DNA of 64,000 nt, taken from NCBI GenBank assembly GCA_048060725.1, contig JBGMQU010000003.1, positions 527 through 64,526 of the forward strand, written 5' to 3'. Below are positions 1-64,000 of the stretch, piece after piece. The position numbers were made by a program, and so were the translations under genes. The notes below the pieces were generated by a model. The model saw nothing but the letters and a program-made list of their open reading frames with translations. It did not search any database and had not been told where the DNA came from. Every line of letters starts with the position of its first letter. Position 1 is the first letter of the stretch. The stretch is from Gemmatimonadota bacterium. Lineage in GTDB: Bacteria; Gemmatimonadota; Gemmatimonadetes; Palauibacterales; Palauibacteraceae.

Positions 1-463
1 GCAGGGTTCGAATCCAATTCCGGGGGGCGAGAGAGAGGGCGACGTCGCGGCCGTCACGAATCACGTGTATGAACCGCGCCTTCGGCAGGTCGCGCGCGAT
101 CCGCCCCAGGAAGAGGGCATGCGCGGGAGTCGTTTCTGTCCACCCGGGTCGGCCCTGTGCCTCTGCGGTAGCCCGCATGACGATCTCGAGAAAAGCCCCG
201 GGGGTGACCCCGTTTTCGAGGAGTGGCGTGAGAAGTTGATCGGCCGGAACTCCGGTCCGACGATGGTATTCGCTCGCCAGCCAAGCCTCCGCGAGCCTTC
301 GACGAGCCCGCGGCCGCCGCGGGGAGCCGTAGCGCGCAACGAAGAGATCGTAGAGGTGGGTTTCCGCTCGATAGTTCGCGAAACAACCGCTGGACATCAA
401 GAGATGACCCAGCCACGTCGTTCCCGAACGGGGACAGCCCACCACAAAGACGGGGTTAGTCAC
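1..463 (-). CDS. Sulfotransferase family protein (partial; 3' end lies beyond the left window edge)
   Basis: This frame is missing from the ORF track because it has no stop inside the window. Hand translation of the minus strand from GTG at 463 gives VTNPVFVVGCPRSGTTWLGHLL...ARFIHVIRDGRDVALSLAPRNW. PRSGTT matches the 5'-phosphosulfate-binding loop of PAPS-dependent sulfotransferases, and RDGRDVxxS matches the 3'-phosphate-binding motif. An AGAGGA Shine-Dalgarno-like sequence lies just upstream of the GTG. Confidence 0.8.
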   Translation of the reverse strand, partial: MTNPVFVVGCPRSGTTWLGHLLMSSGCFANYRAETHLYDLFVARYGSPRRPRARRRLAEAWLASEYHRRTGVPADQLLTPLLENGVTPGAFLEIVMRATAEAQGRPGWTETTPAHALFLGRIARDLPKARFIHVIRDGRDVALSLAPRNWIRTL

Positions 464-855
464 GGATCCTCTGTTCCGGGCCCAATTGTTGCCATGCTCC
501 CACACTTGTGCGGTAACTGTCCAGCACGAAGAACGGGGCTCGAATGCGTCGGTTCGACGGCGCCCCGTATTCCAGGCGAACACGGGGCGGGGCCGCCAGA
601 CAACCTGCAGTATCGCGCGGCAAGGAACGTGCTTGGTGACTATGTTGCGTGGCACGATCGGTGTGCCGGGCGAGGATTGGGAGTGGGTTAGAGACGGGGC
701 GGGAAGCGTTGATCGCAAAAGCCGATAGTCCAGAGCCTCCGGTAGGCGCTTTGCGAGCGACGGGGACGGGTGTCTCAGGAGTCATGGGACGACCCTGGTC
801 CCGGCGTCGTCCCCAACGGCTTCCGCCTCAAGCCGTCCCCTCGGGCTCGCCCTTG

Positions 856-2199
856 ATGGCTCGGCTCCACCGCCTCGAGTTCGGCGCCTACTGGCGGTTT
901 TTTCTAAAGCAGCCCCCATCGTTCTGGCTCATTTCGTTCTATCTGCTCTTCGAGTACGTGCGGCCGCAGAGCATCTATCCTTCGCTCGACGTGCTTCCTT
1001 GGTCTCAAACATTCCTGATCGGGTGCGCGGCGGCGGTCCTCGCCGAAGGGAGGCTGTTCAAGTCGTTCGACAGTTCCGACGCCTGGCTGGTGGTATTCAC
1101 GGCCGTTCTGATCGCCTCCAGCTTCACGGCCTACTTTCCCGACGAATCGTTTGCGGAACTGCAGTCCTACCTCAACTGGGTCTTGATTTTCGTGTTGATC
1201 ACCCGGTCTGTGGACAGCGAGGGGAAGTTCTTCTTCTTCTATTTTCTGTTTCTACTGTTTAGCCTGAAGATGTCCCAGCACGCCAGTCGCTCCTGGTTTG
1301 GCGCCGGGCTGCAATTCCGCAGTTGGGGGGCGACAGGTGCCCCGGGGTTCTTCCAGAATTCGGGCGAGATGGCAATCCAGATGACCATCTTCCTCCCGCT
1401 CTCCATCTACTTCGCCCAGGCATTGAAGCCCCATCTGTCGGGTCTCACGAAGAAGTGGAAGTACTGGATGGTTCTGGCGGTCCCGTTGTCCGCAGTTTTC
1501 GCGCTCCTCGCATCCTCCTCGCGTGGCGGCCAGCTGGGCGGGCTGGCCGTGGGAGCCTGGATGTTGTTCAGGAGCAAGGCGCGGGTCCGCGGTTTCCTTG
1601 CGGCGATCTTCATTGCCGGTGCGGTGTTTCTGCTTCTCCCGGAGGAGCAGCGCGCACGGTTTGAAGAGATGGGGAGCGACGAGACGTCTGAAACGCGTAT
1701 CTACCACTGGAAAAACGGAATCAAGATCGCCAACGCCCACCCGGTCCTCGGCGTCGGTTATGCTAACTGGCTTCCCTACTACTACAAGGTTGGCTACACC
1801 ACGGGTCGGGGCAGTCAACTCTCGCACAACATCTTTATCCAGGCCGGAGCGGAGCTGGGATACGCGGGGCTTGCAGCATTCCTGACGTTAATCTTCATGA
1901 CGTTCCGGATGAATGCTCATACGAGGCGGCGCGTCGGTCAACTGCCCGACGGTAGGACCCTGTATCTCATGGCGCTCGGGCTTGACGCCGGGCTCGTGGG
2001 GTTCCTCGTGAGCGGCTCGTTCGTAACCGTGCTCTACTATCCGTACTTCTGGATCAACTATGCGATGACGGCCGCGCTCTACAAGGTTGTGCGCGGACGG
2101 TCGCGCGGAACCCGGGGGGGTGCCCGGTCGGTCCCCCGCGGGACGAGGCCCGTCGGATCGCGCGCCTCCCGCCAGATCGCCGACGCGCCCTCCGGATAG
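856..2199 (+). CDS. O-antigen ligase/polymerase family membrane protein (Wzy_C-type)
   Basis: The protein is polytopic and hydrophobic. SSSRGGQLGGLAVGAWMLF and HNIFIQAGAELGYAGLAAFL resemble the Wzy_C/O-antigen ligase domain. The start is uncertain: the track ORF starts at 649, and I chose the ATG at 856 (MARLHRLEFGAYW) just before the first TM segment. The C-terminal tail is R/G-rich. Confidence 0.75.
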   Translation: MARLHRLEFGAYWRFFLKQPPSFWLISFYLLFEYVRPQSIYPSLDVLPWSQTFLIGCAAAVLAEGRLFKSFDSSDAWLVVFTAVLIASSFTAYFPDESFAELQSYLNWVLIFVLITRSVDSEGKFFFFYFLFLLFSLKMSQHASRSWFGAGLQFRSWGATGAPGFFQNSGEMAIQMTIFLPLSIYFAQALKPHLSGLTKKWKYWMVLAVPLSAVFALLASSSRGGQLGGLAVGAWMLFRSKARVRGFLAAIFIAGAVFLLLPEEQRARFEEMGSDETSETRIYHWKNGIKIANAHPVLGVGYANWLPYYYKVGYTTGRGSQLSHNIFIQAGAELGYAGLAAFLTLIFMTFRMNAHTRRRVGQLPDGRTLYLMALGLDAGLVGFLVSGSFVTVLYYPYFWINYAMTAALYKVVRGRSRGTRGGARSVPRGTRPVGSRASRQIADAPSG

Positions 2200-2205
2200 A
2201 CGTCC

Positions 2206-3339
2206 TTGAGACCGACGCCGGTCCTCCACGTCATCGATACCGGCGGTCCCGGCGGCGCCGAGACCGTCTACCTGGATCTCCTTTGCGGGCTCCACCGAGA
2301 TCGTTGGGAGCCGATTGCGGTCGTTCCCGAGCGCGATTGGCTCTGGGAGGCTCTCGAGAACAGAGGGATCGAGCCGGTGCTCCTCAGGGGAACGCGATCC
2401 TTCGATTTCGCCTACCTGTCGAGACTACGTTCTCTGGCACGTTCGCGCCGCGTGGCCCTGCTCCAGACACACCTGCTGGGCTCCGCGGTCTACGGCGCGG
2501 CGGTGGGGCGACTGCTTCGGATACCGCAGGTATCCACGTTCCACGGAACGGTCGATATTTCGGCGTCCGACCGCCACCTGCGGGCGAAGCTGTGGATCCT
2601 GGATCGTGCGTCGACGCGACTGGTCTTCGTATCGCAGTCGCTCCAGCGGCACTTTGAAACGATCTCGGGTCACGGCCCTGCGGCCGCCCGGGTGATCCAC
2701 AACGGCATCGATCTCGAGACGTTCCGGCCCGGGTCGGAGCCGGAGCTGAGGGCAGACTTCGGGGTGGGCCAGGAGGAGATCCTGCTCGGGGCGATCGGCA
2801 ACGTTCGACCTGCGAAGGACTACCCGACGCTGCTGCGGGCGCTCGCCGAACTGGCGAAACGCGGCATCCACCCCCGCTGTATAATCGTCGGCCAGCCTTC
2901 CGGGTCTCTGGGCGGTGATCTGCTCGCCCTTCGCGCGGCACTCGGGCTCGAAAAAACCGTCGAATTCATCGGTTTCAGATCCGACATCGACCGGGTACTG
3001 CAGGCGCTCGATGCTCTCGTGATCAGCTCATCCTCGGAGGGGTTCTCGCTCACGGCCGTCCAGGCCCTGGCGACCGGTACGCCGGTCGTATCGACGCGGT
3101 GCGGGGGGCCCGAGGAGATTCTGGAGCACGACGTCACGGGCGTGCTCGTACCGGCCGGGTCTCCCTCTGCGCTCGCCGACGGGATCGAGCGGATTTGCTC
3201 GGATCGGGCGCTTCGGGCCCGACTCTCATCCGGCGGGCGCAGGGTGGCGGAGTCGCGGTTCTCCCTCCACATGATGATCGAGGGATACGAACGTCTTTAC
3301 CACGAGTTGTCCGAGGGTCGAAGGGGGGCGCGCGCATGA
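2206..3339 (+). CDS. Glycosyltransferase family 4 (GT-B)
   Basis: The N-terminus VLHVIDTGGPGGAETV and the C-terminal SSSEGFSLTAVQALATGTPVVSTRCGGPEEIL (E-x7-E region) are typical of GT4 enzymes. Confidence 0.85.
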   Translation: MRPTPVLHVIDTGGPGGAETVYLDLLCGLHRDRWEPIAVVPERDWLWEALENRGIEPVLLRGTRSFDFAYLSRLRSLARSRRVALLQTHLLGSAVYGAAVGRLLRIPQVSTFHGTVDISASDRHLRAKLWILDRASTRLVFVSQSLQRHFETISGHGPAAARVIHNGIDLETFRPGSEPELRADFGVGQEEILLGAIGNVRPAKDYPTLLRALAELAKRGIHPRCIIVGQPSGSLGGDLLALRAALGLEKTVEFIGFRSDIDRVLQALDALVISSSSEGFSLTAVQALATGTPVVSTRCGGPEEILEHDVTGVLVPAGSPSALADGIERICSDRALRARLSSGGRRVAESRFSLHMMIEGYERLYHELSEGRRGARA

Positions 3340-4541
3340 GTCCGTCTGTGCTGATCACCTGCGGTGAGCAGCGCTCGGCGCTCTCGATCGTCAGGTCGCT
3401 GGGGCGCGCGGGCTTCCGAGTACGCGTGTGCTCGTCGCGGGCGCCTTCCCTCGCCGGGGCCTCACGGTTCGCAGATGAGGAGCACGTCGTTCCGGACCCC
3501 GTAATCCGACCCGAGGCGTTTGCCGTCGCCCTCACGGGACTGATCGAGAAGTTGCGGCCTGACCTCGTGATCCCGGTTACGGAGGCGGCCCTGTTGGCTT
3601 CGCTGAGTATCGAGACCGGCCGGTCCGGGACGAAATTCCCGTTCCCGGATCTCGAACGCTTCGCCGCGGTTTGTGACAAGACCCGCGTGTTCGAGGCCGC
3701 ACGCGCCGAGGGCATTTCCGTGCCGCGCGAGGTGGTGCTGAACCGTCGTTCGGACCTGGCCGGTGCCTTCGTCGACATCTCCTTCCCGGTGGTGATCAAA
3801 CCGGCGCGTTCCGTCTCGGGCAACTCGGTCGAACGCAGCAAGCATGTGGTACTCCACGCGACCGATTCCGCGGCCCTGTCGGCAGCAGTCGATCTGCTTC
3901 CAGATGAAGCGTTCCCGGTGCATGTTCAGCAGCGGATCGTCGGTCCGGGGATCGGCGTGTTTCTGTTGCGCTGGGAGGGTAGGACGCTCGCGGAGTTCGC
4001 TCACCGTCGGATTCGGGAGAAACCGCCCTCCGGTGGGGTCAGCGTGCTTTGCGAAAGCGTGGAGGTTGATCCCGATCTGCTGGACGCCTCGCTGCGTCTG
4101 CTCGCGCGGTTCGAATGGGAGGGGGTCGCGATGGTGGAGTACAAGCGTGACGCCGCCACGGGCCGGGCCTATTTGATGGAGATCAATGGCCGATTCTGGG
4201 GCTCGCTCGAGCTCGCCGTGAAGTCCGGCGTCGACTTTCCGCGGCAGCTGGCCGCCGCCGCGCTCGGGAACGCCGTCGAGCCCATTGGGCGATACCGCGT
4301 GGGCGTACGGAACCGGTGGGTATGGGGAGATGTCGACCACCTCATCATGAGGCTCCGCCGGTCTGCGGCTCAGTTGTCGTTGCCCCACGGAGCACCCGGA
4401 AGGGTGCGCGTCGTGATCGACTTCTTCCTCGCCTTCCTGTGGGCCCGGCCCGAGGTCTTCCAAATTTCCGATCCCGCTCCGGCATGGCGCGAGACCCGGG
4501 ACTGGTTTGCAGCGCTCGGCGGCTCCGGGAGGGGCCCATGA
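3336..4541 (+). CDS. ATP-grasp domain protein
   Basis: The track ORF 3099..4541 carries an R-rich N-terminal extension. The ATG at 3336 overlaps the upstream stop (ATGA). The sequence SPSVLITCGEQRSALSIVRSLGRAGFRVRV...FPVVIKPARS...GVAMVEYK...YLMEINGRFWGS has the pre-ATP-grasp plus ATP-grasp pattern. Confidence 0.75.
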   Translation: MSPSVLITCGEQRSALSIVRSLGRAGFRVRVCSSRAPSLAGASRFADEEHVVPDPVIRPEAFAVALTGLIEKLRPDLVIPVTEAALLASLSIETGRSGTKFPFPDLERFAAVCDKTRVFEAARAEGISVPREVVLNRRSDLAGAFVDISFPVVIKPARSVSGNSVERSKHVVLHATDSAALSAAVDLLPDEAFPVHVQQRIVGPGIGVFLLRWEGRTLAEFAHRRIREKPPSGGVSVLCESVEVDPDLLDASLRLLARFEWEGVAMVEYKRDAATGRAYLMEINGRFWGSLELAVKSGVDFPRQLAAAALGNAVEPIGRYRVGVRNRWVWGDVDHLIMRLRRSAAQLSLPHGAPGRVRVVIDFFLAFLWARPEVFQISDPAPAWRETRDWFAALGGSGRGP

Positions 4542-5164
4542 GATCGGCGGACCGCATGGTGGCGCTCCGTTACCCGGTGCAGCGTGCGTGGGCCCGTTTT
4601 AAGACCCGCTACCTTCTCGATTACACGTTCGTCCACATCAACAAGACCGGTGGAAGCAGCATCGAGCAGGCCCTCGGCATGCCGTTTCAGCACCGTACCG
4701 CTCTCGAGCTTCGGGAGCTGATCGGAGATGCAGCGTGGGATCGGCGATTCTCGTTCGCCTTCGTACGGAACCCCTGGGACAAGGCGGTTTCCCACTATCA
4801 CTACCGGGTGAAGACGGGGCAGATGGGACTCGGCGACACCCCGGTACCGTTCGACGAGTGGGTAATCCGCGCATACGGGGAACACGATCCGGCCTACTAT
4901 GATCAGCCGCGTATGTTCATGCCGCAGTACCAATGGCTGTCGGGTCCTTCAGGCAATTCGATGGTTGACTTCGTGGGTCGATTCGAGCGGCTGCACGACG
5001 ATTTCGCCGAGGTGTGCAGGCGAATCGACGTCGATGCCTCGCTCCCTCATCTCAAGAAATCGAAGCACCGTGACTACAGGGATCTGTATTCGACGGAGTG
5101 TCGGGACGTGATCGCGCGCGTGTTCGAGGGCGACCTCGAGCGGTATGACTACGAGTTCGGATGA
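4538..5164 (+). CDS. Sulfotransferase family 2-like protein
   Basis: The ATG at 4538 overlaps the upstream stop (ATGA). FVHINKTGGSSIEQAL matches the HIPKTGGTS-type motif, and FAFVRNPWDKAVSHYHY matches the FVRNPWDRxxS-type motif of sulfotransferase family 2. Confidence 0.75.
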   Translation: MRSADRMVALRYPVQRAWARFKTRYLLDYTFVHINKTGGSSIEQALGMPFQHRTALELRELIGDAAWDRRFSFAFVRNPWDKAVSHYHYRVKTGQMGLGDTPVPFDEWVIRAYGEHDPAYYDQPRMFMPQYQWLSGPSGNSMVDFVGRFERLHDDFAEVCRRIDVDASLPHLKKSKHRDYRDLYSTECRDVIARVFEGDLERYDYEFG

Positions 5165-6348
5165 GTACGAAACCGCCTCCGACGCTCCTGTGCTCTGCGA
5201 ACTTCCCGGCCGGCGCTGGATATGCGTGGGACTTCATCGAGAGCCTCTATGCGGGCGTCGCCGACCGACTCGCCGAGCGAGGAGTGCGCACATTCGTGGC
5301 GTACCCCGGCATGAAGGAGCCGCCGGGCCCCCTGGAGGGAGCCGCCGCGGAAGCAATCGATCGGGAGTTCCGCGTGGGCCCCGATGGTGGTACGTCCCGG
5401 GCCTGCGCCCTGGTTCGGGAATTGGGAGCCACGGTGCTCTACATGGCCGACCGACCCGCCTGGCACCCTGGATACGCGGCCCTGCGTCGCGCTGGCGTCC
5501 ACAGCATCATCGTGCACGATCACACATCCGGGACGCGTTCTCGCCCGCGAGGTGCCAGGAGAATGCTCAAGCGGATCCGTAGCGGGCTGCCGGGCACGCT
5601 GGCCGATCGTGTGATCGCGGTGAGCGACTTCGTCGCGCGCCGAAAGATAGAGGTCGACCTCGTTCCCGCCGACAGAGTCCTGCGGGTCTGGAATTCCATC
5701 GAAGTGGACGTCGAACCGGGGACGTCCGCCGACGCCGCGGTCGCCGCGGTGCGACAGGAACTGGCGATCGAGACGGCTCGACCGATTGTCCTGGCCGCGT
5801 GCCGTGCCTCGAAACACAAAGGAATCCACCACCTGCTCCGGGCGTTCGACCGTCTTGAACGTGATCCGGAGCGTCCGGAGAATCGCCCCGCGCTCGTCTA
5901 TGCAGGTGACGGGCCCGATTTCGCCGATCTGCGGTCGCTTCGTGAACGTCTTGACTACGGCTCCGACGTCCACCTTCTCGGGTATCGTGCGGACGTGCCA
6001 ACCTTGATCGAGGCGGCCGCCGTGTGTGTCGTGCCGTCGGTCTGGGCTGAAGCGTTCGGCCTCGCGGCGCTGGAACCGATGGCGCTTCGGCGCCCTGTTG
6101 TCGCGTCCGAGGTAGGCGGACTCCCAGAAGTCGTCGTCGACGGCGAGACCGGCGTGCTGGTTCCCCCCGGAGACGAACGGGCGCTGTCGACGGCCCTGGG
6201 GGCCTTACTCGCCGATCCGGGCGCTCGCCATCGGATGGGCGAAGCCGGGCGACGGCGGGTTTTCGAACGGTTCGAGCGCAGAGCCCAACTCGATCGACTG
6301 GCCGAGGTGATCGCTCAGCAGTTTCCCACGGGGGTCCTCGATCCATGA
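5161..6348 (+). CDS. Glycosyltransferase family 4
   Basis: The start overlaps the upstream stop (ATGA). VPSVWAEAFGLAALEPMALRRPVVASEVGGLPEVVVDGETGVLVPPGD is a classic GT4 C-terminal domain. Confidence 0.85.
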   Translation: MSTKPPPTLLCSANFPAGAGYAWDFIESLYAGVADRLAERGVRTFVAYPGMKEPPGPLEGAAAEAIDREFRVGPDGGTSRACALVRELGATVLYMADRPAWHPGYAALRRAGVHSIIVHDHTSGTRSRPRGARRMLKRIRSGLPGTLADRVIAVSDFVARRKIEVDLVPADRVLRVWNSIEVDVEPGTSADAAVAAVRQELAIETARPIVLAACRASKHKGIHHLLRAFDRLERDPERPENRPALVYAGDGPDFADLRSLRERLDYGSDVHLLGYRADVPTLIEAAAVCVVPSVWAEAFGLAALEPMALRRPVVASEVGGLPEVVVDGETGVLVPPGDERALSTALGALLADPGARHRMGEAGRRRVFERFERRAQLDRLAEVIAQQFPTGVLDP

Positions 6349-7256
6349 GCGCACGCTCGTTGATCAAGCGCCTCGCCGAGTCGGCCACGACAACCCTTGG
6401 GGTGGTGCGCGCCTCGGAGCGGGCCAACCGCCACGGAGTCGCGGTGCTGTCCTATCACAACATCGTCCCGGAGGGCGAGGCGTCGATCGGCGATGTCTCG
6501 CTCCATCTCCCGGTTCGAACGTTTCGGGAACATCTGGACTGTCTCCAGGCCCACTACCGGGTCGTGGGGCTCGACCGGCTGGGCGACCCGCATGATGGGA
6601 CAGCGCCTCGGGTGGCGATCACCTTTGACGACGCGTACTGCGGTGCCGTGGTTACGGGGCTGGCCGAGCTGGCCCGTCGGCGCCTCCCCGCCACGGTGTT
6701 CGTATCCGCCGGATTGCTCGATCGCCGCTCGTTCTGGTGGGATCGGCTGTCGGATGAGGAGGGGCGCATTCCCATCGGACGGCGCGATCACGCGCTGTGG
6801 CATCTGGCCGGTGCGGACCAGGCGGTCCGCGAGTGGATGGCGGACGAGGGGATGCGAGAGAGGGAGATTCCCGAACATGCCCTTTCGGCGACACGCGCGG
6901 AGCTGTCGAGTGCTATCGCGGTGTCGGACGTGACGATCGGGGCACACGGGTGGGATCACCTCAATATGGCCGCGCTGTCTGCCGCGCAGCTCGCGCAAGA
7001 ATGTGCGAAGCCGGCCGAGTCGCTACGCGGCGACTGGACTTCATACCGCCCGTGGGTCGCTTACCCTTATGGTTTGTCGTCCGACACCGTCGTCGCTGCC
7101 GCGGCGGATCACTATCGGCTGGGGTTCCGAATCGATGGCGGACTCGCGCGCGTGGAGGAGATCGCGGATCGACCGCTAGCCGTGGCGCGGATCAACGTCC
7201 CTGCGGGGCTCTCTGCGCGCGGGCTTCGACTCCGAGTGTCGGGGTTGCGGACGTGA
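6345..7256 (+). CDS. Polysaccharide deacetylase (NodB/CE4-like)
   Basis: The start overlaps the upstream stop (ATGA). VAVLSYHNIV, VAITFDDAY (TFDD motif) and IGAHGWDH (His motif) fit the CE4 deacetylase pattern. Confidence 0.75.
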   Translation: MSARSLIKRLAESATTTLGVVRASERANRHGVAVLSYHNIVPEGEASIGDVSLHLPVRTFREHLDCLQAHYRVVGLDRLGDPHDGTAPRVAITFDDAYCGAVVTGLAELARRRLPATVFVSAGLLDRRSFWWDRLSDEEGRIPIGRRDHALWHLAGADQAVREWMADEGMREREIPEHALSATRAELSSAIAVSDVTIGAHGWDHLNMAALSAAQLAQECAKPAESLRGDWTSYRPWVAYPYGLSSDTVVAAAADHYRLGFRIDGGLARVEEIADRPLAVARINVPAGLSARGLRLRVSGLRT

Positions 7257-7261
7257 TCCGA

Positions 7262-8731
7262 TCACTGACGCCGGAGACGACCGAGCGCGTGGGCCGGGAA
7301 CGCTCGGACGATCCTGCGCTCATCTTCGCTGAGCACGAGCGCGTAGAGTCCGACCGCGCCCAGCGCCGCGAGGGCTGTCGATACGCCGATGGAGGCCACG
7401 AGCGCTCCGGTCGGCAGGAGGAGCTTGAGGGTGAACGGGACCGCGAGTACGAGGTAGATGAGCGCGATGCGGCGCCAACCGTACTCGAAGCGATGAACAC
7501 GTTGCCCTACGGCGAGCACGATCAGGAATCGCAGCGCATAGGCGATCAGAGTCGCATACGCGGCTCCGTACATCCCGTAGCGAGGGATGAGGGCGAAGTT
7601 GAGAGCGAGCACCATCGCGCCGACGAGGAGCGCCAGGCGACCCATGATCTTCGTCCGCTCCGTGATCAACATGCTGAGGTTCGGGAACGAGACGAGGTGA
7701 TAGAGGATCTGGGCCCCCACCATGATCGGTATGAGGTTGGCTGCCTCGTGGAACCCGGGACGCCGCGCCATGATTCGGATGAGATCTCCCGCGAACAGAG
7801 CGATCACGAGCGCCATGAACCCCAGAACGATGTTGAGATATCTGAACAGCCGACGGATCGTGGCCAGACCATCGGGCCTCCGCGCGACCTCGAAGCGTTG
7901 CGGCCCCCACACGAGTTGAAATGGTCGGAAACCAAACGCGTGCAGGAGCATGGTGAAGCGAAACGCGAGCGAGTACACGCCGACGGCGGCGTCACCCGAG
8001 AAGATCCGAAGAAAATAACGATCGGAGAATACGATCAGGAAGTTGGACAGCGTCCACGGCACGAGGGGGGCACCGAAACGGGCAAGGGCGCGCGCGTTCG
8101 CCCGGACGAACCTGGTCCCGACCTCTCGGAATTGATGGACCAGGAGTCCGGTGGCGAACAGCATCCCCGTGATGAGGCTGGAGTACAACACGCCCAGGAT
8201 TCCCAGATCCTGAAACACGACGAAGTAGACGTTGAGGCCGAGCGCGACGATCAGCCGGACGACGTTGGTCAGCGCGAAGACGCCGGAACGTTGACGCGCT
8301 CGCATATGGAGCAGCGGGATCGATTCGGCCGACTGGAGAAAATAGATCACGAAGAACAGGCGGAAGTACTGGGCGTCGCCGTTCTCGCCGAGCACCACGG
8401 AAGAGAGAACGGGTGCCGCCAGGGCACCGGAGATCGCCAGGACGCCCGTGAAGGCCATCAGCATGAGCGACGCGGTGCTGATCACCCCATTCTTGTCCGC
8501 CTGCGTCTCGGCGTCGGTGTAGAACTTGTACACGGCGCCAGCCACGCCGGCGCTTGCGATCGTACCGAGGAAATCGACGGTGAGGGTCAGGAGTTGGAGC
8601 GTGCCGTAGTCACCCTCGGTGAGGTACGACGTGTAGATGGGCAGCATGATAAAGCCCGCGAGGCGGCCTACGGCGATGCCTGCGCCGTACACCACCGCGT
8701 GTCGTCCGAGCGTGCGTATTTCGCTTGCCAA
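7262..8731 (-). CDS. wzx: Oligosaccharide/polysaccharide flippase (Wzx, MOP superfamily)
   Basis: This 489-aa protein has roughly 12-14 hydrophobic segments. The N-terminus AVVYGAGIAVGRLAGFIMLPIYTSYLTEGDYG is typical of the polysaccharide biosynthesis protein family. Confidence 0.8.
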   Translation of the reverse strand: MASEIRTLGRHAVVYGAGIAVGRLAGFIMLPIYTSYLTEGDYGTLQLLTLTVDFLGTIASAGVAGAVYKFYTDAETQADKNGVISTASLMLMAFTGVLAISGALAAPVLSSVVLGENGDAQYFRLFFVIYFLQSAESIPLLHMRARQRSGVFALTNVVRLIVALGLNVYFVVFQDLGILGVLYSSLITGMLFATGLLVHQFREVGTRFVRANARALARFGAPLVPWTLSNFLIVFSDRYFLRIFSGDAAVGVYSLAFRFTMLLHAFGFRPFQLVWGPQRFEVARRPDGLATIRRLFRYLNIVLGFMALVIALFAGDLIRIMARRPGFHEAANLIPIMVGAQILYHLVSFPNLSMLITERTKIMGRLALLVGAMVLALNFALIPRYGMYGAAYATLIAYALRFLIVLAVGQRVHRFEYGWRRIALIYLVLAVPFTLKLLLPTGALVASIGVSTALAALGAVGLYALVLSEDERRIVRAFPAHALGRLRRQ

Positions 8732-8850
8732 CGGCTCCCTCGTCGCCTAACGGTCCATCTGCCAACGTCTTGCACAGGACGGGATCAAGACCCGTGCCGT
8801 CATGGGGCCAGCCGGAAGATCGCGGACCGGTCGCACTCCGGTCCAGTGTG

Positions 8851-9957
8851 ATGCGGATTCTCCACACTCTGGCGCCGGCGCCCGTGGGCGGGCTCGAGCG
8901 GGTGGTGCAGATGCTGGCAAAGGCTCAGAGCGCGGCCGGACACGACGTCGCCGTTCTCGGCGTCGTCTCGCCAACCCGGGATTCGCACCCCTTCTTCGCG
9001 GCGTTTGACGATTCCGCAGTCGACGCACGACCGCTCGTCGTGCCCGATCGCGAATGGATCCGGGAGCTTCGGGCGCTGGCGACCGAGTTGCGGAGGTGGC
9101 GGCCCGAGATCGTGCATACACACGGCTACCGATCCGATGTTCTGATGGGGCGGACGGCCCGCCGAGCCGGCGTTCCAACCGTTGCGACCGCCCACGGTTT
9201 CATCGGCGGCGGGCTGAAGAACCGCCTCTACGAGTGGCTGCAGACGGCATCCTATCGGCGTGGGACGCACGCTATCGCGGTCTCACGCCCGCTAGGGGAA
9301 GAGTTGGTACGGCGGGGGGTGCCGGCGAGCCGGCTGCACCTGGTCCCCAACGCCTGGGCGCCCGATGGCTCGTTTCTCGAACGAGAGGCGGCGCGGCGCG
9401 CCCTGGGCCTCGACGGGCCGGGCCCGATCGTCGGTTGGGTCGGTCGGGTGAGCCGGGAGAAGGGCGCGGATGTCGCGGTTGAAGCTCTGACTCACCTCCC
9501 GGACGTGCGGCTCTCGATCGTGGGAGACGGAGCGATGCGGGGGGAACTGGAGCAGTGCGCGAAGGAGCAGGGAACGACCGACCGCATCCGTTGGCACGGG
9601 TGGCGTTCACGAGCGGACCTGATGCTTCGGGCGTTCGACGTCCTGGTCCTGAGCTCACGCACCGAGGGCACCCCCATCATCGTGCTCGAGGCCCTTGCGG
9701 CAGGGGTGCCGCTCGTGGTCACACGGGTGGGCGGCGTTCCGGATGTCGTTCGACACGATCGGGAAGCTCTGCTCGTCCCTTCGGAGGATCCGGTCGAGCT
9801 GGCCCGGGCCGTGCAGGCCTGCCTTGACGACCCCACCTCTGCCCGTGCGAGGGTCGCCAGAGGGCGGTCGCGGGTCGAAACAGAATTTGGAGTGGACAGT
9901 TGGGTCGCCCGTCACGAACGCGTGTACGAGGCGGCCAACGGAAAGGGGGGGGCGTGA
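8851..9957 (+). CDS. Glycosyltransferase family 4
   Basis: I chose the ATG at 8851 (MRILHTLAPAPVGGLERVV), which is typical of a GT4 N-terminus; the track ORF starts at 8725. The C-terminal LSSRTEGTPIIVLEALAAGVPLVVTRVGGVPDVV also fits GT4. Confidence 0.85.
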   Translation: MRILHTLAPAPVGGLERVVQMLAKAQSAAGHDVAVLGVVSPTRDSHPFFAAFDDSAVDARPLVVPDREWIRELRALATELRRWRPEIVHTHGYRSDVLMGRTARRAGVPTVATAHGFIGGGLKNRLYEWLQTASYRRGTHAIAVSRPLGEELVRRGVPASRLHLVPNAWAPDGSFLEREAARRALGLDGPGPIVGWVGRVSREKGADVAVEALTHLPDVRLSIVGDGAMRGELEQCAKEQGTTDRIRWHGWRSRADLMLRAFDVLVLSSRTEGTPIIVLEALAAGVPLVVTRVGGVPDVVRHDREALLVPSEDPVELARAVQACLDDPTSARARVARGRSRVETEFGVDSWVARHERVYEAANGKGGA

Positions 9958-11135
9958 GCCCGACGAGCATCGGCGTTGTTCTGGTGGCGATCCCGTTCGG
10001 GATGCTCGGCTATGCCTACGTCCTCTATCCAATGATCTTGCGCGCCCTGGCCGCCGCGAGGTCGAGCCACACGACCACGGAAGCGCCCGCTGAGTGGCCA
10101 ATGATCAGCGTGTCGCTTCCCGCGTACAACGAGGAGGAGGCGATCGCGGGGGCCCTCGACGCGCTTCTCGCCGCGGACTATCCGGCGGATCGTAGACAGA
10201 TCCTTGTCACCTCCGATGCGTCGGATGACCGAACCGATGAGATCGTGCGATCGTATGCCGATCGCGGCGTCGAATTGTTGCGCCTCGAAACTCGCGGCGG
10301 CAAGACGGCGGCGGAGAATGCCGCAGCCGAGCACCTTCGCGGCGCGATCGTAATCAACACCGATGCCTCCATACGGATTCCAGAACGGTCACTGAAGCCG
10401 CTCGTCGCGGCCCTGGCGGATTCGACCGTCGGCGTTGCGTCGGGGCGCGACATCAGCGTCGGTGCCGAGGGCACCGAGGCGGGCGCTGGCGAGACCGGTT
10501 ACGTGGGGTACGAGATGTGGGTGCGGTCGCTCGAAAGCGATCTCGGCTCGATCATCGGTGCCAGCGGGTGCTACTACGCGACCCGTCGTGATCTTCATGT
10601 CCTCCCGGTCCCCGACAACCTGAGTCGCGACTTTGCAGCCGTCCTCAAGGCGCGGGTGCACGGGTATCGGTCGGTCCACGTACCCGACGGCATTTGCCTG
10701 GTCCCCCGGACCGGATCCGCAGGGGTCGAGTATCGTCGAAAGGTCCGGACGATGGCCAGAGGGCTCGGTACGCTGTGGCACTACCGGACCTTGATGAACC
10801 CGCTCCGATACGGCGGGTTCGCGATCAAGCTTATCAGCCACAAGCTGTGTCGGTGGCTGGTGCCACCGTTGCTGCTCGTGGGTGCGATCGGCATCGGGTT
10901 TCTCGCTGTGGACCACGTCTGGGCCCGGGTAACGCTGGGGCTCGGTGTGGGTGGGCTCGGCCTGACCGGGTTGGTGGTCTGGTGGCCCGCTGACCGGCGG
11001 CCCCTGCCGCGCGCCGTCAACCTGTTCGGCTTCGCCGTTTCCGCGAACCTGGCCGCGATCGCAGCGTGGACAAAGGCGTTGAAAGAGGGAGGTGGCTCGG
11101 CCGTCTGGGAACCGACGAGACGGGACGCGGTCTAG
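9954..11135 (+). CDS. Glycosyltransferase family 2 (membrane-anchored, processive-type architecture)
   Basis: The GTG at 9954 overlaps the upstream stop (GTGA). An N-terminal TM segment is followed by ISVSLPAYNEEEAI...VTSDASDDRT...INTDAS (GT-A DxD region), then C-terminal TM helices. Confidence 0.8.
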   Translation: MSPTSIGVVLVAIPFGMLGYAYVLYPMILRALAAARSSHTTTEAPAEWPMISVSLPAYNEEEAIAGALDALLAADYPADRRQILVTSDASDDRTDEIVRSYADRGVELLRLETRGGKTAAENAAAEHLRGAIVINTDASIRIPERSLKPLVAALADSTVGVASGRDISVGAEGTEAGAGETGYVGYEMWVRSLESDLGSIIGASGCYYATRRDLHVLPVPDNLSRDFAAVLKARVHGYRSVHVPDGICLVPRTGSAGVEYRRKVRTMARGLGTLWHYRTLMNPLRYGGFAIKLISHKLCRWLVPPLLLVGAIGIGFLAVDHVWARVTLGLGVGGLGLTGLVVWWPADRRPLPRAVNLFGFAVSANLAAIAAWTKALKEGGGSAVWEPTRRDAV

Positions 11136-11962
11136 TCGAGCACTTCGTAGCCGAACCGTTCGAGCGTCGGACCGGCGATCGCGCTGATCTCCGCGCGCTC
11201 ATCGGCGCTGAGTCTGTCGATGCTCTCCTGGTTCATATCACGGATGGTGCCGCTCCGCTCGTGGATATCCCACGCCCTTTCTGTGTCGATGCCGTCGGCC
11301 GAGGGGCCCATGAACTCGAGGATGCGGGCGATCTCGACCGTGGGGTCCGCCGTGAGCGCCTCGTAAGTGACCCATAACACTCGGTCCAGATGTTCGGCGT
11401 CTTCGGCCAGGATCTCGTTGGAGCGAGCCCATTGGCGTGCGCAGTCCGCGAGTGGCCATCCTTCCTTAAGGTGGTGCGGCTCTGCCTTGCGGCGGATTCC
11501 TTCGGCTACCGCATAGCCGTTTCGAACGAGTGCGACGAAAGACGCGCCCTCGAAGTTCGCCTGGAGCCATCGGGTTCTGGCGGCGTTGGGGGGCGATTTC
11601 TCGAGAAAGACGGGTCGGGACCGGTCAAGCCGCATCGCCCATTCACGTTTGACCCGGTCTGCATCAGGTCCCGTGTCGGCCTCGTTCAACCGGAAGAGGT
11701 CCTCCCGCATCGTCCACATGCGGGGCACGTGGAGTTCGTAGTCCGCCGCGAACTGGTCCGTGAGGAACTGCCCTTCCTTCGGCAGCGCCGAAATCTCCGG
11801 GTGCGTCGCGAGGATGCTGCTCAGGAGAGTCGTCCCCGAATTGTAGCAGCCGACGAGAAACACCCAGTGCTTGCCCGTGGGCAAGGGTGTGAGTGCGATC
11901 TTCACTTCGCGGTGGATCCCACGCATCGAATCTTCCAGGGTCTTTCGCAGGTACCCCGTCAT
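11132..11962 (-). CDS. Sulfotransferase family protein
   Basis: HWVFLVGCYNSGTTLLSSILATHP is a 5'-PSB-like loop and FVALVRNGYAVAEGIRRK is 3'-PB-like. The stop codon overlaps the stop of the convergent GT2 gene (CTAG at 11132-11135). Confidence 0.75.
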   Translation of the reverse strand: MTGYLRKTLEDSMRGIHREVKIALTPLPTGKHWVFLVGCYNSGTTLLSSILATHPEISALPKEGQFLTDQFAADYELHVPRMWTMREDLFRLNEADTGPDADRVKREWAMRLDRSRPVFLEKSPPNAARTRWLQANFEGASFVALVRNGYAVAEGIRRKAEPHHLKEGWPLADCARQWARSNEILAEDAEHLDRVLWVTYEALTADPTVEIARILEFMGPSADGIDTERAWDIHERSGTIRDMNQESIDRLSADERAEISAIAGPTLERFGYEVLD

Positions 11963-12153
11963 CCGTCCTCCACACCCGGGTGGCGCCCGGCTGGATCGCG
12001 CCGGACTCGCTAGAGTCTGTCAGCCGAGGCAAGTTAGACGGGGCCACAGGGCAGTTCCAGCCCGGCCCCCGCATCGCGGGCAAGGAACCTGCAAGCATGC
12101 GACCAGCGCGGGTGGACCGCGGGGCAGTCGCGGGGGAAAGCCGAGGAGCTACG

Positions 12154-13113
12154 GTGAACGGTGAGTTCGGGAAATCCACGACGGTGTTCATCGTCGGGTG
12201 TCCGCGAAGCGGGACGACCTGGATTCAGCTGTTGCTGGCCCATCATCCGCTCGTGGCCACGGCTCCCGAGACGCAGATCTTCGCGTACTATCTCGAGTCG
12301 TTCAAGAAGCAATGGTTGTGGGAACAGGAGGGCGCCGGTGGCAAGCGGCACGGGGGTGCCGGGCTCAACCGCCTTCTGTCCGAGGAGGAGTTCGACGACC
12401 TCTGTCGTGAGACGGCCAACTTCGTGCTCGAGAAGATCGCGAGCCGGAACCCGGATGGCCGGGTGGTCGTCGAGAAGAGCCCGAGACACGCCCTCCAGGC
12501 CGCCTGGATCTCTCGACTGCTCCCCGACGCCCGCTTCCTTCATGTGGTCCGCGACCCGCGCGACACGGCCGCGTCGCTGCTGGCGGCGGGTGCGAGCTGG
12601 GCCCCCTGGGCCCCCCGGAACCCGACAGGTGCGGGGAAGCTATGGCTCGAGTGCGTCGAGGGCGCGCGCCAGGTCGGCGGGGACGACGTCACGTACCGTG
12701 AACTGAGATACGAGGACGTGCGGAAGGATCCTGTGGTCGCCGTGCAGGGCGTATTCGACTGGTTGGGGCTACCTGACGACCGAGAACTCTGCGAGCACGC
12801 GGTCGAGCAGTGCCGTCTCGACCGGCTTCAGGAGAACGTCTCCGGGGATTCGTTGCCGATCCCCAATCGAAAGTCTCCAATCGGTTTCTTCAGGCGAGGG
12901 GTGGTCGGCGGGTGGCAGGACGAGTTGTCCGGATGGAAGGTGCGAGTGATCGAGGACATCTGCGGCCCGTTGATGGACGAATATGGATACGAACGGGCCG
13001 CGACCTCGAGTAGCTTCCCCATCGCCACGGTGCGAAGAGGTCTCCACGAGGGTCTGACCAGGCTTCACGGCGGGCTCGACTGGCGGATCAAGCGGCTCAT
13101 CCGCCGCATCTAG
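12154..13113 (+). CDS. Sulfotransferase family protein
   Basis: The GTG at 12154 is preceded by GAGGAG at 12143-12148. The track start at 11893 would overlap the divergent gene. VFIVGCPRSGTTWIQLLLAHHP is the 5'-PSB loop and RFLHVVRDPRDTAASL is the 3'-PB motif. Confidence 0.8.
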   Translation: MNGEFGKSTTVFIVGCPRSGTTWIQLLLAHHPLVATAPETQIFAYYLESFKKQWLWEQEGAGGKRHGGAGLNRLLSEEEFDDLCRETANFVLEKIASRNPDGRVVVEKSPRHALQAAWISRLLPDARFLHVVRDPRDTAASLLAAGASWAPWAPRNPTGAGKLWLECVEGARQVGGDDVTYRELRYEDVRKDPVVAVQGVFDWLGLPDDRELCEHAVEQCRLDRLQENVSGDSLPIPNRKSPIGFFRRGVVGGWQDELSGWKVRVIEDICGPLMDEYGYERAATSSSFPIATVRRGLHEGLTRLHGGLDWRIKRLIRRI

Positions 13114-13156
13114 GATCGACCGCGTTCGGCGCGATCCGCGTACCTCATGGATGCAG

Positions 13157-13194
13157 GAAGGGCCGGGCCCCCTCGCGGGGAAAACCGGCCCTTC
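13157..13194. terminator. Bidirectional hairpin between convergent genes
   Basis: There is a perfect 10-bp inverted repeat, GAAGGGCCGG (13157-13166) and CCGGCCCTTC (13185-13194). It encloses a GC-rich inner CCCC/GGGG repeat. The hairpin sits between the stops at 13113 (+) and 13234 (-). There is no clear U-tract. Confidence 0.5.
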
Positions 13195-13233
13195 AGACGT
13201 GCCCGTCCGTCTATGTGCCGCTATCTCTCGTTC

Positions 13234-15729
13234 CTATACGGCGTCCGCGTAGTAGTAGTGGACGTAGTACTCGTAGTCCGGAGCCGACTTCGGCAGCGCG
13301 TTGAGCACGGCCCCAACGATCGGGAGGTCCACGTTTCCGAGCGCATTGAGCTTCGCCTTCGCCAGATCTTCGGTGGTTGTCCCGGCGCGCAGCACCACGA
13401 CGACCTTGTTCACGAGCGATCCGAGGAGCAGCACGTCAGCTCCTGCGGCGAGCGGTGGGCCGTCCATGACGACCACGTCATACTCTTCACGCATTTGATC
13501 GAGCAGGCCGCGCATACCGGCACTCTCGAGCAGGTCCGCGTTGAATCCGCCCGGCGCACCGCGCGCGAGCAGGGTCAGGTTCTCGATCGACGTTTCCTGG
13601 CGAATCTCATCCAGTGTCGCCCGGTCCATCAAGAAGTCGGTCAGCCCCGGCGAACGGTTGAGGTTGAACATCTCCTGGGCGCGTCCGCGTCGCGTGTCAC
13701 CGTCGAGCAACAGGGTCCGGTACCCGGCCGTCGCGTACGAAATCGCGAGGTTGGCCGAGACCATCGACTTGCCCTCTCGTGGCGCCGGGCTGGTAATCAG
13801 CATCACGCCGCCCGGGTTGCCGTCTACGTGTGCGATCTGCGTGCGGAGTCCGCGGAAGGACTCGACGGCGATCGCCGCAGCGGGGCTCGCGGGGTCGGGC
13901 GTAGCTTCGAGCCGCGGCACGACTGCGAGCACGGGCAGGCCGAGCGCGCCCGTAACCTGGTCAGGTGAATGGATCCGGCGGTCGAACCGATCGAAGACGA
14001 CAACGCCGGCCACGCCGATGCCGAGACCGAGCAACGCGAAGAGGGCGATCACTCCACCCGGCTTCTCGCCACGCGGCGACGGGTCGGGCCATGCCGGATT
14101 GAGGATAGTGATCCCCGGCCCGCTGGTCGCCTCGGCCAACTCCGCCTCCTTGAGACGCGAAAGAAGCACCGAGTTGAGACCGGCAGCCTGCTGGACCTCA
14201 CGCTGCAGGCGGGCCGTCTGAATCGTTCGCTGCGGGATCTCCCGAAGCTGAACGCCCTGATTGGCGATCTGCCGATTGAGGAGGTCGACCTGGTTCTGGA
14301 TTTCGGAGCCGAGGCGCGCGAGGGCGGCCGGGATGATCGAACGTTCGAGCTCGTTCATCAGCTGTGTGGCCTGGACGACCTCGGGAGCCACCTCCGTATA
14401 CGTCGACAACAACGTGCGCCGGTTCAGCCGCGCCTGATACAGCTGGTCGACGGCAGACTGGAGTTCCGGATATTGACCGGCCGACGGCAACATTCGGATG
14501 GCGAGAAGGTTCAGCGGTCGGCCCGCAGACAGGTCCGCCCGGATCCCCTCGATCTGCTGGTACTCGAGCTGCAGTTGGTCGGCGCGCAGCTTGTTGTTCG
14601 CGAAGGCGCTGAACATCGGATCCGGCGATCCGAGGGCGGTCGCGGTCCCGACCGATGTCTGGGCCGCGAACGGCTCCGTCGGCTCCGTGATCGCATCTAC
14701 GCGATGCGCCTGCAGGCTGAGTTCGGCCCGCTGTAACAGTGCACCCGTGAGGTCGGACTGTTCCTGAAGAAGTTCCACTTCGTCACGAATTTTTGTCGTC
14801 CTGAGCCGATCGGCCAAGTTGACGAACTCGGCGGTGATCGCATTCAGGATCTCAGCCGCCTCATAGGGGTCGTGCCAGACGAACTCCGCGGTGATGATGT
14901 CGGAGCGATTCCTGAACCCGGCGTCGAGTCGACCGGCGAGGTTGCGAACCGTGGCCTGGGCCGTGTTGATTCGGAAGCGGATCTCGGAGTCGGCCAGCGC
15001 CGAAAGATCGGGAGACCACGAGAAGCCAGCGGACGACCCGATCTCACCACCTCGCTGCCCCTGTTCGATCGCGTTCGACTCGCCTGCACGAGCGAGAGCC
15101 CATGATCCACCCGAGCCGACGGTGACCTCGTATTCGCCGGGAACCGATTCGTCCGATACGAGGAAGTGGTCGAAAAGCGAGCGCTCGGTATCACCGAGCA
15201 CGCGCAACTGAAGCCCGAGCTCTTCTACGACCGGTGAGAGAACCGCTCGACTGGAGAAAACATCGGTCCACCCGTCGACGGGCAGCACCGAACCCGCCTG
15301 GATGGGGCCAGTCTTCGTCGTACCGCCGTCCTCGATGGCCAGCGTCGTCGACGTCATATACTCTGGGGAGACGAGTTGAGACGCGCCCCATCCGACCCCG
15401 AGCCCGACAGCGACCGCCCCGAGCAGCCATAGCTTCTTCGTCCACAGCAATCGACCGAGCCGGCCGAGTTCCAGCCCCTCACCCTCGCCCTGGTTGATTG
15501 CATAGTCCGGGTAATAGTACGTGTGCGCAGGAGCTACCTGGCCCTGCTGCGGGTACGGTACCGGAACCGACCCCCCCACTCTATCGTCGTTGGTCAACGA
15601 TCTTCTCCATTCCCCCTCGAGTGCTCCGAACGACCCCGAAAACTGACTCTCCCCGCGCCGGAGGTCGTCGCCGCTCTTAGGAGCAAGACTGGTGCCGGGG
15701 ACCGCCGCTCCGATGTGCCCGTGGTTCAT
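13234..15729 (-). CDS. Polysaccharide co-polymerase / tyrosine autokinase (Wzc/GumC/EpsG-like)
   Basis: This 831-aa protein has two TM segments flanking a long coiled periplasmic region. The C-terminal kinase domain has Walker A (SPAPREGKS), Walker A' (LLLDGDTRRG) and Walker B (DVVVMDGPPL). The tail is tyrosine-rich (PDYEYYVHYYYADAV). Confidence 0.85.
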   Translation of the reverse strand: MNHGHIGAAVPGTSLAPKSGDDLRRGESQFSGSFGALEGEWRRSLTNDDRVGGSVPVPYPQQGQVAPAHTYYYPDYAINQGEGEGLELGRLGRLLWTKKLWLLGAVAVGLGVGWGASQLVSPEYMTSTTLAIEDGGTTKTGPIQAGSVLPVDGWTDVFSSRAVLSPVVEELGLQLRVLGDTERSLFDHFLVSDESVPGEYEVTVGSGGSWALARAGESNAIEQGQRGGEIGSSAGFSWSPDLSALADSEIRFRINTAQATVRNLAGRLDAGFRNRSDIITAEFVWHDPYEAAEILNAITAEFVNLADRLRTTKIRDEVELLQEQSDLTGALLQRAELSLQAHRVDAITEPTEPFAAQTSVGTATALGSPDPMFSAFANNKLRADQLQLEYQQIEGIRADLSAGRPLNLLAIRMLPSAGQYPELQSAVDQLYQARLNRRTLLSTYTEVAPEVVQATQLMNELERSIIPAALARLGSEIQNQVDLLNRQIANQGVQLREIPQRTIQTARLQREVQQAAGLNSVLLSRLKEAELAEATSGPGITILNPAWPDPSPRGEKPGGVIALFALLGLGIGVAGVVVFDRFDRRIHSPDQVTGALGLPVLAVVPRLEATPDPASPAAAIAVESFRGLRTQIAHVDGNPGGVMLITSPAPREGKSMVSANLAISYATAGYRTLLLDGDTRRGRAQEMFNLNRSPGLTDFLMDRATLDEIRQETSIENLTLLARGAPGGFNADLLESAGMRGLLDQMREEYDVVVMDGPPLAAGADVLLLGSLVNKVVVVLRAGTTTEDLAKAKLNALGNVDLPIVGAVLNALPKSAPDYEYYVHYYYADAV

Positions 15730-16188
15730 ACCCTTCGGGCCCCGTGATTACAGACCGACGATCGCGGTCGTTGCGCGCTTACAGCACTCTCCGCTCCCGT
15801 CTGTCCCGTGGCGGTGGCAGCGCTCATCGATACCACGACTATGTCCTCCCGGCCCTGAACGTTCCCTCGCGCGCTTTGCCGCGATCCGGAGCACTTCGCG
15901 CGACCCGATGGATTCGGGGCCGCGGCGACGCGACGGGACCCACCCGGGTGCTTCGGCGGCCTCCTAAGTCGCTCGCACGCAACTCTTAACGCCGAAACCG
16001 TTGCTTCTATGCCGCGATCGGGACGCGCGAGGTCGAGTGTCACGCGGCCAGAATCGCTCCGTCGGCCACTCCCGTGCGTAACGACAGCACCCGACGTTGT
16101 GACTCCGCCACACACCGCGGAGAGAAGCGATCGGCTCACCTGGGCTGGATTGCCCGACGACTTCGTATCCCGAAGATAGGCGCAGTTC

Positions 16189-16217
16189 TTGAACTTCGGG
16201 CACTCACACCGTATTGT
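16189..16217 (+). promoter_or_regulatory. Candidate sigma-70-type promoter upstream of the response-regulator gene
   Basis: TTGAAC (16189-16194), a 17-nt spacer and TATTGT (16212-16217). This is a sequence match only. Confidence 0.25.
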
Positions 16218-16539
16218 GCGAGCCCTTATTCGAGTGGGGTCGGGCACGGTGTTCAGGATTGGTTCGACGACTTGAGGGTCCCGAATCGTCACTGAATCCG
16301 TGTTCTGTTGCGTGAATGACGCAGTCGGGGGAGGGCCCGAAACGGGGTGTGGCGGATCCGCAATGATTCGGCGCGACCTCGGCGACGATCGCGGCAGCTT
16401 GCGGGGCGATCGAGCAATGCGCCACGGACATGCAGCCCGGAGAGATCCGACGGCCGCGGTGCCGCTGCGAGAGGCATCGGCACGAGAAGCGACAGGGGGA
16501 TCAGTGCGAATCGAAACGCCTGAATTGACGGACGAGGCT

Positions 16540-18045
16540 ATGGCCGACGGCCTGCCGGTCGATGATCTGGACGATTCTGGGTCCACGCTGCTCGGCCCGG
16601 AAGAGCGCGCCAGCATCCGCATCCTCGTGATCGACGACGAACAGAGCATCCTCGACAGCTGTGAGTCGGTGTTGGCCGCGGATGGTTACCAGTGCGAGTG
16701 TGAACGAAGAGCGGACGACGCGCTTCACCGCATCAAGAGCCAATCGTACGACATCGTTCTCATAGACCAGAGCATGCCGCAGGTGCACGGTCTCGACATC
16801 CTGGCCGAGGTACACCAGCGCTCGCCGGGAACCATCGCGATCATGATGACGGGGCACGCGACGACCGAGGCATCCATTCGCGCGATGAAGGCGGGGGCCT
16901 GGGAGTACGTTCCGAAGCCGTTCACCGCGACTCAGTTGCTCGTCGTCATCGGCCGCGCGGCATACACGCTCGTGCGGCAGCGGACGTTTTCCGACTCGTC
17001 CAGACGAGAGGGCGTGCTCGTGGACGGTCGAGTACGGATCCTCGGCGTGTCGTCCGCCATGCGTGAGGCAGTCCAGACGGCCATGAAGGTCGCGCGAACG
17101 GACGCTTCCGTATTCATCACGGGCGACAGCGGAACCGGCAAGGAGCTGATCGCCCAGTACATCCACAACGAAAGCCGTCGGTCACGGAAGGCCTTCGTGG
17201 CCGTGAACTGTGCGGCTCTCCCCGGCGAACTGCTCGAATCGGAGATGTTCGGGCATCGTCGCGGCGCGTTCACCGGAGCGGTTAGGGACAAACCCGGCCT
17301 TCTCGAGGTTGCCGACCAGGGCACGTTCTTCCTGGACGAACTCGGTGAGATGCCGATGCCGCTTCAGGCAAAGCTCCTGCGCGTCCTGCAGGACGGTGTC
17401 CTTCGCCGCGTGGGCAGCGAGAAGGACGACGCCGTCGTAGACGTCCGGTTCGTGTCGGCCACGAACCGTGAGCCGCAAATGGCCATCCGGGACGGCCAGC
17501 TGCGACAGGATCTGTACTTCCGCCTCCGCGTCGTTCCGGTTCATCTGCCGCCGCTTCGCGATCGCGCCGAAGACATTCCGGTCCTGATCAAACACTTCAT
17601 CGATCATTTCTGGCGTCGTCATCAGCTTCCGGGCGCCCTGCCGCCTCGACTTTCATCCGGCGCGTTGGAAGCGCTGGCGCGCTACGAGTGGCCCGGGAAC
17701 GTTCGCGAGCTGCAGAACGTCATCGAGCACCTTGTCGTAATGTCCGAGTCGAGCGAGATGATCGATCGTGATCGGCTGTCGATTCTGGAGAGCGGGGCTA
17801 CGATGGAGACGATGGGAAGTGCGGCGACGCCGAATTCGGTGGCATCGCTGATCGACTTCCACTCTCCCTTCCACGACGCGAAAGAGGCGTTGATCGGTCG
17901 GTTCGAGCGTGAGTACCTCGCTCAGGTCGTCGCTCGTACGCAGGGCAACATGTCCGAGGCTGCGCGACAGGCCGGCATCGATCGCACGACGCTCTACAGG
18001 CTGATGGACAAACACGAGTTGTCGAAGGACGCGTTCGTCCAGTAG
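16540..18045 (+). CDS. Sigma-54-dependent response regulator (NtrC-family enhancer-binding protein)
   Basis: The receiver domain is IRILVIDDEQSIL...LIDQSMP...IAIMMTGHA. The AAA+ domain has GDSGTGKE, the signature GAFTGA and FRLRVVPVHLPPLRDR. The C-terminal Fis-type HTH is GNMSEAARQAGIDRTTLYRLM. The start is ambiguous, with candidates from 16300 to 16540; I chose the ATG at 16540 (MADGLPV). Confidence 0.85.
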   Translation: MADGLPVDDLDDSGSTLLGPEERASIRILVIDDEQSILDSCESVLAADGYQCECERRADDALHRIKSQSYDIVLIDQSMPQVHGLDILAEVHQRSPGTIAIMMTGHATTEASIRAMKAGAWEYVPKPFTATQLLVVIGRAAYTLVRQRTFSDSSRREGVLVDGRVRILGVSSAMREAVQTAMKVARTDASVFITGDSGTGKELIAQYIHNESRRSRKAFVAVNCAALPGELLESEMFGHRRGAFTGAVRDKPGLLEVADQGTFFLDELGEMPMPLQAKLLRVLQDGVLRRVGSEKDDAVVDVRFVSATNREPQMAIRDGQLRQDLYFRLRVVPVHLPPLRDRAEDIPVLIKHFIDHFWRRHQLPGALPPRLSSGALEALARYEWPGNVRELQNVIEHLVVMSESSEMIDRDRLSILESGATMETMGSAATPNSVASLIDFHSPFHDAKEALIGRFEREYLAQVVARTQGNMSEAARQAGIDRTTLYRLMDKHELSKDAFVQ

Positions 18046-18073
18046 GGCGGACGGGACGAGGCCGGAGCCTACC

Positions 18074-19105
18074 GTGACGACGCCACCGCGCGTCTGGTTC
18101 GAAGTGAACGGCGAGTCGGATGCCGGAGCCGACATCCCGTGGGACCCGGAGCGGGTGCTCCACGGCGTGCCCGTGGAGGTCCAACCCATCGCGAGATGGT
18201 TGGAGGATCGGCTTCGGACCGAGTCGCCCATCCCGGCCGACTCGCCTCCGCCGGCGGAGTCACTGGAGGTGGTCGCGGCGGGCGTTCGCGCGGTGCGGGA
18301 GGCGATCGTCGAGAGCGGAGACCGGGGGACGCCGGCTCACCGGGTTCAGGCCCTGCACGCGCAACTCGACCGGGAGTTCGCCTTCCTGGTGCTCGGCATC
18401 CTGGATCGGCGAACGGAAGACTCGCGCTCGCTGCTCCGCGACGTATCGCACGACCTTCGCTCGCCGCTCAACTCGATTCTGTTTCTGGCCGATGCCCTCG
18501 CGACCGAACACTCCGGGGCCCTGAACGACGTGCAGCAGCGGCAGGTCGGGGTCCTGTATACCGCGGCGGTCTCGTTGGTGGGCCTGGTCAACGACCTGAT
18601 CGACGTCACCCGACTCGGCGACGCCGCGAGCATCGATGTGGCCTCGGATCCGTTCTCCGTCGAAGCGGTGCTGCAGGAGGTCGACCAGCTGGTCGGGCCG
18701 CTCGCGACCCACGGCGATGTCAAACTCGGCTTTCGACTGGAGACTCTGGGACCACGCCGCGGCGATCGACGCATCCTGACTCGGATCCTCATCAACCTCG
18801 TCTCCAACGCTGTGCACGTCACCGGTTCGGGGCATCCGGTCGAGGTCCGGGCGGTCGAACACGAAGGCGGGCTGAGAGTTACCGTGACGGATTCGGGTTC
18901 CGAGGGCGACGTCGAGCAACTGCGGGCCCGGCTGCGCGACTCTCCTTTCCCCGCGCCGGGGGCGCGCACGGAAGGGTGGACGCACGGGTTGGGTCTGGCG
19001 ATCTGCTCGCGGCTTGTCGACGCATCCAACGGCGCAGTATCGGTCGACGCGACGTCCGACGGCGGGTGCCGGTTTACGGTGGACCTTCCATTTCCGCGTG
19101 ACTGA
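18074..19105 (+). CDS. Sensor histidine kinase (no predicted TM segments)
   Basis: The H-box is DVSHDLRSPLNSILFLADAL. HATPase_c features are LINLVSNAV, VTDSGSE and GLGLAICSRLV. I see no hydrophobic helices in the N-terminal ~120 aa. Confidence 0.8.
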   Translation: MTTPPRVWFEVNGESDAGADIPWDPERVLHGVPVEVQPIARWLEDRLRTESPIPADSPPPAESLEVVAAGVRAVREAIVESGDRGTPAHRVQALHAQLDREFAFLVLGILDRRTEDSRSLLRDVSHDLRSPLNSILFLADALATEHSGALNDVQQRQVGVLYTAAVSLVGLVNDLIDVTRLGDAASIDVASDPFSVEAVLQEVDQLVGPLATHGDVKLGFRLETLGPRRGDRRILTRILINLVSNAVHVTGSGHPVEVRAVEHEGGLRVTVTDSGSEGDVEQLRARLRDSPFPAPGARTEGWTHGLGLAICSRLVDASNGAVSVDATSDGGCRFTVDLPFPRD

Positions 19106-19197
19106 GGTCCTCGACCCGGTCACCCCTTGAAACTTACGCCCCCTGTGTGGGAGTATGCAGGGAGCGGGCGAGACGATCGGCAACGACGGTGGAAGCG

Positions 19198-19560
19198 ATG
19201 AACGAGATCCTGAAGAAACAGATCTGGCGAAAGCTCGAGGCCCTTCCCGAAGAAAAGGTCTACGAGGTGCTGGACTTCATCGATTTCCTGGGTTCGGAAT
19301 ACGGTGACCGGTCCGCTGGGGAGCCGCCCGTTTTCCAGAAGTTTGCCGAGGGCGTCCAGAAGCAGATGCGGCGCGGCCGGGTGAATGCGACGGCGGTGAA
19401 CACGACCATGAAGGTGCTGGGTCGCGCCGACCGCGTGCTGGATTCCTTCCGGCAGGCTGGACGGGAGTTTCTTGCCGAGCTCGAAGCGGGCAAGGCGGAA
19501 CCGCCGCCGCCCGAAGAACCCGACGGACCTCCGGAGAGCCGGGAAATCATCGTCGAATAG
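19198..19560 (+). CDS. Hypothetical protein with a DUF2281-like N-terminus
   Basis: The ATG at 19198 gives MNEILKKQIWRKLEALPEEKVYEVLDFIDFL, which resembles the DUF2281/antitoxin-like N-terminal motif. The remainder is charged and Pro-rich. No partner toxin gene is adjacent. Confidence 0.5.
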   Translation: MNEILKKQIWRKLEALPEEKVYEVLDFIDFLGSEYGDRSAGEPPVFQKFAEGVQKQMRRGRVNATAVNTTMKVLGRADRVLDSFRQAGREFLAELEAGKAEPPPPEEPDGPPESREIIVE

Positions 19561-19698
19561 GCGGCACCCCGCCGCCGCTCCGCTCCCGACTGCGGCGGTC
19601 GAGGTGTCGCTCGACCACGTTGACTCGGAGCGGTCGGCCGTCTACCATGGCGAATGGAAGCCCACACTGAATTCGTAGCTGAAGACCGCTCGTCTGCC

Positions 19699-19714
19699 TG
19701 GCACGCACCCTGCC
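19699..19714 (+). promoter_or_regulatory. Candidate sigma-54 (-24/-12) promoter
   Basis: The sequence TGGCACGCACCCTGCC has GG at 19700-19701 and GC at 19712-19713, which is the correct GG-N10-GC spacing. The -24 element (C)TGGCACG is perfect, and the -12 element is CTGC rather than TTGC. It lies ~57 nt upstream of the guaB ATG. Confidence 0.3.
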
Positions 19715-19769
19715 CTGGACGCGCGGTTTTGTGCATCCCCACCCGTTCGCACTCCCTGGTGGCTCTCTG

Positions 19770-21224
19770 ATGGCCGGTTCCATTCGCGACACCCTGACCT
19801 TCGATGATGTCCTCCTCTCCCCGGCTCACGCCGTGGTTCACCCCTCCGAAGTCGACGTGTCGACGCGGCTGACCGCGGAGATCCACCTGGCCATCCCCCT
19901 GTTGTCCGCAGCGATGGACACCGTCACCGAGCACGAAATGGCGATCGCTCTGGCGCGCGAGGGCGGGATCGGTGTCATCCACAAGAACATGTCGATCGAC
20001 CGGCAGGTCCAACTCGTCGATCGAGTGAAGCGGTCCGAAAGCGGGATGATCCTGGATCCCATCACGCTCGGCCCTGATGCGACTCTGCGGGAGGCGCGTC
20101 ACCACATGGCGGAGTATTCGATCAGCGGCTTCCCCGTGGTGGACGGGGACGGCCGGTTGGTAGGTATCCTGACGAATCGCGACCTCGTGTTCGAAGTGGA
20201 TCTTTCCCGCCGCATCAGCGAAGTGATGACGTCGGAGGGGCTGGTCACCGCACCGCTCGGCACGTCGTTGGACGACGCGGAGGAGATCCTCCGACGCCAC
20301 AAGATCGAGAAGTTGCCGGTCGTGGATGGCGAGGGCCGACTGAAGGGGCTGATCACCGTCAAGGACATTTTCAAGCGCCGCCAGTTCCCCAACGCCACGA
20401 AGGATGATCACGGTCGACTTCGGACCGGTGCCGCGGTCGGTGCGGGCGATCGGGATCTCGAACGCGCCACCGCGCTCGCCGACGCGGGAGCGGACGTCCT
20501 CGTGGTCGATACGGCGCACGGGCACGCGCAGGCGGTTCTGGACGCCGTCGCCCGGGTCCGGGAGGCACTCCCCGATACGCCACTCATCGCCGGCAACATC
20601 GCTACCCGCGAAGGCGCGATGGCGCTGGTGGAGCGAGGGGTCGACGCGGTGAAGGTGGGGGTCGGGCCTGGTTCGATTTGCACGACACGCGTGGTCACCG
20701 GAGTCGGGATCCCTCAGGTGACCGCGATTCTCGACGCCGCGGATGGCGTGGACGGTCGAGTGCCGATCATTGCCGACGGGGGAATCAAATACACGGGCGA
20801 TGTGGTCAAGGCGCTGGCCGCCGGGGCGCATTGTTGCATGCTGGGGTCGATGTTCGCCGGGGTCGATGAGAGCCCGGGAGAGACGTTTCTTCTCGAAGGC
20901 AGGCGCTTCAAGGTGATCCGCGGGATGGGTTCGCTTTCTGCGATGGAGGCGGGCTCGGCCGACCGATACTTTCAGGAAGGGGCGAATGCGCGAAAGCTCG
21001 TTCCCGAAGGAATCGAGGGCAGGGTCCCGTACAAGGGCCCGGTCGCCGACACGGTTTTTCAGCTCGTCGGAGGCCTCCGCAGCGGCATGGGGTACTGTGG
21101 AGCCGCCACCATAAAAGAATTGCGCGAGAAGGCCCACTTCGTGCGAATCACATCGGGGGGTCTGAGGGAGTCCCATCCGCACGATGTGGTGATCACTCGC
21201 GAGGCGCCAAACTACTCCATGTAA
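19770..21224 (+). CDS. guaB: IMP dehydrogenase
   Basis: [21 protein letters not shown]..., tandem CBS domains, the catalytic loop [20 protein letters not shown], and [21 protein letters not shown] chose the ATG at 19770. Confidence 0.95.
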
Positions 21225-21368
21225 GGCGCGAGGTGCGCGGGACAGGGGAACTCGTTTGGTGACGGGGCGTTGACGGATGCAACGTGAAGAGGTGACCATC
21301 CGTCAGACATGGGATGGGAAACGTCCGGGTCCCCAACAGGTAGACCGATGGCAGGCAGGAGCGATGGA

Positions 21369-22907
21369 ATGACCGGAAGCCGAGCCCGAGCCAGCACCCA
21401 CGCGTTGTGTGTCGCGACCCTGGTCGTGTTCTCCGCCGCGTGTGCCACGCAGACCGAGCCTACGACCGGTCCCAACCCTGCCGACGCGACCGACGTGTCC
21501 GAGCTGGCGATGCCGGCGGACGAGAACGCGACCCGTACGGGTGCGCCATCAGAAATGGGCGAGGGAGAACTCGTCGGGACCGAAGTCGTCGTGCCGGATC
21601 CGATCGACCCCGAGCCTCCACCCGAAGAGTTCCGCGGGCCCACCGACGAGGAACTCGATCACGCCCTGCGCGGCCTCCTTGGTTCCGACCCCATCGGCAT
21701 CGTACGCGACCCCGATGACGTCGAGAACCGGTTGCCTCTCGAAATGAATGATCGGGTCGAAGCCTGGATCAACTATTTCGAGAACGTCATTCCTGAACGG
21801 TTCGGGCTCTACCTCGAGAGGAAGAGCCGGTTTGAGCCGATGATCCGCGAGAAGCTCGCGGAACACGGTATGCCGCAGGACCTTATCTATCTCTCGCTCA
21901 TCGAGAGCGGGATGAACGCGAATGCGTACAGCCGCGCGGCGGCGGTCGGTCTCTGGCAGTTCATTCGGGGAACGGGCCGCATGTACGATCTCGAAGTGTC
22001 CTTCTGGGTCGACGAGCGGCGTGATCCGGAAAAAGCGACCGACGCAGCGCTTCGGTATCTGTCGGATCTCCACGACCGCTTTGGATCGTGGTATCTGGCG
22101 GCCGCGGCCTACAATGGCGGGCCGGGTCGAGTGTCGCGTGGCCTCGCACGGACCGGCGGAGGCTCGTTCTGGGATCTCGCCGACCGGCGGCTGCTCCGCT
22201 CCGAGACCCGCAACTACGTTCCCAAGATCATCGCGGCCGCCATTATCGGACACCACCCGGAGCGATACGGCTTCGTGGGGCTCGTACCCGAGAAGCCAGT
22301 GGTCTACGAGGTCGTCTTCGTACCGGACGCCACGAGTTTCGATGTGCTGGCGGAAGCGGCCGGGACCGACGAGCAGACGATCAGGGACCTCAACCCTCAG
22401 TACCCCCAGCGTGTGACGCCGCCCGGGCGGGGAGTGGACCTCAAGGTACCGTTGGGCGCCGCGGACGTCTTCGAGGTCGCCTACGCCGCGATTCCGGCGG
22501 ATGAGCGTGTGACGTGGACCTTCCATGTCGTGCAGCGCGGCCAGACGCTCGGTGGCATCGGTTCAAACTATGGCGTTTCAGTTGCCGCTTTGCGGGCGGC
22601 GAACGGGAACATCCACCCTCGCCGGCTCCAGATCGGCCAGCGGTTGGTGATCCCGAAACCGGCTCGTCCGGGCGGGACGTCCACGCGGACTGCCCCGTCT
22701 TCAGCGAGCGCCGGCGGTAACCAATCCGCGGTCGGCTCGGCGAGCCCTGGACGGGAGGGGGAGGGTCGAACCGTCGTCGTGCAGCGCGGTGACTCGCTGT
22801 GGACGATTGCCCGACGGTACGCGGTCTCGACCCAGGACTTGATGCGCTGGAACGGGCTCACGTCGACCGTGATCAAGGTCGGAGACCGACTCGAGGTCCG
22901 CGGGTAG
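21369..22907 (+). CDS. Lytic transglycosylase with LysM domains (MltD-like lipoprotein)
   Basis: The lipobox-like signal is LVVFSAAC. The SLT domain is YLSLIESGMNANAYSRAAAVGLWQF. Two C-terminal LysM repeats are present (VVQRGQTLGGIGSNYGVSVAAL... and VVQRGDSLWTIARRYAVSTQDL...). The start could instead be at 21309. Confidence 0.85.
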   Translation: MTGSRARASTHALCVATLVVFSAACATQTEPTTGPNPADATDVSELAMPADENATRTGAPSEMGEGELVGTEVVVPDPIDPEPPPEEFRGPTDEELDHALRGLLGSDPIGIVRDPDDVENRLPLEMNDRVEAWINYFENVIPERFGLYLERKSRFEPMIREKLAEHGMPQDLIYLSLIESGMNANAYSRAAAVGLWQFIRGTGRMYDLEVSFWVDERRDPEKATDAALRYLSDLHDRFGSWYLAAAAYNGGPGRVSRGLARTGGGSFWDLADRRLLRSETRNYVPKIIAAAIIGHHPERYGFVGLVPEKPVVYEVVFVPDATSFDVLAEAAGTDEQTIRDLNPQYPQRVTPPGRGVDLKVPLGAADVFEVAYAAIPADERVTWTFHVVQRGQTLGGIGSNYGVSVAALRAANGNIHPRRLQIGQRLVIPKPARPGGTSTRTAPSSASAGGNQSAVGSASPGREGEGRTVVVQRGDSLWTIARRYAVSTQDLMRWNGLTSTVIKVGDRLEVRG

Positions 22908-22909
22908 AA

Positions 22910-22927
22910 GGCTGTTGAACAACAGCC
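22910..22927 (+). terminator. Hairpin immediately after the mltD-like stop
   Basis: GGCTGTTG-AA-CAACAGCC is a perfect 8-bp inverted repeat starting 3 nt after the stop. There is no U-tract. Confidence 0.35.
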
Positions 22928-23195
22928 GCCCCTCTCGCCTGAGCCCCTCTCGCCGGACACGCTTCGGCAAAACGAGGCTTCACGCCGCAATCCACACTGG
23001 CATCTCTGCCACAGACGTCTCTGCGCCTCTGCTCGCCGTCACATAAACCATTTCGACAACAGCGCTTAGATCAAGTGTGGCTGGCGCCCGGACCCCGGTT
23101 CGGCCCTTGCACGTGCACGGGTCGACACATCGATAACCGGCGAACGAAGCATGCCGGGGGAAGGAAACCACCGCCAGGCGGACGCGACGACGGCG

Positions 23196-23912
23196 ATGCT
23201 GAGAGTCGACCTCCATTCACATACGTGTTACTCGCACGACGGCCACACGCCTCCGGACGTCCTGGTCGACCGTGCGCGCGAAGTCGGTCTCGACCGCATC
23301 GCGGTGACCGATCACGGAACCATCGAGGGCGCATTGCTCGCAAAGGAACGGGCGCCCATGCTCGTGATCGTCGGTGAAGAGATTCGCTGCGCCTGTCGGA
23401 CGGAACTGATCGGGCTCTTCCTTTCGGAACGAATCCCGCAGCGACTCTCGATCGACGAGACCGTTGCCCGGGTGCGCGCGCAGGGAGGCGTCGTCTACGC
23501 GCCCCACCCCTACGCATACGCTCGGCAGGCGCTCCGGCGTGCCCGACGGGCCCTGAAGAGGGCGGACGTCGTCGAGGCGGTGAACGCCCGAGCGTTTCTC
23601 CCCGGGTGGAACCGTGCCGCAACGCGCGCCGCGGCGGCTCGGGGCTTGCCCGCGGCGGCGGGGTCGGACGCGCACTTCGCGTTCGAAATCGGTCGAGCCT
23701 ACGCCGAGATGCCCGCCTTCGACGACGCGGTCGGATTTCGGGAGGCGGTCCAGCGTTCGATCCCGGTGCAGGTTCGGCTTTCGCACCCCGTACTGCATGT
23801 GGTGGGTTTCGCCATCGCGTGCCGCGGGATCGCCCTCGACCTGGCGGTGGCCGCCGGGCCGGCGGTACGAGTCCGTCAGGCGGGGATCACCGCGACGTCG
23901 ACGGGCGGCTGA
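23196..23912 (+). CDS. PHP-domain metal-dependent phosphoesterase
   Basis: MLRVDLHSHTCYSHDGHTPPDVLVDRAREVGLDRIAVTDHGTIEGA is a PHP N-terminal His motif, followed by VYAPHPY and GSDAH. The 3' end overlaps the convergent dehydrogenase gene by 37 nt. Confidence 0.75.
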   Translation: MLRVDLHSHTCYSHDGHTPPDVLVDRAREVGLDRIAVTDHGTIEGALLAKERAPMLVIVGEEIRCACRTELIGLFLSERIPQRLSIDETVARVRAQGGVVYAPHPYAYARQALRRARRALKRADVVEAVNARAFLPGWNRAATRAAAARGLPAAAGSDAHFAFEIGRAYAEMPAFDDAVGFREAVQRSIPVQVRLSHPVLHVVGFAIACRGIALDLAVAAGPAVRVRQAGITATSTGG

Positions 23913-25261
23913 TCCTCGCTCGACTCTTTCGAGCCGGTTCGCGGCGGACCTGCGATCGGGTACACGAGTCCGTTCCCCGCGCGTCCTGCGAGCCCGTTTC
24001 GCGGGTCGACGACGATCCCGGCGTGTTCGAGCACCATGTCGTAGTCGACGCCGGTATGGTCGCACGTGATCACCACGCAGTCGGCGCTCGCGACCGATGT
24101 GGCCGTGAGCTCGATCGACTCGAGAGTCGTCCCATCGTGCCTGAGTACGGGAACGTAGGGGTCGTGAAACTTCACGTCCGCGCCCATGTCCCGGAGAAGC
24201 TCGAGGATATCGAGGGCCGGGCTCTCTCTCGTGTCGCCGACATCTCGTTTGTACGCAACGCCGAGAAGGAGAATCCTGCTGCCGTTGACCGGCTTGCGCG
24301 CGCGGTTGAGCGCCTCGCCCACCCGCGATACGACATACCGGGGCATCTCCGCGTTGACCTCGGCGGCCAGTTCGATAAACCGGGTGCGGTACTCGAGCGT
24401 GCGCATCTTCCACGCGAGGTAATGTGGATCGATCGGAATGCAGTGCCCTCCCAGCCCCGGCCCGGGGGTGAACCGCATGTAGCCATACGGTTTGGTCGAC
24501 GCCGCATCCACGACCTCCCAGATGTCGATCCCGAGCCGGTCGCAGATCACCGCCATCTCGTTTACGAGCCCGATGTTCACGGCCCGGAACGTGTTCTCGA
24601 GAATCTTTGTCAGCTCGGCAGCCTCGGGCGAGGAGACCTCGACCACCTCGTCGATGACTCGTGCGTAGGCGGCCGTCGCGAGTTCGTGACATGCCGGCGT
24701 CAGTCCTCCGACGACCTTGGGCGTGTTCTTCAGGTGATACTCTTCGTTTCCAGGATCGACCCGCTCGGGACTGAAGGCGAGGAAGAAGTCCGATCCGGCT
24801 TCGAGGCCCGTAGCTTCGAGGCGCGGCTGGACGAGGTCGCGCGTCGTCCCCGGATAGGTCGTCGACTCCAGGATGATCAACTGACCCGGCCGGAGGGCCG
24901 CCTCGATCGCCTCGAGCCCTCGGACGATGTAGGAGACATCCGGGTCGCCCGTCTTCGATAGCGGGGTCGGGACACAGATGATGATGATGTCCATGTCGCG
25001 AAGATCGCCGAAGTCGGTCGTGGCTCGCAGCGAGCCGTCCCCGATGCGCGCGGCCACCGCTTCGGCGGAGATGTCGCCGATGTGGGACTCACCGCGGCTC
25101 ACCAGATCGACGACGTCCTGGTTGACGTCGAAGCCCACGGTCGAGTAGCCGGCGTCCGCGAAGGCGACGACGACGGGGAGCCCCACGTAACCGAGCCCGA
25201 GAACGCCGACCCTGGCCTCCCCGGACTCTATTCTGCTCTTCAGCGCCTGCTTGTGTCCCAC
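23876..25261 (-). CDS. Nucleotide-sugar dehydrogenase (UDP-N-acetyl-hexosamine / UDP-glucose 6-dehydrogenase family)
   Basis: VGVLGLGYVGLPVVVAFADAGYSTVGFD is the Rossmann fold. The sequence also includes GGHCIPIDPHYL, which contains the catalytic Cys, and the family's C-terminal UDP-binding domain. Confidence 0.9.
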   Translation of the reverse strand: MGHKQALKSRIESGEARVGVLGLGYVGLPVVVAFADAGYSTVGFDVNQDVVDLVSRGESHIGDISAEAVAARIGDGSLRATTDFGDLRDMDIIIICVPTPLSKTGDPDVSYIVRGLEAIEAALRPGQLIILESTTYPGTTRDLVQPRLEATGLEAGSDFFLAFSPERVDPGNEEYHLKNTPKVVGGLTPACHELATAAYARVIDEVVEVSSPEAAELTKILENTFRAVNIGLVNEMAVICDRLGIDIWEVVDAASTKPYGYMRFTPGPGLGGHCIPIDPHYLAWKMRTLEYRTRFIELAAEVNAEMPRYVVSRVGEALNRARKPVNGSRILLLGVAYKRDVGDTRESPALDILELLRDMGADVKFHDPYVPVLRHDGTTLESIELTATSVASADCVVITCDHTGVDYDMVLEHAGIVVDPRNGLAGRAGNGLVYPIAGPPRTGSKESSEDQPPVDVAVIPA

Positions 25262-25294
25262 GTCCCGGCCTCCTCGCCGCCCACGCGTGTTCTT

Positions 25295-25978
25295 CTACCT
25301 CAGGCGTCCTCCGAGGACGCGCGTGGCGTATCCGTTGGCCGGATCCTCACCGGCTGCCAGGACGTCCTGTACCGTACCCGGCCCGCGATTGTACGCGAGC
25401 AATGCAAGCCGCGTGCTCCCGTATCGATCGATCAGCAATCGGAGGTATCCGAAGCCCAACCGCAGGTTCGTGTCCATGTCGAACAGGTCCTCGCGGGTGA
25501 CCGACGGGTCCAGCCAACGCGCGGTCTGCGGTTGCACCTGTGACAGGCCGATCGAGCCGGCCGGACCGACGGCACCTCGCTTGAACGATGATTCGACTCG
25601 CACGAGGCGGAACGCGAGCCCGGCGTCGATCCCGGCGTCCACGGCGCCGTCGTAGATGCGCTCGGACAGCCGCCAGCCGATGTCGTAGCGGTCGGCGTAC
25701 CGTCGGATCGTGGCAGTCCGCTGGAGCCCCACCGAGCGGAGCGCCATTTCGCCGTTGGTGGCTCGAGACAACCCGCTTGTCAGGGGAGGAGCACGCAGAA
25801 TCCCGGCCTCGGCGTGCTCGAATCCGAGCGACGCGACAGCCGCCAGCACCGGCAGCGCGTGTGCGGCGGCGCGGGTTCGTCCGACACTGAGCTTGCGTAT
25901 TCCGCGAAGCCCGCGTGTGAACGTCTCTCGGGCGGCACGCGCCCGTTCCTTCCTCATCACAGTTTCCATCACACCCAT
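25295..25978 (-). CDS. Lytic transglycosylase (SLT domain protein)
   Basis: LVRVESSFKRGAVGPAGSIGLSQVQPQTARWL and ALLAYNRGPGTV are SLT family motifs. An N-terminal signal-like segment is present. Confidence 0.8.
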   Translation of the reverse strand: MGVMETVMRKERARAARETFTRGLRGIRKLSVGRTRAAAHALPVLAAVASLGFEHAEAGILRAPPLTSGLSRATNGEMALRSVGLQRTATIRRYADRYDIGWRLSERIYDGAVDAGIDAGLAFRLVRVESSFKRGAVGPAGSIGLSQVQPQTARWLDPSVTREDLFDMDTNLRLGFGYLRLLIDRYGSTRLALLAYNRGPGTVQDVLAAGEDPANGYATRVLGGRLR

Positions 25979-26003
25979 CTATATGTTAACGCTCGAGGCC
26001 GCG

Positions 26004-26585
26004 TCAATCGTGCTCTGACACCGTCCAACTGCCCGAACGTCCACCGTGTTTTTCGAGGAGACGAACCGGTCCGAGCTCCATCCCGCGATCGAGCGCCTTG
26101 CACATGTCGTACAGGGCGAGCAACCCGATCGCGACGCCCGTCATGGCTTCCATCTCCACGCCCGTTCGCCACTCCGCCGACACGGTCACCCGAACCCTCA
26201 GGCCGGGCAGCGTCTCGACGGCCTCAATGTCGACTTCGACACCATCGATGGGAATGGGGTGACAAAGCGGAATCAACGAGGCGGTCCGCTTCACCCCTTC
26301 GATCGCGGCAATCCGCGCGACCGCCAGAACCTCCCCTTTTTCCACCTGTCCCGCCTGTATCGCGGCCAGGGTCGCAACCTCCATCCTGAGTCGACCCTCG
26401 GCCACCGCGGTGCGGCGTGTCGGCGCTTTTTCCCCGACGTCCACCATTCGAACCTGACCGGACGAATCGATGTGCGTCAATTCCGGCACGCCCCGCCACC
26501 TTCCTCCTTGAACCCTCCCACCACGTGTCACTGGTACGGCGGCCAATATAACCCCGATGACACCCCCAGTTCCAGCGGGCGTCAA
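26004..26585 (-). CDS. moaC: Cyclic pyranopterin monophosphate synthase
   Basis: LTHIDSSGQVRMVDVGEKAPTRRTAVAEG...KRTASLIPLCHPIPIDGVEVD...EMEAMTGVAIGLLALYDMCKA. The N-terminus is ~30 aa longer than typical MoaC, so the true start may lie downstream. Confidence 0.9.
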   Translation of the reverse strand: MTPAGTGGVIGVILAAVPVTRGGRVQGGRWRGVPELTHIDSSGQVRMVDVGEKAPTRRTAVAEGRLRMEVATLAAIQAGQVEKGEVLAVARIAAIEGVKRTASLIPLCHPIPIDGVEVDIEAVETLPGLRVRVTVSAEWRTGVEMEAMTGVAIGLLALYDMCKALDRGMELGPVRLLEKHGGRSGSWTVSEHD

Positions 26586-26597
26586 CGCGCGACCGCG

Positions 26598-27731
26598 TCA
26601 GTGGCCTCCCAGAGCGGCACTCATGTCCGCAAGCAGCACCGATACGGTAGCTTGTGGATTCAGGTTTCTGTGGGCGTGTTCGCGGGCCGCCTCGACCGTC
26701 GCCAATGCTGCCAAAACGGCGGACTCCGAGAGGGGCCAGCGCTCGACGATCCGCGCGGACTTGCCGGCGTCGTGGACCAGCTCCGTAGCGCCGCTCGTGT
26801 AACAGAGTACGTCGCGGAGCCGCTCCTCCAGCTCCTCCAGCGCCGGCGCAAGAATCGACCGTGCCCCCTGCGCCGTGAACTGACTGGCCGCGGCATACCG
26901 GGCCCCGGGCTCACCACGCAGCGCCGCGGCAAGCAACCGGTCGGCGGTTGCCCCCGGCACATTGTCCTCACGGTCAGCCAGCGCGAGGGCCCGCCCAATC
27001 GATCCTTCCGCCCTGCGGGCGCCGCTGCGCGCTTCGTCTTTCGCGACACCCCGTGCGTCGATCAGGAAGCGCTCGACTTCCGCTTCCGCGAGCGGCGCGA
27101 CGCGCAGATTCGCGGTTCGAGACTGAATCGTGGGGAGGAGCGCGAAGGGCCGACTGGTGGTGAGGATGATATAGGCGAAGTCCGGCGGTTCCTCCAGGAG
27201 CTTGAGAAACGCGTTTGCCGCCTCCGGGCTCGCGCTCTGGGGGACCATCCGATCGGCTTCGGCGACGATGAACACGGCGATTCGACCCATGGCCGGCCGA
27301 CGCGATGCCTGCCGGCGAATGTTTTCGACGGCGGCGAGGTAGATTCCCGTGACCTCGCCGTCGTCCAGGCGCGCGCCCGGGTCGTCACGCAGCAGCGCCA
27401 GGCGGTCCTGCCGCTGGCCCTCGATCGTCTCCCGCAGCTTCTTTCGAGATCCGGCCCCCTTCGGCCGCGGCATCGGGAAGTAGTAATGGATGTCGGGGTG
27501 CTCGAGACGCGCGGCCATTCGACAACTCCGACAGTCTCCACACGGTGCGGGATCGCCTTCACAATGAAGGACAGCGGCCGTCCACAGCGCGACGGTCCGT
27601 TTGCCCACGCCCTCCGCTCCGTGGAGCAGAAGCGATTGCGGCAATCGTCGATTCGACACCGACGCGCGGATCCTGTCGAGCAGTTCCGCGTGTCCGTACA
27701 CAGCTGGCAGCCCGGCGTTCGGTCCGGTCAT
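26598..27731 (-). CDS. holB: DNA polymerase III subunit delta'
   Basis: The track ORF 26598..28877 is an artefactual extension. The ATG at 27731 overlaps the stop of the upstream gene (ATGA). LPQSLLLHGAEGVGKRTVALWTAAVLHCE...CGDCRSCRMAARLEHPD...AANAFLKLLEEPP fits delta'. Confidence 0.85.
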   Translation of the reverse strand: MTGPNAGLPAVYGHAELLDRIRASVSNRRLPQSLLLHGAEGVGKRTVALWTAAVLHCEGDPAPCGDCRSCRMAARLEHPDIHYYFPMPRPKGAGSRKKLRETIEGQRQDRLALLRDDPGARLDDGEVTGIYLAAVENIRRQASRRPAMGRIAVFIVAEADRMVPQSASPEAANAFLKLLEEPPDFAYIILTTSRPFALLPTIQSRTANLRVAPLAEAEVERFLIDARGVAKDEARSGARRAEGSIGRALALADREDNVPGATADRLLAAALRGEPGARYAAASQFTAQGARSILAPALEELEERLRDVLCYTSGATELVHDAGKSARIVERWPLSESAVLAALATVEAAREHAHRNLNPQATVSVLLADMSAALGGH

Positions 27732-28939
27732 CCCCGGTCGCGCAGCCAGCGTACGGGGTCGACCACGCGCGGACCTCCGGCGCTCGGCTCGTAGATCTGG
27801 AGTTCGATGTGCGGGGAATCGGCCTCCCCCCCGACTCGGCCAATCATCTGACCGAGCTGGACGGCCTGACCTTCGAGTACCGTGAGGCTCTGAAGTCGCG
27901 TGTACACCGAGTAGTACCCGCCGCCATGGTCCACGATCACCGTCTGGCCCGACGTGCGTGGGCCCGCGAACACGACGCTCCCCGCGTTGATGCTGCGGAC
28001 GGGAGTGCCCCGGGGCGCAGCGATGCCCACGCCTTCGCGGAAAATGGTTGTCGCTCCATCGCTCTGGGGTCCGAACCCGTACAGGATCTCGCCCTCCACC
28101 GGCCAATCGAGTCGACCCAGATCCGACGTCGTCAGCGTTGGCGTGCTGGAAATCCCCACGGTACGCTCGGCCTCGCGTCGCCGCGTCTCCAGCGTGGTGA
28201 TCATCCCGCGCAGTTGCTCCTCCTCGGCGGCGAGCTGCGTCAGTCGAGATTCGGTCTGCGATTGCTGGCTCGTGTAGTTGCGGAGCCGTCGCTGCCGCTG
28301 CTGCTCGAGCCGCGCGAGTTGGTCGAGCTCGGCCATCCGATCGTCGCGGGTTTGCTGAATTCGATCCGACTCTGTCGCGAGCTGGCCCCGCTGCACCTCG
28401 AGTTCCGTCTCGAGGTCCTGCACTTCCCGAACGAGGAGACGGTCGAACATCGAGATGTCGTGCAGATACCGATAGCGGTTGATGAGATTGGCGAAGGAAC
28501 GAGACGACAGCAGGACCTGAAACGTCGCGAGCGGTCCGCGCTTGTAGATCTCCCGCAGCCTGTGGCGGAGTACGGCCTTTCGAGCGGTCAGACGGTCCCG
28601 ATTGAGCAGCATGTCGCGCGTCATGATCGTCACCTGGTCGAGCAACGCACCGATCTGCACGTCGAGTTCGACCATCGCGCTCGCGGAGGCGGCGATCTGC
28701 CGCTCGATGTTCACGATCTCCGAGGAGACGTCGTGCACCTGGCCGCCGAGATCGTTCAGCTGGGTTTGAAGCGCCGAGCGCTCCCGGCGGATCTGGTCGA
28801 GTCGCCCCTGACTTTCCTGCAGCTGGCGAGAGATCTCTTCCGGATCCTGACCGATGGCGGCCGTGTGCGAGACACACGCTGCGACGGCCGCGAGCAACCA
28901 GGCGAAGCCAGCCCGGCGCCGAAGCCTTCTAGATCGCAT
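27728..28939 (-). CDS. M23 family peptidase, EnvC-like murein hydrolase activator
   Basis: A signal peptide is followed by a long coiled-coil region. The C-terminal LytM/M23 domain is LDWPVEGEILYGFG...GVGIAAPRGTPVRSINAGSVVFAG...GQTVIVDHGGGYYSVY. The gene sits directly downstream of ftsEX. Confidence 0.85.
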   Translation of the reverse strand: MRSRRLRRRAGFAWLLAAVAACVSHTAAIGQDPEEISRQLQESQGRLDQIRRERSALQTQLNDLGGQVHDVSSEIVNIERQIAASASAMVELDVQIGALLDQVTIMTRDMLLNRDRLTARKAVLRHRLREIYKRGPLATFQVLLSSRSFANLINRYRYLHDISMFDRLLVREVQDLETELEVQRGQLATESDRIQQTRDDRMAELDQLARLEQQRQRRLRNYTSQQSQTESRLTQLAAEEEQLRGMITTLETRRREAERTVGISSTPTLTTSDLGRLDWPVEGEILYGFGPQSDGATTIFREGVGIAAPRGTPVRSINAGSVVFAGPRTSGQTVIVDHGGGYYSVYTRLQSLTVLEGQAVQLGQMIGRVGGEADSPHIELQIYEPSAGGPRVVDPVRWLRDRG

Positions 28940-29801
28940 ACGCCTTCCCGAGTTCGCGCCGTACCGCCAGGACGGCGGCGAGCGCGCCCAGCACTGCCGC
29001 GGCTCCGATTCCGGCGACGATCCAGTGGTCGGGCAGCCACGCTATCGCCTCGAAGCCCGGAAAACGGGTCATGAACACCGAATATCCGAGCCGCGTGAAG
29101 GCGAGGGCGAGCAGCCCCCCGAGGAGCCCCGTGAAGAAACCTTCGACCAGGAAGGGGCGCTGGATGTAGCCTTCCGTGGCGCCGATGGTCTGCATTACCT
29201 CGATTTCCTCCGAGCGGGCGAGGATCGCCATCCGAACCGACGTGCCGATCAGTAACACGGCGACCAGAGCGAATGCACCGCCGAGGACTCCCGCGGCGCC
29301 CCCCACCATGCGTCGAATCGCGAAGAGTTGCTCGACCCAGCCCTCACCAAACCGGACATCCTCGATGAAGTCGTATCCGGAAAGACGCGCCGCGACCGTC
29401 TCGACCGCGTCGGGTCCCCGGAACCCTTCGGCGAGTCGCAGATGAAGGGAGGCAGGGAGGGGGTTCACCTCGAGGCCCTGATACACCTCGGAGAACTCGG
29501 ACAGATCCCGCCGTGCGGTTACGAGCGCCTCCGTCTTGGAAACGTACCGAACCTCTTCAATCTCGGGGTACGCCTCCATCTCACTGCGGGCGATCGCGAT
29601 TCTCTCCTCGCCGGCGTCCTCCAGCAAATATCCCACGACCTCCACGCGCCGCTCAACGTCGCCGATCGCGGCGCTGATGTTGTGGGCGCTCAGACTGAAC
29701 AACCCGAGGATCAACAGACTCAGCCCGATCGCACTGACCGACAACGCACTGAGCAGCGGCGATCGTCTGAAGCTCGCGAACGCCTCCCGGAATGGCCTCA
29801 T
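28929..29801 (-). CDS. ftsX: Cell division permease-like protein FtsX
   Basis: The 290-aa protein has the expected topology of one TM segment, a periplasmic domain and three TM segments. Its start overlaps the ftsE stop (ATGA). Confidence 0.85.
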   Translation of the reverse strand: MRPFREAFASFRRSPLLSALSVSAIGLSLLILGLFSLSAHNISAAIGDVERRVEVVGYLLEDAGEERIAIARSEMEAYPEIEEVRYVSKTEALVTARRDLSEFSEVYQGLEVNPLPASLHLRLAEGFRGPDAVETVAARLSGYDFIEDVRFGEGWVEQLFAIRRMVGGAAGVLGGAFALVAVLLIGTSVRMAILARSEEIEVMQTIGATEGYIQRPFLVEGFFTGLLGGLLALAFTRLGYSVFMTRFPGFEAIAWLPDHWIVAGIGAAAVLGALAAVLAVRRELGKAYAI

Positions 29802-30607
29802 CCGATCTCCTCCGGCAGCGGGGCCGGCGACGGTGTGTCGGTGGAAAGCGGGACGTCGGCGGCGGGGTCGGCCGGCGCATCTTCCTCGCGATCGACCTGC
29901 GCGGCGGTCCTGGCTTCGTCGACGGCCGCCTCCGCGCCAGCAGCCACGGAGTCGTACACGAGTTTTCCGTGCTCGAGCTCCAGTACGCGAATCTCGGGAT
30001 TGTGCTCGATGAGCTGGGCGTCGTGGGTCGCCATCACGATCGTCATCCCCAGCCGATTGACGGTTCGGAAGATCTGAAGCACGCCGTCGGCCGCCCGAGG
30101 ATCCAGGTTTCCAGTCGGCTCGTCGGCGAGGAGCACCAGCGGGTCGGTCGCCAGCGCACGGGCGATCACGACGCGCTGGCGCTCGCCTCCCGACAACTCT
30201 TCCGGCATCGACCGCGCCTTCGCGGCGAGACCGACTTCACTCAGCAATCGTTGTACTCGACCGTCGACCTCGCCGCGGGGCGTGCCGGTCACCTCGAGCG
30301 CGAACGCGACGTTCTCGCCCGCGGTCAGCCGATCGAGGAGTTTGAAGTCCTGAAAGACGTAGCCGACACGTCGGCGGAGATCCGGGACCTGACGCCGCCG
30401 GACCCGCGCCGAATTGTACCGCGATATCTGGACCTGCCCCTCGGTGGGACGGGTCTGGAAGTGAATCAACTGAAGCAGGGTGGTCTTTCCGGCCCCGGAG
30501 TGGCCCGTGAGGAAAACGAATTCGCCCTTCCGGATGTGGAACGTCACATCCTCGATGGCGGACCCCGTCTTCGGGTAGGTCTTCGTCACATTTCGAAAGC
30601 GGATCAT
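29798..30607 (-). CDS. ftsE: Cell division ATP-binding protein FtsE
   Basis: MIRFRNVTKTY, Walker A GHSGAGKTT, the signature LSGGERQRV and Walker B LLADEPTGNLD. A ~45-aa acidic, Pro-rich C-terminal extension is present. Confidence 0.9.
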   Translation of the reverse strand: MIRFRNVTKTYPKTGSAIEDVTFHIRKGEFVFLTGHSGAGKTTLLQLIHFQTRPTEGQVQISRYNSARVRRRQVPDLRRRVGYVFQDFKLLDRLTAGENVAFALEVTGTPRGEVDGRVQRLLSEVGLAAKARSMPEELSGGERQRVVIARALATDPLVLLADEPTGNLDPRAADGVLQIFRTVNRLGMTIVMATHDAQLIEHNPEIRVLELEHGKLVYDSVAAGAEAAVDEARTAAQVDREEDAPADPAADVPLSTDTPSPAPLPEEIG

Positions 30608-31572
30608 GGGGCGGTAACCGTCGTGTTGCAGAAACGGACGCAGAGATCCACCGCGGCCAACATGGCCCCGGGGTTTGCAAGGCCCGTCCCGGCGATGTCG
30701 AGGGCGGTACCGTGGTCCGGCGACGTGCGGGGGAACGGGAGACCCGCGGTAACGTTTACGCCGGTATCGCGCGCCACCGTCTTCAAGACGGCGAGCCCGA
30801 CGTCGTGATATGGAGTGACGACGAGGTCGGACGTTCCTTCGAGCGTGTGCCTGAACACCGTATCCGCCGGGAAAACGCCGAGAATCTCGACGTCTCCCGC
30901 CGCACCGATGCGGTCGATCGCCGGGTTGATCACCTCCGCCTCCTCATCTCCGAAGAGCCCCCCTTCGCCGGCGTGTGGATTCAAGCCCGCAAACGAAATC
31001 CGCGGTCGCGGGATCCCCCACCAGGTGCGGAGCGCCTCCACGGCGATCCTGGTGCGACGAACCACGAGTTCGATCGTGAGCGTGTCCGGGACGGAGCGCA
31101 ACGGCAGGTGCGCCGTCAAGAGCGCCATCCGTAACGGCCCGTTCAGCGGCGTGCTCTCGGCGGACATCATCATCGTGACGTCGCTCGTGCCGCTCAGGTC
31201 CTGGAGAAACTCGGTATGGCCCGGGTACGTGTAGCCGGCGGCGTGCAGAGCCGCTTTGCTGATCGGCGCCGTCACGATGCCGTCGAGCACGCCCGTGGAA
31301 ACGAGTTCGACCGCGCGCACGATCGCGGCAGCGGAAAGCTGGCCGGCGAGGCGGGCGCCACCGGAGGGTGTCCAGTCGCCGATGGTCTCCCACACACCGA
31401 GTCCGTCCAGGGCTGCCTCGTGCTCCGCCAGCCCCGTCGGTCCGATAATGCGGAAGTCGACCCCCGCGTCCTGCCGCTTGTCCAGCGCGGCGGCGCTGAC
31501 TTCAGGTCCGATCCCGCGCGGGTCACCCAGGGTGATCCCGATCCGCGGTCTGCTCGTCATCCTCCCAAACAC
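30604..31572 (-). CDS. pdxA: 4-hydroxythreonine-4-phosphate dehydrogenase
   Basis: IGITLGDPRGIGPEV...TAPISKAAL...YPGHTEFL...GLNPHAGEGG...DHGTALDIAG. Confidence 0.9.
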   Translation of the reverse strand: MFGRMTSRPRIGITLGDPRGIGPEVSAAALDKRQDAGVDFRIIGPTGLAEHEAALDGLGVWETIGDWTPSGGARLAGQLSAAAIVRAVELVSTGVLDGIVTAPISKAALHAAGYTYPGHTEFLQDLSGTSDVTMMMSAESTPLNGPLRMALLTAHLPLRSVPDTLTIELVVRRTRIAVEALRTWWGIPRPRISFAGLNPHAGEGGLFGDEEAEVINPAIDRIGAAGDVEILGVFPADTVFRHTLEGTSDLVVTPYHDVGLAVLKTVARDTGVNVTAGLPFPRTSPDHGTALDIAGTGLANPGAMLAAVDLCVRFCNTTVTAP

Positions 31573-31588
31573 CCCCCGACCCCGTTCG

Positions 31589-32977
31589 TCAGAGCTTGAT
31601 ATCGACGAAGGTGCGCGCGCGCATCTCGGCGAGAAGCACGTCGATCTGTTTCGAGACTCTGAGGTTCTGCCTGATTACATCTCGAAAATCGTCCAGCTCG
31701 ACCGGACCCTCCGGCCGATAGCGAAGCATGTGGATAATAACGTATTCGGTCGGTCCGCTGCGCTGAATCTCGAACGGGCCGTACACTTTGTCATCCTTCG
31801 GCGTGGCAATCGTAGCGACGTCAGCCGGTTTCAACTGACCCGTGAGCTGTTGGATGGGAATGTTGTCGAACCGAATCTGCTCCTTGGCGACCTCGGTGTT
31901 GGCCCTCTGCAAACGCTCGGGATCGACCCCGGCCCTCAGGCTGTCGGCCAACTCGCCGGCGAACGCCCGGGCCCTCTGGAAGTCATCCTCGTCCAGTTCG
32001 GGTTCGATGAGAATGTGCCGGATGAATCGCTCGCCCCCTCGAGAATTCTCGATCTTGATGATGTGAAGTCCGAAGCGAGTCGAAATTGGCCCGATCGTCT
32101 GGCCCGGCCTCGCCTGCCACGCCGCATCGGCGAATTCCTTGACGAGAGCGTCTCGCCTCATCCAGCCGAGTTCACCTCCTGCCTCTCGCGTACCATCGTC
32201 GTCGGAATAACGTCGAGCCACGACCGCGAAGTCTTCGCCGGCGTTGAGATCGAGGTTGATTCGAACCGCCCGCGCGATCGCGCTGTCGCGCGCCGCACCA
32301 TCCGGAAACGGGGTGATGATCAACTGGTTGAACGACACCATGGGTGGTCGGGTCTGACCCCCCGCCTGTTCGAGGAAATAGGCCTGGACCTCGGAATCGT
32401 TGATCACCACGGGCGGGAGGTCGGGTCGCTGTGCCAGGGATCCGCGAAAGACCTCGAGGAGGACCTCCGTCTCGGCGTTCGATCGCAGCATCTGGCGATA
32501 CTGCAGCATGTTCATGCCGGATTCCTCGACGACGTCAGCCAGCGCCTGATCGCTCGCAAATCCCTGTCTGGCCTGCTGGTAGTACTCCTCGGCCCGCTCC
32601 TCGACCTGCTCTTCGGGCGCCGACAGACCCCCTCGTTTCGCCTCCTGGAGCCAGATCACCAGGTCGGCCAGGGCGTTGACGACCTGACGTGCGACCTGTC
32701 CCCATTGGGGCGAGTCTTCCGGCGGAATCTGGGTGCCTTGCGCCTCGAGCCGGAACATCTCGTTACGGACATCCGAAAGGAGGATCGCGGTATCGCCGAC
32801 GATCGCGACGACACGGTCGACCTCCAGGACGTCGGCCGGCCACGGGGGCTCCAGGGCCGGTGGTTCCTGAAGCGCGGTTGCCGGCTGAGCAAATGCCGAC
32901 CCGAAGATCAACAGGAGCCCCGGCACCACACCGGCCTTGAACAGGCGGTCTGCCTGTCCCTCACAACCCACTCTCAT
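31589..32977 (-). CDS. surA: Periplasmic chaperone / peptidyl-prolyl isomerase, SurA-like
   Basis: A signal peptide is followed by a SurA_N-like region and a parvulin domain (GGELGWMRRDALVKEFADAAW...PISTRFGLHIIKIE). The gene is adjacent to pdxA, matching the surA-pdxA linkage in E. coli. Confidence 0.75.
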   Translation of the reverse strand: MRVGCEGQADRLFKAGVVPGLLLIFGSAFAQPATALQEPPALEPPWPADVLEVDRVVAIVGDTAILLSDVRNEMFRLEAQGTQIPPEDSPQWGQVARQVVNALADLVIWLQEAKRGGLSAPEEQVEERAEEYYQQARQGFASDQALADVVEESGMNMLQYRQMLRSNAETEVLLEVFRGSLAQRPDLPPVVINDSEVQAYFLEQAGGQTRPPMVSFNQLIITPFPDGAARDSAIARAVRINLDLNAGEDFAVVARRYSDDDGTREAGGELGWMRRDALVKEFADAAWQARPGQTIGPISTRFGLHIIKIENSRGGERFIRHILIEPELDEDDFQRARAFAGELADSLRAGVDPERLQRANTEVAKEQIRFDNIPIQQLTGQLKPADVATIATPKDDKVYGPFEIQRSGPTEYVIIHMLRYRPEGPVELDDFRDVIRQNLRVSKQIDVLLAEMRARTFVDIKL

Positions 32978-32980
32978 TCT

Positions 32981-35900
32981 TTACACTCCTCCTGCGGTCA
33001 CCGGGACCTGCTCCCCTCCCGCCCTCGCGAGGAGTCGCAACGCCTCGATCAGGGTGGGGAGCAGGGGCTCGGTGCCCGCTCGTTTCAACACCAAGGATAA
33101 CGGCTGAAGGCGTCGTACTTCAACGTCCAGTTGCCGGTCCGCGAACGCATGTCGGAGTAACCCCAACTGCGGCGTCGCGGCCGGCTCGAACGTCAACCTC
33201 GCATCGTTCTCGGAAGCCCGTATCCACGACGCTTCGACGGCGGACCCCAGAACGCGCAGTTCCGCCACATCGAGGAGCCGCGCGGCCTGATCCGGAAGCG
33301 GGCCGAACCGATCTCGAAGTTCGTCCCGGAGGTCGGCCACTTCCTGCCACTCAGTGAGACGCGAGAGGCGCCGATATAGATGCATCTTGTTTTCGGGTTC
33401 CCCCACATAGTCGTCCGGGAGAAGTGACTCTCCGTCGATCGCGACCCGAGCACTGCGGCGCTCCTCCCCCGGATCTCCGCGCAGACGACGCACCGTGCTC
33501 GAGACCAATCGCTGGTAGGTCTCGATTCCGACTGCCGTCGCGAACCCGCTCTGTTCGGCTCCCAACAGGTTACCCGCGCCGCGCAGCTCGAGATCCTTCA
33601 GGGCCACCTGGTATCCCGACCCGAGCGCCGTGTGGTGCTCGAGCACGCGGAGACGCTGCTCCGCGTCGCGCGAGACACTCGACGGAAGAATGAGATAGCA
33701 ATACGCCCGGCGGTGCGACCGGCCGACCCGGCCGCGTAGCTGGTACAACTGCGCCAACCCGAACCTGTCCGCGCGGTGCACGATGATCGTGTTCGCGTTC
33801 GGTACATCGAGTCCGTTCTCGATGATCGACGTACACACCATTACCTGAACATCTCCGTCCATCAGCCCGCGCATTACCCGCTCCAGCTCCCGTTCCGACA
33901 TCTGGCCGTGCGCAACCGAGATCTCGACCTCCGGAACCAGTCCGCGAACCCTCTCCGCGAGCGCTTCGATCGTCTCGACCCGGTCGTGGACGACGAACAC
34001 CTGGCCCCCTCGATCGAGTTCGCGCATGAGGGCGTCCTCGAGAACGAGGTCGTCCCACGGGAGGACGTGTGTGATGATGGGCATGCGGTTACGCGGCGGT
34101 GTTCGAATCAGCGAGAGATCCCGGATTCCGCCAAGCGCGAGGTGAAGCGTGCGGGGAATTGGCGTCGCCGTCAGGGTGAGGACGTCGACCGATTCCTTCA
34201 ACTCCTTGAGTCGCTCTTTTTGTTTCACTCCGAAGCGTTGTTCCTCGTCGACGATGAGCAACCCCAGGTCGGCGAAACGTACGTCCTTCGAAAGAAGCCG
34301 GTGGGTGCCGATCACGATGTCCACGTTCCCGCCCTCGATGCCCTCGACGATCTTCCGCTGGCTCCCGGGCGTCTGGAATCGGGACAGTCCCTCGATGCGG
34401 AGGGGGAAGCCGGCCAGACGCTCCCGGAACGTGTGGAGGTGCTGGTCCGCCAGGATCGTGGTCGGGGCCAGAATGGCCACCTGCGCTCCACCCTGCACCG
34501 CCATGAACGCCGCCCGGATCGCGATCTCGGTCTTTCCGAAGCCTACGTCGCCACAGACAAGCCGATCCATCGGTCGGGCCTCCTCGAGGTCCTTCCGGAC
34601 CGCGCGCCACGCCTCCAGCTGATCCGGAGTCTCATCATAAAGAAACGCCGACTCCATCTCGCGCTGCCATGCCGTGTCCGACCTGAACGCTCGTCCCGGC
34701 GCCAGTTGTCGCTTGGCGTACAGTTGCAGAAGCTCGACGGCGCTGGCCTCGATCGCCCCGACCGTTCTTCGTTTGAGCTGCTTCCACCGCTTGCCTCCCA
34801 GCTTGTGCACCGGCGGCGCCGACTCCAGGGTCTCACCGCCGGACGAGCTCCAGCGTTCGATGAGGTCGAGCCGATAGTGTGGCAGCTTCAACATCTCGCG
34901 ATCCGCATACTCGATCGCGAGCGTCTCGATCGTCTCGCCGCCGATCTCGACGCGCTCGATCCCGCGGTAGCGTCCGATCCCGTGGTCCATGTGGACCACA
35001 TAGTCGCCCGGCCGGATCGAGGCGATGGACTCGAGCGTCGCGGCTCCCCGGAAACGGGTACGCGCCCGACGGTAGGTCCGGCGAAAGATCTCGTGATCCG
35101 TCAGGATCAGCGCGGGGGCGGGGCCGCCGACCCGAAATCCGCCGCTGAGAGAACCGATTCCGAGGGTGATCCCCCCCGACAGACCCGGGCTGCCGCGCTC
35201 CGCCAGAATCTCTTCGAGTCGCTCGATCTGGCCGTCGTTGTCGCAGAGGATGGTCGGTCGCTCCCCCGCCCGGACGGAAGCCGTGAGCACCTGAACGAGC
35301 CGGCCCATGTCACGGTCGATCGGGGGGGGCGGTTCGATGGGTAGATCGGTGTCGGGTGCCTCGCCTTCCGGCATCACCTCGATCCGTCGGAGACGCTCGA
35401 TCCGCGTTTCCGATGCGTCGGGGGGCTCGACGAGCGCCTCGACTGGCGCGGCGTCGGGTCCGGCCCGGCCCCGCGCGTCGCGGACTTCATCCCACAACCT
35501 CGTGCGGGCCCCGCGCTCCGCCCCGGGATCGAGCCGAACGAGGAGTGTCGTTTCCGGTAGCATCTCGAGAAGGGATCGGGGCTCCGTCGCTTCCGCGCCC
35601 GGACTGAGATCGATGGGCAGGATGTCGCAGTTGTCGACGGTGTCCGTGGACCGCTGGGTCAGCGCGTCGAACGGTCGGATCGACTCGATCTGGTCGCCCC
35701 ACAACTCGATGCGCAGGGGCGCCGCGTGGCCGAACGGAAACACGTCGATCAGGCCCCCGCGGAGAGCGTAGTCTCCAACCTCTTTGACCGTACCCGTCCG
35801 TTCGAAGCCCATCCGGTCGAGTCGCTCCGCCAGGGGGTGGAGGCCCGGCGAGTCGCCGGTGGCCAGCGTGAGGACGAAGGACTCACCCGGCGTCACCGGG

Positions 35901-36367
35901 ACGGGAGTTCGCTCGGCGAGCGCTCGTCCTGTCGTCACGAGCATGGTCACCCGACCGGCCAGAAGGGCGCCCAGCGCGTCGACCCGCTGGGCGGCGATCT
36001 CGACATGTGGATCGGCGTCCTCGTATGGCAGCGTCTCTCGCTGTGGGAAGCACCGAGACCCTCTCCCGGACAGGCTCTGGACGTCGGCGTGTATCTCGTC
36101 GGCTCGCCCGGGCGTGGGCGCGACCACGACGACGGGAGTGCCGACGGCGGCGTCACGCAGCGCCGTCGCGAGGGCGGCGATGCCGGCGCCGGGGATGGGG
36201 GGGATGGATACACGTGCCCCCCCTCGTGAAAGCTTCGCGGGCAGATCCGCGTGTCTTACGAGTGCGGCGAACGTTCGATGAATCGCTTCGAAGCGCGAGA
36301 TGTCGCGTGACTCCGGTATTACGTGGCCCCGGTGTTCGCTTCGGCGTCCGGCTCGGCTCCCCTCCAC
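32981..36367 (-). CDS. mfd: Transcription-repair coupling factor
   Basis: The 1128-aa protein has a CarD-like domain (PGDYVVHMDHGIGRY), helicase motifs (LVCGDVGFGKTE, LLIVDEEQRFG) and a TRCF C-terminal domain. The GTG start at 36367 overlaps the upstream gene by 49 nt, and I found no alternative start nearby. Confidence 0.95.
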   Translation of the reverse strand: MEGSRAGRRSEHRGHVIPESRDISRFEAIHRTFAALVRHADLPAKLSRGGARVSIPPIPGAGIAALATALRDAAVGTPVVVVAPTPGRADEIHADVQSLSGRGSRCFPQRETLPYEDADPHVEIAAQRVDALGALLAGRVTMLVTTGRALAERTPVPVTPGESFVLTLATGDSPGLHPLAERLDRMGFERTGTVKEVGDYALRGGLIDVFPFGHAAPLRIELWGDQIESIRPFDALTQRSTDTVDNCDILPIDLSPGAEATEPRSLLEMLPETTLLVRLDPGAERGARTRLWDEVRDARGRAGPDAAPVEALVEPPDASETRIERLRRIEVMPEGEAPDTDLPIEPPPPIDRDMGRLVQVLTASVRAGERPTILCDNDGQIERLEEILAERGSPGLSGGITLGIGSLSGGFRVGGPAPALILTDHEIFRRTYRRARTRFRGAATLESIASIRPGDYVVHMDHGIGRYRGIERVEIGGETIETLAIEYADREMLKLPHYRLDLIERWSSSGGETLESAPPVHKLGGKRWKQLKRRTVGAIEASAVELLQLYAKRQLAPGRAFRSDTAWQREMESAFLYDETPDQLEAWRAVRKDLEEARPMDRLVCGDVGFGKTEIAIRAAFMAVQGGAQVAILAPTTILADQHLHTFRERLAGFPLRIEGLSRFQTPGSQRKIVEGIEGGNVDIVIGTHRLLSKDVRFADLGLLIVDEEQRFGVKQKERLKELKESVDVLTLTATPIPRTLHLALGGIRDLSLIRTPPRNRMPIITHVLPWDDLVLEDALMRELDRGGQVFVVHDRVETIEALAERVRGLVPEVEISVAHGQMSERELERVMRGLMDGDVQVMVCTSIIENGLDVPNANTIIVHRADRFGLAQLYQLRGRVGRSHRRAYCYLILPSSVSRDAEQRLRVLEHHTALGSGYQVALKDLELRGAGNLLGAEQSGFATAVGIETYQRLVSSTVRRLRGDPGEERRSARVAIDGESLLPDDYVGEPENKMHLYRRLSRLTEWQEVADLRDELRDRFGPLPDQAARLLDVAELRVLGSAVEASWIRASENDARLTFEPAATPQLGLLRHAFADRQLDVEVRRLQPLSLVLKRAGTEPLLPTLIEALRLLARAGGEQVPVTAGGV

Positions 36368-38331
36368 CCGCCGGTCCCGTTTGCGCGTTTTCGCGCGCGT
36401 CCAGGCGTGGCAAGGAACAACTCGAGCGCCGCGAGCGCCAGTGCGAGTCCGAGGAGCCAGGGAGCCATATCGCGCCCGCGACGCCCACGAAAGACCTCAT
36501 CCTGCCATTCCGCTGCTCCGGGCCCGCCAGTGAATACGGCCCTGCCCGGAAACATCTCCGCGAGCTCGCCGGCCGGGATGGCGGTCGGGTCGAGTTCGCG
36601 CTCGGGCACGTTGACCGCGAAATGGGCCACTCGAGGCCCGCCCACGGGGTCGCCTCCGTCAACCCGGTAGATGCCCGAACGCCCGGCCGTGAACCATCCA
36701 CCGCCCTCGACGGAGGACACGCTCTGGTCGGGGGCGGTCACGGTCCGCGCCCAGGGTGGCAACGTAAGCGGGACGCCCGCGTCGAAGTCCGATGTCGGCC
36801 ACCCCGAAAGGTGAGACCACCGGACCAGCAGCGCCTCGAGAAACGGCAGAATGGCGGGGTGAGTGGGGAGATCGCTGGCGCGGGGGACGAGCGGAGACGC
36901 GAGGAGCAACACGGTGCTCGCCCGTCCAGTCGTCCGGACGAGCCAGGGCTCGCCGTCCTCCGTGCGGAGCATCGCCGAGTCGGCACCGGCAGCGATGCCC
37001 GTTCGAGGGCGCAGAAGATAGCGGTCTCGCACCCGGATCCCGGCGAGCGAGAATCCCGCATCGGGTTCATCCAGGGCGAGGCTACCCCGTCCCGGATCGA
37101 TGCGGACCGTCCACCCGACGTCAAAACCGGTCAGCATCTGGTTGAATGCCGGCACGTCCACCGGATCGGCCGGCGGGAGCAATATCAGCGTGCCCTCGGC
37201 GTTGGTGGCGGCGCCCACTCCGCCCGATGGCACGCCTTCTATCACGGTGACCGTCCCCCCGGCCGTCGAGCTCAGCCGCCCTGCATCGCGCAGGGTCTCG
37301 ATGCCGATGCGCGCGAAGCTGGTGTCGGGGCCGACGAACGTGACCCCTGGTGGCACGACGACGTGAATCGAGAAGAAGCGGGTGTCGTCCGCACGCGCCC
37401 CCGCCGGGTCGACCTCCACCCGGCCCTCGTGGGTGCCGATCGTCAGTGCGGGGAGTCCGATCGTCGCGTCCGTACCCCACGTGGCGCGCGCCGCGCCGGC
37501 GATCCGCCCATCGAGCTGAAGACGGATCGAGGCTTCGTCGGAGTCGGGCGGGTTTGTCCCGGTATCGAACGCCCCGCCCGACCTGGTGGCACGCACGATC
37601 ACACCGTGGCCGATTCCCGACGAAACGGTGGTGCCACCCGTCAGTTGAACCTCCGCGACGGCGTCATTCGGCCCGTCGGGTGGGGGCGGGACGTACGCAA
37701 CCAGCGCGGCGGCGTCCTCTCCCGTAACGGTGGCGTCGAACGCTCCACGTTGAAGATCGGAGATCAGCTGGACCTCACGCCGCCGCTGGCCGTCCGCCGG
37801 GAGCGCAGACGACGCCCGTACGACCACGTCGCGCAGATCCGCGCCGCCGTCGGAAAGCTCGATGAGCCGGAGCGCCTCTGCGGCCCGGACTCCACCTACC
37901 CCTGCAGCGACCGGATCGCCGATCGATGGGAACACCCACACCCGATCCTCCGGGCGCGTGTACTCGAGTGACTCGCGGGCCCGATCGAGCAGATGCTCGA
38001 AAAGGGTCCGGTCGCCGACCAGCCGGCCCGTACTCGCGGAATTGTCGATGACCAGCGCCAGGTCGGTCGGGTCGTGGTCGGCGGCTCCGCCTCGACCCAG
38101 GAGAGGGCCGGCGGCGGCGAGCGCCAGCGCGATCAGCAGGCCGACTCGGGTGGCCAGAAGCAGGATATCGGATGCGGCGAGCGACCGGGACCTCGCGTCT
38201 TCTGCGCTGGTCAGGTAGCGCAGCGCCGGGAACGCCACGCGGCGGTCGGTCCGGCGGCGTCGCAGGTGAAGAATGAGCGGGACGATCGCGGCGAGACCGA
38301 GTGCGATCGCCCAGGCGTGAAGAAAGCTCAT
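36319..38331 (-). CDS. BatA-N-terminal (double-TM) domain protein, 670 aa
   Basis: MSFLHAWAIALGLAAIVPLILHLRRRR...AFPALRYL...LLLATRVGLLIALALAAAGP matches the N-terminal double-transmembrane 'aerotolerance' Bat-type domain. A vWA-like segment (LALVIDNSASTG) follows, then a long extracytoplasmic region and a C-terminal TM segment. Confidence 0.7.
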   Translation of the reverse strand: MSFLHAWAIALGLAAIVPLILHLRRRRTDRRVAFPALRYLTSAEDARSRSLAASDILLLATRVGLLIALALAAAGPLLGRGGAADHDPTDLALVIDNSASTGRLVGDRTLFEHLLDRARESLEYTRPEDRVWVFPSIGDPVAAGVGGVRAAEALRLIELSDGGADLRDVVVRASSALPADGQRRREVQLISDLQRGAFDATVTGEDAAALVAYVPPPPDGPNDAVAEVQLTGGTTVSSGIGHGVIVRATRSGGAFDTGTNPPDSDEASIRLQLDGRIAGAARATWGTDATIGLPALTIGTHEGRVEVDPAGARADDTRFFSIHVVVPPGVTFVGPDTSFARIGIETLRDAGRLSSTAGGTVTVIEGVPSGGVGAATNAEGTLILLPPADPVDVPAFNQMLTGFDVGWTVRIDPGRGSLALDEPDAGFSLAGIRVRDRYLLRPRTGIAAGADSAMLRTEDGEPWLVRTTGRASTVLLLASPLVPRASDLPTHPAILPFLEALLVRWSHLSGWPTSDFDAGVPLTLPPWARTVTAPDQSVSSVEGGGWFTAGRSGIYRVDGGDPVGGPRVAHFAVNVPERELDPTAIPAGELAEMFPGRAVFTGGPGAAEWQDEVFRGRRGRDMAPWLLGLALALAALELFLATPGRARKRANGTGGWRGAEPDAEANTGAT

Positions 38332-39272
38332 CCGAGACGCGTCCGCTTACGCAGGAACCTGCGGAGCGCGAGTCCCAGGGGCGTATCGGTCGTAACGAAC
38401 GCGTATTCCGCACCCACCCGCATGGCTTCGCGCCGCCACCCGGCGATCGCCGCCTCCACCGCGTCACGATACTGCCGTCTCAGCGCCGCGGAATTCGTTC
38501 CCAGCTCTTCGCCCGTTTCCGGATCGAAGAACACCGCTTCGCCTGCAGCGGGAAGCTCCAGCTCGCCGGGATCCATGACATGGAAGATCAGCACCTCGTG
38601 CCCTCGGTGACGCAGATAACGGAGCGACGTGCGGGTCGTTTCCGGATCCACGAGCAGATCGGAGATCAGGATGACGAGGCCGCGACGCTGGAGTCGTTGC
38701 GCGACATCCTTGAGTGCGCTCCCCGCCTCGGTCCGGCCATCGGCCTCCAGCGACTCCAGCTTTCCCAGGAAGCGCCGCCAGTGCAGTCGGGTGGTGCGAG
38801 GCGCGAGATGCGCCCGCACACGTTCGTCGAAGGCAATGAGCCCGGTCGCGTCGCCCTGCTGCATGAGGAGGAGCGACAGCGAAGCCGCCAACAGACGTGC
38901 GTACGCGAGCTTCGTCGGATACCGCTCCGGGTCCGAAACCCAGTCCATGGACTTGCTCACGTCGAGGAGCATGTAGGCGCGGAGGTTGGTCTCCTCCTCG
39001 AACTGCTTGATAAACAGCCGATCGGACCGGGCGTATACCTTCCAGTCGAGGAACTTGATGTCGTCGCCGAGGTTATAGGGGCGGTTCTCGGCAAACTCGG
39101 CCGAGAAACCCCGGAAGGGCGAGCGGTGGAGCCCGATGAGAAACCCCTCTACGACCCCGCGGGCCATGAGTTCCAGGTGCTCGAGCCCGGCGATCTCGCG
39201 AGGACTGGCGAGGTCGAGGCGCTGTCGCGTGGCCTCGATCGGAGTTTGCAAGCTTGCGGTCGGTTCGTTCAC
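38328..39272 (-). CDS. DUF58 domain protein (vWA-like, usually MoxR-associated)
   Basis: HRSPFRGFSAEFAENRPYNLGDDIKFLDWKVYARSD...YMLLDVSKSM is the DUF58 pattern. The downstream gene's start overlaps this gene's stop (ATGA). Confidence 0.8.
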   Translation of the reverse strand: MNEPTASLQTPIEATRQRLDLASPREIAGLEHLELMARGVVEGFLIGLHRSPFRGFSAEFAENRPYNLGDDIKFLDWKVYARSDRLFIKQFEEETNLRAYMLLDVSKSMDWVSDPERYPTKLAYARLLAASLSLLLMQQGDATGLIAFDERVRAHLAPRTTRLHWRRFLGKLESLEADGRTEAGSALKDVAQRLQRRGLVILISDLLVDPETTRTSLRYLRHRGHEVLIFHVMDPGELELPAAGEAVFFDPETGEELGTNSAALRRQYRDAVEAAIAGWRREAMRVGAEYAFVTTDTPLGLALRRFLRKRTRLG

Positions 39273-39297
39273 AGGGAAAGACTAGCCGACGCTGACA

Positions 39298-40818
39298 GTG
39301 GTCGCCAACAGGAGAACCTCCGTGCAGAAGACTCCCTCTCGCGTTTACCGGATCGCCGGTCTGTCTCTCGTGCTCGCGTCGGTCGCGTGCTCGCAACCGG
39401 GCGGCGAGCTGTCCGCCCAGACCGATCCGACCGCGGCCGCCGAAGCCGCCGCGACAATCACGATCGAAGATCTCCAGTCACGGATCGGAGCCCTCGCAGA
39501 TGACTCGATGCGAGGCCGCGACACCCCGAGCCCCGAGCTCGAAAAGGCGGCCCGGCACATCGGGCGCCAGTTTCGTGAGTTCGGGCTCGAGCCGATCGAC
39601 GGCGACTCGTATCTGCAGACGTATCCGCTCACCCTCACGGCGCCGGGGCCCGCGTCTGCCCAGACCGTCGTCATCGATGGCCCCGGAGGAGGTGCGATTC
39701 CGGCCGAGGCGATGATCGCGGTGCCCGGCGGCCGCCTGGGGTCCGTCGACGGCCCGGTCGTGGTCACCACTGCCGCCGATCGGTCCGCACTGGGTGGCGA
39801 CGTCGCCGTGCTGCACGTGACCCAGGACGGCATGCAGGCGGCCCTGGGCGCCGTACGGGGGATTCTGGATCGCGGTGCCGGGGGTCTGCTGCTCTCCGTC
39901 GACGCGCCGGATTTCTACCTGCAGGGCCTGAGGCGTTTCTTCGACCGCGAGCAGCTTTCCGTCGGAGTCGTTGACGAGTTGCTGGCTCCCGTGGTGCTGG
40001 TCTCGCACGCCGCGTTGCCTGAGGGGCTTCAGGCGGCGATCGGGTCATCCGGGTCCACGACCGGGTATGCGGCGACCGTGACGACGAGCGCGAGCATCCG
40101 CGAAACTCTGGCGTTCAACACGATCGGCTGGATCGAGGGATCGGACCCCGATTTGCGCGACGAGTACGTGGTGTTCTCCGCGCATATGGACCACGTCGGC
40201 GTGGGCGAGCCCGTAGACGGAGATTCGATCTACAACGGAGCGGACGACGACGCGTCGGGTACGGCCGCCGTCATCGAGCTCGCCGAGGCCTTCGCTTCGA
40301 TGGAAACTCCGCCGCGCCGTTCCCTCGTGTTCCTCCTCGTGAGCGGAGAAGAAAAGGGCCTTCTCGGTTCAGAGTGGTACGCGGAGCACCCCGTATTTCC
40401 GCTGGAGTCCACGGTCGCGAACCTGAACATCGACATGATCGGTCGGAACTGGCAGGACACGGTGGTCGCCATCGGTCGAGACGAGAGTTCACTCGGCGAG
40501 ACGCTGGAGGACGTGGTCGCGGATCGCACGGAACTCGGGTTGACCATGATCGACGATCCGTGGCCGGAGGAGCGTTTCTACTTCCGCTCAGACCATTACA
40601 ATTTCGCGCGCAACGGCGTCCCTATCCTCTTCTTTTTCACCGGCACGCATGCGGACTATCACGGGCTACGGGACGAACCGGACCGCATTCTCTACGACAA
40701 GACGTCGCGCATCGCCCGGCTGATTTTCTATCTCGGCCTCGAGATCGCGGATGCGGACGGGCGGCCCGTTTGGGATCAGGCTGCCTATCGGCGGGTCGTT
40801 CAGGAGGGAGGCCGTTGA
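39298..40818 (+). CDS. M28 family metallopeptidase with PA domain (lipoprotein)
   Basis: The lipobox is LASVAC. M28 motifs are VVFSAHMDHVG, GADDDASGTAAVIELA, SGEEKGLLGS and SDHYNF. Confidence 0.85.
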   Translation: MVANRRTSVQKTPSRVYRIAGLSLVLASVACSQPGGELSAQTDPTAAAEAAATITIEDLQSRIGALADDSMRGRDTPSPELEKAARHIGRQFREFGLEPIDGDSYLQTYPLTLTAPGPASAQTVVIDGPGGGAIPAEAMIAVPGGRLGSVDGPVVVTTAADRSALGGDVAVLHVTQDGMQAALGAVRGILDRGAGGLLLSVDAPDFYLQGLRRFFDREQLSVGVVDELLAPVVLVSHAALPEGLQAAIGSSGSTTGYAATVTTSASIRETLAFNTIGWIEGSDPDLRDEYVVFSAHMDHVGVGEPVDGDSIYNGADDDASGTAAVIELAEAFASMETPPRRSLVFLLVSGEEKGLLGSEWYAEHPVFPLESTVANLNIDMIGRNWQDTVVAIGRDESSLGETLEDVVADRTELGLTMIDDPWPEERFYFRSDHYNFARNGVPILFFFTGTHADYHGLRDEPDRILYDKTSRIARLIFYLGLEIADADGRPVWDQAAYRRVVQEGGR

Positions 40819-40904
40819 GGGTTCGGCACGATAGATTGTATCGGTGCGGGGGGACCACACGGCGGGTTCGCCCCGGTTCATCAAACAGCACCGAGGGTAT
40901 AGCG

Positions 40905-41387
40905 ATGTCAGAGAATCAACAGCAGCCATACGTCATCGTCGAGCGGCACGGGTCGGGGCTCATCGCGTTCGTCATGGGCGCGATGGTCGGGGCGGTGACC
41001 GCCCTGCTTCTCGCGCCGAAGAGCGGAGAGGAAACGCAACGGGGTCTGCGCGACGGAGCAAGACGCGTTCGAGAAGACGCGGGCACGCGGATCGGCGAGT
41101 TGCGGGGCAGCGTGGAGGAAGGATACGAGAAGGCTCGCTCCGAGATCGGAGATCGCGTCGAGTCGGCCCGTGACACGGTTCGCGACCGGCGTCACCGGGC
41201 GGAGGAGGCCCTGAAGGCCGGAAAGGACGCGGCGAGTCAGGCCCGCACCGATCTCGAGCAGCGAGTTGCCGAATCCAAGGCCGCCTACAGGGCCGCACTC
41301 GACGGTGCGACCGACGTGGAGCCTGATGACGGGGAAGAAGCGGCAGTAGAAGCAGGAGGGCCGGACGAGGACTCGGAGGCCTCGTAG
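40905..41387 (+). CDS. YtxH domain protein
   Basis: The ATG at 40905 gives GLIAFVMGAMVGAVTALLLAPKSGEETQRGLRDGA, which is the YtxH motif. An Ala- and charge-rich helical tail follows. Confidence 0.75.
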   Translation: MSENQQQPYVIVERHGSGLIAFVMGAMVGAVTALLLAPKSGEETQRGLRDGARRVREDAGTRIGELRGSVEEGYEKARSEIGDRVESARDTVRDRRHRAEEALKAGKDAASQARTDLEQRVAESKAAYRAALDGATDVEPDDGEEAAVEAGGPDEDSEAS

Positions 41388-41415
41388 CTCCGCACTTCGC
41401 CAGGGCGACTGAACG

Positions 41416-42285
41416 GTGAGGGCCGAACCTCACCCGGTACGGTCGTTCGTCGCTCGGGTATACACGCGTGCTGCGGACGACCGGATTTTCTTTCTGGCGT
41501 CGGGGGTCACGTTCAGCGTGGTGCTCGCCGCGATTCCGTTTCTGCTCTTGCTGATCGCGGTTCCGACGTGGCTGCTGGGCGCCGAGTCCGGAGATTTCCG
41601 AGACCAGACCCTGATCTACCTGTGGCGGATCTTTCCCGTCGACGCGCCGGCGGTAAAGGAAGATCTCCGCCAGCAGTTGGACGTGGTCCTCGACAGCGCC
41701 GGTTCGATCGGGCTCATCAGCGGCATCGTGTTCGTCTGGCTCTCGACCAGGTTGTTCGGTGCACTCAGAACCGCGCTCAGCATCGTGTTCGACATGGAGG
41801 AGACACAGAGCGTAATACTCGGGAAGCTGCTCGATCTCCGTCTCGTTGCCGTCAGTTCGCTTCTTCTGGTCGCCAATTTCGCCCTCACGATCTGGCTGAA
41901 CGTCAACCGACGGCTACTCCCCGGTGGCGGAACGCTCGATCTGCCATTTGGCCAGGAGTTCACCGCCTTCGCCACGGCGCTGGTGACCGTGTTCGTGATG
42001 TTCCTGCTGATCTATCGATTCGTGCCCGCCCGACGTCTCAAATGGCGTTCCGCGGCCGTCGCGGCCGCCGTCGCGGCCGTCTCGTTCGAAGTGTTGAAGT
42101 TCGCCTTCGGCCGCTATATCGCAGCGTACTCGAACGTATCGTCGATCTTCTTTACGTTCACAACGCTCGTCGTTCTGGTGCTGGCCGTGTACTACGCGTC
42201 GATCCTCTTTCTGGTCGGCGGCGAAGTCGCGCAGACGCTTCGCGTCCACCGCCTGATCCGGCGACAGAGGGAGATCTTCCAGTGA
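41416..42285 (+). CDS. YihY/BrkB family membrane protein
   Basis: The 289-aa polytopic protein has [20 protein letters not shown] near the N-terminus and YGAxxxLVVLLLWxY-like [21 protein letters not shown] near the C-terminus. Confidence 0.8.
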
Positions 42286-42345
42286 ACGGCCGCCCGACCT
42301 TAGATTCGCTGTCCGACGACGTGGCCGTAGAGGGGAGGGGCAGGG

Positions 42346-42816
42346 GTGGCTGAAGACGAGGGCATCAAGATCGTCGCGCGCAACAGAAAGGCGCGTCACG
42401 AGTATGAGATCCTCGAGGAGTACGAGGCCGGTCTCGTGCTGAAGGGCGCGGAAGTGAAGTCTCTGCGGAACGGCCAGGCCAGTTTTGCCGATTCGTTCGG
42501 ACGCGTCCAGAACGGTGAGTTCTGGCTGCACAGCCTTCACATTCCGCCGTACGAGAACGCGTCGGTCGATACGCTTGATCCCGTTCGCCCGCGAAAGCTG
42601 CTCTTGCACAGGAGAGAGATAGACCGGCTACGCGCGAAAACGGAGGAGGCCGGCCTGACGCTGGTGCCGCTCGACATCCACTTTCGCGGGGGTCGGGCCA
42701 AGATCCAGATGGGGCTGGCGAGAGGAAAAAAGCGATACGATCGGCGAGAGGACCTGAAGAAGAAGGCGATGAAACGCGATGCGGACAGGGCGGTCACGGA
42801 CGCGCTGCGTCGGTGA
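42346..42816 (+). CDS. smpB: SsrA-binding protein
   Basis: IVARNRKARHEYEILEEYEAGLVLKGAEVKSLR...HIPPYE...RPRKLLLHRREI. Confidence 0.95.
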   Translation: MAEDEGIKIVARNRKARHEYEILEEYEAGLVLKGAEVKSLRNGQASFADSFGRVQNGEFWLHSLHIPPYENASVDTLDPVRPRKLLLHRREIDRLRAKTEEAGLTLVPLDIHFRGGRAKIQMGLARGKKRYDRREDLKKKAMKRDADRAVTDALRR

Positions 42817-42835
42817 TGCGCGCCGGGGAGGGGAC

Positions 42836-43987
42836 GTGAAGGGCGGGGCGTGGCTGGTCGCTCTCGTGCTGGCGGTCGGGCCGACAGACGCGCTCGCACA
42901 GGCCCAACCCGAGCGTGTCGAGGCCGAGGTCGGGGGGCGTCGAGCGGGACTGCGGGTCTCGAGCCACCAGGCGTACCCCGTGGTCAACGGCGGCGAACTC
43001 GTCTCCGCCGTGCTCGATGCGGGGACGGTGTCTGGATCTTTCCTCAGGGCCCGACTCGGGTCCGCCGAGCTCGTCCTGGAGGCGGGATCGCCCTTCTTCC
43101 AATATGGAAACCGGGCGTTTCAACTCGCGAATGCGCCGTATTTGTGGGGCGGAGCCTTCTGGATTCCTGTCGAATTCGTGACCGATTGGCTGCCTACATA
43201 TGCAGGAGGCCCCACCTCCGTCACCACGATCGTAGAGGACGAAATGGCCCGTCGCGTCGACCCGACGGTGCCGTGGCACGTGGTGATAGACGCGGGCCAC
43301 GGCGGGCGCGATCCGGGCACGCTCGGGGATCGGTCCCGTGAGAAGGACATCGTACTCGCGATCAGCCGTGCACTGCGCGATGAACTGAGAGCGACCGGCA
43401 CGATCGAGCCTGCGATGACGCGCGATACCGATGTCTACGTTCCGCATGACGATCGGTCGGCTTTCGCGGTGGAGCAGGGGGGTGACCTGTTCGTATCGAT
43501 CCACGCGAATTCGGTCCCATCGGCCAGTTCGGCTCGGGGCTTCGAGACGTACTTCCTCGGGCCGGCCCGCTCGGAAGAGGCCAGAAGGGTCGCGCTCCGC
43601 GAGAATCGGACGCCCGACGTCGGAGGGGCGCACGCCGGGTCCATCGACGATCGTCTCTTCATCCTCACCGGTCTCGACCGTACGGAGAACATCTCGGAGT
43701 CGCGTCGATTCGCGGGTTTCGTCCAGAATGCTCTGCGGGAAGCCAGGGGGGCCGGCGTGCCCGACCGCGGAGTGAAACAGGGTCCGTGGTGGGTGTTGCT
43801 GGGGGCGTTGGCCCGGATGCCGTCGGTAATCATCGAGGTGGGATTCGTGAGCAACCCGCGCGAGGAGGCGTACCTGGCCAGCGTGGAGGGACAGCGGGAG
43901 GTGGCGCGGGCGATCGCGCGGGCCATCGTGTCGTACCGGGAGGATGTGATACGAAGATTCTCCGGTCAGGAAGGAGCGGGGCGCTGA
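42836..43987 (+). CDS. N-acetylmuramoyl-L-alanine amidase (Amidase_3) with AMIN-like N-terminal domain
   Basis: I chose the GTG at 42836, preceded by a GGGGAGGGG SD-like sequence. A signal peptide is present. VVIDAGHGGRDPG...EKDIVLAI...FVSIHANS...ETYF...VIIEVGFVSNPRE fits Amidase_3. Confidence 0.85.
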   Translation: MKGGAWLVALVLAVGPTDALAQAQPERVEAEVGGRRAGLRVSSHQAYPVVNGGELVSAVLDAGTVSGSFLRARLGSAELVLEAGSPFFQYGNRAFQLANAPYLWGGAFWIPVEFVTDWLPTYAGGPTSVTTIVEDEMARRVDPTVPWHVVIDAGHGGRDPGTLGDRSREKDIVLAISRALRDELRATGTIEPAMTRDTDVYVPHDDRSAFAVEQGGDLFVSIHANSVPSASSARGFETYFLGPARSEEARRVALRENRTPDVGGAHAGSIDDRLFILTGLDRTENISESRRFAGFVQNALREARGAGVPDRGVKQGPWWVLLGALARMPSVIIEVGFVSNPREEAYLASVEGQREVARAIARAIVSYREDVIRRFSGQEGAGR

Positions 43988-43992
43988 CGCCG

Positions 43993-44775
43993 ATGACGCG
44001 CCCGGTACGTGACGAAGCGGAGTTGGTCTCCTCCCGCCGTGTGGCGCGTGACACATGGTGGCAGGAATACCGGTCGCCCGAGATCGCGGCGGCGGCTCGC
44101 CCCGGTCAGTTCGTCATGCTGGGGCTCGGCCTCGATAAACCCGGTACGTGGTTGCTCCCGCGGCCGTTCAGCGTCGGCTGGCGCTCCGACGACGGGCGGA
44201 TCGGAATTCTGCTGCGGGTGTTCGGACGGGGGACGCGCGCGTTGTCGGGGCTCGTTCCCGGCGACCGGGCCCTCGTCCTCGGTCCGCTGGGGACCGCCTT
44301 CCAGGCCGAGCCGGACCGAATGACCGAGTGCGTGGCGGGGGGAGTCGGGCTGGCGCCGTTCATCTTCCTCGCCGCAGACCGGTTCGCCGGTGGGCACCCC
44401 ACCCGATTGATCTACGGCGAGCGCGACGCCGGGGCCGTCTTCGACATGGAGTTGCTCACGTCCCTCACGGGAGTGGAGCCGGAAATCTATACGGAAGACG
44501 GGTCAGCGGGACGGCAGGGCCGGGTCACGGCAGGGCTCGAAGCGACCTCGAACGCGACGATCTGTGCCTGCGGGCCCACCCCGATGCTCGTGGCGCTGGC
44601 CCGGTTCGCGAAGGAAAACGGCCGGGATCTCCAGGTCTCCGTCGAGGAGCACATGGGCTGTGGGATCGGAACATGTCAGGGGTGCGTCGTCCGGTCCGCG
44701 GAGGGGCGCTGGATGAAGGCCTGCATCGAAGGACCGGTGTTCCGCGCCCGCGACCTCGACTGGGGCGCCCCGTGA
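43993..44775 (+). CDS. pyrK: Dihydroorotate dehydrogenase (NAD+) electron-transfer subunit
   Basis: The ATG is at 43993. The protein has an FAD/NAD-binding fold (PGQFVMLG, RPFSV, GGVGLAPF) and a C-terminal 2Fe-2S motif, MGCGIGTCQGCVV...C. Confidence 0.85.
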   Translation: MTRPVRDEAELVSSRRVARDTWWQEYRSPEIAAAARPGQFVMLGLGLDKPGTWLLPRPFSVGWRSDDGRIGILLRVFGRGTRALSGLVPGDRALVLGPLGTAFQAEPDRMTECVAGGVGLAPFIFLAADRFAGGHPTRLIYGERDAGAVFDMELLTSLTGVEPEIYTEDGSAGRQGRVTAGLEATSNATICACGPTPMLVALARFAKENGRDLQVSVEEHMGCGIGTCQGCVVRSAEGRWMKACIEGPVFRARDLDWGAP

Positions 44776-44786
44776 CCGGCCCGATC

Positions 44787-45704
44787 ATGGCCCAGACGCT
44801 GTTCGGCGTCGAGATCGCCAGCCCGGTCTTTCTGGCGTCGGGCACGTGCGGGTACGGTCAGGAGTATGCGGACCTGATTCCGCTCGACGAAATCGGGGGA
44901 ATCTTCACGAAAGCCGTGAGCATCGAACCCCGCACGGGGAATCCCCCGCACCGCGTCGCCGAGACGCCGGGCGGGATGATCAATGCGATCGGCCTCGAAA
45001 ACGTCGGTCTCGACCGATTCATTTCCGAGAAGCTCGTGTGGCTTCGCGAGCACCTGACGCGAGCGCACGTGTTCGTCAACGTGGTCGGCCGAACCGCGGA
45101 CGAGTATGCGGCCGTCGTGTCCGGCCTCGACCCGCACGACGGGTTCCTGGGGTTCGAGATCAACGTGTCCTGCCCCAACGTGACGGGCGGCACGATGTTC
45201 GGTACCGACGAGTCGGCGCTCGCCGATCTGGTCGCTCGCCTCCGTAAGGAGACCGATCGTCCGCTGGTGATCAAGCTCACACCGAACGTGGCCGACGTCG
45301 GTGTCTTCGCGCGAATCTGCGAGGAGCAGGGGGCCGATGGGCTGAGCGCGATCAACACGTTCCCCGGCATGCTCATCGACACGGCGTCGCGTCGCCCGGT
45401 GATCGGCAATCGGTCGGGCGGTGTGAGCGGCCCCGCGATTCTCCCCATGGGCGTCTATGCGACGTGGCGTGCGCGGCAGGTGACCAAGATCCCGATCATC
45501 GGGATCGGAGGGATTCGAAACGGAGACGATGCGGTCCAGTACCTGCTGGCCGGGGCCGCCCTGGTGCAGGTCGGGACGGCGTCCTTCGTCGACCCTGACG
45601 CCGCCGTCACTACACACGCGGGGATACGGGACTATCTCGAGACCCACCGCGTGGCCCGGCTGGAGGATCTCGTAGGAACACTGATCGACCAACCTCCCGC
45701 ATGA
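44787..45704 (+). CDS. pyrD: Dihydroorotate dehydrogenase catalytic subunit (class 1B)
   Basis: The ATG at 44787 gives LFGVEIASPVFLASGTCGYG...GMINAIGLENVGLD...INVSCPNV...IKLTPNV...GLSAINT...GGVSGPAI...IIGIGGI. Confidence 0.9.
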   Translation: MAQTLFGVEIASPVFLASGTCGYGQEYADLIPLDEIGGIFTKAVSIEPRTGNPPHRVAETPGGMINAIGLENVGLDRFISEKLVWLREHLTRAHVFVNVVGRTADEYAAVVSGLDPHDGFLGFEINVSCPNVTGGTMFGTDESALADLVARLRKETDRPLVIKLTPNVADVGVFARICEEQGADGLSAINTFPGMLIDTASRRPVIGNRSGGVSGPAILPMGVYATWRARQVTKIPIIGIGGIRNGDDAVQYLLAGAALVQVGTASFVDPDAAVTTHAGIRDYLETHRVARLEDLVGTLIDQPPA

Positions 45705-47200
45705 CCGGGACCCGCGGGCTGGTGGATCGCGCGTCCGCCCTGTTCGAGGAATGGCGGGGCAGCGCCCCCGATGACGTCTCCCCGGTTGCCGGAGACGGTT
45801 CGGCTCGACGGTACTGGCGCCTGACCGGTCCGGACGGTGCCACCGCGCTCGGCGCGTACGGTCCCGATCGGGATGAGAACCGGGCCTTTGTAGCGTTTTC
45901 CCGCACGTTTCGGGAGATCGGCCTGCGCGTCCCCGAGCTTTACGCCGTCGACGAGGCGAGCGGTGTATGGCTGCTGGAGGACCTCGGCGACCGGACCCTG
46001 TTCGAGATGCTTCGGATGGCGCGCGAGCCTTATGATGACCGGTTTCCGGAGACGATGCTCCCCATCTATCGTCGCGTGCTCGAGGAGTTGCCGCGTTTCC
46101 AGGTGTTGGGTGGGCAGTCGATCGACTTCCGGATCGCCTATCCACGGGCGGCGTTCGACCGCCAGTCGATCCTCTGGGACCTCAACTATTTCAAATACCA
46201 TTTTCTCAAGCTCGCGCATCTCCCGTTCAACGAGGCGAAGCTGGAAAAGGACTTCGGCCGGCTCGCCCGCTTCCTGCTGACAGCCGAGACCGGGCACTTC
46301 CTCTACCGGGACTTCCAGTCGAGGAACGTGATGGTGCGCGACGGCGCCGACGGCCCGGAGCCGTGGTTCATCGACTATCAGGGAGGGCGGCGCGGCGCGC
46401 TCCAGTATGACGTCGCGTCGTTGCTGTACGATGCGAAGGTCAACCTGGACGATGGACTGCGAGCCCACCTGCTCGACCACTATCTCGAGGCGCTCGCTTC
46501 GCACCACGCGATCGATCGGTCGGCTTTTCTCGAGACCTGGCCGGGATACGTCCTCGTCAGGATTCTCCAGGCGCTCGGGGCGTACGGATACCGCGGCTTT
46601 TTCGAGCGAAAACCACGGTTCCTGCAGAGCGTCCCATACGCGGCGAAGAACCTGGCGGGCCTTCTGGACGCGGGGTTGCCGCTGAATGTCCCTGAGCTCG
46701 AGACGGCGCTCACGCGGATCGTCGAACGTTGGGGAGAGTCTGTCTCCACGGATACGGTGGACGATACGCTCACCGTGTCGACTGGCAGCTTCAGGTTTTC
46801 GGGCGGGTACCCCCAGGATACGAGCGGGCACGGTGGCGGCTACGTCTTCGATTGTCGCGGACTGACCAACCCGGGGCGGGAGGAGGAGTATCGGCGTCTC
46901 ACGGGGCTCGATCGACGCACGATCTCGTTTCTCGAGGGACGGCCGGAGGTAGAGGCTTTCTGGGATCGGGTGCGGACGCTCGTCGATGCGCACGTAGTGG
47001 AGTACCGCGAGCGCGGGTTCTCCCACCTCAGCGTGTACTTCGGCTGTACGGGCGGGCAGCACCGGTCGGTGTACTTCGCGGAGCGGCTTGCGGCTCATTT
47101 GCGAGACGTGTGTCCGGATGTGGGGGTGAACGTGGTGCACCGGGAGAGCGCGGATTGGCCCCGACCCCGGGGGAGTGAGGGGCGGCCGTGCAGGCAATGA
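45701..47200 (+). CDS. AmgK-like amino-sugar (MurNAc/GlcNAc) anomeric kinase fused to a RapZ-C-terminal-like domain
   Basis: Residues ~1-340 form an APH-fold kinase with AGDGSARRYWR and LYRDFQSRNVMV, which match the AmgK signatures GDASxRRYxR and HRDxxSRNLM as I recall them. Residues ~372-499 read SFRFSGGYPQD...YVFDCRGLTNP...LTGLD...VYFGCTGGQHRSVYFAERLA. This aligns with the E. coli RapZ C-terminal domain ([24 protein letters not shown]...MTGLD...IGCTGGKHRSVYIAEQLA). The start overlaps the pyrD stop (ATGA). Confidence 0.75.
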   Translation: MTGTRGLVDRASALFEEWRGSAPDDVSPVAGDGSARRYWRLTGPDGATALGAYGPDRDENRAFVAFSRTFREIGLRVPELYAVDEASGVWLLEDLGDRTLFEMLRMAREPYDDRFPETMLPIYRRVLEELPRFQVLGGQSIDFRIAYPRAAFDRQSILWDLNYFKYHFLKLAHLPFNEAKLEKDFGRLARFLLTAETGHFLYRDFQSRNVMVRDGADGPEPWFIDYQGGRRGALQYDVASLLYDAKVNLDDGLRAHLLDHYLEALASHHAIDRSAFLETWPGYVLVRILQALGAYGYRGFFERKPRFLQSVPYAAKNLAGLLDAGLPLNVPELETALTRIVERWGESVSTDTVDDTLTVSTGSFRFSGGYPQDTSGHGGGYVFDCRGLTNPGREEEYRRLTGLDRRTISFLEGRPEVEAFWDRVRTLVDAHVVEYRERGFSHLSVYFGCTGGQHRSVYFAERLAAHLRDVCPDVGVNVVHRESADWPRPRGSEGRPCRQ

Positions 47201-47943
47201 TCCTCGCCGCAGGCGAAGGGCGGCGGTTGCGCCCGGTCACCGATCACACGCCCAAGGCCCTGGTGGATGTGGGGGGTGCCACCGCGTTGGAGCGGGTTGC
47301 CGCGGCGCTGGCCGCGGCAGGTGTGGATCACCTCATCGTCAACGCGCACCACTTCGCGGACGAAGTCGAACGGGCGGCGCTCGAGCTCGTCCGGCCGGGA
47401 CTGCGGGTCACCGTGTCGCGCGAGGACCACGAGTCTGCCTCGGCCCTCGAGACGGGCGGAGCGCTGGCGTTCGCCCGGGAGAGGTTCGATGGAAACGCAC
47501 CGTTTTTCCTGCACAACGCAGATGTGCTGACCGACCTGGATCTCGCCGCGGTCTACGATTCCCACGTTCGAGGTGTGATCGACGACGGTCGCCTCGCGAC
47601 CCTCGTCGTAACTCGACGCGAGACCACTCGGCCTTTGCGTGCCGACGAACTCGGGATCTACGGGCGCGCCAACCGCACGGAAGGGTGGGATGTGGCTTAC
47701 CGACAGCCGGTCGGACCGACGCTCGAGGTCGGGTTCTCCGGAATTCACGTGTTGTCTCCGGGGATCCTGCGGCATTTCACGGCGGGCGGGGCGTACTCGA
47801 TCATCGATGTGTACATGAGGCTCGTGGCGGCCGGCGACGTCATCGCATGCTACGACGCGACCGACTCGTCGTGGTATGACATCGGGACCCCGGACCGGCT
47901 TGCCGACGCCCGAGCCGTCTTTCAAGAGGAGGCAAGCGAGTGA
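47188..47943 (+). CDS. murU: N-acetylmuramate alpha-1-phosphate uridylyltransferase-like nucleotidyltransferase
   Basis: MQAMILAAGEGRRLRPVTDHTPKALVDVGG parallels the MurU/NTP-transferase N-terminus MKAMILAAGKGERMRPLT. The gene directly follows the AmgK-like gene. Confidence 0.75.
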   Translation: MQAMILAAGEGRRLRPVTDHTPKALVDVGGATALERVAAALAAAGVDHLIVNAHHFADEVERAALELVRPGLRVTVSREDHESASALETGGALAFARERFDGNAPFFLHNADVLTDLDLAAVYDSHVRGVIDDGRLATLVVTRRETTRPLRADELGIYGRANRTEGWDVAYRQPVGPTLEVGFSGIHVLSPGILRHFTAGGAYSIIDVYMRLVAAGDVIACYDATDSSWYDIGTPDRLADARAVFQEEASE

Positions 47944-48965
47944 AGGCGATCAGGATTCGCGAACCGGGGGGGGCGGAGGTCCTCGAGCTGGTGGACGTCG
48001 AGGCCCCCGTGGCCTCGGCGGGCGAGGCGCTCGTGCGGGTGCGGGCCGCCGGCCTGAACCGGGCCGACCTCCTTCAGCGGGCAGGGCACTATCCCGCGCC
48101 GCCAGGCGTCCCCGCGGACATCCCCGGCCTCGAGTTCGCCGGCGAGCTCGTCGATTTTGGCCCCGAAGCCGGTCGGGTCGGCGAGACGGCCGCGCGAGCG
48201 GCGTTCGGCCCCGGGGCCGCCGTGATGGGGATCGTGGGCGGCGGTGCGTACGCCGAGTACCTGACCGTTCCGGTCGAGCACCTCATGCAGGCCCCCGCCT
48301 CGCTATCCATCACGGAAGCCGGCGGCATCCCCGAGGTCTTCCTGACGGCGAGCGACGCGCTCTTCTCGAGGGGCAAACTGGTGGCCGGGGATCGGGTGCT
48401 GATTCACTCCGCCGGCGGAGGGGTCGGGAGCGCGGCTCTACAGCTTGCCGCCGCGGCCGGTGCTTCCGGAGTGTGCGGCACCGCGTCGGGCCCCAAACTC
48501 GGACTCCTCCGCGCGCGCGATCTCCGACTGGACCTGGGTGTGGACTACACGCGGGACGATTTTGCCGACGCGGTCCGCGAGTGGACCGGAGGCGCGGGCG
48601 TCGACGTGATTCTCGATACGGTGGGTGCTCCGTACTGGCAGCAGAACGTGTCGAGCCTCGCCTCGCTCGGCCGTCTCGTGATCGTCGGGGTGATGGGCGG
48701 GTCTACCGTCGAGGTCGATCTTCGCGCCCTGATGGCCCGGCGGGCGAGCGTGATCGGTACCGTGCTTCGGGCGCGCTCGATCGACGAGAAGGCCGCGGTC
48801 ACCAGGCTGTTCGCGGAACGGTTCCTCCGGCTGTTCGATGAAACTCCCGCCGGACTGCGCCCGATCATCGATCGAACCGTCCCTCTCTCGGACGCCGCCG
48901 AAGCCCATCGCTACATGGAATCAAACCGCTCCTTCGGAAAGATCGTACTGGAAGTCGAAGGGTAG
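47940..48965 (+). CDS. NAD(P)H:quinone oxidoreductase (MDR superfamily, PIG3-like)
   Basis: MKAIRIREPGGAEVLELVDVEAP...GLNRADLLQRAGHYPAPPG...PGLEFAG...LIHSAGGGVGSAALQLA. The start overlaps the upstream stop (GTGA). Confidence 0.85.
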   Translation: MKAIRIREPGGAEVLELVDVEAPVASAGEALVRVRAAGLNRADLLQRAGHYPAPPGVPADIPGLEFAGELVDFGPEAGRVGETAARAAFGPGAAVMGIVGGGAYAEYLTVPVEHLMQAPASLSITEAGGIPEVFLTASDALFSRGKLVAGDRVLIHSAGGGVGSAALQLAAAAGASGVCGTASGPKLGLLRARDLRLDLGVDYTRDDFADAVREWTGGAGVDVILDTVGAPYWQQNVSSLASLGRLVIVGVMGGSTVEVDLRALMARRASVIGTVLRARSIDEKAAVTRLFAERFLRLFDETPAGLRPIIDRTVPLSDAAEAHRYMESNRSFGKIVLEVEG

Positions 48966-49032
48966 ACGCAGTGCGCGTTGGCCGTCGATCGGCGACGCCG
49001 TATCATCCACGGCCCACGAACAGGAGAGCGGG

Positions 49033-49734
49033 ATGGAGGCATGGGTCGGCACCAGCGGGTACAGCTACAAAGCGTGGAAAGGATCGTTCTATCCGGAAGA
49101 CCTTCCGAACAAGGACATGCTGTCGTTCTACGGTTCGAAGCTGACGGCCGTGGAGATCAACCACACGTTCTACCGGATGCCGAGCGCGAGCGTGCTGGAG
49201 AAGTGGGCGGAGACGGTCCCCGACGGGTTCCGCTTCGTGCTCAAGGCCTCGCGCCGGATCACGCACTTCAAGCGTCTAAAGGATGTCGAGGAAGAGACCG
49301 AGTACTTCGTTCGAACCGCGTCCGCGCTGGCCGACCGGGCAGGCGTGATTCTGTATCAACTGCCCCCGAACTTCAAACGAGATGACGAACGATTGACCGA
49401 CTTCATCGAGCAATTGCCGAACCCCGACCGCTCCGCCTTCGAGTTCCGGCACGAAACCTGGTTCGCCGACGCCGTTTTCGAGATTCTCGGCAGCCGGAAC
49501 GCCGCGCTCTGCCTCGCGGAAACGGACGAAGGAAACGATCCGCCACCCGTCGCGACGGCAGACTGGGTGTACATCCGTCTTCGGAAAACCGCGTACGCGG
49601 AACCGGACCTGGAGACCTGGGTCGAGCGGCTGGACGGATTCGACTGTCGGGAGGCCTACGTGTTCTTCAGGCATGAAGACGCCGGAGTCGGGCCGGCCCT
49701 CGCGGGACGCTTCACGCAGATGCTGACCTCATGA
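49033..49734 (+). CDS. DUF72 (YecE-like) protein
   Basis: The ATG at 49033 gives VGTSGYSYKAWKGSFYPEDL...FYGSKLTAVEINHTFYRMPS...FVLKASRRITH...LYQLPPNF. Confidence 0.85.
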   Translation: MEAWVGTSGYSYKAWKGSFYPEDLPNKDMLSFYGSKLTAVEINHTFYRMPSASVLEKWAETVPDGFRFVLKASRRITHFKRLKDVEEETEYFVRTASALADRAGVILYQLPPNFKRDDERLTDFIEQLPNPDRSAFEFRHETWFADAVFEILGSRNAALCLAETDEGNDPPPVATADWVYIRLRKTAYAEPDLETWVERLDGFDCREAYVFFRHEDAGVGPALAGRFTQMLTS

Positions 49735-50525
49735 GGAAGGTGGTCGGCCAGCTCATCCTGGTCACCGTGCTGATGTGGTTACTCAGCAACCAGATGCCGC
49801 GTCTCTACGCCGAATTCGCGCTCGTTCCAGCCCTGGTGCTGCAGAAACCGTGGACGCTCATCACGTACCAGTTTCTTCACGACCGGTCGGGGCTCGGCCA
49901 TATTTTCTTCAACATGTTGGGCCTGTTTTTCTTCGGTCCGCGCCTGGAGGAACGGCTGGGCGGTCGGCATTTTCTCGGGCTCTACCTGGTCAGCGGAGTC
50001 GTCGGGGCGATTGTTCACATCCTGTTTAGTGCGCTACCGATCTCCGACGGCGGGCTCGCGGTTCCGATGGTCGGAGCGTCCGCAGCCGTGTACGGCGTTC
50101 TCCTCGGGTACGCCCGGTTCTGGCCCAAGGACAAGATTCTTATCTGGTTCATCATACCGATCGAGATCAGGACCGCGGTCATCGGTCTGACGCTGATCTC
50201 GCTGTGGTTCGGGCTGGGTTCCGGCGGCGGCAACGTCGCCTACTTCGCCCATCTCGGAGGGTTTCTGGGCGGCTGGCTCTATCTGAGGTGGATGGAGCAC
50301 CGATCCCCCGCCCGGCAGTTCCAGCGCAAGATCGACGGCCCCGCTGGTCGTATGGGAGATCGACAGCTAAAGGATCGCTGGGAGGCCATCGACGCAGAAC
50401 GGCTCCACGAGGTCAATCGGCAGGAGTACGACCGCATCGCGCAGCAGGTGGACGACGCGGGCTGGAACAGTCTGACCGACCGGCAAAAGACCTTTGTTGA
50501 GCGTTTTGGAGGAGGCGGCCGCTAA
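49731..50525 (+). CDS. Rhomboid family intramembrane serine protease
   Basis: Six TM segments are present, with HIFFNMLGLFFFG, catalytic GASAAVYG and AHLGGFLGG. The start overlaps the upstream stop (ATGA). Confidence 0.85.
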   Translation: MRKVVGQLILVTVLMWLLSNQMPRLYAEFALVPALVLQKPWTLITYQFLHDRSGLGHIFFNMLGLFFFGPRLEERLGGRHFLGLYLVSGVVGAIVHILFSALPISDGGLAVPMVGASAAVYGVLLGYARFWPKDKILIWFIIPIEIRTAVIGLTLISLWFGLGSGGGNVAYFAHLGGFLGGWLYLRWMEHRSPARQFQRKIDGPAGRMGDRQLKDRWEAIDAERLHEVNRQEYDRIAQQVDDAGWNSLTDRQKTFVERFGGGGR

Positions 50526-50540
50526 CGTCCCGGCGCGTCC

Positions 50541-52496
50541 CTAGCCTGTGGCCCCCGCGGTGACCGCCGGGTCCGCGTCGGCCACAGCGGACGTCTCCGC
50601 CGACGCCGCGTCGGGCTCGATCGAACGGACTGATTCCAACGCCGCTTTCTGCAGACCTACGATGCCGCGCTCCAGCCACTCGTAGTCGCCCCCCATGATG
50701 TCCTGAGCGATTCGGTAGTCGTGCGTGTCGTGGTTCGACCGAATGTGCCGGAACAACTCGCCGATCCGTCGCCGGGATGAAACCGCGAAGGAGTCGGCGA
50801 GACGCGCCGCTTCCTCTGCCCCTTCGTGCCCCTTCCGTTTCATCATGTCGGCCTTGAGCACCGTCGCGGAAATCGCGAACAGCTCGGCGCAGATGTCGAC
50901 GCACCGGAACAACAAACCCTGACGCTTCTCGAGCGCACCGCCGTGTCGGACCATCAGGTGGAAGATCGTGCGGGCCAGCCTTCGACTGGTTCGCTCGACA
51001 TAACGCAGGTGCTTCGCGGCGGGGCCGAATCGCGAGTACTTCGGCGGCAGGCTCCACCCCAGCCAGCGCGTCGGATACCACCATCCGTAGAAGAGCGCGG
51101 CCCCGGGGAGCGCCTTGAGCTTGGCTCCGAACCCGAGCGTCGGATCGACGAGGTCGCCCGCGATCTGGAGGTGCTTGTCCACCGCCTCACGAGCGATGAA
51201 CAGACGCATGATCTCGCTCGACCCCTCGAAGATCCGGTTGATCCGGAAGTCACGCAGCCACCGTTCGACCGCGATGGGTGCTTCGCCACGTGCCGCCAGC
51301 GAATCGGCGGTCTCGTAACCGCGCCCGCCCCGCACCTGGAGCGCGTCATCGGTCACGCTCCACCCCGTCTCCGTGTTCCAGAGCTTGGCGACGGCCGCTT
51401 CGAGTCGGATGTCGTACCCGCCCCGGTCGGCCATCGTCTGCGTCAGATCGGCAATCGCCGACATGGCCCAGGTGCGAGCCGCGATCGAAGTCAGGTAGTG
51501 CGCGATCGTCTCGTGCTTCCCGATGGGCACACCCCACTGCACACGACTGGCAGCCCATTCGCGGCAGACTTCGAGCGCCGCCTGACAACCGCCCACGGCG
51601 GATGCGGGAATCGTCAGACGACCCGTATTCAATGTCACAAGGGCCAGCTTGAGGCCTCGCCCCTCCTTCCACAGGAGGTTCTTTTTCGGGACGCGGACGT
51701 TGGTGAACCGGATGACCCCGTTCTCCAGCGCCCGGAGACCCATGAAGTGACAGCGGATGACGACCTCGACGCCCGGCCAGTCTCGCTCGACGATGAACGC
51801 CGAAATCTTTCCGGAATCGGGATGCTTCGCCATCACGACATAAAGTTCGGCGAGCGTCCCGTTCGTAATCCAGAGCTTGTCGCCGTTGAGGATGTAGTGC
51901 TCCCCGTCTTCCGTGATCTCGGCCGTCGTCGCGAGCCGGGCGGGATCACTGCCTACATCAGATTCGGTCAGGGCGAATGCGCTGATGGCACCCTTCGCGA
52001 GGCGGGGGAGAAACTCTTTCTTCTGCTCTTCCGTCCCGAACGTCTTCAGCGGCTGCCCGAGGCCGATCGACTGATGGGCGGACAGCAGAGCGACGAGGTT
52101 CCCGTCGACGCTGCCGACCATTCGCATCGCGTTCGCGTACTCGGTCTGATTGAAGCCGAGGCCCCCGTACTCCTGCGGTACCTTGATCCCGAACGCCCCG
52201 CGGTCCGCGAGCGCCCGTACGATTTCCGGCGGGATCTGTCCTTCGCGATCGATGGCGTCGGAGTCGACTTCATCACGGAGAAACGTCCGGAGTTCCTCGG
52301 TCCAGTCCCGGGCCCGATCGGAGAGAAAATCTTCGGGGTCCGGGTACGGATCGATCGCGTCGAGCCGGAAGTTCCCGAGGAACAGATTCCGGACGAACGT
52401 GCGGCCCGTCCAGTCCTTTTCTCGCGCGTCCTCCGCGACTTGTCGGGCTTCCGCCTCGGTCACGTGCGTGCCGCCCTGCTGGTCCGTCTGCGACAT
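50541..52496 (-). CDS. Acyl-CoA dehydrogenase, long form with C-terminal extension domain
   Basis: ACAD N, M and C domains are present ([32 protein letters not shown]), plus a ~200-aa C-terminal domain. I chose the ATG at 52496, which has an AGAGGG SD-like sequence upstream. The track start at 52619 would add a 41-aa AT-rich, atypical extension. Confidence 0.85.
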
Positions 52497-52801
52497 TGGG
52501 CCCTCTATATGTGAAGCGTTGATGCCATAAAGATCATAAAGATAAGGATGTTTGAAGAAATACGGCAGGTCGCGGTAACGATACCTACGCGACCAATCCC
52601 GAATCCAGGGTTTCAACACCCCTTCGTGTGTCTTGCCGAAGGTTGCAGGGATCGTACCCGTCCAATGCCTGCGTGGCCTGCTCCCAAACGTACCGCGCCC
52701 GCTTGAACACGGTCAACGCGACCCCGGTGTTGGAAGCCCCGTCACGGGCGACTTTTCGACCCGGTTCGCCCGCACGTTCGGGACATTTCGTCCCGGGCCC
52801 C

Positions 52802-54445
52802 TCACGGGCCCGACCCCCGCCGGAGGCGGGGCAGCGCCTGACGGACCTCGGCTCGGGTGAGTCCGAGCAGCGATGCGTGCTCCACCAGCGCATCCAGGTC
52901 CACGGGGTATGCGCCAGCTCGGCTCGGGTCCGCCAGACCCGCGACGTTTCGGGGGGCGATCAGAGCCGCGACCACGTCGTTCGGAACGGGGCAGACGTCG
53001 CGTCGCCCTCGGTGCCCGTCGTCGTGTCCGCGCGCCAGCCTGCTCGATGCCGCGCGGATGGCCCCCCGAATCACGGGATCCGTGGCGCCCAGGAACCCGA
53101 TATCGACCCAGCCTCCGGGTTCCGGCGCCGGACAGAGCCGCTGCCAGGCCTCGGAGTAGCTGGCGGCTGCGAAATACAGGTGCGTCCACGCCCTGAACGC
53201 CTCGAAGTCGCCCCTGAGACGAACCGCGGATCCGGTGAGGGCCATGATCGTCTCCGCTTCGGTCCTCAGCAGTTCGCCGTAGCCTTCGACGGCCGCCTCG
53301 GTCGGCCACTCGCCAGAATCGGGAGCCAGGATGCCGGCAAGTCGCTCGACCGCCGCCAGGCTCCACGCGATCCCGGTCGAGAACATCGGGCTGGCGAAGC
53401 AGAAGGTATGCGGAAGGAGGGCGAGTCCGGGCGCCGTCGCGCGGTCGAGAAGCCGCTGTAGACGTTTCGAAGAGCCGATCGGCCGTACCGTACGTGCGTC
53501 GGCGAACTGCTCACGAAGCGTCGGATACCGTTCGATGAGCCGCGACCACGAGTCTTCGGGGTCCATCGCCAGTATCGCGGCGGCCTCGGGGTGTTCGCGG
53601 TCGACCAGAAAGCCCGCGCTGACCAGGCCGTCATCGAACGGGAGCACGTACATCCAGCCCTCCTCGAGGAGGTGGTGGATGGCGGCGCGTTCTTCGGGAT
53701 AGGGTGCCGGCGGGAGAACCGCGCCGCCCGCTTCGGCGATCGCGGCAAACGAACCGACGGCCTCGAAATGGCCGAACACGAGACCCGTGTTCGGTGGTCT
53801 CGCCGCTCCCTTCGGGGCGGAATCCGGCCGCGAAGCCACGACGTCGATGCGGTTACCGATCGGAAGGTGTCGCGCCGCGAACCCACCGGCGCCCGAGGCA
53901 TCGACGAGGAATTCCGCGTCCAGCCGCAGGCGCCTGCCCCCTCTACGTCCCTCGACGCGCCAGCGGTCTCCCATCCGTTCGAGTCCGTCGAGCTCGCAGC
54001 GATCGATGTACTCGACGCCCTCGTCGACGGCCCGGGCCACGAGGTGCGCGTCGATGTCGGCGCGCAGCCAATGAGCGTCGGCGATCTCGTCGTCGGGGCT
54101 CGCCGCCACGAGCAACCGTCGGGCGTTGTACGCGTCGTTCGCGAAGGGTTGATCGCCGGAGTGCGCGTAGAACGTGAATCCCCGCTTCAGGCCCCGTCGC
54201 AGACCGGGCAGTTCGCGTCCCCACCGCCCGTAGGCGGCCAGGGCCGCCAGATCCGGGAGGCGGTAGTCACGCGCGAGCCGCTCGAGACAAAGGGCCGCCA
54301 GCGGAGTCGACGACTCACCGATCGCGAATCGCGGGTGCGTCCCGCGTTCCAGGAGCGTGACCCGCCGACCGCGCGACGCGAGCAAGCGGGCGAGGATGGT
54401 CCCCGCGAAGCCGGACCCGACGACGATGACGGTTCGCGCATCCAT
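52802..54445 (-). CDS. FAD-dependent oxidoreductase, flavin-halogenase-like fold
   Basis: VIVVGSGFAGTILARLLASRGRRVTLLERG is a GxGxxG Rossmann fold, and FAIGESSTP is present. EGWMYVLPF occupies the position of the halogenase WxWxIP motif but is degenerate. The protein is 547 aa. Confidence 0.65.
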   Translation of the reverse strand: MDARTVIVVGSGFAGTILARLLASRGRRVTLLERGTHPRFAIGESSTPLAALCLERLARDYRLPDLAALAAYGRWGRELPGLRRGLKRGFTFYAHSGDQPFANDAYNARRLLVAASPDDEIADAHWLRADIDAHLVARAVDEGVEYIDRCELDGLERMGDRWRVEGRRGGRRLRLDAEFLVDASGAGGFAARHLPIGNRIDVVASRPDSAPKGAARPPNTGLVFGHFEAVGSFAAIAEAGGAVLPPAPYPEERAAIHHLLEEGWMYVLPFDDGLVSAGFLVDREHPEAAAILAMDPEDSWSRLIERYPTLREQFADARTVRPIGSSKRLQRLLDRATAPGLALLPHTFCFASPMFSTGIAWSLAAVERLAGILAPDSGEWPTEAAVEGYGELLRTEAETIMALTGSAVRLRGDFEAFRAWTHLYFAAASYSEAWQRLCPAPEPGGWVDIGFLGATDPVIRGAIRAASSRLARGHDDGHRGRRDVCPVPNDVVAALIAPRNVAGLADPSRAGAYPVDLDALVEHASLLGLTRAEVRQALPRLRRGSGP

Positions 54446-54452
54446 CCCGCCC

Positions 54453-55412
54453 TCAGTCGCGGCAGTCGCAGGGGACGCGCGCCCCGAGGACTTGCTGCAG
54501 ATTCGCTGCGCTCAGCCGCTCGACGCGCCGAACGGCGCAGCGGGCGCAGGTCGACAGGCGATCGGCGTCCCACAGGTCGGCGTCCACGATCATGATCTCC
54601 CCGACCTCCTCGAGCGCGAGTTCGAGGGCATCCTCGAGATGTCGGAGCCTGACCGGTCTCAGGTCGCCTCGTGTCGCGAGGTCGTCGAGGATCCCGTTGC
54701 CGCGCCGGAGCGGGATCAGCGACAGTCGCTCGACCCCGAGGTCGGCGGCGAACCGCGCGGAACGCACGGCCCACTTCGCGAACTCGCTGGGGGGCACCCA
54801 CGGGAGCCCGACGAGCACGAATGCTCGCGTCCCGATGTCGCGTTCGCGTGCCCACTCGACGGCATCTTCGAAATCGGCGAGCTCCATCCCCTTGTTGAGT
54901 CGCGGAAACACGACCGGGTGGACCGTCTCGAGCCCCATGGCAATCTCGAGACGCCCCTCGAGGGCGTGTGCCAGCACGGCGGCTCGTTCCCCGACGAGGC
55001 GCGCGTGCGTTTCCACGGTGACCCGCGCGAACCGCTCACAGAGGCGCACGAGCGCCGCATCGTCGGACGGAGGTGCCGCCCGCGCGTCGAAAAAGTTGCT
55101 CGCGTTGTACAGTTTCAGTGCATCGGCTCTGCCGATGGGTTCTGCGCCCCGGTCCGCCTCCTCGAGGGCGAGCGCCAGCTGGGTGGGCAGCGCCCCGGGA
55201 GGGGTCGGGCCATCGAGCGTGTGTCTCCAGAGGTCACAGAACAGGCAGGTGAACGGGCACTCGGCGCCGGCCAGGAATACCGTCAGAACCCGACGCCATT
55301 CTGTCCTCACCCCCCGCTCGATGTCCCACCGCTGGCCGATGGGACGGGCGGGGTCCACCGGTTCCCGGGCCGGGCGGAGCGCGCGAATCTCGCGGGTCCC
55401 GGGGCTCCTCAC
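54453..55412 (-). CDS. Radical SAM protein
   Basis: FLAGAECPFTCLFCDLW contains the CxxxCxxC cluster motif near the N-terminus of a ~319-aa TIM-barrel-sized protein. A C-terminal Cys cluster is also present (STCARCAVRR...VPCDC). The gene lies 7 nt upstream of the flavoprotein gene. Confidence 0.7.
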   Translation of the reverse strand: MRSPGTREIRALRPAREPVDPARPIGQRWDIERGVRTEWRRVLTVFLAGAECPFTCLFCDLWRHTLDGPTPPGALPTQLALALEEADRGAEPIGRADALKLYNASNFFDARAAPPSDDAALVRLCERFARVTVETHARLVGERAAVLAHALEGRLEIAMGLETVHPVVFPRLNKGMELADFEDAVEWARERDIGTRAFVLVGLPWVPPSEFAKWAVRSARFAADLGVERLSLIPLRRGNGILDDLATRGDLRPVRLRHLEDALELALEEVGEIMIVDADLWDADRLSTCARCAVRRVERLSAANLQQVLGARVPCDCRD

Positions 55413-55425
55413 CCGGGCATTCCGA

Positions 55426-56748
55426 TCATGCGTGGAGCGACTGAAAGTGCCGGCGATACCGCGTCTCGCTCGTGAACAGATCGACGGTCACCTCCTCGTC
55501 CGCCGCCCCGTGCTGGAAGCGCCGCTTCGGGAACACGGGCATCTCGATCCCCGTGATTTGTCGGAACCCGCTCGCGACCACCTCTCCCTTGAGGCGGTAC
55601 AGCGCTTCGTGGGAGCCCCGCGTGAGTTCGCGGAAGGGAATCGCTTCAGACACGCCGATCACGCGAGGTGACGAGAGAGGGGAGAATTGACGGAAGCCAT
55701 GGAGTCGGGCCGGCGCATACCCGCGCACGCAGCCCCGGCTCAAGCCGCCCGAGTACGTGAGCGAGTGCTTGATCGCGTCGACTCCCCACCCTTCGTGATA
55801 CAGCATGCGGTTGTTCACGACGCTGCGGATGGTGAGCTCCGGGTTTTCCTCGATCGGATAGTCCTTCAGGTTCTCGTCGCCCCCGTCTCCGTCGATCAGG
55901 TACTTCCAGGCAGGATAGCGATCCCGGATGCCCTGCAGGAGCGCGAGCGCGACCGCCGCGCACTCGACGTCGAGGGCCTTGTAGTCCTCGATCACCTCGA
56001 CGGCGCGAAGCGGTTTCACGGCGGTGCGGGACACTTCGATCGGTTCGCCCAGCATCTCGAGTCCCGTCGCGGACAGGAACCGACGGGCCTGATCTGCGTC
56101 GTCCCCCCCGCCGTCGACCGACAGCGTGAACGCCTTCAATCTCGATGGCGACTGCCCGAGATCGAGCAGTGCACGGTAGGTCGCGAGGAGCACCGCCCCG
56201 CTGTCGACTCCTCCGGAAAACAACACGCCCAGCGGCTCGTCGATGGGGATCGACTCGATCGTGTCTCTCACCTCCGCGAACAGCGCCCCAACGTACGCCC
56301 GCCCAATCGCGTCAACGTCGGCGGGGAGCGTTTCGCGGGGCGGGTCGAAGAACCTGCGATACACCGGGTTGGGATCGGGGCACCCGACGAGCCGGATTTC
56401 CGTCACGTGGTGGGCCGGCACCATACGCGTATACGACGGGTGGAACTGATCCGCGTAGCCCGCATCCATGAGCACGTCGCGGATGGCATCGATGCGATCG
56501 GAAACGACCAGCATGGGGCCGTCCGTCTCCTTCGCGAGGAAATACCGGAGCGGCCGGTCGAGGCTTCGGGCCAGCCGGACGACTTCGCCGTCGCGGGCGT
56601 ACAGCGCGAAGGAACCCTCGATGTCGAGTACCGCCCCGGGGTCTGCCGACAGTAGCCGGGCCCTGGCCTCGTCGAGCTCGAGACCCCGAATGGCCTGGGC
56701 TTCGGGCGAGATCGCATCGACGATGCGTGCAATGGTCGTTTCGTACAT
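55426..56748 (-). CDS. Asparagine synthetase B / beta-lactam synthetase-like ATP-dependent amidoligase lacking the Ntn Cys
   Basis: The PP-loop is GVLFSGGVDSGAVL. The N-terminal ~170 aa resemble a degenerate GATase-II domain (SFALYARDGEVVRLARSLDRPLRYF). The protein starts MYETT, so there is no Cys2 nucleophile. The gene lies 13 nt upstream of the radical SAM gene. Confidence 0.7.
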   Translation of the reverse strand: MYETTIARIVDAISPEAQAIRGLELDEARARLLSADPGAVLDIEGSFALYARDGEVVRLARSLDRPLRYFLAKETDGPMLVVSDRIDAIRDVLMDAGYADQFHPSYTRMVPAHHVTEIRLVGCPDPNPVYRRFFDPPRETLPADVDAIGRAYVGALFAEVRDTIESIPIDEPLGVLFSGGVDSGAVLLATYRALLDLGQSPSRLKAFTLSVDGGGDDADQARRFLSATGLEMLGEPIEVSRTAVKPLRAVEVIEDYKALDVECAAVALALLQGIRDRYPAWKYLIDGDGGDENLKDYPIEENPELTIRSVVNNRMLYHEGWGVDAIKHSLTYSGGLSRGCVRGYAPARLHGFRQFSPLSSPRVIGVSEAIPFRELTRGSHEALYRLKGEVVASGFRQITGIEMPVFPKRRFQHGAADEEVTVDLFTSETRYRRHFQSLHA

Positions 56749-57014
56749 ACGTGCGTGCCCCTCCTCGTCATCCGAGTCATCCGACGGGTTTCGCGTGCCT
56801 GCGCCCAGGATGCTGTTGAAAACCCCTGGTCGGTCACGTTATGACGCCGTAGCCCCGGATCCAACTGCTGTACCGGCGAGGCGTCCGCGAAGGAAGGGGA
56901 GAGGCCCCGTCGTCCGGAGCATGAATGGGTGACCGCCGCATCGCGGAGTCTCGTTCCGCGGAGCGCGCAGAAATGTGCGACGGCCACCCGTGTCGGCGTT
57001 TCGGTCGTAGCCTT

Positions 57015-57380
57015 CTAAGGCACGGGGATCAGGTTCGCATCGAGCGAGACCGGGATCACGTGGCACTCGTCGGCCGTGACCGTGATGTTTTCGGCGGTCC
57101 AGGTCATGAACCCTTCCTTCGTGATCGTGATGTCGTAGGTCCCGGCTCGCTCGCCCGCGCCGACCAACGTTTCCGGCGAGAACACCATCATGGTGTCCAC
57201 GAACGACCCCTCGACCGCGAGCCCGAACGCCCCCTCGGCGGCCGGCGTCCCGGAACCGTCGAGGACCGCAATCGAGAGTCCGTATCGAAACTCTAACGTG
57301 CAGGCCACTGCCGTCGGCTCGCTACACGCTACCAGGCCCGCGGCGAGCACAGAGATTCCGGCAATCATCGAACGTCTCAT
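57015..57380 (-). CDS. Small lipoprotein, function unknown
   Basis: The signal plus lipobox is MRRSMIAGISVLAAGLVAC. The remainder is beta-rich (GTYDITITKEGFMTW), reminiscent of carboxypeptidase-regulatory-like folds. Confidence 0.55.
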   Translation of the reverse strand: MRRSMIAGISVLAAGLVACSEPTAVACTLEFRYGLSIAVLDGSGTPAAEGAFGLAVEGSFVDTMMVFSPETLVGAGERAGTYDITITKEGFMTWTAENITVTADECHVIPVSLDANLIPVP

Positions 57381-57553
57381 CTATCCGCGCCTCCCGGTTC
57401 GTTCGTCCGGGGCAGAGGCGTGTCCGGCCGGAGCCGGCTGATCTTCGGTCGTCAGAGAAGGAACGTGCGGGCACGTCGCGGTCTGACACCCAGCGGGCCG
57501 GACGGGGCCTGCACGCCCGGGCCCGCCGGGTGTGGCGCTTCGGAGGTTTGTCT

Positions 57554-60500
57554 TCAGCTCGTGGCGCGGGCCGGCGTCCGGATGATCACGCCGGGCACCC
57601 CCTTTTCGCGCAACAGCTGGTTGAATTCCGCGACATCCGAATCGATGATCTGCTCGAGCGCATCGAGGTGTACGCCGAGGGCCGCCCGCAGGTCGTCCGC
57701 GCGCTCCGCGGCGCCGGCGTTCGGCCGATCGTACGTGGACCGGATGTAGCCGTAGAGCGCGGCGATCTGATTGTCGAGCATCGGCGGGAAGTTGAGCGGA
57801 TCCTGCCCGGACTCGTTCTTCGTCTGGAAGAGCTCTTCCTCGACGGCGGTCAGTTTCTCTCCCGTGTCTTCGGCCATCGTCTCGAACTCGTCACCGAAGC
57901 CGGCGTCCTTCGCCGTCTTCGCCACGTCCGTCATCTGATCGCGGATGGAGCGGATTTCGCGGACGGCGTCGTGCGACTCTTCCAGCATGGCCCGGACACG
58001 AACCATCAGATCGTGCTGAGCCTGCAGGTCCGCTGTCGAGACTTCGCCGGCCACGCGTGGATCGATTGCCACGTCGAGGGGCCGGGTCTGCGAGACGTCA
58101 CCCGTGGAAAGCCGGACCTCGTACTCGCCGGGAACCGCGGGAACCCGACCCGTGAAGCCCCAGATCTGCGCTCCGTCCACGATGTCGGGGCCCTCCTCCT
58201 GGAAGTTCCAGATCACTCGATTGAGGCCGGCCTCCGCGTCGAGGCGATCCGGGCTCCAATCGGGCGACCGGCCGATCGCCGCCTTCGCCTCGTCATCCCA
58301 GCTCTCCGGTTCGGTCGAGTAGACGCGTACCGTTCGTCCCGTGCGGTCGACGATCTCGAGGCTCAGAGGGTCGTCCGGATCCTCCGCCAGCTGGAAGTAG
58401 ATTGCCGCCCCGTTGGGGAAGACCCCCTGAGCGCGAACGGATGGCCCGGGCGTGTAGAGATGCAGCGGAGCGGAAGCGGTGGCGGCCGTCATCTGCCGAA
58501 CCGGTGTGATGTCGTCCAGGATCCAGAACGACCGGCCCTGCGTCGCCACCACGAGGTCGCCCCGGTGTATGCGCATGTCGGTGACGGGAGTGACGGGGAG
58601 ATCCAGCCGGAACGACTGCCACATCCCGCCGTCGTCGAAGCTGACGTACATGCCGTTCTCGGTGCCGGCGAACAGGAGCCCCTGTCGGACGGGATCTTCG
58701 CGGACGACCCGTACGAAGTGGCCGTCCTCGATACCGGCCGTACCCAGCCGGGTCCACGTTTCGCCGTAGTCGTCGGTCTGGAAGATGTAGGACCCGACGT
58801 CCTGCATCCGGTACCGGTAGGCGACGACGAGCGCCCGTCCGGCGCCGTGGGCCGACAGATCGATCATGTTCACGGTCGAGAACTCGGGGAGTCCGGGCGG
58901 CGTCACGTTTGCCCAGTTCGCGCCATCGTCACGAGAGACGTGGACGAGTCCGTCGTCCGAGCCGGCCCAAAGCACACCGCGCTCGTGGGGCGACTCCTCG
59001 AACGCGAAGATGGTCCCGTAGACCTCGACACCGGTGTTGTCCCAGGTGATTCGGCCGCCGGCCCAGTCCTGCTTGGTCGTGTCGTTTCTGGTCAGGTCGG
59101 GGCTGATGGTCTCCCAGGAGTATCCGCCGTCGGTCGTGCGGTTCACGAACTGAGACGTGTGGTAGACTACGTCCGGGTCGTGGGGTGAGATCCGGATCGG
59201 CGCGTTCCATTGGAAGCGGTGACGCAAGGTTCTGGGCGCCTGTCCGAGTTGCAGTTCCGGGTAGATGAGGATTTGCCGGACGTCCCCGGTGGCCCGGTTT
59301 ACGCGATTGATGTTCCCGCCGTAGCAGCCGGCGTACGTGACCATCGGGTCGCGCGGATCGATCGCGATGTGGCCGCTCTCGCACCCGCCGACCGCAGCCC
59401 AGTATTGGCTCGGCTGAACCGCGGGCATCCCGCGGCTCGGCACCATGATCGTCGAGTTGTCCTGCTGCGACCCGTACACACGATAAGGGAACTGGTCGTC
59501 CACGAAGACCCGGTAGATCTCAGCCGTCGTCTGGTTGTAGTAGGTCGACCACGACTCGGCCCCGGTCGTGGTTACCTGACCGCCCCCATCGTCCGCCACG
59601 ACCTGAAAGTCGGGGTCATCGTAGTTGATCCAGAGGTCATGGACGTCGCCGTGGGGCACTCCGTAGCTCTGCCAGGTCGTGCCGCCGTCGATCGACTTGA
59701 AGTATCCGGTGTTGAGCGCGTACACGGTGTTCTCGTCGACCGGGTCGGCGTAGATGTGCGTGTAGTACCACGCCCGTTGCTGGAGTTTGCGCTCGCGATT
59801 GACCCGCTTCCACGTGTCGCCGCCGTCGTCGGAGCGATACACGCCGCCCGCGTCATCCGGCGCCTCGATCAGCACCCACACCCGGTCGGGGTTCGCCCGC
59901 GACACGGTGACCGCCGCCTTGCCGACCAGCCCGGTGGGGAGTCCGCCCTCCAGCCGCTCCCAACTGTCGCCGGAGTCCGTCGAGCGGAAGATCCCGCTCT
60001 CCTCGGACCCCGAGATCGTGGTCCATGGCTTTCGTTCCGCCCGCCATGCCGCGGCGAAGATGACCCGAGGGTTCCCGGGGTTGATCGCGAGATCCACGAC
60101 CCCGGTCGAGTCCGAAATAAAGAGGACCCGATCCCAGGTGTCGCCGCCATCGAGCGTGCGGTATACGCCCCGTTCGGGGTTCGGCCCGAACGGATCGCCG
60201 AGCGCGGCCACGAAGGCGACGTCGGGGTCGTCCGGGTGGACCTCGATGCGGCCGATCTGGCCGGCGTTCGGGAGGCCGACGTGACTCCACGAGTCACCCC
60301 CGTCGGTGCTTCGATACACTCCGACGCCTTTCGACACGTTGCCCCGGATGCAGGCTGACCCCGTGCCGACGTAGATGACGTTCGCATCGCTGTCCGCGAC
60401 GTCGATGGCCCCGATCGACCCCGTGGAGAAAAAGTCATCCGAGACGTTGGTCCAGTTCAGGCCGGCGTCGCTCGTCTTCCAGACTCCGCCCCCGGTGGCC

Positions 60501-60709
60501 CCCATGAAGAACGTGAGCGGTTTTTCCGTGATGCCGGCCACGGCAGTGCTGCGCCCGCCGCGCGGTGGACCGATGGACCGATACGAAAGATCGCCGAATG
60601 CGGACTCATCGAACGCCGCTCCCTCCTGCGCGGTCGCCGCGCCAGGGGCCAGAACGCCGAAGGTCAGGACGGCGAGGAGCGCCGCTACGGGGGTGGGCGT
60701 GGTGCGCAT
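57554..60709 (-). CDS. BNR/Asp-box repeat, sortilin(VPS10)-like secreted protein
   Basis: The 1051-aa protein has a signal peptide and repeated S-x-D-x-G-x-T-W Asp-box motifs (TSDAGLNWT, STDGGDSWS, TLDGGDTWD, STDSGDSWE, SDDGGDTWK, SIDGGTTWQ, TTDGGYSWE, SRDDGANWA, TDDYGETWT). Confidence 0.85.
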   Translation of the reverse strand: MRTTPTPVAALLAVLTFGVLAPGAATAQEGAAFDESAFGDLSYRSIGPPRGGRSTAVAGITEKPLTFFMGATGGGVWKTSDAGLNWTNVSDDFFSTGSIGAIDVADSDANVIYVGTGSACIRGNVSKGVGVYRSTDGGDSWSHVGLPNAGQIGRIEVHPDDPDVAFVAALGDPFGPNPERGVYRTLDGGDTWDRVLFISDSTGVVDLAINPGNPRVIFAAAWRAERKPWTTISGSEESGIFRSTDSGDSWERLEGGLPTGLVGKAAVTVSRANPDRVWVLIEAPDDAGGVYRSDDGGDTWKRVNRERKLQQRAWYYTHIYADPVDENTVYALNTGYFKSIDGGTTWQSYGVPHGDVHDLWINYDDPDFQVVADDGGGQVTTTGAESWSTYYNQTTAEIYRVFVDDQFPYRVYGSQQDNSTIMVPSRGMPAVQPSQYWAAVGGCESGHIAIDPRDPMVTYAGCYGGNINRVNRATGDVRQILIYPELQLGQAPRTLRHRFQWNAPIRISPHDPDVVYHTSQFVNRTTDGGYSWETISPDLTRNDTTKQDWAGGRITWDNTGVEVYGTIFAFEESPHERGVLWAGSDDGLVHVSRDDGANWANVTPPGLPEFSTVNMIDLSAHGAGRALVVAYRYRMQDVGSYIFQTDDYGETWTRLGTAGIEDGHFVRVVREDPVRQGLLFAGTENGMYVSFDDGGMWQSFRLDLPVTPVTDMRIHRGDLVVATQGRSFWILDDITPVRQMTAATASAPLHLYTPGPSVRAQGVFPNGAAIYFQLAEDPDDPLSLEIVDRTGRTVRVYSTEPESWDDEAKAAIGRSPDWSPDRLDAEAGLNRVIWNFQEEGPDIVDGAQIWGFTGRVPAVPGEYEVRLSTGDVSQTRPLDVAIDPRVAGEVSTADLQAQHDLMVRVRAMLEESHDAVREIRSIRDQMTDVAKTAKDAGFGDEFETMAEDTGEKLTAVEEELFQTKNESGQDPLNFPPMLDNQIAALYGYIRSTYDRPNAGAAERADDLRAALGVHLDALEQIIDSDVAEFNQLLREKGVPGVIIRTPARATS

Positions 60710-60798
60710 GTGCTTCTCCTGAGACGCTGCTGAAAAAAAGACTGGCAGGTCACGTTACGGCGGCGCGGCCCCGCATCCAAGGCATACAGCGGGGTGGT

Positions 60799-61224
60799 TC
60801 AGGGCCGAGCCCTGGACAGAGAGTCGTACCACCTTGAGCGGATCTCCTCGATCAGGTCCTCGCGCTCCGTTCGGATTCGTCGCACAACGTCCGGGGGCGC
60901 CGCCGTTTCGGGGTCGTGGATCGCTCCCCACAGGATCATCTCGATCAGGATCGGGAGCGTATCGAGACCCTTCTCGGTCAGGCCGTACTCGTATCGCTTC
61001 CTATCGCCGGGGTCGCGGGTCCTGGTGAGCAACCCCGCGGCCTCCAGTCGTTCGAGCCGGTCGGCCAGGATGTTCGTGGAGATCCCTTCACCAGCGTCGA
61101 GGAACTCGCCGTAGTACCGCCGGCCCCCGAACAGGATGTCCCGGAGCACCAGCAGGCTCCAGCGATCGCCGAACAACTCCAGCGAAACGGAGACGGGACA
61201 CCCCGACCTTCTGCCTTTTCTCAT
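60799..61224 (-). CDS. HxlR family transcriptional regulator
   Basis: CPVSVSLELFGDRWSLLVLRDILFGGRRYYGEF...ISTNILADRLERLEAAGLL. It is divergent from the DinB-family gene. Confidence 0.85.
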   Translation of the reverse strand: MRKGRRSGCPVSVSLELFGDRWSLLVLRDILFGGRRYYGEFLDAGEGISTNILADRLERLEAAGLLTRTRDPGDRKRYEYGLTEKGLDTLPILIEMILWGAIHDPETAAPPDVVRRIRTEREDLIEEIRSRWYDSLSRARP

Positions 61225-61334
61225 GTCGACAACCTACGCTACTTGCAAAACGCAAGCAAACAACGTACGGTGGGCTTCGGCTCGGTGGACCCGAGCCCCT
61301 CGCATGAAGAACAGACTCGCAACGGAGGCGAAGA

Positions 61335-61844
61335 ATGAACAGCCCGAAGATGGCCTCGATGCTTGCCGAGCTCGAGCAGGAGGAGGCCGCGACGCTCCGC
61401 ATGCTGGAGCGCGTCCCCGCGGACAAGCTGGAGTGGCGCCCCCACCCGAAGTCGATGACGCTCGGGCAGCTCGCTCTCCATACCGCCGGCACGATCGGCG
61501 ACATCAGCAACTTCCTCGAACTCGAGGGGTTCGACGTGAACGACGCGGACTTCGAAGCCGCCCAACCGGCGTCCATCGACGAAATCCTGGAGAAGTTCGA
61601 AACTGCGCAGGCGATGGCGCGCGAACGGTTCGCGGCCTTGAGCGACGACCAGGCGGCGGCGCCCTGGACTCTGTCGAAGGGCGACACCGAGATCTTCACG
61701 ATTCCGAAGGCCTGGCTCGCTCGATCGCTCATGATGAACCACCTGTACCACCATCGCGGTCAGCTGTCCGTATACCTCCGTCTTCTCGATGTGCCCGTGC
61801 CTGTCACGTACGGACGGAGCGCCGACGAAGACGCCTTTGCGTAG
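61335..61844 (+). CDS. DinB family protein
   Basis: The 169-aa protein reads LEQEEAATLRMLERVPADKLEWRPHPKSMTLGQLALH...MNHLYHHRGQLSVYLRLL, which fits the DinB four-helix pattern with His residues. Confidence 0.8.
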   Translation: MNSPKMASMLAELEQEEAATLRMLERVPADKLEWRPHPKSMTLGQLALHTAGTIGDISNFLELEGFDVNDADFEAAQPASIDEILEKFETAQAMARERFAALSDDQAAAPWTLSKGDTEIFTIPKAWLARSLMMNHLYHHRGQLSVYLRLLDVPVPVTYGRSADEDAFA

Positions 61845-61882
61845 CACGATTCGGAGATCAGGCGAGGCACCGGCACGGCGTC

Positions 61883-62407
61883 CTACGAGGTGATCAGGTC
61901 GAGGATGTCATCGATGGCGCCCTCAGCAATCTGTTCCAGTTCGGCAGGGGAGCGGTTCTGGATCGGGTGCGGAACCCAGACGATCCCCGGCTCGAACCCG
62001 AGCGACCGCGACTGCTTGGCCGCCGCGTCCCGGAACTCCGTCGTCACGACGAAGCAGCCCGGTACGCCCCGGTCATCGAGCGCCTTCAGGTCGTGCAGAC
62101 CGCACGACGTGCAGGATCCTCAGTCGGCGAGTGCCTGGACGACGGCGTGCGCCTCCGTCGCGATCCGCTGGAGGATGTCGGGGGAGGCGGTCCGCGCGTT
62201 CGTGGGTTTCCTCGATCGGATCGTGTCGACGCCGCGCGCGGTCAACCGCATCTCGAGATAGTCGAGGAACTCCTCACTGCGCGCCTTCCCGATCCCCTGG
62301 AGGGCGACGACCTTGCCGACAAGGCTGGCCGGCGGGGCCCTTCGGGGCCGGACGACAGGTTCCGTCTCGGCCGTAGGGTCGCACAGCACATTGACCGCGT
62401 CGTTCAT
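61883..62407 (-). CDS. Selenoprotein with U-G-S-C redox motif (UGA-recoded; 174 aa, Sec at residue 96)
   Basis: The track ORF ends at TGA 62120-62122, but the same frame stays open for 78 more G/C3-rich codons to TAG 61883-61885. Hand translation gives MNDAVNVL...EAHAVVQALAD-U-GSCTSCGLHDLKALDDRGVPGCFVVTTEFRDAAAKQSRSLGFEPGIVWVPHPIQNRSPAELEQIAEGAIDDILDLITS. A SECIS-like hairpin lies 11 nt downstream of the UGA. The ATG at 62407 overlaps the stop of the upstream gene (ATGA). I recall a curated family named 'UGSC family (seleno)protein', and this should be verified. Confidence 0.8.
62090..62108 (-). promoter_or_regulatory. Bacterial SECIS element (apical stem-loop)
   Basis: The minus-strand RNA reads UGA-GGAUCCUGCAC-GUCGUGC-GGUCU-GCACGAC, a perfect 7-bp stem with a GGUCU loop. 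Numbering the U of UGA as +1, the loop spans +22 to +26, with G at +23 and U at +24. This is the same geometry and GGUC loop as the E. coli fdhF SECIS, as I recall it. Confidence 0.75.
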
Positions 62408-63855
62408 GTCCGGATCTCCCTCGTTACCGGATGCGAATGCTCGTGAGCCCGCCCGCCCGGCCAGCCGGGCAGGATCGCCGAGAACAGCCCTGCAGGCCCG
62501 CCCGCCCGGGCGATCAGCAGGCCGTCTGGGGGGAACTTCGGGATCATGTCGTCCGCCCGCGAGGCCGGCATGCCCTCCCCGACGCCGCCCGCGCCCTCGA
62601 TGAGATCCCGGCCCGGCCGGGTGGTCGCGTCGGTCAGCGCACGGGTGATCCGGGTCCGATCCCAGCCGGCGTCCCGGAAGATCGCGTAGTGCTCCGGCGA
62701 GAGCAGGAGCAGCGTGAACGCCCATTCGCAGAGCTTCGGGTGGCCGACCGACACGAGGCTCATCGCGAGAGACCGCACCAGTTCTTCGGGGGTGCGGGAC
62801 TGCTGGTCCACGAACCCCTGCACGCCCTCTCCCTGGAACAGCGTGACCGCGTTACGGCCCGGGGCGACGCCGCGCGACGTGGCGAGCGGCTCCCACTCCG
62901 GGTCGGACTCGTCTTCGGCGAAACACTGCGTGAACTTGCTCGCCGAGCCGAACGTCGCCCGGTCGATGCCGCCCGGCCTCCCGCCGCCGACGTTCTGGAC
63001 GATGAGGTTCAGCGCGCGACCGATTGTGGCGTTCGCCCGATTCCCCTGGCCGAGGACGTTGATTCCGGAGTTCATGCCGAGTCGACGGGCCATGGGGCCG
63101 TTCACGATGATGACCGGGGTGCTGAAGCAGGTGCTGCACAGAATCGCGTGGAGCGTGAAGCCCGGTTCCAGCGCCGCCTCCACGATTCCCAGGAGGAGCG
63201 GCATGTACTCCGGCCTGCAGCCGGCCATCACCGCGTTGATCGCCACCTTTTCGACGGTGCACTCCACGAGATCGGGCGGGATCTTCCCCACCATCTCCTC
63301 TGCCGGACGGGGCGTGCCCCCGAGCATCCGCACGATTCGCTCCGGCGTGGGGGGGACCACCGGGAGCCCATCCGTCCACCCCCGGTCGAAACAGGTTTCC
63401 ATCGGGTCGGTGAACTCCGGGACGTGAATGAGGCGGGAGCTGAGGCCGGTGTCCCCGTAGCGGACCAGAAGGGTCTCCGGAACTCCCGGCTCCACGGATT
63501 TTGAACCGCACCCAGGCCGATGCTTCGGGAGTCCCTCGCCGAGACCGTCGATCTCCGTCAGCCGCTCCCAATCGGCGCGGTTCCACCCGACGACCCGATC
63601 GATTTCGTCTCCGTCCACGAACCGAATCAGCGTCGGGACGGTCTCGATTCGCAGGCGAAAGGAGTGCTCGAGCGATCGGTCATCGATTACCCCGTCGACG
63701 TCCGGGGGGAATCCCGGATCGTCCTGGCTGTACACGACGATCTCGGCGTCGGCGGTGCTCAGCCGGTGAAGGACCGGCCCGACGAGCCGGCAGGCGGGGC
63801 AGTCCTCCTTCACCACCGCGACGAGCCCGGTTCGCAGAGGGTCGGAACCCCTCAC
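62404..63855 (-). CDS. Thioredoxin-fold (CPAC) domain fused to a ~380-aa domain of unknown function
   Basis: The GTG at 63855 lies 5 nt after the upstream stop; the track start at 63972 would overlap the upstream gene. The N-terminus LVAVVKEDCPACRLVGPVLHRL...VPTLIRFVDGDE is thioredoxin-like with a CxxC motif. The large C-terminal domain is Cys-containing and I cannot name it (CFDRGWTDGLPVVPPT..., AILCSTCFSTPVIIVNGP...). Confidence 0.7.
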   Translation of the reverse strand: MRGSDPLRTGLVAVVKEDCPACRLVGPVLHRLSTADAEIVVYSQDDPGFPPDVDGVIDDRSLEHSFRLRIETVPTLIRFVDGDEIDRVVGWNRADWERLTEIDGLGEGLPKHRPGCGSKSVEPGVPETLLVRYGDTGLSSRLIHVPEFTDPMETCFDRGWTDGLPVVPPTPERIVRMLGGTPRPAEEMVGKIPPDLVECTVEKVAINAVMAGCRPEYMPLLLGIVEAALEPGFTLHAILCSTCFSTPVIIVNGPMARRLGMNSGINVLGQGNRANATIGRALNLIVQNVGGGRPGGIDRATFGSASKFTQCFAEDESDPEWEPLATSRGVAPGRNAVTLFQGEGVQGFVDQQSRTPEELVRSLAMSLVSVGHPKLCEWAFTLLLLSPEHYAIFRDAGWDRTRITRALTDATTRPGRDLIEGAGGVGEGMPASRADDMIPKFPPDGLLIARAGGPAGLFSAILPGWPGGRAHEHSHPVTREIRT

Positions 63856-63859
63856 CTGC

Positions 63860-64000
63860 CTACCCGCTCCCCGGAGCCGCCTCGAGACGGTAGGCGACGA
63901 CCCAGGTGACGTCGAACTCCCCCACCTCGAAGGCCCACACGCGGTCGCCGGAAGCGGCAACGAGCTTCGCATGGTCCGGGGCCCGGAGCTCGCCGAGGTA
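63860..64000 (-). CDS. Hypothetical protein (partial; 5' end beyond the right window edge)
   Basis: Hand translation of the open minus-strand frame gives ...YLGELRAPDHAKLVAASGDRVWAFEVGEFDVTWVVAYRLEAAPGSG, ending at TAG 63860-63862. Codons are G/C3-rich. I do not recognise a family. Confidence 0.4.
   Translation of the reverse strand, partial: YLGELRAPDHAKLVAASGDRVWAFEVGEFDVTWVVAYRLEAAPGSG

Follow-up and report, generated by a model that had tools for sequence, protein, structure and literature searches.

A probable sulfated-polysaccharide locus of the Wzx/Wzy type in Gemmatimonadota, comparable to the cyanobacterial xss cluster

Introduction

The xss cluster of Synechocystis sp. PCC 6803 is a Wzx/Wzy locus with two sulfotransferases, and its product, synechan, carries two sulfates per eight-sugar repeat (PMC8205485). 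The sulfated capsule cluster of Vibrio sp. KMM 8419 is a non-cyanobacterial surface-polysaccharide locus with several sulfotransferase genes, which uses an ABC transporter (Kps) and carries its own cysD, cysN and cysC; such co-located cysDNC genes have been proposed as a hallmark of sulfated-polysaccharide clusters (PMC11641403). Sulfotransferase genes beside glycosyltransferase and polysaccharide-export genes have also been described for MAGs of several phyla (PMC9723792).

In rhizobia, NodH, NoeE and KpsS are PAPS-dependent enzymes that act on Nod factors and K-antigen, with PAPS provided by nodPQ. Rhizobial LPS is also a target of sulfation, by LpsS. Further relevant systems are the EPS loci associated with exosortase A (XrtA) and PEP-CTERM proteins (models TIGR03097, TIGR03088, TIGR03018 and TIGR02915), which were reportedly described by Haft and co-workers in 2006. 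Here we describe a probable sulfated-polysaccharide locus from Gemmatimonadota, comparable to the xss cluster.

Results

The window, that is, the whole stretch of 64,000 nucleotides that was analysed, comes from a Gemmatimonadota MAG and holds a polysaccharide locus of the Wzx/Wzy/Wzc type at 1-15.7 kb. The locus comprises four glycosyltransferases (three GT4, one GT2), an ATP-grasp ligase, a deacetylase and four sulfotransferase-family genes, each family call lying above the Pfam gathering score:

1-463, minus strand: ST-A, Sulfotransfer_3 family, N-terminal 154 codons (Pfam PF13469, E 7.7e-19)
856-2199, plus strand: Wzy-like polymerase, membrane protein of the O-antigen-ligase superfamily (Pfam Wzy_C, E 1.1e-20)
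2206-3339, plus strand: GT4 glycosyltransferase GT4a (Pfam Glycos_transf_1, E 5e-34; Glyco_transf_4)
3336-4541, plus strand: ATP-grasp ligase (Pfam ATPgrasp_Ter, E 2.2e-10), ATGA overlap with GT4a
4538-5164, plus strand: ST-B, Sulfotransfer_2 family, 208 aa (Pfam PF03567, E 5.2e-10)
5161-6348, plus strand: GT4 glycosyltransferase GT4b (Pfam Glycos_transf_1, E 5.6e-37), ATGA overlaps at 5161 and 6345
6345-7256, plus strand: polysaccharide deacetylase (Pfam Polysacc_deac_1, E 2.2e-14)
7262-8731, minus strand: Wzx flippase (Pfam Polysacc_synt, E 1.1e-19), at least nine hydrophobic segments
8851-9957, plus strand: GT4 glycosyltransferase GT4c (Pfam Glycos_transf_1, E 3.3e-34; Glyco_transf_4, E 2.3e-28)
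9954-11135, plus strand: membrane-anchored GT2 glycosyltransferase (Pfam Glycos_transf_2, E 2.3e-19), GTGA overlap at 9954
11132-11962, minus strand: ST-C, atypical sulfotransferase-fold protein (Pfam PF13469, Sulfotransfer_3, E 4e-21)
12154-13113, plus strand: ST-D, canonical Sulfotransfer_3/1 sulfotransferase, 319 aa (Sulfotransfer_3, E 1.5e-32; Sulfotransfer_1, E 1.7e-20)
13234-15597, minus strand: Wzc-type co-polymerase/tyrosine autokinase (TIGR01007, 149 bits, cutoff 108; Wzz, GNVR and AAA_31 domains)

The sequence-only reading had named the Wzy-like polymerase, Wzx, the four glycosyltransferases, the Wzc-like tyrosine autokinase and the four sulfotransferase genes, and all were recovered at these coordinates above the Pfam thresholds; the ATP-grasp and deacetylase genes had gone unmentioned. 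The 4-nt start/stop overlaps that it had listed are present as well (ATGA at 3336, 4538, 5161 and 6345, GTGA at 9954), but the single operon proposed for the plus-strand genes is not. Because ST-C and wzx lie on the minus strand, as does ST-A, the plus-strand genes form two operons, 856-7256 and 8851-11135, from which ST-A, wzx, ST-C, ST-D and wzc are transcribed separately. In the first operon (wzy-GT4-ATP-grasp-ST-B-GT4-deacetylase), ST-B is translationally coupled to both neighbours by 4-nt overlaps. The GC3 values are uniform across the locus (0.71-0.82), indicating a locus native to the genome. Neither a priming phosphoglycosyl transferase nor a Wza-type outer-membrane exporter was found in the window; therefore, the locus is either incomplete or extends past the left edge. 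PAPS-synthesis genes (cysD, cysN, cysC) were found neither in the window nor next to the related Gemmatimonadota loci.

The start codon of wzy is either the ATG at 856 or the ATG at 784, and the protein has at least four hydrophobic segments. Its best NCBIfam match is TIGR03097 (exosortase-A-associated O-glycosylation ligase), at 107.6 bits and so under the cutoff of 188, and the Wzy_C domain alone cannot separate a polymerase from a ligase. GT4a matches best, again under the cutoff, the PEP-CTERM/XrtA glycosyltransferase family TIGR03088; altogether, models of the XrtA system are the top NCBIfam matches for Wzy and the three GT4 proteins, and rank below more general models for Wzc and the adjacent regulator. 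Orthologues of the ATP-grasp ligase with 47-55% identity occur in eight related loci (L003, L005, L009, L010, L012, L019, L020 and L069), and those of the GT2 protein share 50-65% identity. The deacetylase matches HfsH weakly in NCBIfam, and no hydrophobic, membrane-type N-terminal segment was found in its sequence. Wzc ends in a Tyr-rich C-terminus (YEYYVHYYY). The wzc reading frame is open to 15729, and its start is probably the TTG at 15597, because of a conserved upstream element (see below) and a 785-aa orthologue in the related locus L085.

The motifs that had been read in the sulfotransferase-family proteins occur in them verbatim: GCPRSGTT in ST-A and ST-D, GCYNSGTT in ST-C, and HINKTGGSS and FVRNPWD in ST-B. 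The claim that three of them carry a 5'-PSB loop and a 3'-PB motif holds for ST-A and ST-D; ST-C keeps the 3'-PB Arg and lacks both the basic residue of the 5'-PSB loop and the 3'-PB Ser. Only ST-A, ST-B and ST-D are classed as canonical: they keep the PAPS-binding residues, which are invariant in their families. No hydrophobic segment was found in any of the four proteins; therefore, they are predicted to be cytoplasmic, where PAPS occurs.

ST-A leaves the window at the left edge, with only its N-terminal 154 codons inside. Its GTG start at 463, giving MTNPVFVVGCPRSGTT, agrees with the N-termini of the homologues, of which the closest in the database is only 52% identical. ST-A keeps the Arg of the 5'-PSB loop, the Glu (in RAETH) and the residues of the 3'-PB motif (in IRDGRDVALS); the Lys of 'EKSP', equivalent to TPST2 K158, is replaced by Thr, likewise in the closest subfamily. 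In ST-B, which has 1601 relatives at E <= 1e-5, K36 (HINKTGGSS), R77 and S85 (FVRNPWDKAVS) are invariant among 38 homologues. Its AlphaFold model (pLDDT 92.5) has a sulfotransferase fold; the top ~30 Foldseek matches in the PDB are all of this fold, including retinol dehydratase, and are weak (best E 1.6e-3, TM <= 0.5), and a sequence search against the PDB returned no match. To our knowledge, the characterised members of its family, PF03567, are carbohydrate sulfotransferases. The family seed consists mostly of chondroitin and heparan sulfate enzymes (PMC11625862).

ST-D is identical to the NCBI protein 'MAG: sulfotransferase [Gemmatimonadota bacterium]'. GCPRSGTT, E39, K108, R133 and S141 are invariant in 45 homologues, and it aligns with TPST2 over the 5'-PSB loop and the 3'-PB motif as well as at the catalytic Glu and the Lys; we take the GCPRSGTT Arg and these four residues to correspond to TPST2 R78, E99, K158, R183 and S191. 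The ST-B and ST-D homologues range from 40 to 78% identity, and the invariance of the PAPS-binding residues among them thus indicates that the catalytic site is under selection.

In ST-C, both hallmark PAPS-contact residues are gone: Asn stands in place of the 5'-PSB Arg/Lys, and Gly in place of the 3'-PB Ser. The columns equivalent to those of the ST-D family were fixed by hhalign (probability 99.85%), and the family alignment has N41 in 57 of 59 sequences, E63 in 58, and G155, K122 and R147 in all 59. ST-C is part of a large conserved subfamily (145 representative clusters at E <= 1e-30) in which the residues that define PAPS binding (PMC11625862) are replaced throughout. Its AlphaFold model (pLDDT 96) again has a sulfotransferase fold, and the top 50 PDB matches are all of that fold, led by TPST1/2 and CurM (E 4e-10). 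Members of the family are fused to GT2, GT4, methyltransferase and other sulfotransferase domains and to a PIG-L deacetylase (GlcNAc de-N-acetylase); the fusions to GT2, GT4 and PIG-L domains point to a carbohydrate substrate and a role in glycan modification.

The solved structures closest to ST-C and ST-D are TPST1/2 and the CurM/OLS domains (PDB 3AP1, 5WRI, 4GBM, 4GOX). What these enzymes have in common with the two proteins is the fold, the catalytic Glu and Lys, the 3'-PB Arg/Ser and, in the case of ST-D, the PRSGTT 5'-PSB loop. They are only ~20% identical, act on protein tyrosine or a polyketide hydroxyl rather than the presumed sugar, and keep the 5'-PSB Arg and 3'-PB Ser that ST-C lacks. 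As an observation that runs counter to a polysaccharide product, the sulfotransferases of solved structure that come nearest to ST-A, ST-C and ST-D act on protein tyrosine or polyketides rather than on carbohydrates.

Three sigma-54-type elements lie in the locus, and a two-component system adjoins it:

619-632, plus strand: -24/-12 element GGCAAGGAACGTGC, in the divergent ST-A/wzy intergenic region, upstream of wzy
12079-12092, plus strand: -24/-12 element GGCAAGGAACCTGC, 62 bp upstream of the ST-D start codon
15683-15696, minus strand: -24/-12 promoter element GGCACCAGTCTTGC, upstream of wzc, the sole strict match at 1-20 kb of the window
16300-18045, plus strand, start uncertain: NtrC-family sigma-54-dependent response regulator (Response_reg; Sigma54_activat, E 1e-65; HTH_8), divergent from wzc
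18074-19105, plus strand: histidine kinase paired with the regulator (Pfam HisKA, HATPase_c), 60% identical to its orthologue in L012

The exact 14-mer, with GG-N10-GC spacing, has only two copies in the 64 kb window, at 619 and 12079. In the ~60%-identical relative L085, the motif is found upstream of wzy, ST-D and a GT4 operon (at 6054, 16725 and 3269), the element before ST-D being kept at the equivalent place in L012/L085. The wzc-upstream element also precedes wzc in L012/L085, L015, L069, L019 and L003, and forms an island of conservation amid divergent intergenic DNA. Promoters of the sigma-54 type thus probably drive the expression of wzc, wzy and ST-D. The regulator is 90% identical in L012, adjoins wzc in L003, L008, L015 and L069, and scores 358.6 bits against the PEP-CTERM-box regulator model TIGR02915, below the cutoff of 502.6. 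Together with the histidine kinase, it probably activates these promoters.

A collinear copy of the locus (L012/L085) shows ~60% protein identity, and rearranged copies exist in many Gemmatimonadota MAGs, with two to five sulfotransferase genes each. The recurring set consists of ST-B, ST-C, ST-D, the ATP-grasp ligase, the deacetylase, the GT4 and GT2 proteins, Wzy, Wzx, Wzc and the regulator. In the Gemmatimonadales genome OY970192.1, the homologous locus lies inside an exosortase/PEP-CTERM-type cluster, where its genes are interleaved with those for Bac_transf, exosortase EpsH, EpsI, asparagine synthase, a FemAB-like protein and a DUF3473 deacetylase. At the level of genes, the view that sulfated bacterial exopolysaccharides are uncommon goes too far: homologous loci with several sulfotransferase genes are frequent among Gemmatimonadota MAGs, and sulfotransferase genes accompanied by glycosyltransferase and export genes had already been described in MAGs of several phyla (PMC9723792).

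Like the xss cluster (PMC8205485), the locus is Wzx/Wzy/PCP-dependent, embeds PAPS-type sulfotransferases of different subfamilies among several glycosyltransferases, has its outer-membrane exporter encoded elsewhere and adjoins a two-component system. In contrast to the two cyanobacterial sulfotransferases, it has four sulfotransferase-family genes plus an ATP-grasp ligase and a deacetylase; the activator is apparently sigma-54-dependent and of the NtrC type instead of the STAND protein XssQ, and the product is predicted from genes alone. It shares with the Vibrio cluster the several sulfotransferase genes in a surface-polysaccharide locus, but is of the Wzx/Wzy rather than the Kps type, with no PAPS genes nearby (PMC11641403). 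The rhizobial enzymes are likewise bacterial and PAPS-dependent and act on glycans, although ST-C and ST-D match the NoeE model only weakly (29-41 bits, cutoff 500). With the XrtA loci, it has in common the Wzy-like 'ligase', the GT4 'stp' transferases, the tyrosine autokinase, the deacetylase and the sigma-54 response regulator with its kinase, but all matches remain under the curated cutoffs, and the window shows no gene for an exosortase, EpsI or a PEP-CTERM protein. Finally, the pairing of a sugar deacetylase with sulfotransferases is reminiscent of animal heparan sulfate NDST, and one PIG-L deacetylase-sulfotransferase fusion of the ST-C subfamily follows the same domain logic; however, the deacetylase domains are unrelated and the bacterial enzymes are soluble, and N-sulfation at this locus would be speculation.

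Discussion

With fair likelihood, the region holds the greater part of a Wzx/Wzy-dependent locus by which a Gemmatimonadota bacterium makes an acidic, sulfated heteropolysaccharide, either extracellular or capsular. The family memberships, the PAPS-binding residues of ST-A, ST-B and ST-D, the operon overlaps, the synteny among Gemmatimonadota and the -24/-12 elements were taken from the sequence. From family knowledge, we infer that sulfation takes place, what its substrate is, in which order the steps run and that the regulator acts on the promoters. The four glycosyltransferases would build the repeat unit on undecaprenyl phosphate at the cytoplasmic face. While still cytoplasmic, the unit would lose N-acetyl groups through the soluble deacetylase and might be amidated by the ATP-grasp ligase. 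It would also be O-sulfated (perhaps N-sulfated as well) from PAPS by the soluble enzymes ST-B and ST-D, probably also by ST-A, and the atypical ST-C may be a fourth sulfating enzyme. Wzx would flip the finished unit, the Wzy-like protein would polymerise it, and the Wzc autokinase would control chain length and export. The heavily sulfated polymer that had been deduced from four sulfotransferases goes too far: ST-A ends at the window edge, and ST-C activity is putative because the two hallmark PAPS-contact residues are missing throughout its family.

A less likely product is a sulfated glycoconjugate that is not free exopolysaccharide, such as an O-antigen-like chain, a glycolipid or a protein-transferred glycan. 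The Wzy_C protein would then act as an O-glycosylation or O-antigen ligase, possibly linked to exosortase and PEP-CTERM proteins, in keeping with its best NCBIfam match ('putative O-glycosylation ligase, exosortase A system-associated'), the XrtA-type matches of the GT4 proteins and the interleaved exosortase genes of OY970192.1. Yet every XrtA-family match is far under its curated cutoff, and exosortase genes were absent both from the window and, in the closest relative, from the DNA within 10 kb of ST-B. Wzc-type tyrosine autokinases typically belong to the assembly of capsules and EPS, and less to that of O-antigen. Known bacterial sulfation targets do include K-antigen and Nod factors in rhizobia (KpsS, NodH; PMC11625862).

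It is improbable that the sulfotransferase-like genes bring about no sulfation, either because PAPS is unavailable or because some of the proteins, and ST-C in particular, lost their activity or acquired a different one and serve as structural partners or use another donor or acceptor, leaving the polymer unsulfated or with a single sulfate. The ST-C substitutions, the missing Lys of ST-A and the absence of PAPS genes from the window would fit this, but ST-B and ST-D keep every PAPS-binding residue, and ST-C is strongly conserved with its Glu and Lys equivalents intact. PAPS or APS synthesis is, moreover, widespread in bacteria that assimilate sulfate. Very improbable is that ST-A, ST-C and ST-D, as mere neighbours of polysaccharide genes, sulfate a small molecule or tyrosines of secreted proteins or peptides, as the nearest solved relatives (human and tick tyrosylprotein sulfotransferases, CurM/OLS polyketide domains) might suggest, since identity to these is ~20%, rearranged loci specifically retain the genes together with those for glycosyltransferases, Wzx, Wzy and Wzc, the ST-C-type fusion partners are glycosyltransferases and a sugar deacetylase rather than peptide-processing domains, PF13469 also includes the carbohydrate sulfotransferase NodH (PMC11625862), and no candidate peptide or polyketide genes were found in the locus.

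Thus, the favoured product remains a sulfated polysaccharide. Sulfated slime has rarely been documented in bacteria, and here it is predicted, from sequence alone, for an uncultured member of the Gemmatimonadota.

Gene organization and genomic setting

The genes at the left end of the window, which has a G+C content of 65%, were mapped on the basis of six-frame ORFs, codon-position GC, and Pfam. The four sulfotransferase-family genes are denoted ST-A to ST-D, and the glycosyltransferase genes GT4a to GT4c and GT2.

Genes of the polysaccharide locus and the adjoining regulatory genes
1-463 (-): ST-A, N-terminal 154 codons only, continues past the left edge
856-2199 (+): wzy-like, alternative start at 784
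2206-3339 (+): GT4a
3336-4541 (+): ATP-grasp ligase
4538-5164 (+): ST-B
5161-6348 (+): GT4b
6345-7256 (+): deacetylase
7262-8731 (-): wzx
8851-9957 (+): GT4c
9954-11135 (+): GT2
11132-11962 (-): ST-C
12154-13113 (+): ST-D
13234-15597 (-): wzc, ORF open to 15729 (831 codons)
~16.3-18.05 kb (+): NtrC-family sigma-54 response regulator, start uncertain
18074-19105 (+): histidine kinase

To the right of the kinase gene, housekeeping genes follow, e.g., those for IMP dehydrogenase and cell-wall hydrolases. An HMM check placed each of the families named by the sequence-only reading above its Pfam gathering score, the motifs quoted there were found in the translations, and the five 4 nt start/stop overlaps are present in the sequence. 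The proposed single plus-strand operon has to be replaced by two plus-strand operons with wzx between them; ST-A, ST-C, wzx, and wzc are all located on the minus strand, and the genes for the ATP-grasp ligase and the deacetylase had been missed. A recent horizontal transfer of the locus was rejected because of the uniform GC3 throughout the polysaccharide locus and its synteny in relatives. Scans of the sequence revealed neither Rfam families nor sigma-70-like promoters, and terminators were not in excess.

Several other regions of the window may be mentioned. A possible source of a uronic acid precursor is the UDP-glucose/GDP-mannose dehydrogenase encoded 8 kb to the right of the locus (23876-25294, -). 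An ordinary aerotolerance-type operon with BatA-like and DUF58/VWA genes (36319-39281, -) adjoins the gene for the transcription-repair coupling factor Mfd (32981-36496). Four adjacent genes (52802-57380, -) encode a FAD-dependent oxidoreductase/halogenase-like protein, a radical SAM protein, an asparagine-synthase-like protein, and a 121-aa ORF without Pfam match, and may represent a small natural-product or modified-peptide cluster. Sortilin/Vps10 and BNR repeats are found in the 1066-aa product of another gene (57554-60754, -).

Three predicted canonical sulfotransferases and one atypical family member

ST-D matches PF13469 (114 bits) and PF00685 (73.9 bits), in both cases above gathering. 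The 45 homologues with 40-78% identity all share its GCPRSGTT motif and the residues R18, E39, K108, R133, and S141, and these five residues align with R78, E99, K158, R183, and S191 of TPST2, which serve in PAPS binding and catalysis. As judged from these residues, ST-D is a canonical PAPS-type sulfotransferase. Its family also retains a basic C-terminal tail (residues ~290-319, with R294, R303, R305, and W310), which may form an amphipathic helix for membrane association. ST-D and ST-B are each 100% identical to an NCBI protein, that of ST-D being named 'MAG: sulfotransferase [Gemmatimonadota bacterium]'.

ST-B (208 aa) was assigned to PF03567 (Sulfotransfer_2) with 40.3 bits, compared to a cutoff of 22, and K36 in the 5'-PSB motif HINKTGGSS as well as R77 and S85 in the 3'-PB motif, the two PAPS-binding motifs, are invariant in 38 homologues. 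Because a search of the PDB by sequence returned no match for ST-B, its structure was predicted. All PDB neighbors of the AlphaFold model (pLDDT 92.5) have the sulfotransferase fold, albeit as weak matches (E 1.6e-3, TM at most 0.5). The HMM score, the 5'-PSB Lys, the 3'-PB Arg/Ser, and the modeled fold all mark ST-B as a predicted carbohydrate sulfotransferase of the PF03567 type.

For ST-A, the 154 codons in the window were sufficient for a PF13469 score of 69.2 bits. R12 (5'-PSB) as well as R136 and S144 (3'-PB) are present and conserved, the Glu is also kept, and the Lys is replaced by Thr, as in the nearest relatives. Exact-protein look-ups for the C-terminal part and for any genes further to the left yielded only Logan contigs of 3-4 kb, and none for three possible Wzy starts.

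ST-C also scores above gathering for PF13469 (76.7 bits). Its columns were equated with those of the ST-D family by hhalign profile-profile alignment (probability 99.85%), and at the position of the 5'-PSB Arg/Lys 57 of the 59 members have Asn (N41), while Gly (G155) occupies the position of the 3'-PB Ser in all 59. The Glu, the Lys, and the 3'-PB Arg are retained. The AlphaFold model (pLDDT 96) recovered the sulfotransferase fold in all top 50 PDB matches, TPST2 being the best (E 4e-10). Of the three features by which a recent review defines sulfotransferases (PMC11625862), i.e., the fold, the PSB Lys/Arg, and the PB Ser, ST-C has the first according to its model and lacks the other two. Of the four sulfotransferase genes listed by the sequence-only reading, ST-A, which is cut by the window edge, ST-B, and ST-D have the 5'-PSB and 3'-PB residues, but ST-C is without the 5'-PSB Arg/Lys and the 3'-PB Ser. 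With ST-B and ST-D canonical, ST-A probably so, and ST-C atypical, the locus is predicted to encode three canonical enzymes and an atypical fourth.

The ST-C family is large, with 145 representative clusters at E values of at most 1e-30, and no characterized member of this subfamily was found. ST-C-type domains are fused to GT2 domains in three clear cases and a weak one, and also to GT4, PIG-L GlcNAc de-N-acetylase, methyltransferase, and other sulfotransferase domains. Animal NDST likewise joins a sulfotransferase to a sugar de-N-acetylase.

Substrate and site of action

None of the four proteins ST-A to ST-D contains a hydrophobic segment, and therefore they are predicted to be cytoplasmic enzymes that modify the lipid-linked repeat unit ahead of its flipping by Wzx. 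We infer a sugar acceptor because ST-B is located inside a glycosyltransferase operon, because the absence of hydrophobic segments from all four proteins fits a lipid-linked repeat unit in the cytoplasm, and because ST-C-type domains are fused to GT2, GT4, and PIG-L. Among solved structures, those of tyrosylprotein and polyketide sulfotransferases come nearest, at only ~20% identity; sulfation of tyrosine by the enzymes of the locus is considered unlikely. Across related Gemmatimonadota loci, the sulfotransferases are accompanied by two conserved soluble enzymes, the ATP-grasp ligase and the polysaccharide deacetylase, which may give rise to an amide-linked substituent and a free amino sugar.

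Completeness of the pathway

The Wzx/Wzy pathway is represented by Polysacc_synt, Wzy_C, Wzz+GNVR+tyrosine kinase, three GT4, and one GT2, and the wzc product is above the cutoff of TIGR01007. The Wzy_C protein is best described as Wzy-like, as its sequence would fit a polymerase or a ligase alike. Neither a priming phosphoglycosyl transferase (Bac_transf) nor a Wza/OPX exporter (Poly_export) was among the Pfam results for the window ORFs. Bac_transf lies within a related locus (L003), and the genes for the priming transferase and the exporter may lie to the left of the window or in another part of the genome.

No cysD, cysN, cysC, or sat is present in the window or beside the related Gemmatimonadota loci; Pfam detected no cysD, cysN, or cysC in the window, and tblastn with E. 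coli CysD, CysN, and CysC gave no matches in the window and the Gemmatimonadota loci. The window locus therefore differs from the type of sulfated-polysaccharide cluster described in PMC11641403, in which cysD, cysN, and cysC are co-located with sulfotransferases. The only tblastn matches were found beside ST-D relatives in three loci. In a Verrucomicrobiota MAG (L066, 18352-20821), homologues of all three genes adjoin the ST-D relative, in a Terriglobia MAG (L045, 12073-12624) cysC alone does so, and one Alphaproteobacteria locus (L052) has a partial CysN. Some phyla therefore have PAPS genes clustered with ST-D-family sulfotransferases, which is not the case for the Gemmatimonadota loci.

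A classification as an exosortase/PEP-CTERM (XrtA) system was rejected, because the window contains no exosortase gene and thus lacks the defining genes, and because TIGR03097, TIGR03088, TIGR03018, TIGR03007, and TIGR02915 are all under cutoff for the window proteins. The homologous locus of the Gemmatimonadales genome OY970192.1 encodes both the exosortase EpsH and EpsI.

Related loci in Gemmatimonadota and other phyla

A profile of the ST-D family retrieved 270 relatives from one genome per GTDB species, a set of representatives that does not include the MAG of the window. Among the matches listed, all relatives with at least 48% identity are Gemmatimonadota/Longimicrobiales MAGs, with the exception of one unclassified MAG, and weaker relatives are found in Acidobacteriota, Alpha- and Gammaproteobacteria, Planctomycetota, Verrucomicrobiota, Chloroflexota, and Actinomycetota. 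No cultured Gemmatimonadota are among the best 80 of the 270.

Closest to the window is L012 (= L085/L086), a collinear locus with protein identities of about 50-67% (90% for the regulator). It contains ST-B, ST-C, and ST-D, but not ST-A, and to the left of wzy it has two further GT4 genes, one GT2, PGA_cap, and CapK_C. In the 5.4-Mb Gemmatimonadales genome, four sulfotransferase-family genes are spread across ~32 kb, interspersed with Bac_transf, EpsH, EpsI, asparagine synthase, FemAB-like, and DUF3473 deacetylase genes; this locus is of the XrtA/PEP-CTERM type. A Longimicrobiaceae contig (L050, 1266-8919) carries five consecutive sulfotransferase-family ORFs of the types D, A, D, C, and B. 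Across 88 sequences (87 fetched loci, a few of which are duplicate copies of one place, and the window), one sulfotransferase ORF is present in 55, two in 21, three in 10, four in 1 (the window), and five in 1. Therefore, four is at the high end, yet within the Gemmatimonadota pattern.

Putative sigma-54 elements

Three sites in the window have the features of sigma-54-type promoters, and similar elements are present in related loci.

Sigma-54-type elements in the window and in two related loci
15696-15683 (-): strict element GGCACCAGTCTTGC, upstream of wzc
619-632 (+): -24/-12 element, upstream of wzy
12079-12092 (+): -24/-12 element, upstream of ST-D
L085: 3269, 6054, 16725, 20283
L003: 1390, 8703, 17247

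The element upstream of wzc is kept in six related loci in spite of divergent surrounding DNA. The 64-kb window has exactly two instances of the motif GGCAAGGAAC[C/G]TGC, with a GG-N10-GC spacing like that of the wzc element, one upstream of wzy and the other 62 bp upstream of ST-D. Elements are found at orthologous sites in L085, L012, L015, L069, L019, and L003; in L085, the GGCAAGGAAC[C/G]TGC motif is again located upstream of wzy and ST-D and also of an extra GT4 operon. The Gemmatimonadales locus has the variant GGCAAGATCCATGC ahead of two plus-strand operons, and in relatives elements are also present upstream of further GT operons.

The long wzc ORF (13234-15729, 831 codons) includes its own putative promoter. 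The location of the element inside the first codons of this ORF suggests a different start; by analogy with a 785-aa orthologue, the TTG at 15597, which follows GGAGAAGATCG, is the probable one. The case for sigma-54 consists of two observations, namely that the wzc element is a strict match and that elements are conserved at orthologous sites; a loose consensus (TGGCAC-N5-TTGC, up to two mismatches) is not enriched window-wide (38 found, 39.8 expected). A regulator of the NtrC family (Sigma54_activat) and a kinase adjoin the locus, and together with the elements this supports a predicted sigma-54 regulon.

Discussion

The closest characterized system is the xss (synechan) cluster of Synechocystis, with Wzx/Wzy, eight glycosyltransferases, two sulfotransferases, an exporter encoded elsewhere, and two sulfates per repeat of the product (PMC8205485). 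The xss genes have also been moved into a PAPS-producing host (PMC13125312). In that 2021 paper, sulfated polysaccharides were viewed as essentially cyanobacterial; a 2024 review counted six bacterial genera. Sulfated capsules have been documented for Vibrio (PMC11641403) and Cobetia (PMC11766843), and sulfated exopolymers for Pontiella (PMC7356697). MAGs of several phyla contain sulfotransferase genes alongside glycosyltransferase and polysaccharide-export genes (PMC9723792). A literature search retrieved no paper that ties Gemmatimonadota to sulfotransferases in substance.

The observation is confirmed, and its best reading is a sulfated-polysaccharide locus, which we regard as fairly probable. 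Such a locus is a known kind of system, and the added interest lies in the Gemmatimonadota-wide conservation, the putative sigma-54 control, and the ST-C subfamily. A far-reaching extension, which we consider speculative and rather improbable, is that Gemmatimonadota would share a sigma-54-controlled pathway to a multiply sulfated, glycosaminoglycan-like EPS, with O-sulfate and, after de-N-acetylation, N-sulfate, and that the ST-C type would be a large sulfotransferase subfamily that dispenses with the canonical 5'-PSB Lys/Arg and 3'-PB Ser.

Gemmatimonadota are a widespread phylum of soil and sediment. The loci described here suggest that this mostly uncultured phylum carries candidate genes for sulfated polymers, and a single locus may contain as many as five sulfotransferase genes. 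Sulfated polysaccharides are prized biomaterials, the chemistry of which is well documented for few bacteria. For enzyme discovery, the relatives offer bacterial sulfotransferases of compact size (208-319 aa); they also provide an atypical sulfotransferase subfamily and a testable regulatory model of sigma-54 promoters and an adjacent activator. Granular sludge contains sulfated glycosaminoglycan-like polymers, the producers of which are still to be identified (mentioned in PMC7356697); if the extended proposal were true, Gemmatimonadota would possibly be among their makers.

Follow-up and report, generated by a model that had tools for sequence, protein, structure and literature searches.

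Two described systems stand close to the locus analysed here. AmgK and MurU constitute the Pseudomonas-type shortcut of UDP-MurNAc salvage (Gisin et al. 2013; PMC5371407, PMC13046382), a MurU route so far observed in 'few species' (PMC13046382). The AmgK/MurU pair of Tannerella forsythia, an organism without MurA/MurB (PMC7670621), produces UDP-MurNAc in E. coli (PMC10941766, PMC13041923). The second system is RapZ, a tetramer with GlmY/GlmZ and RNase E as its partners. In RapZ, a P-loop kinase-like N-terminal domain precedes the C-terminal domain (CTD) (PMC5737377). The CTD binds GlmY/GlmZ and, alone, GlcN6P with a KD of about 10 nM (PMC7073468), and the E. coli RapZ pocket holds sulfate/malonate (PMC5737377). 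In YvcJ and Rv1421, UDP-GlcNAc binding maps to the N-domain (PMC7525490, PMC11229554). In the RapZ field itself, the domain is seen as a metabolic one that was repurposed (PMC9841335). An earlier reading of the locus from its letters alone (the sequence-only reading) had named the ligands of the CTD and the P-loop domain ahead of it, in agreement with the published work. No paper linking AmgK with RapZ was found in a literature search.

Architecture and distribution of the fusion gene

The locus belongs to Gemmatimonadota bacterium GCA_048060725.1, contig JBGMQU010000003.1, and was analysed in a stretch of 64 kb, called the window, whose numbering is used for all positions. The sequence-only reading had claimed a fusion of an AmgK-like kinase with a RapZ C-terminal domain. 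This was borne out by Pfam, as PF01636 and PF22740 are found together in a single ORF (Table 1). The start codon of the gene overlaps the stop codon of an upstream pyrD-like gene (45701-45704). The linker between the two domains has a long insertion in one homologue, P0098. Terminator-like and promoter-like sites around the operon were found at chance level only.

Table 1. Features of the fusion locus, in window numbering
Feature	Position	Strand	Basis or remark
AmgK-like kinase and RapZ_C fusion gene	45701..47200	+	ATG start, 499 aa
Kinase domain, residues 1-345, APH/protein-kinase-like fold, AmgK type	45701..46735	+	Pfam and PDB matches
Pfam APH match within the kinase, residues 26-267	45776-46501	+	PF01636
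Catalytic-loop motif R203-D204-F-Q-S-R-N209	46307..46327	+	R203, D204 and N209 invariant, 40/40 diverse homologues
Metal-binding motif D225-Y-Q227 of 'IDYQ' (DFG equivalent)	46373..46381	+	D225 and Q227 invariant
Linker, residues 346-357, variable, low-confidence	46736..46771	+	pLDDT <50 at 348-353
RapZ C-terminal domain, residues 358-482	46772..47146	+	PF22740
Gly-rich loop H377-G378-G379-G380, fusion-specific	46829..46840	+	G378 in 40/40
F383-D384-C385-R386...N390-P391-G392-R393	46847..46879	+	Alignment to E. coli RapZ CTD
Phosphate-binding loop C449-T-G-G-Q-H454-R455-S456, C-X5-R-S motif	47045..47068	+	E. coli RapZ equivalence
MurU-like sugar-1-phosphate uridylyltransferase, 251 aa	47188..47943	+	GTG start overlaps end of fusion gene by 13 nt

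The fusion is genuine and is one contiguous gene. The sequence-only reading had itself raised the alternative that a frameshift joins two separate genes, and this is ruled out because the architecture is contiguous in homologues. An assembly or frameshift artefact has practically no probability left. The same architecture occurs in thousands of independent assemblies and in isolate genomes, it is present in complete genomes of T. forsythia and in Phocaeicola plebeius DSM 17135, and GC3 is uniform along the ORF (0.81).

The architecture is common to more than 8000 proteins. Nearly all of the 150 cluster representatives listed are full-length matches with 38-60% identity. The taxonomic survey that the sequence-only reading had proposed was carried out as a scan of species genomes, which gave 597 matches, and the 80 loci listed from these come from at least six phyla; Gemmatimonadota, Acidobacteriota, Bacteroidota, Elusimicrobia, Ignavibacteriales and Verrucomicrobiota are found among them. 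Mean pairwise identity in 40 diverse representatives is higher in RapZ_C (46.8%) than in the kinase domain (38.6%). A Mantel test between the kinase and RapZ_C pairwise identities of these 40 yielded r = 0.11, a value equalled or exceeded in 350 of 2000 permutations. This result is uninformative on co-evolution after a single fusion because the representatives, taken from 50% identity clusters, are about equally distant from each other.

Kinase domain and its MurU-like neighbour

The Pfam APH match of the kinase (PF01636, residues 26-267) has an E-value of 1.6e-8 and a score of 35 bits (cut-off 23). Together with the invariant R203, D204, N209, D225 and Q227, it places the domain in the APH/ePK-like fold. 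Its best PDB match by sequence is 3csv, annotated as 'aminoglycoside phosphotransferase' (E 2.5e-23), and Foldseek aligned residues 20-313 to the same structure with an E-value of 1e-13 and a TM-score of 0.78 (normalised to the target). This putative protein of Silicibacter sp. TM1040 is thus the best structure and sequence match of these residues, and it differs in being a single-domain protein of 333 residues without RapZ_C. The other best matches of the kinase are small-molecule kinases.

The kinase carries the AmgK-type motifs RDFxSRN and IDYQ..YDxASLL.DAK. Its best NCBIfam match is AmgK (NF045698 and NF045759), with scores of 58 and 56 bits, whereas the equivalog cut-offs stand at 500 and 550. 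With these two models the T. forsythia-type protein likewise reaches no more than 65 and 30 bits, which indicates that they do not cover the fusion clade. The ORF downstream matches NTP_transferase (PF00483, 64.6 bits) and has MurU as its best NCBIfam match (NF045761, 118 bits against a cut-off of 250); the T. forsythia-type MurU scores 141 bits with this model. The claim of an AmgK-like kinase is therefore sustained by its motifs and by its best NCBIfam and PDB matches. The AmgK and MurU identities stand as best family matches, with scores far below the equivalog cut-offs.

In comparison with Pseudomonas-type AmgK, the fusion protein shares the APH fold, the catalytic motifs RDFxSRN and IDxQ...YDxxSLL.DA[RK], and a MurU-like nucleotidyltransferase gene directly after the kinase. 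It differs by an extra RapZ_C domain of about 150 residues. The AmgK equivalog models have 324 and 360 positions, the size of a kinase domain, so the AmgK proteins described by them evidently lack RapZ_C. The fusions form a clade of their own, which is very large and extends over Gemmatimonadota, Acidobacteriota, Bacteroidota and other phyla.

In 63 of the 80 loci listed from the 597 matches, the next gene downstream, on the same strand, is a MurU gene, and MurU is the sole conserved neighbour among these loci. The MurU-like next gene and the AmgK-MurU salvage context proposed from sequence are thus upheld by the NCBIfam match, the gene overlap and this synteny. Triple fusions of APH, RapZ_C and NTP_transferase were found in nine representatives. 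These could come from simple read-through of neighbouring genes and carry little information on the role of RapZ_C.

The T. forsythia protein WP_014224875.1 falls in a cluster of 477-aa APH plus RapZ_C proteins. Its gene adjoins and overlaps a MurU gene, and the protein shares 43% identity with the window protein over the full length. On synteny and homology, the functional Tf AmgK is presumably this fusion protein. By analogy with the function of Tf AmgK/MurU, the window kinase would phosphorylate MurNAc (and GlcNAc) at C1. With the substrate judged by synteny and by the orthologue in T. forsythia, the kinase/MurU pair very probably serves UDP-MurNAc salvage.

RapZ C-terminal domain and its possible roles

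Residues 358-482 match PF22740 with an E-value of 1.1e-29 and a score of 103.6 bits (cut-off 27), and the alignment takes in profile positions 2-119 of 121. In the PDB sequence search, residues 356-470 match residues 159-267 of E. coli RapZ (5o5s/5o5o, E 1e-16). When modelled by itself, the C-terminal domain (pLDDT 92) superposes on 5o5s with a TM-score of 0.90, an rmsd of 1.9 A and 38% identity, and all 16 significant Foldseek matches of this model are E. coli RapZ chains, with weak matches to PFK. The full-length model reached a pTM of only 0.70. The profile search and the structure prediction, both suggested with the sequence-only reading, thus agree with its RapZ assignment. The motifs it quoted (FDxR, NP, TGLD and GCTGGxHRSVY) are present and conserved, and the domain does follow a kinase of unrelated fold, the N-terminal 345 residues being of APH fold with no P-loop domain.

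In comparison with RapZ (E. coli structures 5O5O, 5O5S, 8B0I), YvcJ and Rv1421, the fusions share the CTD fold, the loop GCTGGxHRSV, the FDxR and NP motifs, and again a functional neighbourhood of amino-sugar and cell-envelope precursor metabolism. They differ in having an APH kinase in place of the P-loop N-domain, and in their genomic context, which is murU in the fusions and rpoN-ptsN-npr or yvcK-whiA in the RapZ/YvcJ/Rv1421 family. No canonical rapZ was found within the 64-kb window by tblastn or by Pfam on 39 ORFs.

The T. forsythia fusion is named 'RNase adapter RapZ' by NCBI, and 'GlmZ(sRNA)-inactivating NTPase' is also used for these proteins. The names imply that the protein, like E. 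coli RapZ, binds RNA as an RNase adaptor, which is a very improbable function here even with a RapZ_C domain present and with the knowledge that the same pocket contacts the RNA backbone in E. coli (PMC9841335). The NCBIfam RapZ model NF003828 gives 95.7 bits (cut-off 244) and is matched at positions 152-277 only, and the N-terminal Walker A/B P-loop domain is absent. So is the basic RNA-binding tail RxRxKNxQxRHRTxxKRK (K270, K281, R282, K283) of E. coli RapZ; the tail of the fusion, HRESADWPRPRG..., is variable or missing in homologues, with only H480 (E. coli H276) kept. H190, required for GlmZ cleavage, is Gly in the fusion. Only Enterobacteriaceae have the RNA-binding motif and GlmY/GlmZ (PMC7073468, PMC7525490), and an Rfam search of the window matched no family, GlmY/GlmZ included. 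The RNA-adaptor reading is already contradicted by the comparisons with the RapZ model and tail, and both NCBI names are wrong.

The phosphate-binding loop corresponds to C247-T248-G249-G250-K-H252-R253-S254 of E. coli RapZ and lies between the strand 442-449 and the helix 455-470. Four of the five residues of the sulfate/malonate pocket, the putative GlcN6P site, are kept: T450, G451, H454 and R455 (E. coli T248, G249, H252 and R253) are present in 39-40 of the 40 representatives. C449 is kept in 39 of 40, and R455 and S456 in all. The fifth pocket residue, H190, is replaced by G392 (37/40). Other fusion-specific changes at or beside the pocket positions of PMC9841335 are W191 to R393 (R/K in 37/40), N236 to R438, and an insertion after I175/D176. 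This five-residue insertion, located between D176 and Y179, carries the Gly-rich loop. Cysteine (C385) stands in place of V183 in all 40 fusions. Thus, the pocket differs from that of E. coli RapZ by two extra arginines, the loss of H190 to Gly and an inserted Gly-rich loop, and its ligand need not be GlcN6P.

RapZ_C, with its near-invariant phosphate pocket, probably binds a phosphorylated sugar. The N-domain which binds UDP-GlcNAc in YvcJ and Rv1421 is absent from the fusion, and this counts against the most likely reading given below. Another explanation, in which RapZ_C is a dimerisation or scaffold module that only oligomerises the kinase, and perhaps MurU, with ligand binding irrelevant, seems unlikely. 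The E. coli RapZ CTD dimerises alone and D182A abolishes the dimer (PMC7073468, PMC5737377); the equivalent D384 is kept in 39/40, and the flexible linker suggests an independent module. However, a pure scaffold leaves unexplained the near-invariant C449, T450, G451, H454 and R455 and the fusion-specific Gly-rich loop and arginine residues around the pocket.

The most likely reading, held with middling confidence, is a UDP-MurNAc salvage kinase with a RapZ_C module which binds a phosphorylated amino sugar and regulates salvage. An AmgK-type anomeric MurNAc/GlcNAc kinase, translationally coupled to the MurU-like uridylyltransferase, would convert salvaged MurNAc to MurNAc-alpha-1-P, and the MurU-like enzyme would then form UDP-MurNAc. 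RapZ_C, tethered to the kinase through the flexible linker, retains the loop with which RapZ binds an anion (phosphate) and has lost all the RNA-adaptor features of the E. coli protein. Compared with E. coli RapZ, its pocket is remodelled and more basic, hence a phosphate of MurNAc or a related compound is the probable ligand, and not GlcN6P itself. The domain probably dimerises like the RapZ CTD and would tune the flux of the salvage kinase to the amino-sugar-phosphate pool. The regulatory sensing role itself fits the near-invariant pocket but is suggested only tentatively. The linker, flexible and variable, gives no sign of tight allosteric packing between kinase and RapZ_C.

The loop also raises the alternative that RapZ_C is itself a Cys-dependent phosphosugar enzyme, for example a phosphatase of MurNAc-6P or GlcN(Ac)-6P. 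C449-X5-R455-S456 conforms to the P-loop signature of the Cys phosphatases and has a strand-loop-helix placement, and the likeness to PTP, LMW-PTP and ArsC covers the C-X5-R-(S/T) motif (C449-TGGQH-R455-S456), the position of strand and helix, and anion binding. Activity of E. coli RapZ is lost with either C247A or C247S, its pocket has density for 'a chemically transformed product' of GlcN6P, and the authors suggest that the thiol 'fulfils a specialised catalytic function' (PMC9841335). Phosphatase activity was reported for B. subtilis YvcJ (PMC7525490, citing Luciano 2009). The second cysteine, C385, is invariant in the fusions, and RapZ_C is more conserved than the kinase domain. However, the fold of the Cys phosphatases is not recovered: only RapZ is significant in Foldseek, PFK being weak, and no PTP, LMW-PTP, ArsC, EIIB or rhodanese-type fold is found among the PDB matches of the C-domain model. 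A PTP-like fold for the C-X5-R loop was therefore rejected, and the motif-level lead was kept. Moreover, no catalytic activity has so far been assigned to any RapZ CTD, and the AmgK-to-MurU chemistry requires no additional step. An enzymatic RapZ_C is thus improbable. The same low weight is given to its wider form, an ancestral amino-sugar-phosphate enzyme domain acting on phosphorylated MurNAc or GlcN(Ac), for example by dephosphorylation of MurNAc-6P. If true, RapZ_C would supply a MupP-like step before AmgK, the cassette would encode three consecutive steps, and the cassette and the triple fusions would channel MurNAc-6P to UDP-MurNAc in three steps. Enterobacterial RapZ would then have gained its RNA-adaptor role late, when that active site was repurposed.

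Implications for RapZ_C and MurNAc salvage

In these proteins RapZ_C is hard-wired to a different kinase, and sometimes also to MurU, within a defined two-enzyme pathway. The fusion occurs in thousands of genomes, which include abundant gut and oral Bacteroidota as well as Acidobacteriota and Gemmatimonadota of soil, and MurU salvage appears to be spread far beyond the 'few species' reported so far. The fusion offers a clean biochemical setting for finding the ligand or activity of RapZ_C and its original role. The T. forsythia AmgK/MurU pair is an existing tool for peptidoglycan labelling and the only route of this organism to UDP-MurNAc. An unrecognised regulatory or catalytic domain in Tf AmgK would matter for probe design and for drug targeting.

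Domain composition of the fusion protein

The fusion gene is an unbroken ORF with a GC3 of 0.81, as in the other real genes of the window (~65% GC). The sequence-only reading had placed an AmgK-like kinase of APH fold at the N-terminus, a RapZ C-terminal-like domain (RapZ_C) at the other end and a MurU-like protein in the next gene, and database searches bore out all three. Both domains were identified by Pfam. The best NCBIfam kinase matches were two AmgK equivalog models (58 and 56 bits), while the match to the NCBIfam RapZ model was confined to model positions 152-277 (96 bits). MurU was the top NCBIfam match of the 251-aa NTP_transferase (118 bits against a cut-off of 250). In PDB sequence searches, residues 20-313 matched 3csv, a putative aminoglycoside phosphotransferase (E 2.5e-23), and residues 356-470 matched E. 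coli RapZ 159-267 (E ~1e-16).

Features of the window (nucleotide positions) and domains of the fusion protein (residues)
Feature	Position	Strand	Remark
SLT lytic transglycosylase with LysM domains	21309-22907	+	cell-wall remodelling
FtsE/FtsX pair and M23 peptidase with PcsB-like coiled coil	27728-30607	-	cell-wall remodelling
Amidase_3 N-acetylmuramoyl-L-alanine amidase	42779-43987	+	three genes upstream of fusion
pyrD-like stop codon/fusion ATG	45701-45704		overlap
Fusion gene	45701-47200	+	ATG start, 499 aa
APH (PF01636)	residues 26-267		Pfam, E 1.6e-8
RapZ C-terminal domain (PF22740)	residues 358-482		Pfam, E 1.1e-29, 103.6 bits (gathering score 27)
Fusion gene end/GTG start of 251-aa NTP_transferase gene	47188-47200		13-nt overlap
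murU-like gene	47188-47943	+	251-aa NTP_transferase
murU-like stop/start of Zn-dependent dehydrogenase (Qor-like) gene	47940-47943		overlap
521-aa ORF	62404-63972	-	gene-like GC3 of 0.86; no Pfam match at E <=1e-5

The AlphaFold model of the whole protein (mean pLDDT 89, pTM 0.70) contains two confident domains and a low-confidence linker at residues 348-353. In Foldseek searches the kinase part fell with APH-fold small-molecule kinases, namely 3csv, corramycin kinase, methylthioribose kinase and choline kinase. Residues 350-499 modelled by themselves (pLDDT 92, pTM 0.86) gave 16 E. coli RapZ chains and nothing else as significant PDB matches, with a TM of 0.90, an rmsd of 1.9 Å and 38% identity to the isolated C-terminal domain 5o5s. 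Matches below the RapZ chains had E >0.8 and included phosphofructokinases, echoing the resemblance to these enzymes published for RapZ (PMC5737377). In the kinase domain, the catalytic loop Y-R203-D204-F-Q-S-R-N209 and the metal-binding I-D225-Y-Q227 were invariant in 40 diverse homologues and align with HRDFHAQN and IDFQD of 3csv, with which the fusion also shares a downstream YD(V/L)xSLLxDA(K/R) motif. Judged from its sequence, the kinase domain should be active.

Distribution and gene neighbourhood

A word-indexed search with the window protein matched at least 8000 proteins. The best 120 of them were 463-546 aa long, with 59-81% identity to the window protein, and almost all possessed both Pfam domains; their named sources were Gemmatimonadota (Ca. 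Palauibacter, Gaopeijia maritima, Longimicrobiales), which assigns the window to a member of this phylum. Among cluster representatives at 50% identity, an exhaustive HMMER search gave 787 at E <=1e-30, and most of the best 150 matched full-length (455-510 aa, 38-60% identity). When each GTDB species was scanned through a single genome, at least 600 matches resulted; 597 of those listed were confirmed and 80 loci were kept, all 80 with a full-length fusion. The kept loci belong to Gemmatimonadota, Acidobacteriota (Terriglobales), Elusimicrobia, Ignavibacteriales, Eremiobacteraceae, Opitutaceae, Bdellovibrionales and, among Bacteroidota, to Bacteroidales, Prevotella, Phocaeicola plebeius DSM 17135, Alloprevotella rava, Tannerella, Chitinophagaceae and Sphingobacterium. 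The recurrence of the architecture in these proteins and loci rules out an artefact and shows that the fusion is not rare.

Two loci of Acutalibacteraceae isolates (L044 and L045; Firmicutes by name) also carry a full-length fusion and murU. Their 42-44% identity to the query resembles that of the Bacteroidales copies, and they may reflect horizontal transfer or mis-binning. Three close relatives of the kinase domain (51-72% identity) differ in architecture. P0123 (624 aa) has an unrelated C-terminal extension and no detectable RapZ_C; P0157 (345 aa) and P0263 (330 aa) are too short for this domain; they could be truncated gene calls or true unfused versions.

In the window, the start/stop overlaps suggest translational coupling of the pyrD-like, fusion, murU-like and Qor-like genes, and terminator-like sites between them were not above chance. 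A MurU-like gene lies directly 3' of the fusion on the same strand in 63 of the 80 loci. Clustering of all neighbouring ORFs gave MurU as the sole conserved neighbour (64/80); the two clusters ranking next consist of shadow ORFs antisense to murU. Elsewhere, neither the pyrK/pyrD nor the Qor genes are conserved beside the fusion, and none of the amidase, SLT/LysM and FtsE/FtsX-M23 genes of the window was conserved beside it in other genomes. Nine of the best 150 representatives (P0139, P0168, P0194, P0199, P0231, P0232, P0251, P0255 and P0262; 712-816 aa) are triple fusions of APH, RapZ_C and MurU-like NTP_transferase, in that order. They tie the three modules together; as they could come from read-through of adjacent genes, they add little on the role of RapZ_C.

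The Tannerella forsythia orthologue

T. forsythia is without MurA and MurB and makes UDP-MurNAc via AmgK and MurU (PMC7670621), both of which work when expressed in E. coli (PMC10941766, PMC13041923). A Tannerella sp. locus (L042) encodes a 484-aa fusion followed by murU. The homologue cluster of P0323 (477 aa, both domains) is 73% identical to this protein and includes T. forsythia AEW21661.1 = WP_014224875.1 (92A2/ATCC 43037) and BAR48916.1 (KS16). On its contig the T. forsythia fusion gene shares an overlap with a gene for a 249-aa NTP_transferase. Identity between the window protein and the T. forsythia-type protein is 43% over 477 residues (E 2e-132). By homology and synteny, Tf-AmgK is very probably this fusion protein. 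For the T. forsythia-type protein the AmgK/MurU equivalog scores are as poor as for the window proteins, so low scores reflect the coverage of the equivalog models and not missing function. The identity of the fusion as an AmgK-type salvage kinase, and its pathway coupling to MurU, are well supported.

The T. forsythia proteins of this cluster are named 'phosphotransferase enzyme family', 'GlmZ(sRNA)-inactivating NTPase' and 'RNase adapter RapZ' in databases. RapZ-type names, these last two among them, are also carried by the homologues P0030, P0044, P0076 and P0088. Such names on APH and RapZ_C proteins are mis-annotations because the RapZ N-domain and RNA-binding tail are absent. The fusion was likewise rejected as a RapZ, falling outside that family with none of the RNA-adaptor features present.

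The RapZ_C pocket and its possible role

Across the 40 diverse homologues, mean pairwise identity is 46.8% in the accessory RapZ_C domain against 38.6% in the catalytic kinase domain, so RapZ_C is the better conserved of the two. When E. coli RapZ was aligned with the C-domains of these 40 fusions, S166, F167, P174, F181, D182, R184, N188, P189, G200, D202, G246, C247, T248, G249, G250, H252, R253, S254, V255 and H276 (E. coli numbering) were kept in at least 36, most in 39-40. In E. coli RapZ the sulfate/malonate pocket consists of H190, T248, G249, H252 and R253 (PMC5737377), C247 adjoins it (PMC9841335), and the C-terminal domain alone binds GlcN6P (PMC7073468). Of the five pocket residues the fusions retain four, and they also keep the cysteine; the module retains a predicted phosphate-binding pocket under strong constraint. 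One homologue, P0254, has a degenerate C-domain with FISDKGLMRSVY replacing FGCTGGQHRSVY and the NPG and HGGG motifs gone; evidently, rare lineages can lose the pocket.

The fusions also differ from E. coli RapZ. H190 is replaced by Gly in 37/40 with Arg/Lys immediately after it in 37/40, N236 by Arg in 38/40 and V183 by Cys in all 40. A five-residue Gly-rich insert, xSG(H/N)GGG, follows the D176 position, beside I175, which is counted among the near-pocket residues (PMC9841335). The basic RNA-binding C-terminal tail of E. coli RapZ is absent, and the family tail is variable or missing. The added pair of basic residues and the loop insertion around the pocket argue for a ligand other than GlcN6P, which would probably be larger or carry more negative charge; the natural candidate is a phosphorylated form of MurNAc, with its additional carboxylate. 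UDP-GlcNAc binding needs Walker-A K22 of the N-domain in YvcJ (PMC7525490) and also maps to the N-domain in Rv1421 (PMC11229554). As the fusion lacks this domain, such sensing is not simply transferable.

In the best-supported mechanism, RapZ_C would bind a phosphosugar, probably dimerise and regulate the salvage kinase to which it is attached. The chief alternative, a catalytic module, is kept alive by three published findings: the inactivation of E. coli RapZ by C247S, a 'chemically transformed' product of GlcN6P seen in the RapZ pocket (PMC9841335), and the reported phosphatase activity of B. subtilis YvcJ (PMC7525490). Placed between a strand and a helix in the AlphaFold model, the loop C449-T-G-G-Q-H-R455-S456 conforms to the C-X5-R-(S/T) pattern of Cys-dependent phosphatases. 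Foldseek on the C-domain model gave no connection to Cys-dependent phosphatase families.

Precomputed Pfam annotations already show APH and RapZ_C together, and NCBI uses names such as 'RapZ C-terminal domain-containing protein', so the existence of the fusion is already recorded. No paper with both 'AmgK' and 'RapZ' was found, and none of the three with 'RapZ' and 'MurNAc' appears, by title and abstract, to treat this fusion. The MurU pathway was still given in 2026 as observed in only a few species (PMC13046382). In the fusion, an unstudied accessory domain is attached to an enzyme of a known pathway, and the interest of the case is chiefly what it may tell about the RapZ C-domain.

Follow-up and report, generated by a model that had tools for sequence, protein, structure and literature searches.

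A co-conserved trio of AsnB-fold, radical SAM and halogenase-type genes in Gemmatimonadota and Acidobacteriota: a putative module for amide formation, radical trimming and ring modification

Three adjacent genes, here called A, B and C, form a real, self-contained and co-conserved unit that is retained by hundreds of bacterial species from soil and sediment, mostly from Gemmatimonadota and Acidobacteriota, soil phyla that rank with the most abundant and the least understood. They were studied in a window of 64,000 nucleotides, the whole stretch of Gemmatimonadota DNA analysed here. No literature on a trio of ligase, radical SAM enzyme and halogenase was found. Our preferred reading, tentatively held at a probability of roughly 0.35, is that the trio is a chromosomally inherited three-enzyme module in which A ligates, B trims and C halogenates or hydroxylates a substrate already present in the cell, so that no scaffold-building genes would need to travel with it. 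As the module is intact in hundreds of species and one of its members is about 63% identical between phyla, the trio very likely makes something important to the cells that carry it. The features are as follows.

55426..56748, minus strand: gene A, putative AsnB-fold PP-loop ATP-dependent adenylating/amide-forming enzyme (ORF, 440 aa, ATG start)
54453..55412, minus strand: gene B, radical SAM enzyme, divergent from RaSEA and MnmL but related to them over its full length (ORF, 319 aa, GTG start)
52802..54445, minus strand: gene C, flavin-dependent halogenase-fold protein of the phenolic (PltM/CtcP) type (ORF, 547 aa, ATG start)
56749..57014, minus strand: upstream intergenic region, 266 nt, presumed promoter and 5' UTR (sequence reading)

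The ORF coordinates agree with a reading of the junctions, which consist of TGA, 13 nt and GTG between A and B, and of TGA, 7 nt and ATG between B and C; the preliminary description of three close-packed minus-strand genes, 13 and 7 nt apart, was thus accurate. By the same reading, a GAGGG-type Shine-Dalgarno sequence lies at the B/C junction and a GAGGAGG ribosome-binding site ahead of the ATG of gene A. The 266-nt region upstream of A gave no match to the sigma-70 consensus or to Rfam, and it does not resemble its counterparts at other loci. The trio is flanked by a 121-aa lipoprotein-like ORF, a sortilin/BNR protein and an acyl-CoA dehydrogenase. Neither a transporter nor an NRPS/PKS adjoins it, as noted earlier, and no conserved small ORF does either.

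Gene A was found in at least 556 species-representative genomes, belonging to Gemmatimonadota, Acidobacteriota and a few other groups. With overlapping starts taken into account, B follows A in 71 of the 76 evaluable loci and C follows B in 58 of 65, with a 4-nt overlap as the most frequent A-B junction. Gene order and strand recur across phyla with flanking genes that vary by lineage, and the pairwise identities of A, B and C correlate (rho 0.68-0.81). The most conserved of the three proteins is A, with a mean identity between phyla of 63% (range of orthologues in other phyla, 60-73%). The A-B pairing is kept even in two loci (L091 and L095) in which identity falls to 45-46% for A and 28-35% for B; A and B are therefore the deep core of the module, and C is a frequent, not universal, third member. 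Searches of the trio loci returned neither a fourth common gene family nor a conserved leader RNA, and the search for a conserved small ORF, out to 900 nt from the trio, was negative in every lineage. All three proteins fall short of every curated-family cut-off, housekeeping families included. Together with the co-conservation, these scores uphold the earlier view of one cassette that fits no curated family or described pathway. They also leave practically no room for the alternative that three unrelated housekeeping genes stand side by side by chance: each gene does belong to a large superfamily, and nothing else speaks for it, whereas recurrent order and strand, differing flanks, overlapping start and stop codons, correlated distances and the failure to reach any housekeeping cut-off refute it.

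The AsnB family membership previously assigned to the 440-aa protein A is borne out by the SGGVDS PP-loop at residues 178-183 and by a Pfam Asn_synthase match (PF00733; 38.8 bits, cut-off 21). Its score against TIGR01536, the glutamine-hydrolysing AsnB family, is 30 bits for a cut-off of 267.1. The profile alignment with AsnB spans SGGxDS and the acidic motif (DGDGGDE in A, SGEGSDE in AsnB), and K408 of A lies opposite the AsnB segment RQKEQFSDG in a second alignment stretch that is not significant by itself. Foldseek retrieved human and E. coli asparagine synthetase, CarA, beta-lactam synthetase (beta-LS) and TsnB9 as best matches (probability 1.00 for ASNS, AsnB, CarA and beta-LS), from a structure model that is only moderate (pLDDT 64) and least confident in the two most conserved segments. 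With a PP-loop, an acidic motif and a predicted two-domain fold, all common to AsnB and its Cys-less relatives beta-LS, CarA and TsnB9, A is to be placed in the AsnB superfamily on sequence and model grounds. It differs from all four by identities of 13-18%, a shorter N-domain, another operon partner and invariant segments (approximately residues 101-134 and 286-343) that have no counterpart in them. Only 704 of 1.8 billion representatives resemble A at E<=1e-3, which marks the family as isolated.

The lack of a glutaminase Cys nucleophile, also noted previously, proved to be a family trait, which A shares with beta-LS and CarA. The N-terminus reads MYETTIARIV, and orthologues have no Cys before residue 123; in addition, the PP-loop starts at residue 178 rather than at about 235 as in E. 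coli AsnB, making the N-domain some 55 residues shorter. Since both the nucleophile and part of the N-domain are missing, A would not obtain ammonia from glutamine. Under the preferred reading, which builds on the established co-conservation, gene order, family relationships and catalytic motifs but infers substrate, step order and chemistry alike, A would bind ATP at the PP-loop and adenylate a carboxylate of the substrate, and the acyl-AMP would then react with the amino group of a co-substrate, in the simplest case an amino acid, to give a secondary amide.

The preliminary description had pictured a small-molecule cassette, in which A closes a lactam intramolecularly like beta-lactam or carbapenam synthetase and C acts as a monooxygenase or reductase. 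The likeness to these synthetases holds at the level of fold, CarA and beta-LS being among the closest to the glutaminase-free A, but not as a closer relationship, given the 13-18% identity. Profile E-values were 4e-14 for asparagine synthetase, 1e-3 for beta-LS and 0.03 for CarA, the latter two matches covering the PP-loop only, and clavam- or carbapenem-type partner genes were found in none of 84 loci; an assignment of A as a beta-lactam or carbapenam synthetase by close sequence and pathway context was consequently rejected. A self-sufficient intramolecular reaction would fit the four loci (L075, L077, L080 and L084; three in Verrucomicrobiota MAGs, the fourth in an unclassified bacterium) in which A has neither B nor C within 8 kb. 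As A stands alone there, these loci count against the preferred reading, suggesting that A does not depend on B and could, say, use free ammonia or react intramolecularly. A lactam-forming cassette would, however, leave the RaSEA-like enzyme B without a role, and although the strict WxWxIP motif is missing from C, as that proposal would have it, the catalytic Lys of halogenases is invariant there. We regard it as decidedly unlikely.

The description of B as a 319-aa radical SAM protein with an additional C-terminal Cys cluster was correct: its CPFTCLFC motif (C52-x3-C56-x2-C59) is 100% conserved, the C-terminal set (C289-x2-C292 and C315-x-C317) is 89-94% conserved, and Pfam Radical_SAM matches the protein. 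TIGR01210 (RaSEA) was the best match in 48 of 48 B orthologues, with a best E-value of 3.9e-26 and all scores far below the 212-bit cut-off; B itself scored 51.8 bits (cut-off 212.15), and its residues 34-317 align colinearly with model positions 7-295 of 313. TIGR01212 (MnmL/YtqA) matched 31 of the 48 orthologues, for B itself with 25.3 bits (cut-off 180) over residues 155-235 only. The structure model (pLDDT 95) shows an Elp3/PFL-AE-like barrel (TMq up to 0.60), and profile searches detected no SPASM or twitch domain. Judged by these profiles, the sole family resemblance of B is to RaSEA and MnmL, both C-N-trimming enzymes, and this is the most informative lead to the function of the trio, absent from the preliminary description. 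As B scores far below the cut-offs of both families, its chemistry may differ from theirs.

In the second step of the preferred reading, the 5'-deoxyadenosyl radical generated by B would break the donor-side C-N bond, so that the donor nitrogen would stay behind as a primary amide or amine. The model for such a step would be the only characterised relatives of B, RaSEA converting preQ0-Lys to archaeosine and MnmL/YhcC converting cmnm5 to nm5. In the ArcS-RaSEA system of Euryarchaeota, a transferase attaches an amino acid via its amine and the TIGR01210 radical SAM enzyme removes the skeleton while the nitrogen stays, a logic similar to that proposed for the A-B pairing; the two proteins work as a complex and the nitrogen donor is lysine, not NH4+, glutamine or asparagine (PMC11298593). 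Nitrogen delivery is hence independent of glutamine and ammonia, as proposed for A and B. In contrast to ArcS, which is of the ArcTGT/PUA type, A is an AsnB-fold PP-loop ATPase and is presumed to act on a carboxylate instead of a nitrile. The carriers of the trio are bacteria, a halogenase-type flavoprotein is attached, and any tie to tRNA would be putative. No ArcS/ArcTGT-like gene was present in any trio locus, the partner of B being the AsnB-like protein. Because ArcS is unrelated to A and not ATP-dependent, the analogy is one of logic, not of homology. MnmL/YtqA/YhcC belongs to the same radical SAM neighbourhood as B, and its C-N cleavage takes the glycine-derived carboxymethyl group off cmnm5 (bioRxiv 10.64898/2026.05.18.725915). 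It works by itself on cmnm5(s2)U-tRNA and has no AsnB-like gene linked to it, and the match of B to it is partial.

These relatives raise the alternative that the trio modifies a tRNA or rRNA nucleoside, with B acting on a modified base, A amidating or extending a carboxyl side chain and C oxidising or halogenating the base. The characterised relatives of B all act on tRNA, and its structure superposed most completely on the tRNA-bound radical SAM domain of Elp3. A nucleoside target is also consistent with a module that needs no scaffold-building genes, with the unusually strong constraint on A (63% mean identity between phyla) and with the surroundings of the trio in Acidobacteriota, where neighbours look housekeeping (thymidylate kinase-like and Pol III delta'-like) and, in some Thermoanaerobaculia loci, include HisS. 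Against it, profile searches recognised an RNA-binding domain in none of A, B and C, the proteins are not basic (median pI 5.8, 7.0 and 6.6, respectively), and the distribution is restricted to a few phyla. We also know of no halogenase-fold enzyme acting on RNA. On balance, nucleoside modification is unlikely, if worth bearing in mind.

Protein C, as described earlier, is a 547-aa protein of the flavin-halogenase fold with WMYVLP at the WxWxIP site. It matches Pfam Trp_halogenase and DAO and, among PDB sequences, the halogenases PltM (6bzt) and CtcP (7xgb) at E~1e-32 over residues 4-434. Shared with both over this alignment of about 430 residues are the FAD motif GxGxxG (VGSGFAG, residues 9-15, conserved), the motif F-x-D-P-x-F-S-x-G, conserved in C, and the catalytic Lys: K87 of C aligns with Lys87 of PltM, whose K87A mutant is inactive (PMC6424973), and is 100% conserved in 59 orthologues. 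C departs from PltM and CtcP in having the family consensus GWMYxLxF in place of WxWxIP, a C-terminal region of its own (approximately residues 440-547, with conserved APRNVAGL and YPVD motifs) and no polyketide/pyoluteorin-type cluster around it. The degenerate site had been read as a sign of a monooxygenase or reductase and against a halogenase. That argument loses its force, as the motif change is family-wide (with the first Trp invariant, Tyr in place of the second and no conservation of the Pro) and the Lys is invariant. Since this Lys is retained and an aromatic residue is kept at the second Trp position, halogenase-type chemistry remains the default prediction for C. In the third step of the preferred reading, C would use FADH2, O2 and halide, guided by Lys87, to halogenate an electron-rich ring, phenolic or heteroaromatic, on the substrate handled by A and B, or might hydroxylate it instead should the Trp-to-Tyr change open up the flavin site.

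Weak matches of C to the NCBIfam families QhpG, GoxB and LodB bear on another alternative, the post-translational modification of a ribosomal peptide or a protein encoded elsewhere, with A adenylating a side chain like a lasso cyclase, B modifying the peptide and C halogenating or hydroxylating Trp or Tyr, as with QhpG or LodB. Lasso cyclases are among the AsnB homologues without glutaminase activity, and SkfB and SuiB were among the fold matches of B. The NCBIfam matches, however, cover little beyond the FAD-binding N-terminus of C, and SPASM and twitch domains were not detected in B. The trio is not accompanied by any co-conserved leader peptidase, RRE domain or exporter; for want of a transglutaminase-like leader peptidase and an RRE protein among the neighbour families and of a conserved small ORF within 900 nt, the lasso cyclase assignment of A was discarded. 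We consider peptide modification very unlikely.

A broader proposal, which we hold to be possible at a low probability, is that A and B represent an unrecognised glutamine-independent installation of nitrogen on a carboxylate, which would parallel ArcS-RaSEA but run on ATP and in bacteria. A flavin-dependent halogenase would be coupled to it, serving in a housekeeping-like module of wide conservation instead of a secondary-metabolite cluster. As target, an undescribed common metabolite, cofactor or nucleoside of Gemmatimonadota and Acidobacteriota is conceivable. If true, this would provide a new nitrogen-transfer route within the AsnB superfamily, extend C-N trimming of the RaSEA/MnmL type past its two known tRNA cases and give a halogenase-type enzyme a primary-like role. 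With only three genes, the trio is directly testable in Gemmatirosa kalamazoonensis, a carrier with a complete genome (record CP007128) which we take to be obtainable as a cultured isolate.

Two more distant A-like genes adjoin Liv-type amino-acid/organic-acid ABC uptake systems, a weak hint in favour of the preferred reading.

The three genes, A (AsnB-fold ligase-like), B (radical SAM) and C (halogenase-fold flavoprotein), were recovered as open reading frames at exactly the positions given in a preliminary description, which had regarded them as an uncharacterised cassette. Its motifs were likewise all found, namely SGGVDS in A, CPFTCLFC with a C-terminal Cys set in B, and WMYVLP in C. The trio and the gene that follows it are arranged in the window as follows:

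55426-56748, minus strand: A, ORF of 440 aa
54453-55412, minus strand: B, ORF of 319 aa with a GTG start
52802-54445, minus strand: C, ORF of 547 aa
50541-52619, minus strand: acyl-CoA dehydrogenase of 692 aa whose C-terminal domain is of the ACAD9/ACADV type, downstream of C after a gap of 182 nt

Read directly, the A/B junction consists of TGA, 13 nt and GTG, and the B/C junction of TGA, 7 nt and ATG, with a GAGGAGG ribosome-binding site 5' of A. The G+C content of the trio (0.67-0.69) is the same as that of the remaining window. The neighbouring genes encode a lipoprotein-like ORF, a sortilin/BNR protein and the acyl-CoA dehydrogenase, none of which is co-conserved with the trio; the dehydrogenase was therefore rejected as a member of the module.

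The proposal that the three genes form one cassette was borne out by their co-occurrence and neighbourhoods. Among 84 fetched database loci bearing A, B followed A on the same strand in 71 of the 76 long enough to judge, and C was then present in 58 of 65 (both counts adjusted for four loci in which B begins before A ends), with flanks wholly different from lineage to lineage. The A-B junction most frequently took the form of a 4-nt overlap, and the pairwise identities of A, B and C were correlated (rho 0.68-0.81). Chance adjacency is refuted, and the trio is a real unit. The database holds more than 8000 relatives of A, and the best 120 (69-100% identical) belong to Gemmatimonadota, Thermoanaerobaculia and others; in a set with one genome per species, at least 556 species encode A. 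It is carried by Gemmatimonadota, Acidobacteriota (Vicinamibacterales and Thermoanaerobaculia, including Ca. Multivoradales), Verrucomicrobiota, and MAGs of 'Deltaproteobacteria' (two) and Lysobacterales (one). In Gemmatirosa kalamazoonensis, the trio occupies approximately 4,646,014-4,650,160 of record CP007128.

When ORFs of at least 90 aa were clustered all against all, no fourth shared gene emerged, only lineage-specific synteny, for example of SusC/SusD-like genes in Gemmatimonadaceae, tmk/holB-like genes in Acidobacteriota and his/HAL/HisS genes in some Thermoanaerobaculia. Across the 84 loci, clustering of all ORFs of 18-120 aa lying no more than 900 nt from the trio returned only Arg-rich shadow frames and local synteny, with no conserved small ORF or precursor peptide. 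A role in modifying a peptide or protein encoded elsewhere is possible but unlikely, as precursor, protease and exporter are not conserved. No riboswitch or leader RNA was matched in Rfam even at E<=1, no upstream sequence was conserved beyond close relatives, and scanning for promoters and terminators gave no sigma-70 consensus match upstream of A. An origin as defence-system or phage proteins was rejected, as PADLOC gave no matches and PHROG a single negligible one; plasmid and phage collections contained no copies of A. No publication on the trio came up in literature searches covering the three enzyme types combined, TIGR01210, RaSEA, the carrier phyla and Gemmatirosa. Each protein's superfamily is known. 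As far as we found, no description exists of the three in combination, of the isolated A family or of conservation this broad; the module is compact and assembled from familiar folds, and the chance that it performs new chemistry is a real one.

Of the three proteins, A is under the strongest constraint. The median identity with the window protein is 66% for A, 47% for B and 46% for C, and the mean identity of A is 63% between phyla versus 66-73% within phyla. C is absent from three loci (L030, L076 and L082), where a common substitute was rejected, the neighbours being mutually unrelated (TonB-like, thioredoxin-like, patatin, TPR). A is solitary in four loci (L075, L077, L080 and L084), from three Verrucomicrobiota MAGs and one unclassified bacterium. 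Two further loci, L091 and L095, carry divergent A-like genes (45-46% identity) followed by B-like radical SAM genes (28-35%) that retain CxxxCxxC, the latter locus also having the C-terminal CxxC...CxC. Since C is missing in some loci and A-B pairing extends to divergent relatives, A-B is the old core and C a frequent addition.

All three proteins fall short of the curated NCBIfam cut-offs: A gains 30 bits with the asparagine synthase model TIGR01536, where 267 are required, B 51.8 bits with the RaSEA model TIGR01210 (212 required) and 25 with MnmL/YtqA, and C 60 with CmlS (900 required). Their Pfam families are Asn_synthase, Radical_SAM and DAO/Trp_halogenase, respectively, and single-sequence searches found no solved-structure relative of A or B. 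An AlphaFold model of A built from 17 orthologues is only moderately good (pLDDT 64), yet over about 400 columns, with probability 1.00 and 13-18% identity, it matches human and E. coli asparagine synthetase, carbapenam synthetase, beta-lactam synthetase and TsnB9. With a broader profile, the PP-loop of A aligns to asparagine synthetases, as does its 'DGDGGDE' motif to their 'SGEGSDE' (E 4e-14), and the invariant K408 ('PKRRFQHG') lies opposite 'RQKEQFSDG' of E. coli AsnB, in a weaker stretch that is not significant alone; on these alignments, the adenylation machinery looks intact. The glutaminase domain is shortened and predicted to be inactive, because the N-terminal Cys is absent from every A orthologue and the PP-loop begins at residue 178 rather than at about 235. 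The family is isolated, being matched by only 704 of 1.8 billion cluster representatives at E<=1e-3. Three database proteins resembling A (P0253, P0354 and P0285), candidates for long A or A+B fusions, were rejected as such: they are read-throughs caused by frameshifts, contain Arg-rich stretches out of frame, and are a possible trap for surveys of domain architecture.

RaSEA was the top match for all 48 B orthologues tested, 31 of which also matched MnmL. The excellent model of B (pLDDT 95) forms a radical SAM barrel, and its fullest superpositions were on the Elp3 radical SAM domain (TMq up to 0.60). The C-terminal Cys residues 289, 292, 315 and 317 are 89-94% conserved, which suggests an auxiliary cluster or a zinc site. 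RaSEA converts preQ0-Lys-tRNA into archaeosine after attachment of lysine by ArcS; the nitrogen donor is lysine rather than NH4+, Gln or Asn, and ArcS activity requires a complex with RaSEA (PMC11298593). MnmL/YhcC converts cmnm5s2U into nm5s2U (bioRxiv 10.64898/2026.05.18.725915). Both enzymes strip an amino-acid-derived carbon skeleton and leave the nitrogen on the substrate, and B belongs to this one radical SAM clade known to trim amino-acid donors off nitrogen. These relatives, together with housekeeping-like neighbourhoods, would also suit a tRNA or rRNA modification pathway, which we consider unlikely given that RNA-binding domains are absent and the pI values are non-basic.

Residues 4-434 of C align with the phenolic halogenases PltM and CtcP (E~1e-32), and K87, invariant in 59 orthologues, aligns with PltM Lys87, the catalytic lysine, replacement of which (K87A) abolishes activity (PMC6424973). 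Across the whole family, GWMYxLxF stands in place of WxWxIP, so this is a trait fixed in the family rather than decay. With the catalytic Lys kept, the earlier argument that C is unlikely to be a halogenase is unsupported, although hydroxylation is still conceivable. The accompanying proposal of a beta-lactam-synthetase-type cyclisation combined with a monooxygenase now seems quite improbable.

The best-supported reading, every chemical step of which we infer and to which we assign a probability of roughly 0.35, comprises three steps. A would couple an amino-acid (or other amine) donor to a substrate carboxylate, B would cut the donor C-N bond so that an amide or amine remains, and C would halogenate or hydroxylate an electron-rich ring of the same substrate. 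These steps are proposed because A would adenylate a carboxylate without ammonia from glutamine and has its constant partner B in the donor-trimming clade. No scaffold-building genes accompany the trio, and the substrate is therefore presumably already available in the cell. Three points weigh against this reading: the great divergence of B from RaSEA, the lack of any relationship between ArcS and A, and the solitary occurrence of A in some genomes.

In related Thermoanaerobaculia (L004, 1-19160; L087, 1-15616; L009, 4250-7512), the trio lies between histidine-related genes: hisG, hisD, hisB/C and a HisZ-like gene on one flank (with further his genes in L004), and an aromatic/histidine ammonia-lyase, HisS and an EgtD-like (Methyltransf_33) gene on the other. 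The only such genes identified in L009, by inspection of the sequences, were HAL-like and HisS-like ORFs. These flanks may be mere local synteny or a hint of a histidine-related substrate. Nine Acidobacteriota or 'Deltaproteobacteria' loci (including L058, L072, L073, L079, L081, L083 and L014) carry thymidylate kinase-like and DNA polymerase III delta'-like genes, as judged from sequence, downstream of C, sometimes 55-150 nt after it on the same strand; this setting is a housekeeping one, not a biosynthetic cluster. Proteins with FG-GAP/UnbV_ASPIC (CRTAC1-like) repeats occur a few kb from A in two different phyla (L001, 17599-21332; L075, 3203-5065), probably by coincidence, as the family is common in these groups; a protein at 8527-10437 of L076 resembles the L075 protein at its N-terminus only.

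A-like genes at 30-43% identity occupy contexts other than the trio's. In L085 (137-6518) and L089 (2144-8317), from organisms of 47% and 59% GC, A-like genes of about 31% and 43% identity directly follow a five-gene Liv-type ABC uptake system (BPD_transp_2 x2, ABC_tran x2, Peripla_BP_6) and precede large, mutually unrelated proteins with no Pfam match. Others (L086, 5533-8499; L092, 5095-8969; L096, 1-2364; 35-40% identity) have archaeal-looking surroundings (FtsZ, eIF-2 beta, deoxyhypusine synthase, archease, RtcB with an intein) from which B and C are absent. These A-like genes are always transcribed divergently from the gene of a regulator bearing two HTH_AsnC domains, and in L092-L094 a PF14518 haem-oxygenase-like gene precedes each of them.

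Elsewhere in the window, a 522-aa ORF (62404-63972, minus strand) has a CPAC motif near residue 58 and no Pfam match at E<=1e-4. At 45701-47943 on the plus strand, a gene for an APH-family phosphotransferase fused to a RapZ C-terminal domain (PF22740, 499 aa) overlaps at its end the start of an NTP_transferase gene (251 aa). This kinase and nucleotidyltransferase pair resembles AmgK/MurU-type sugar recycling, the RapZ-C fusion being unusual.
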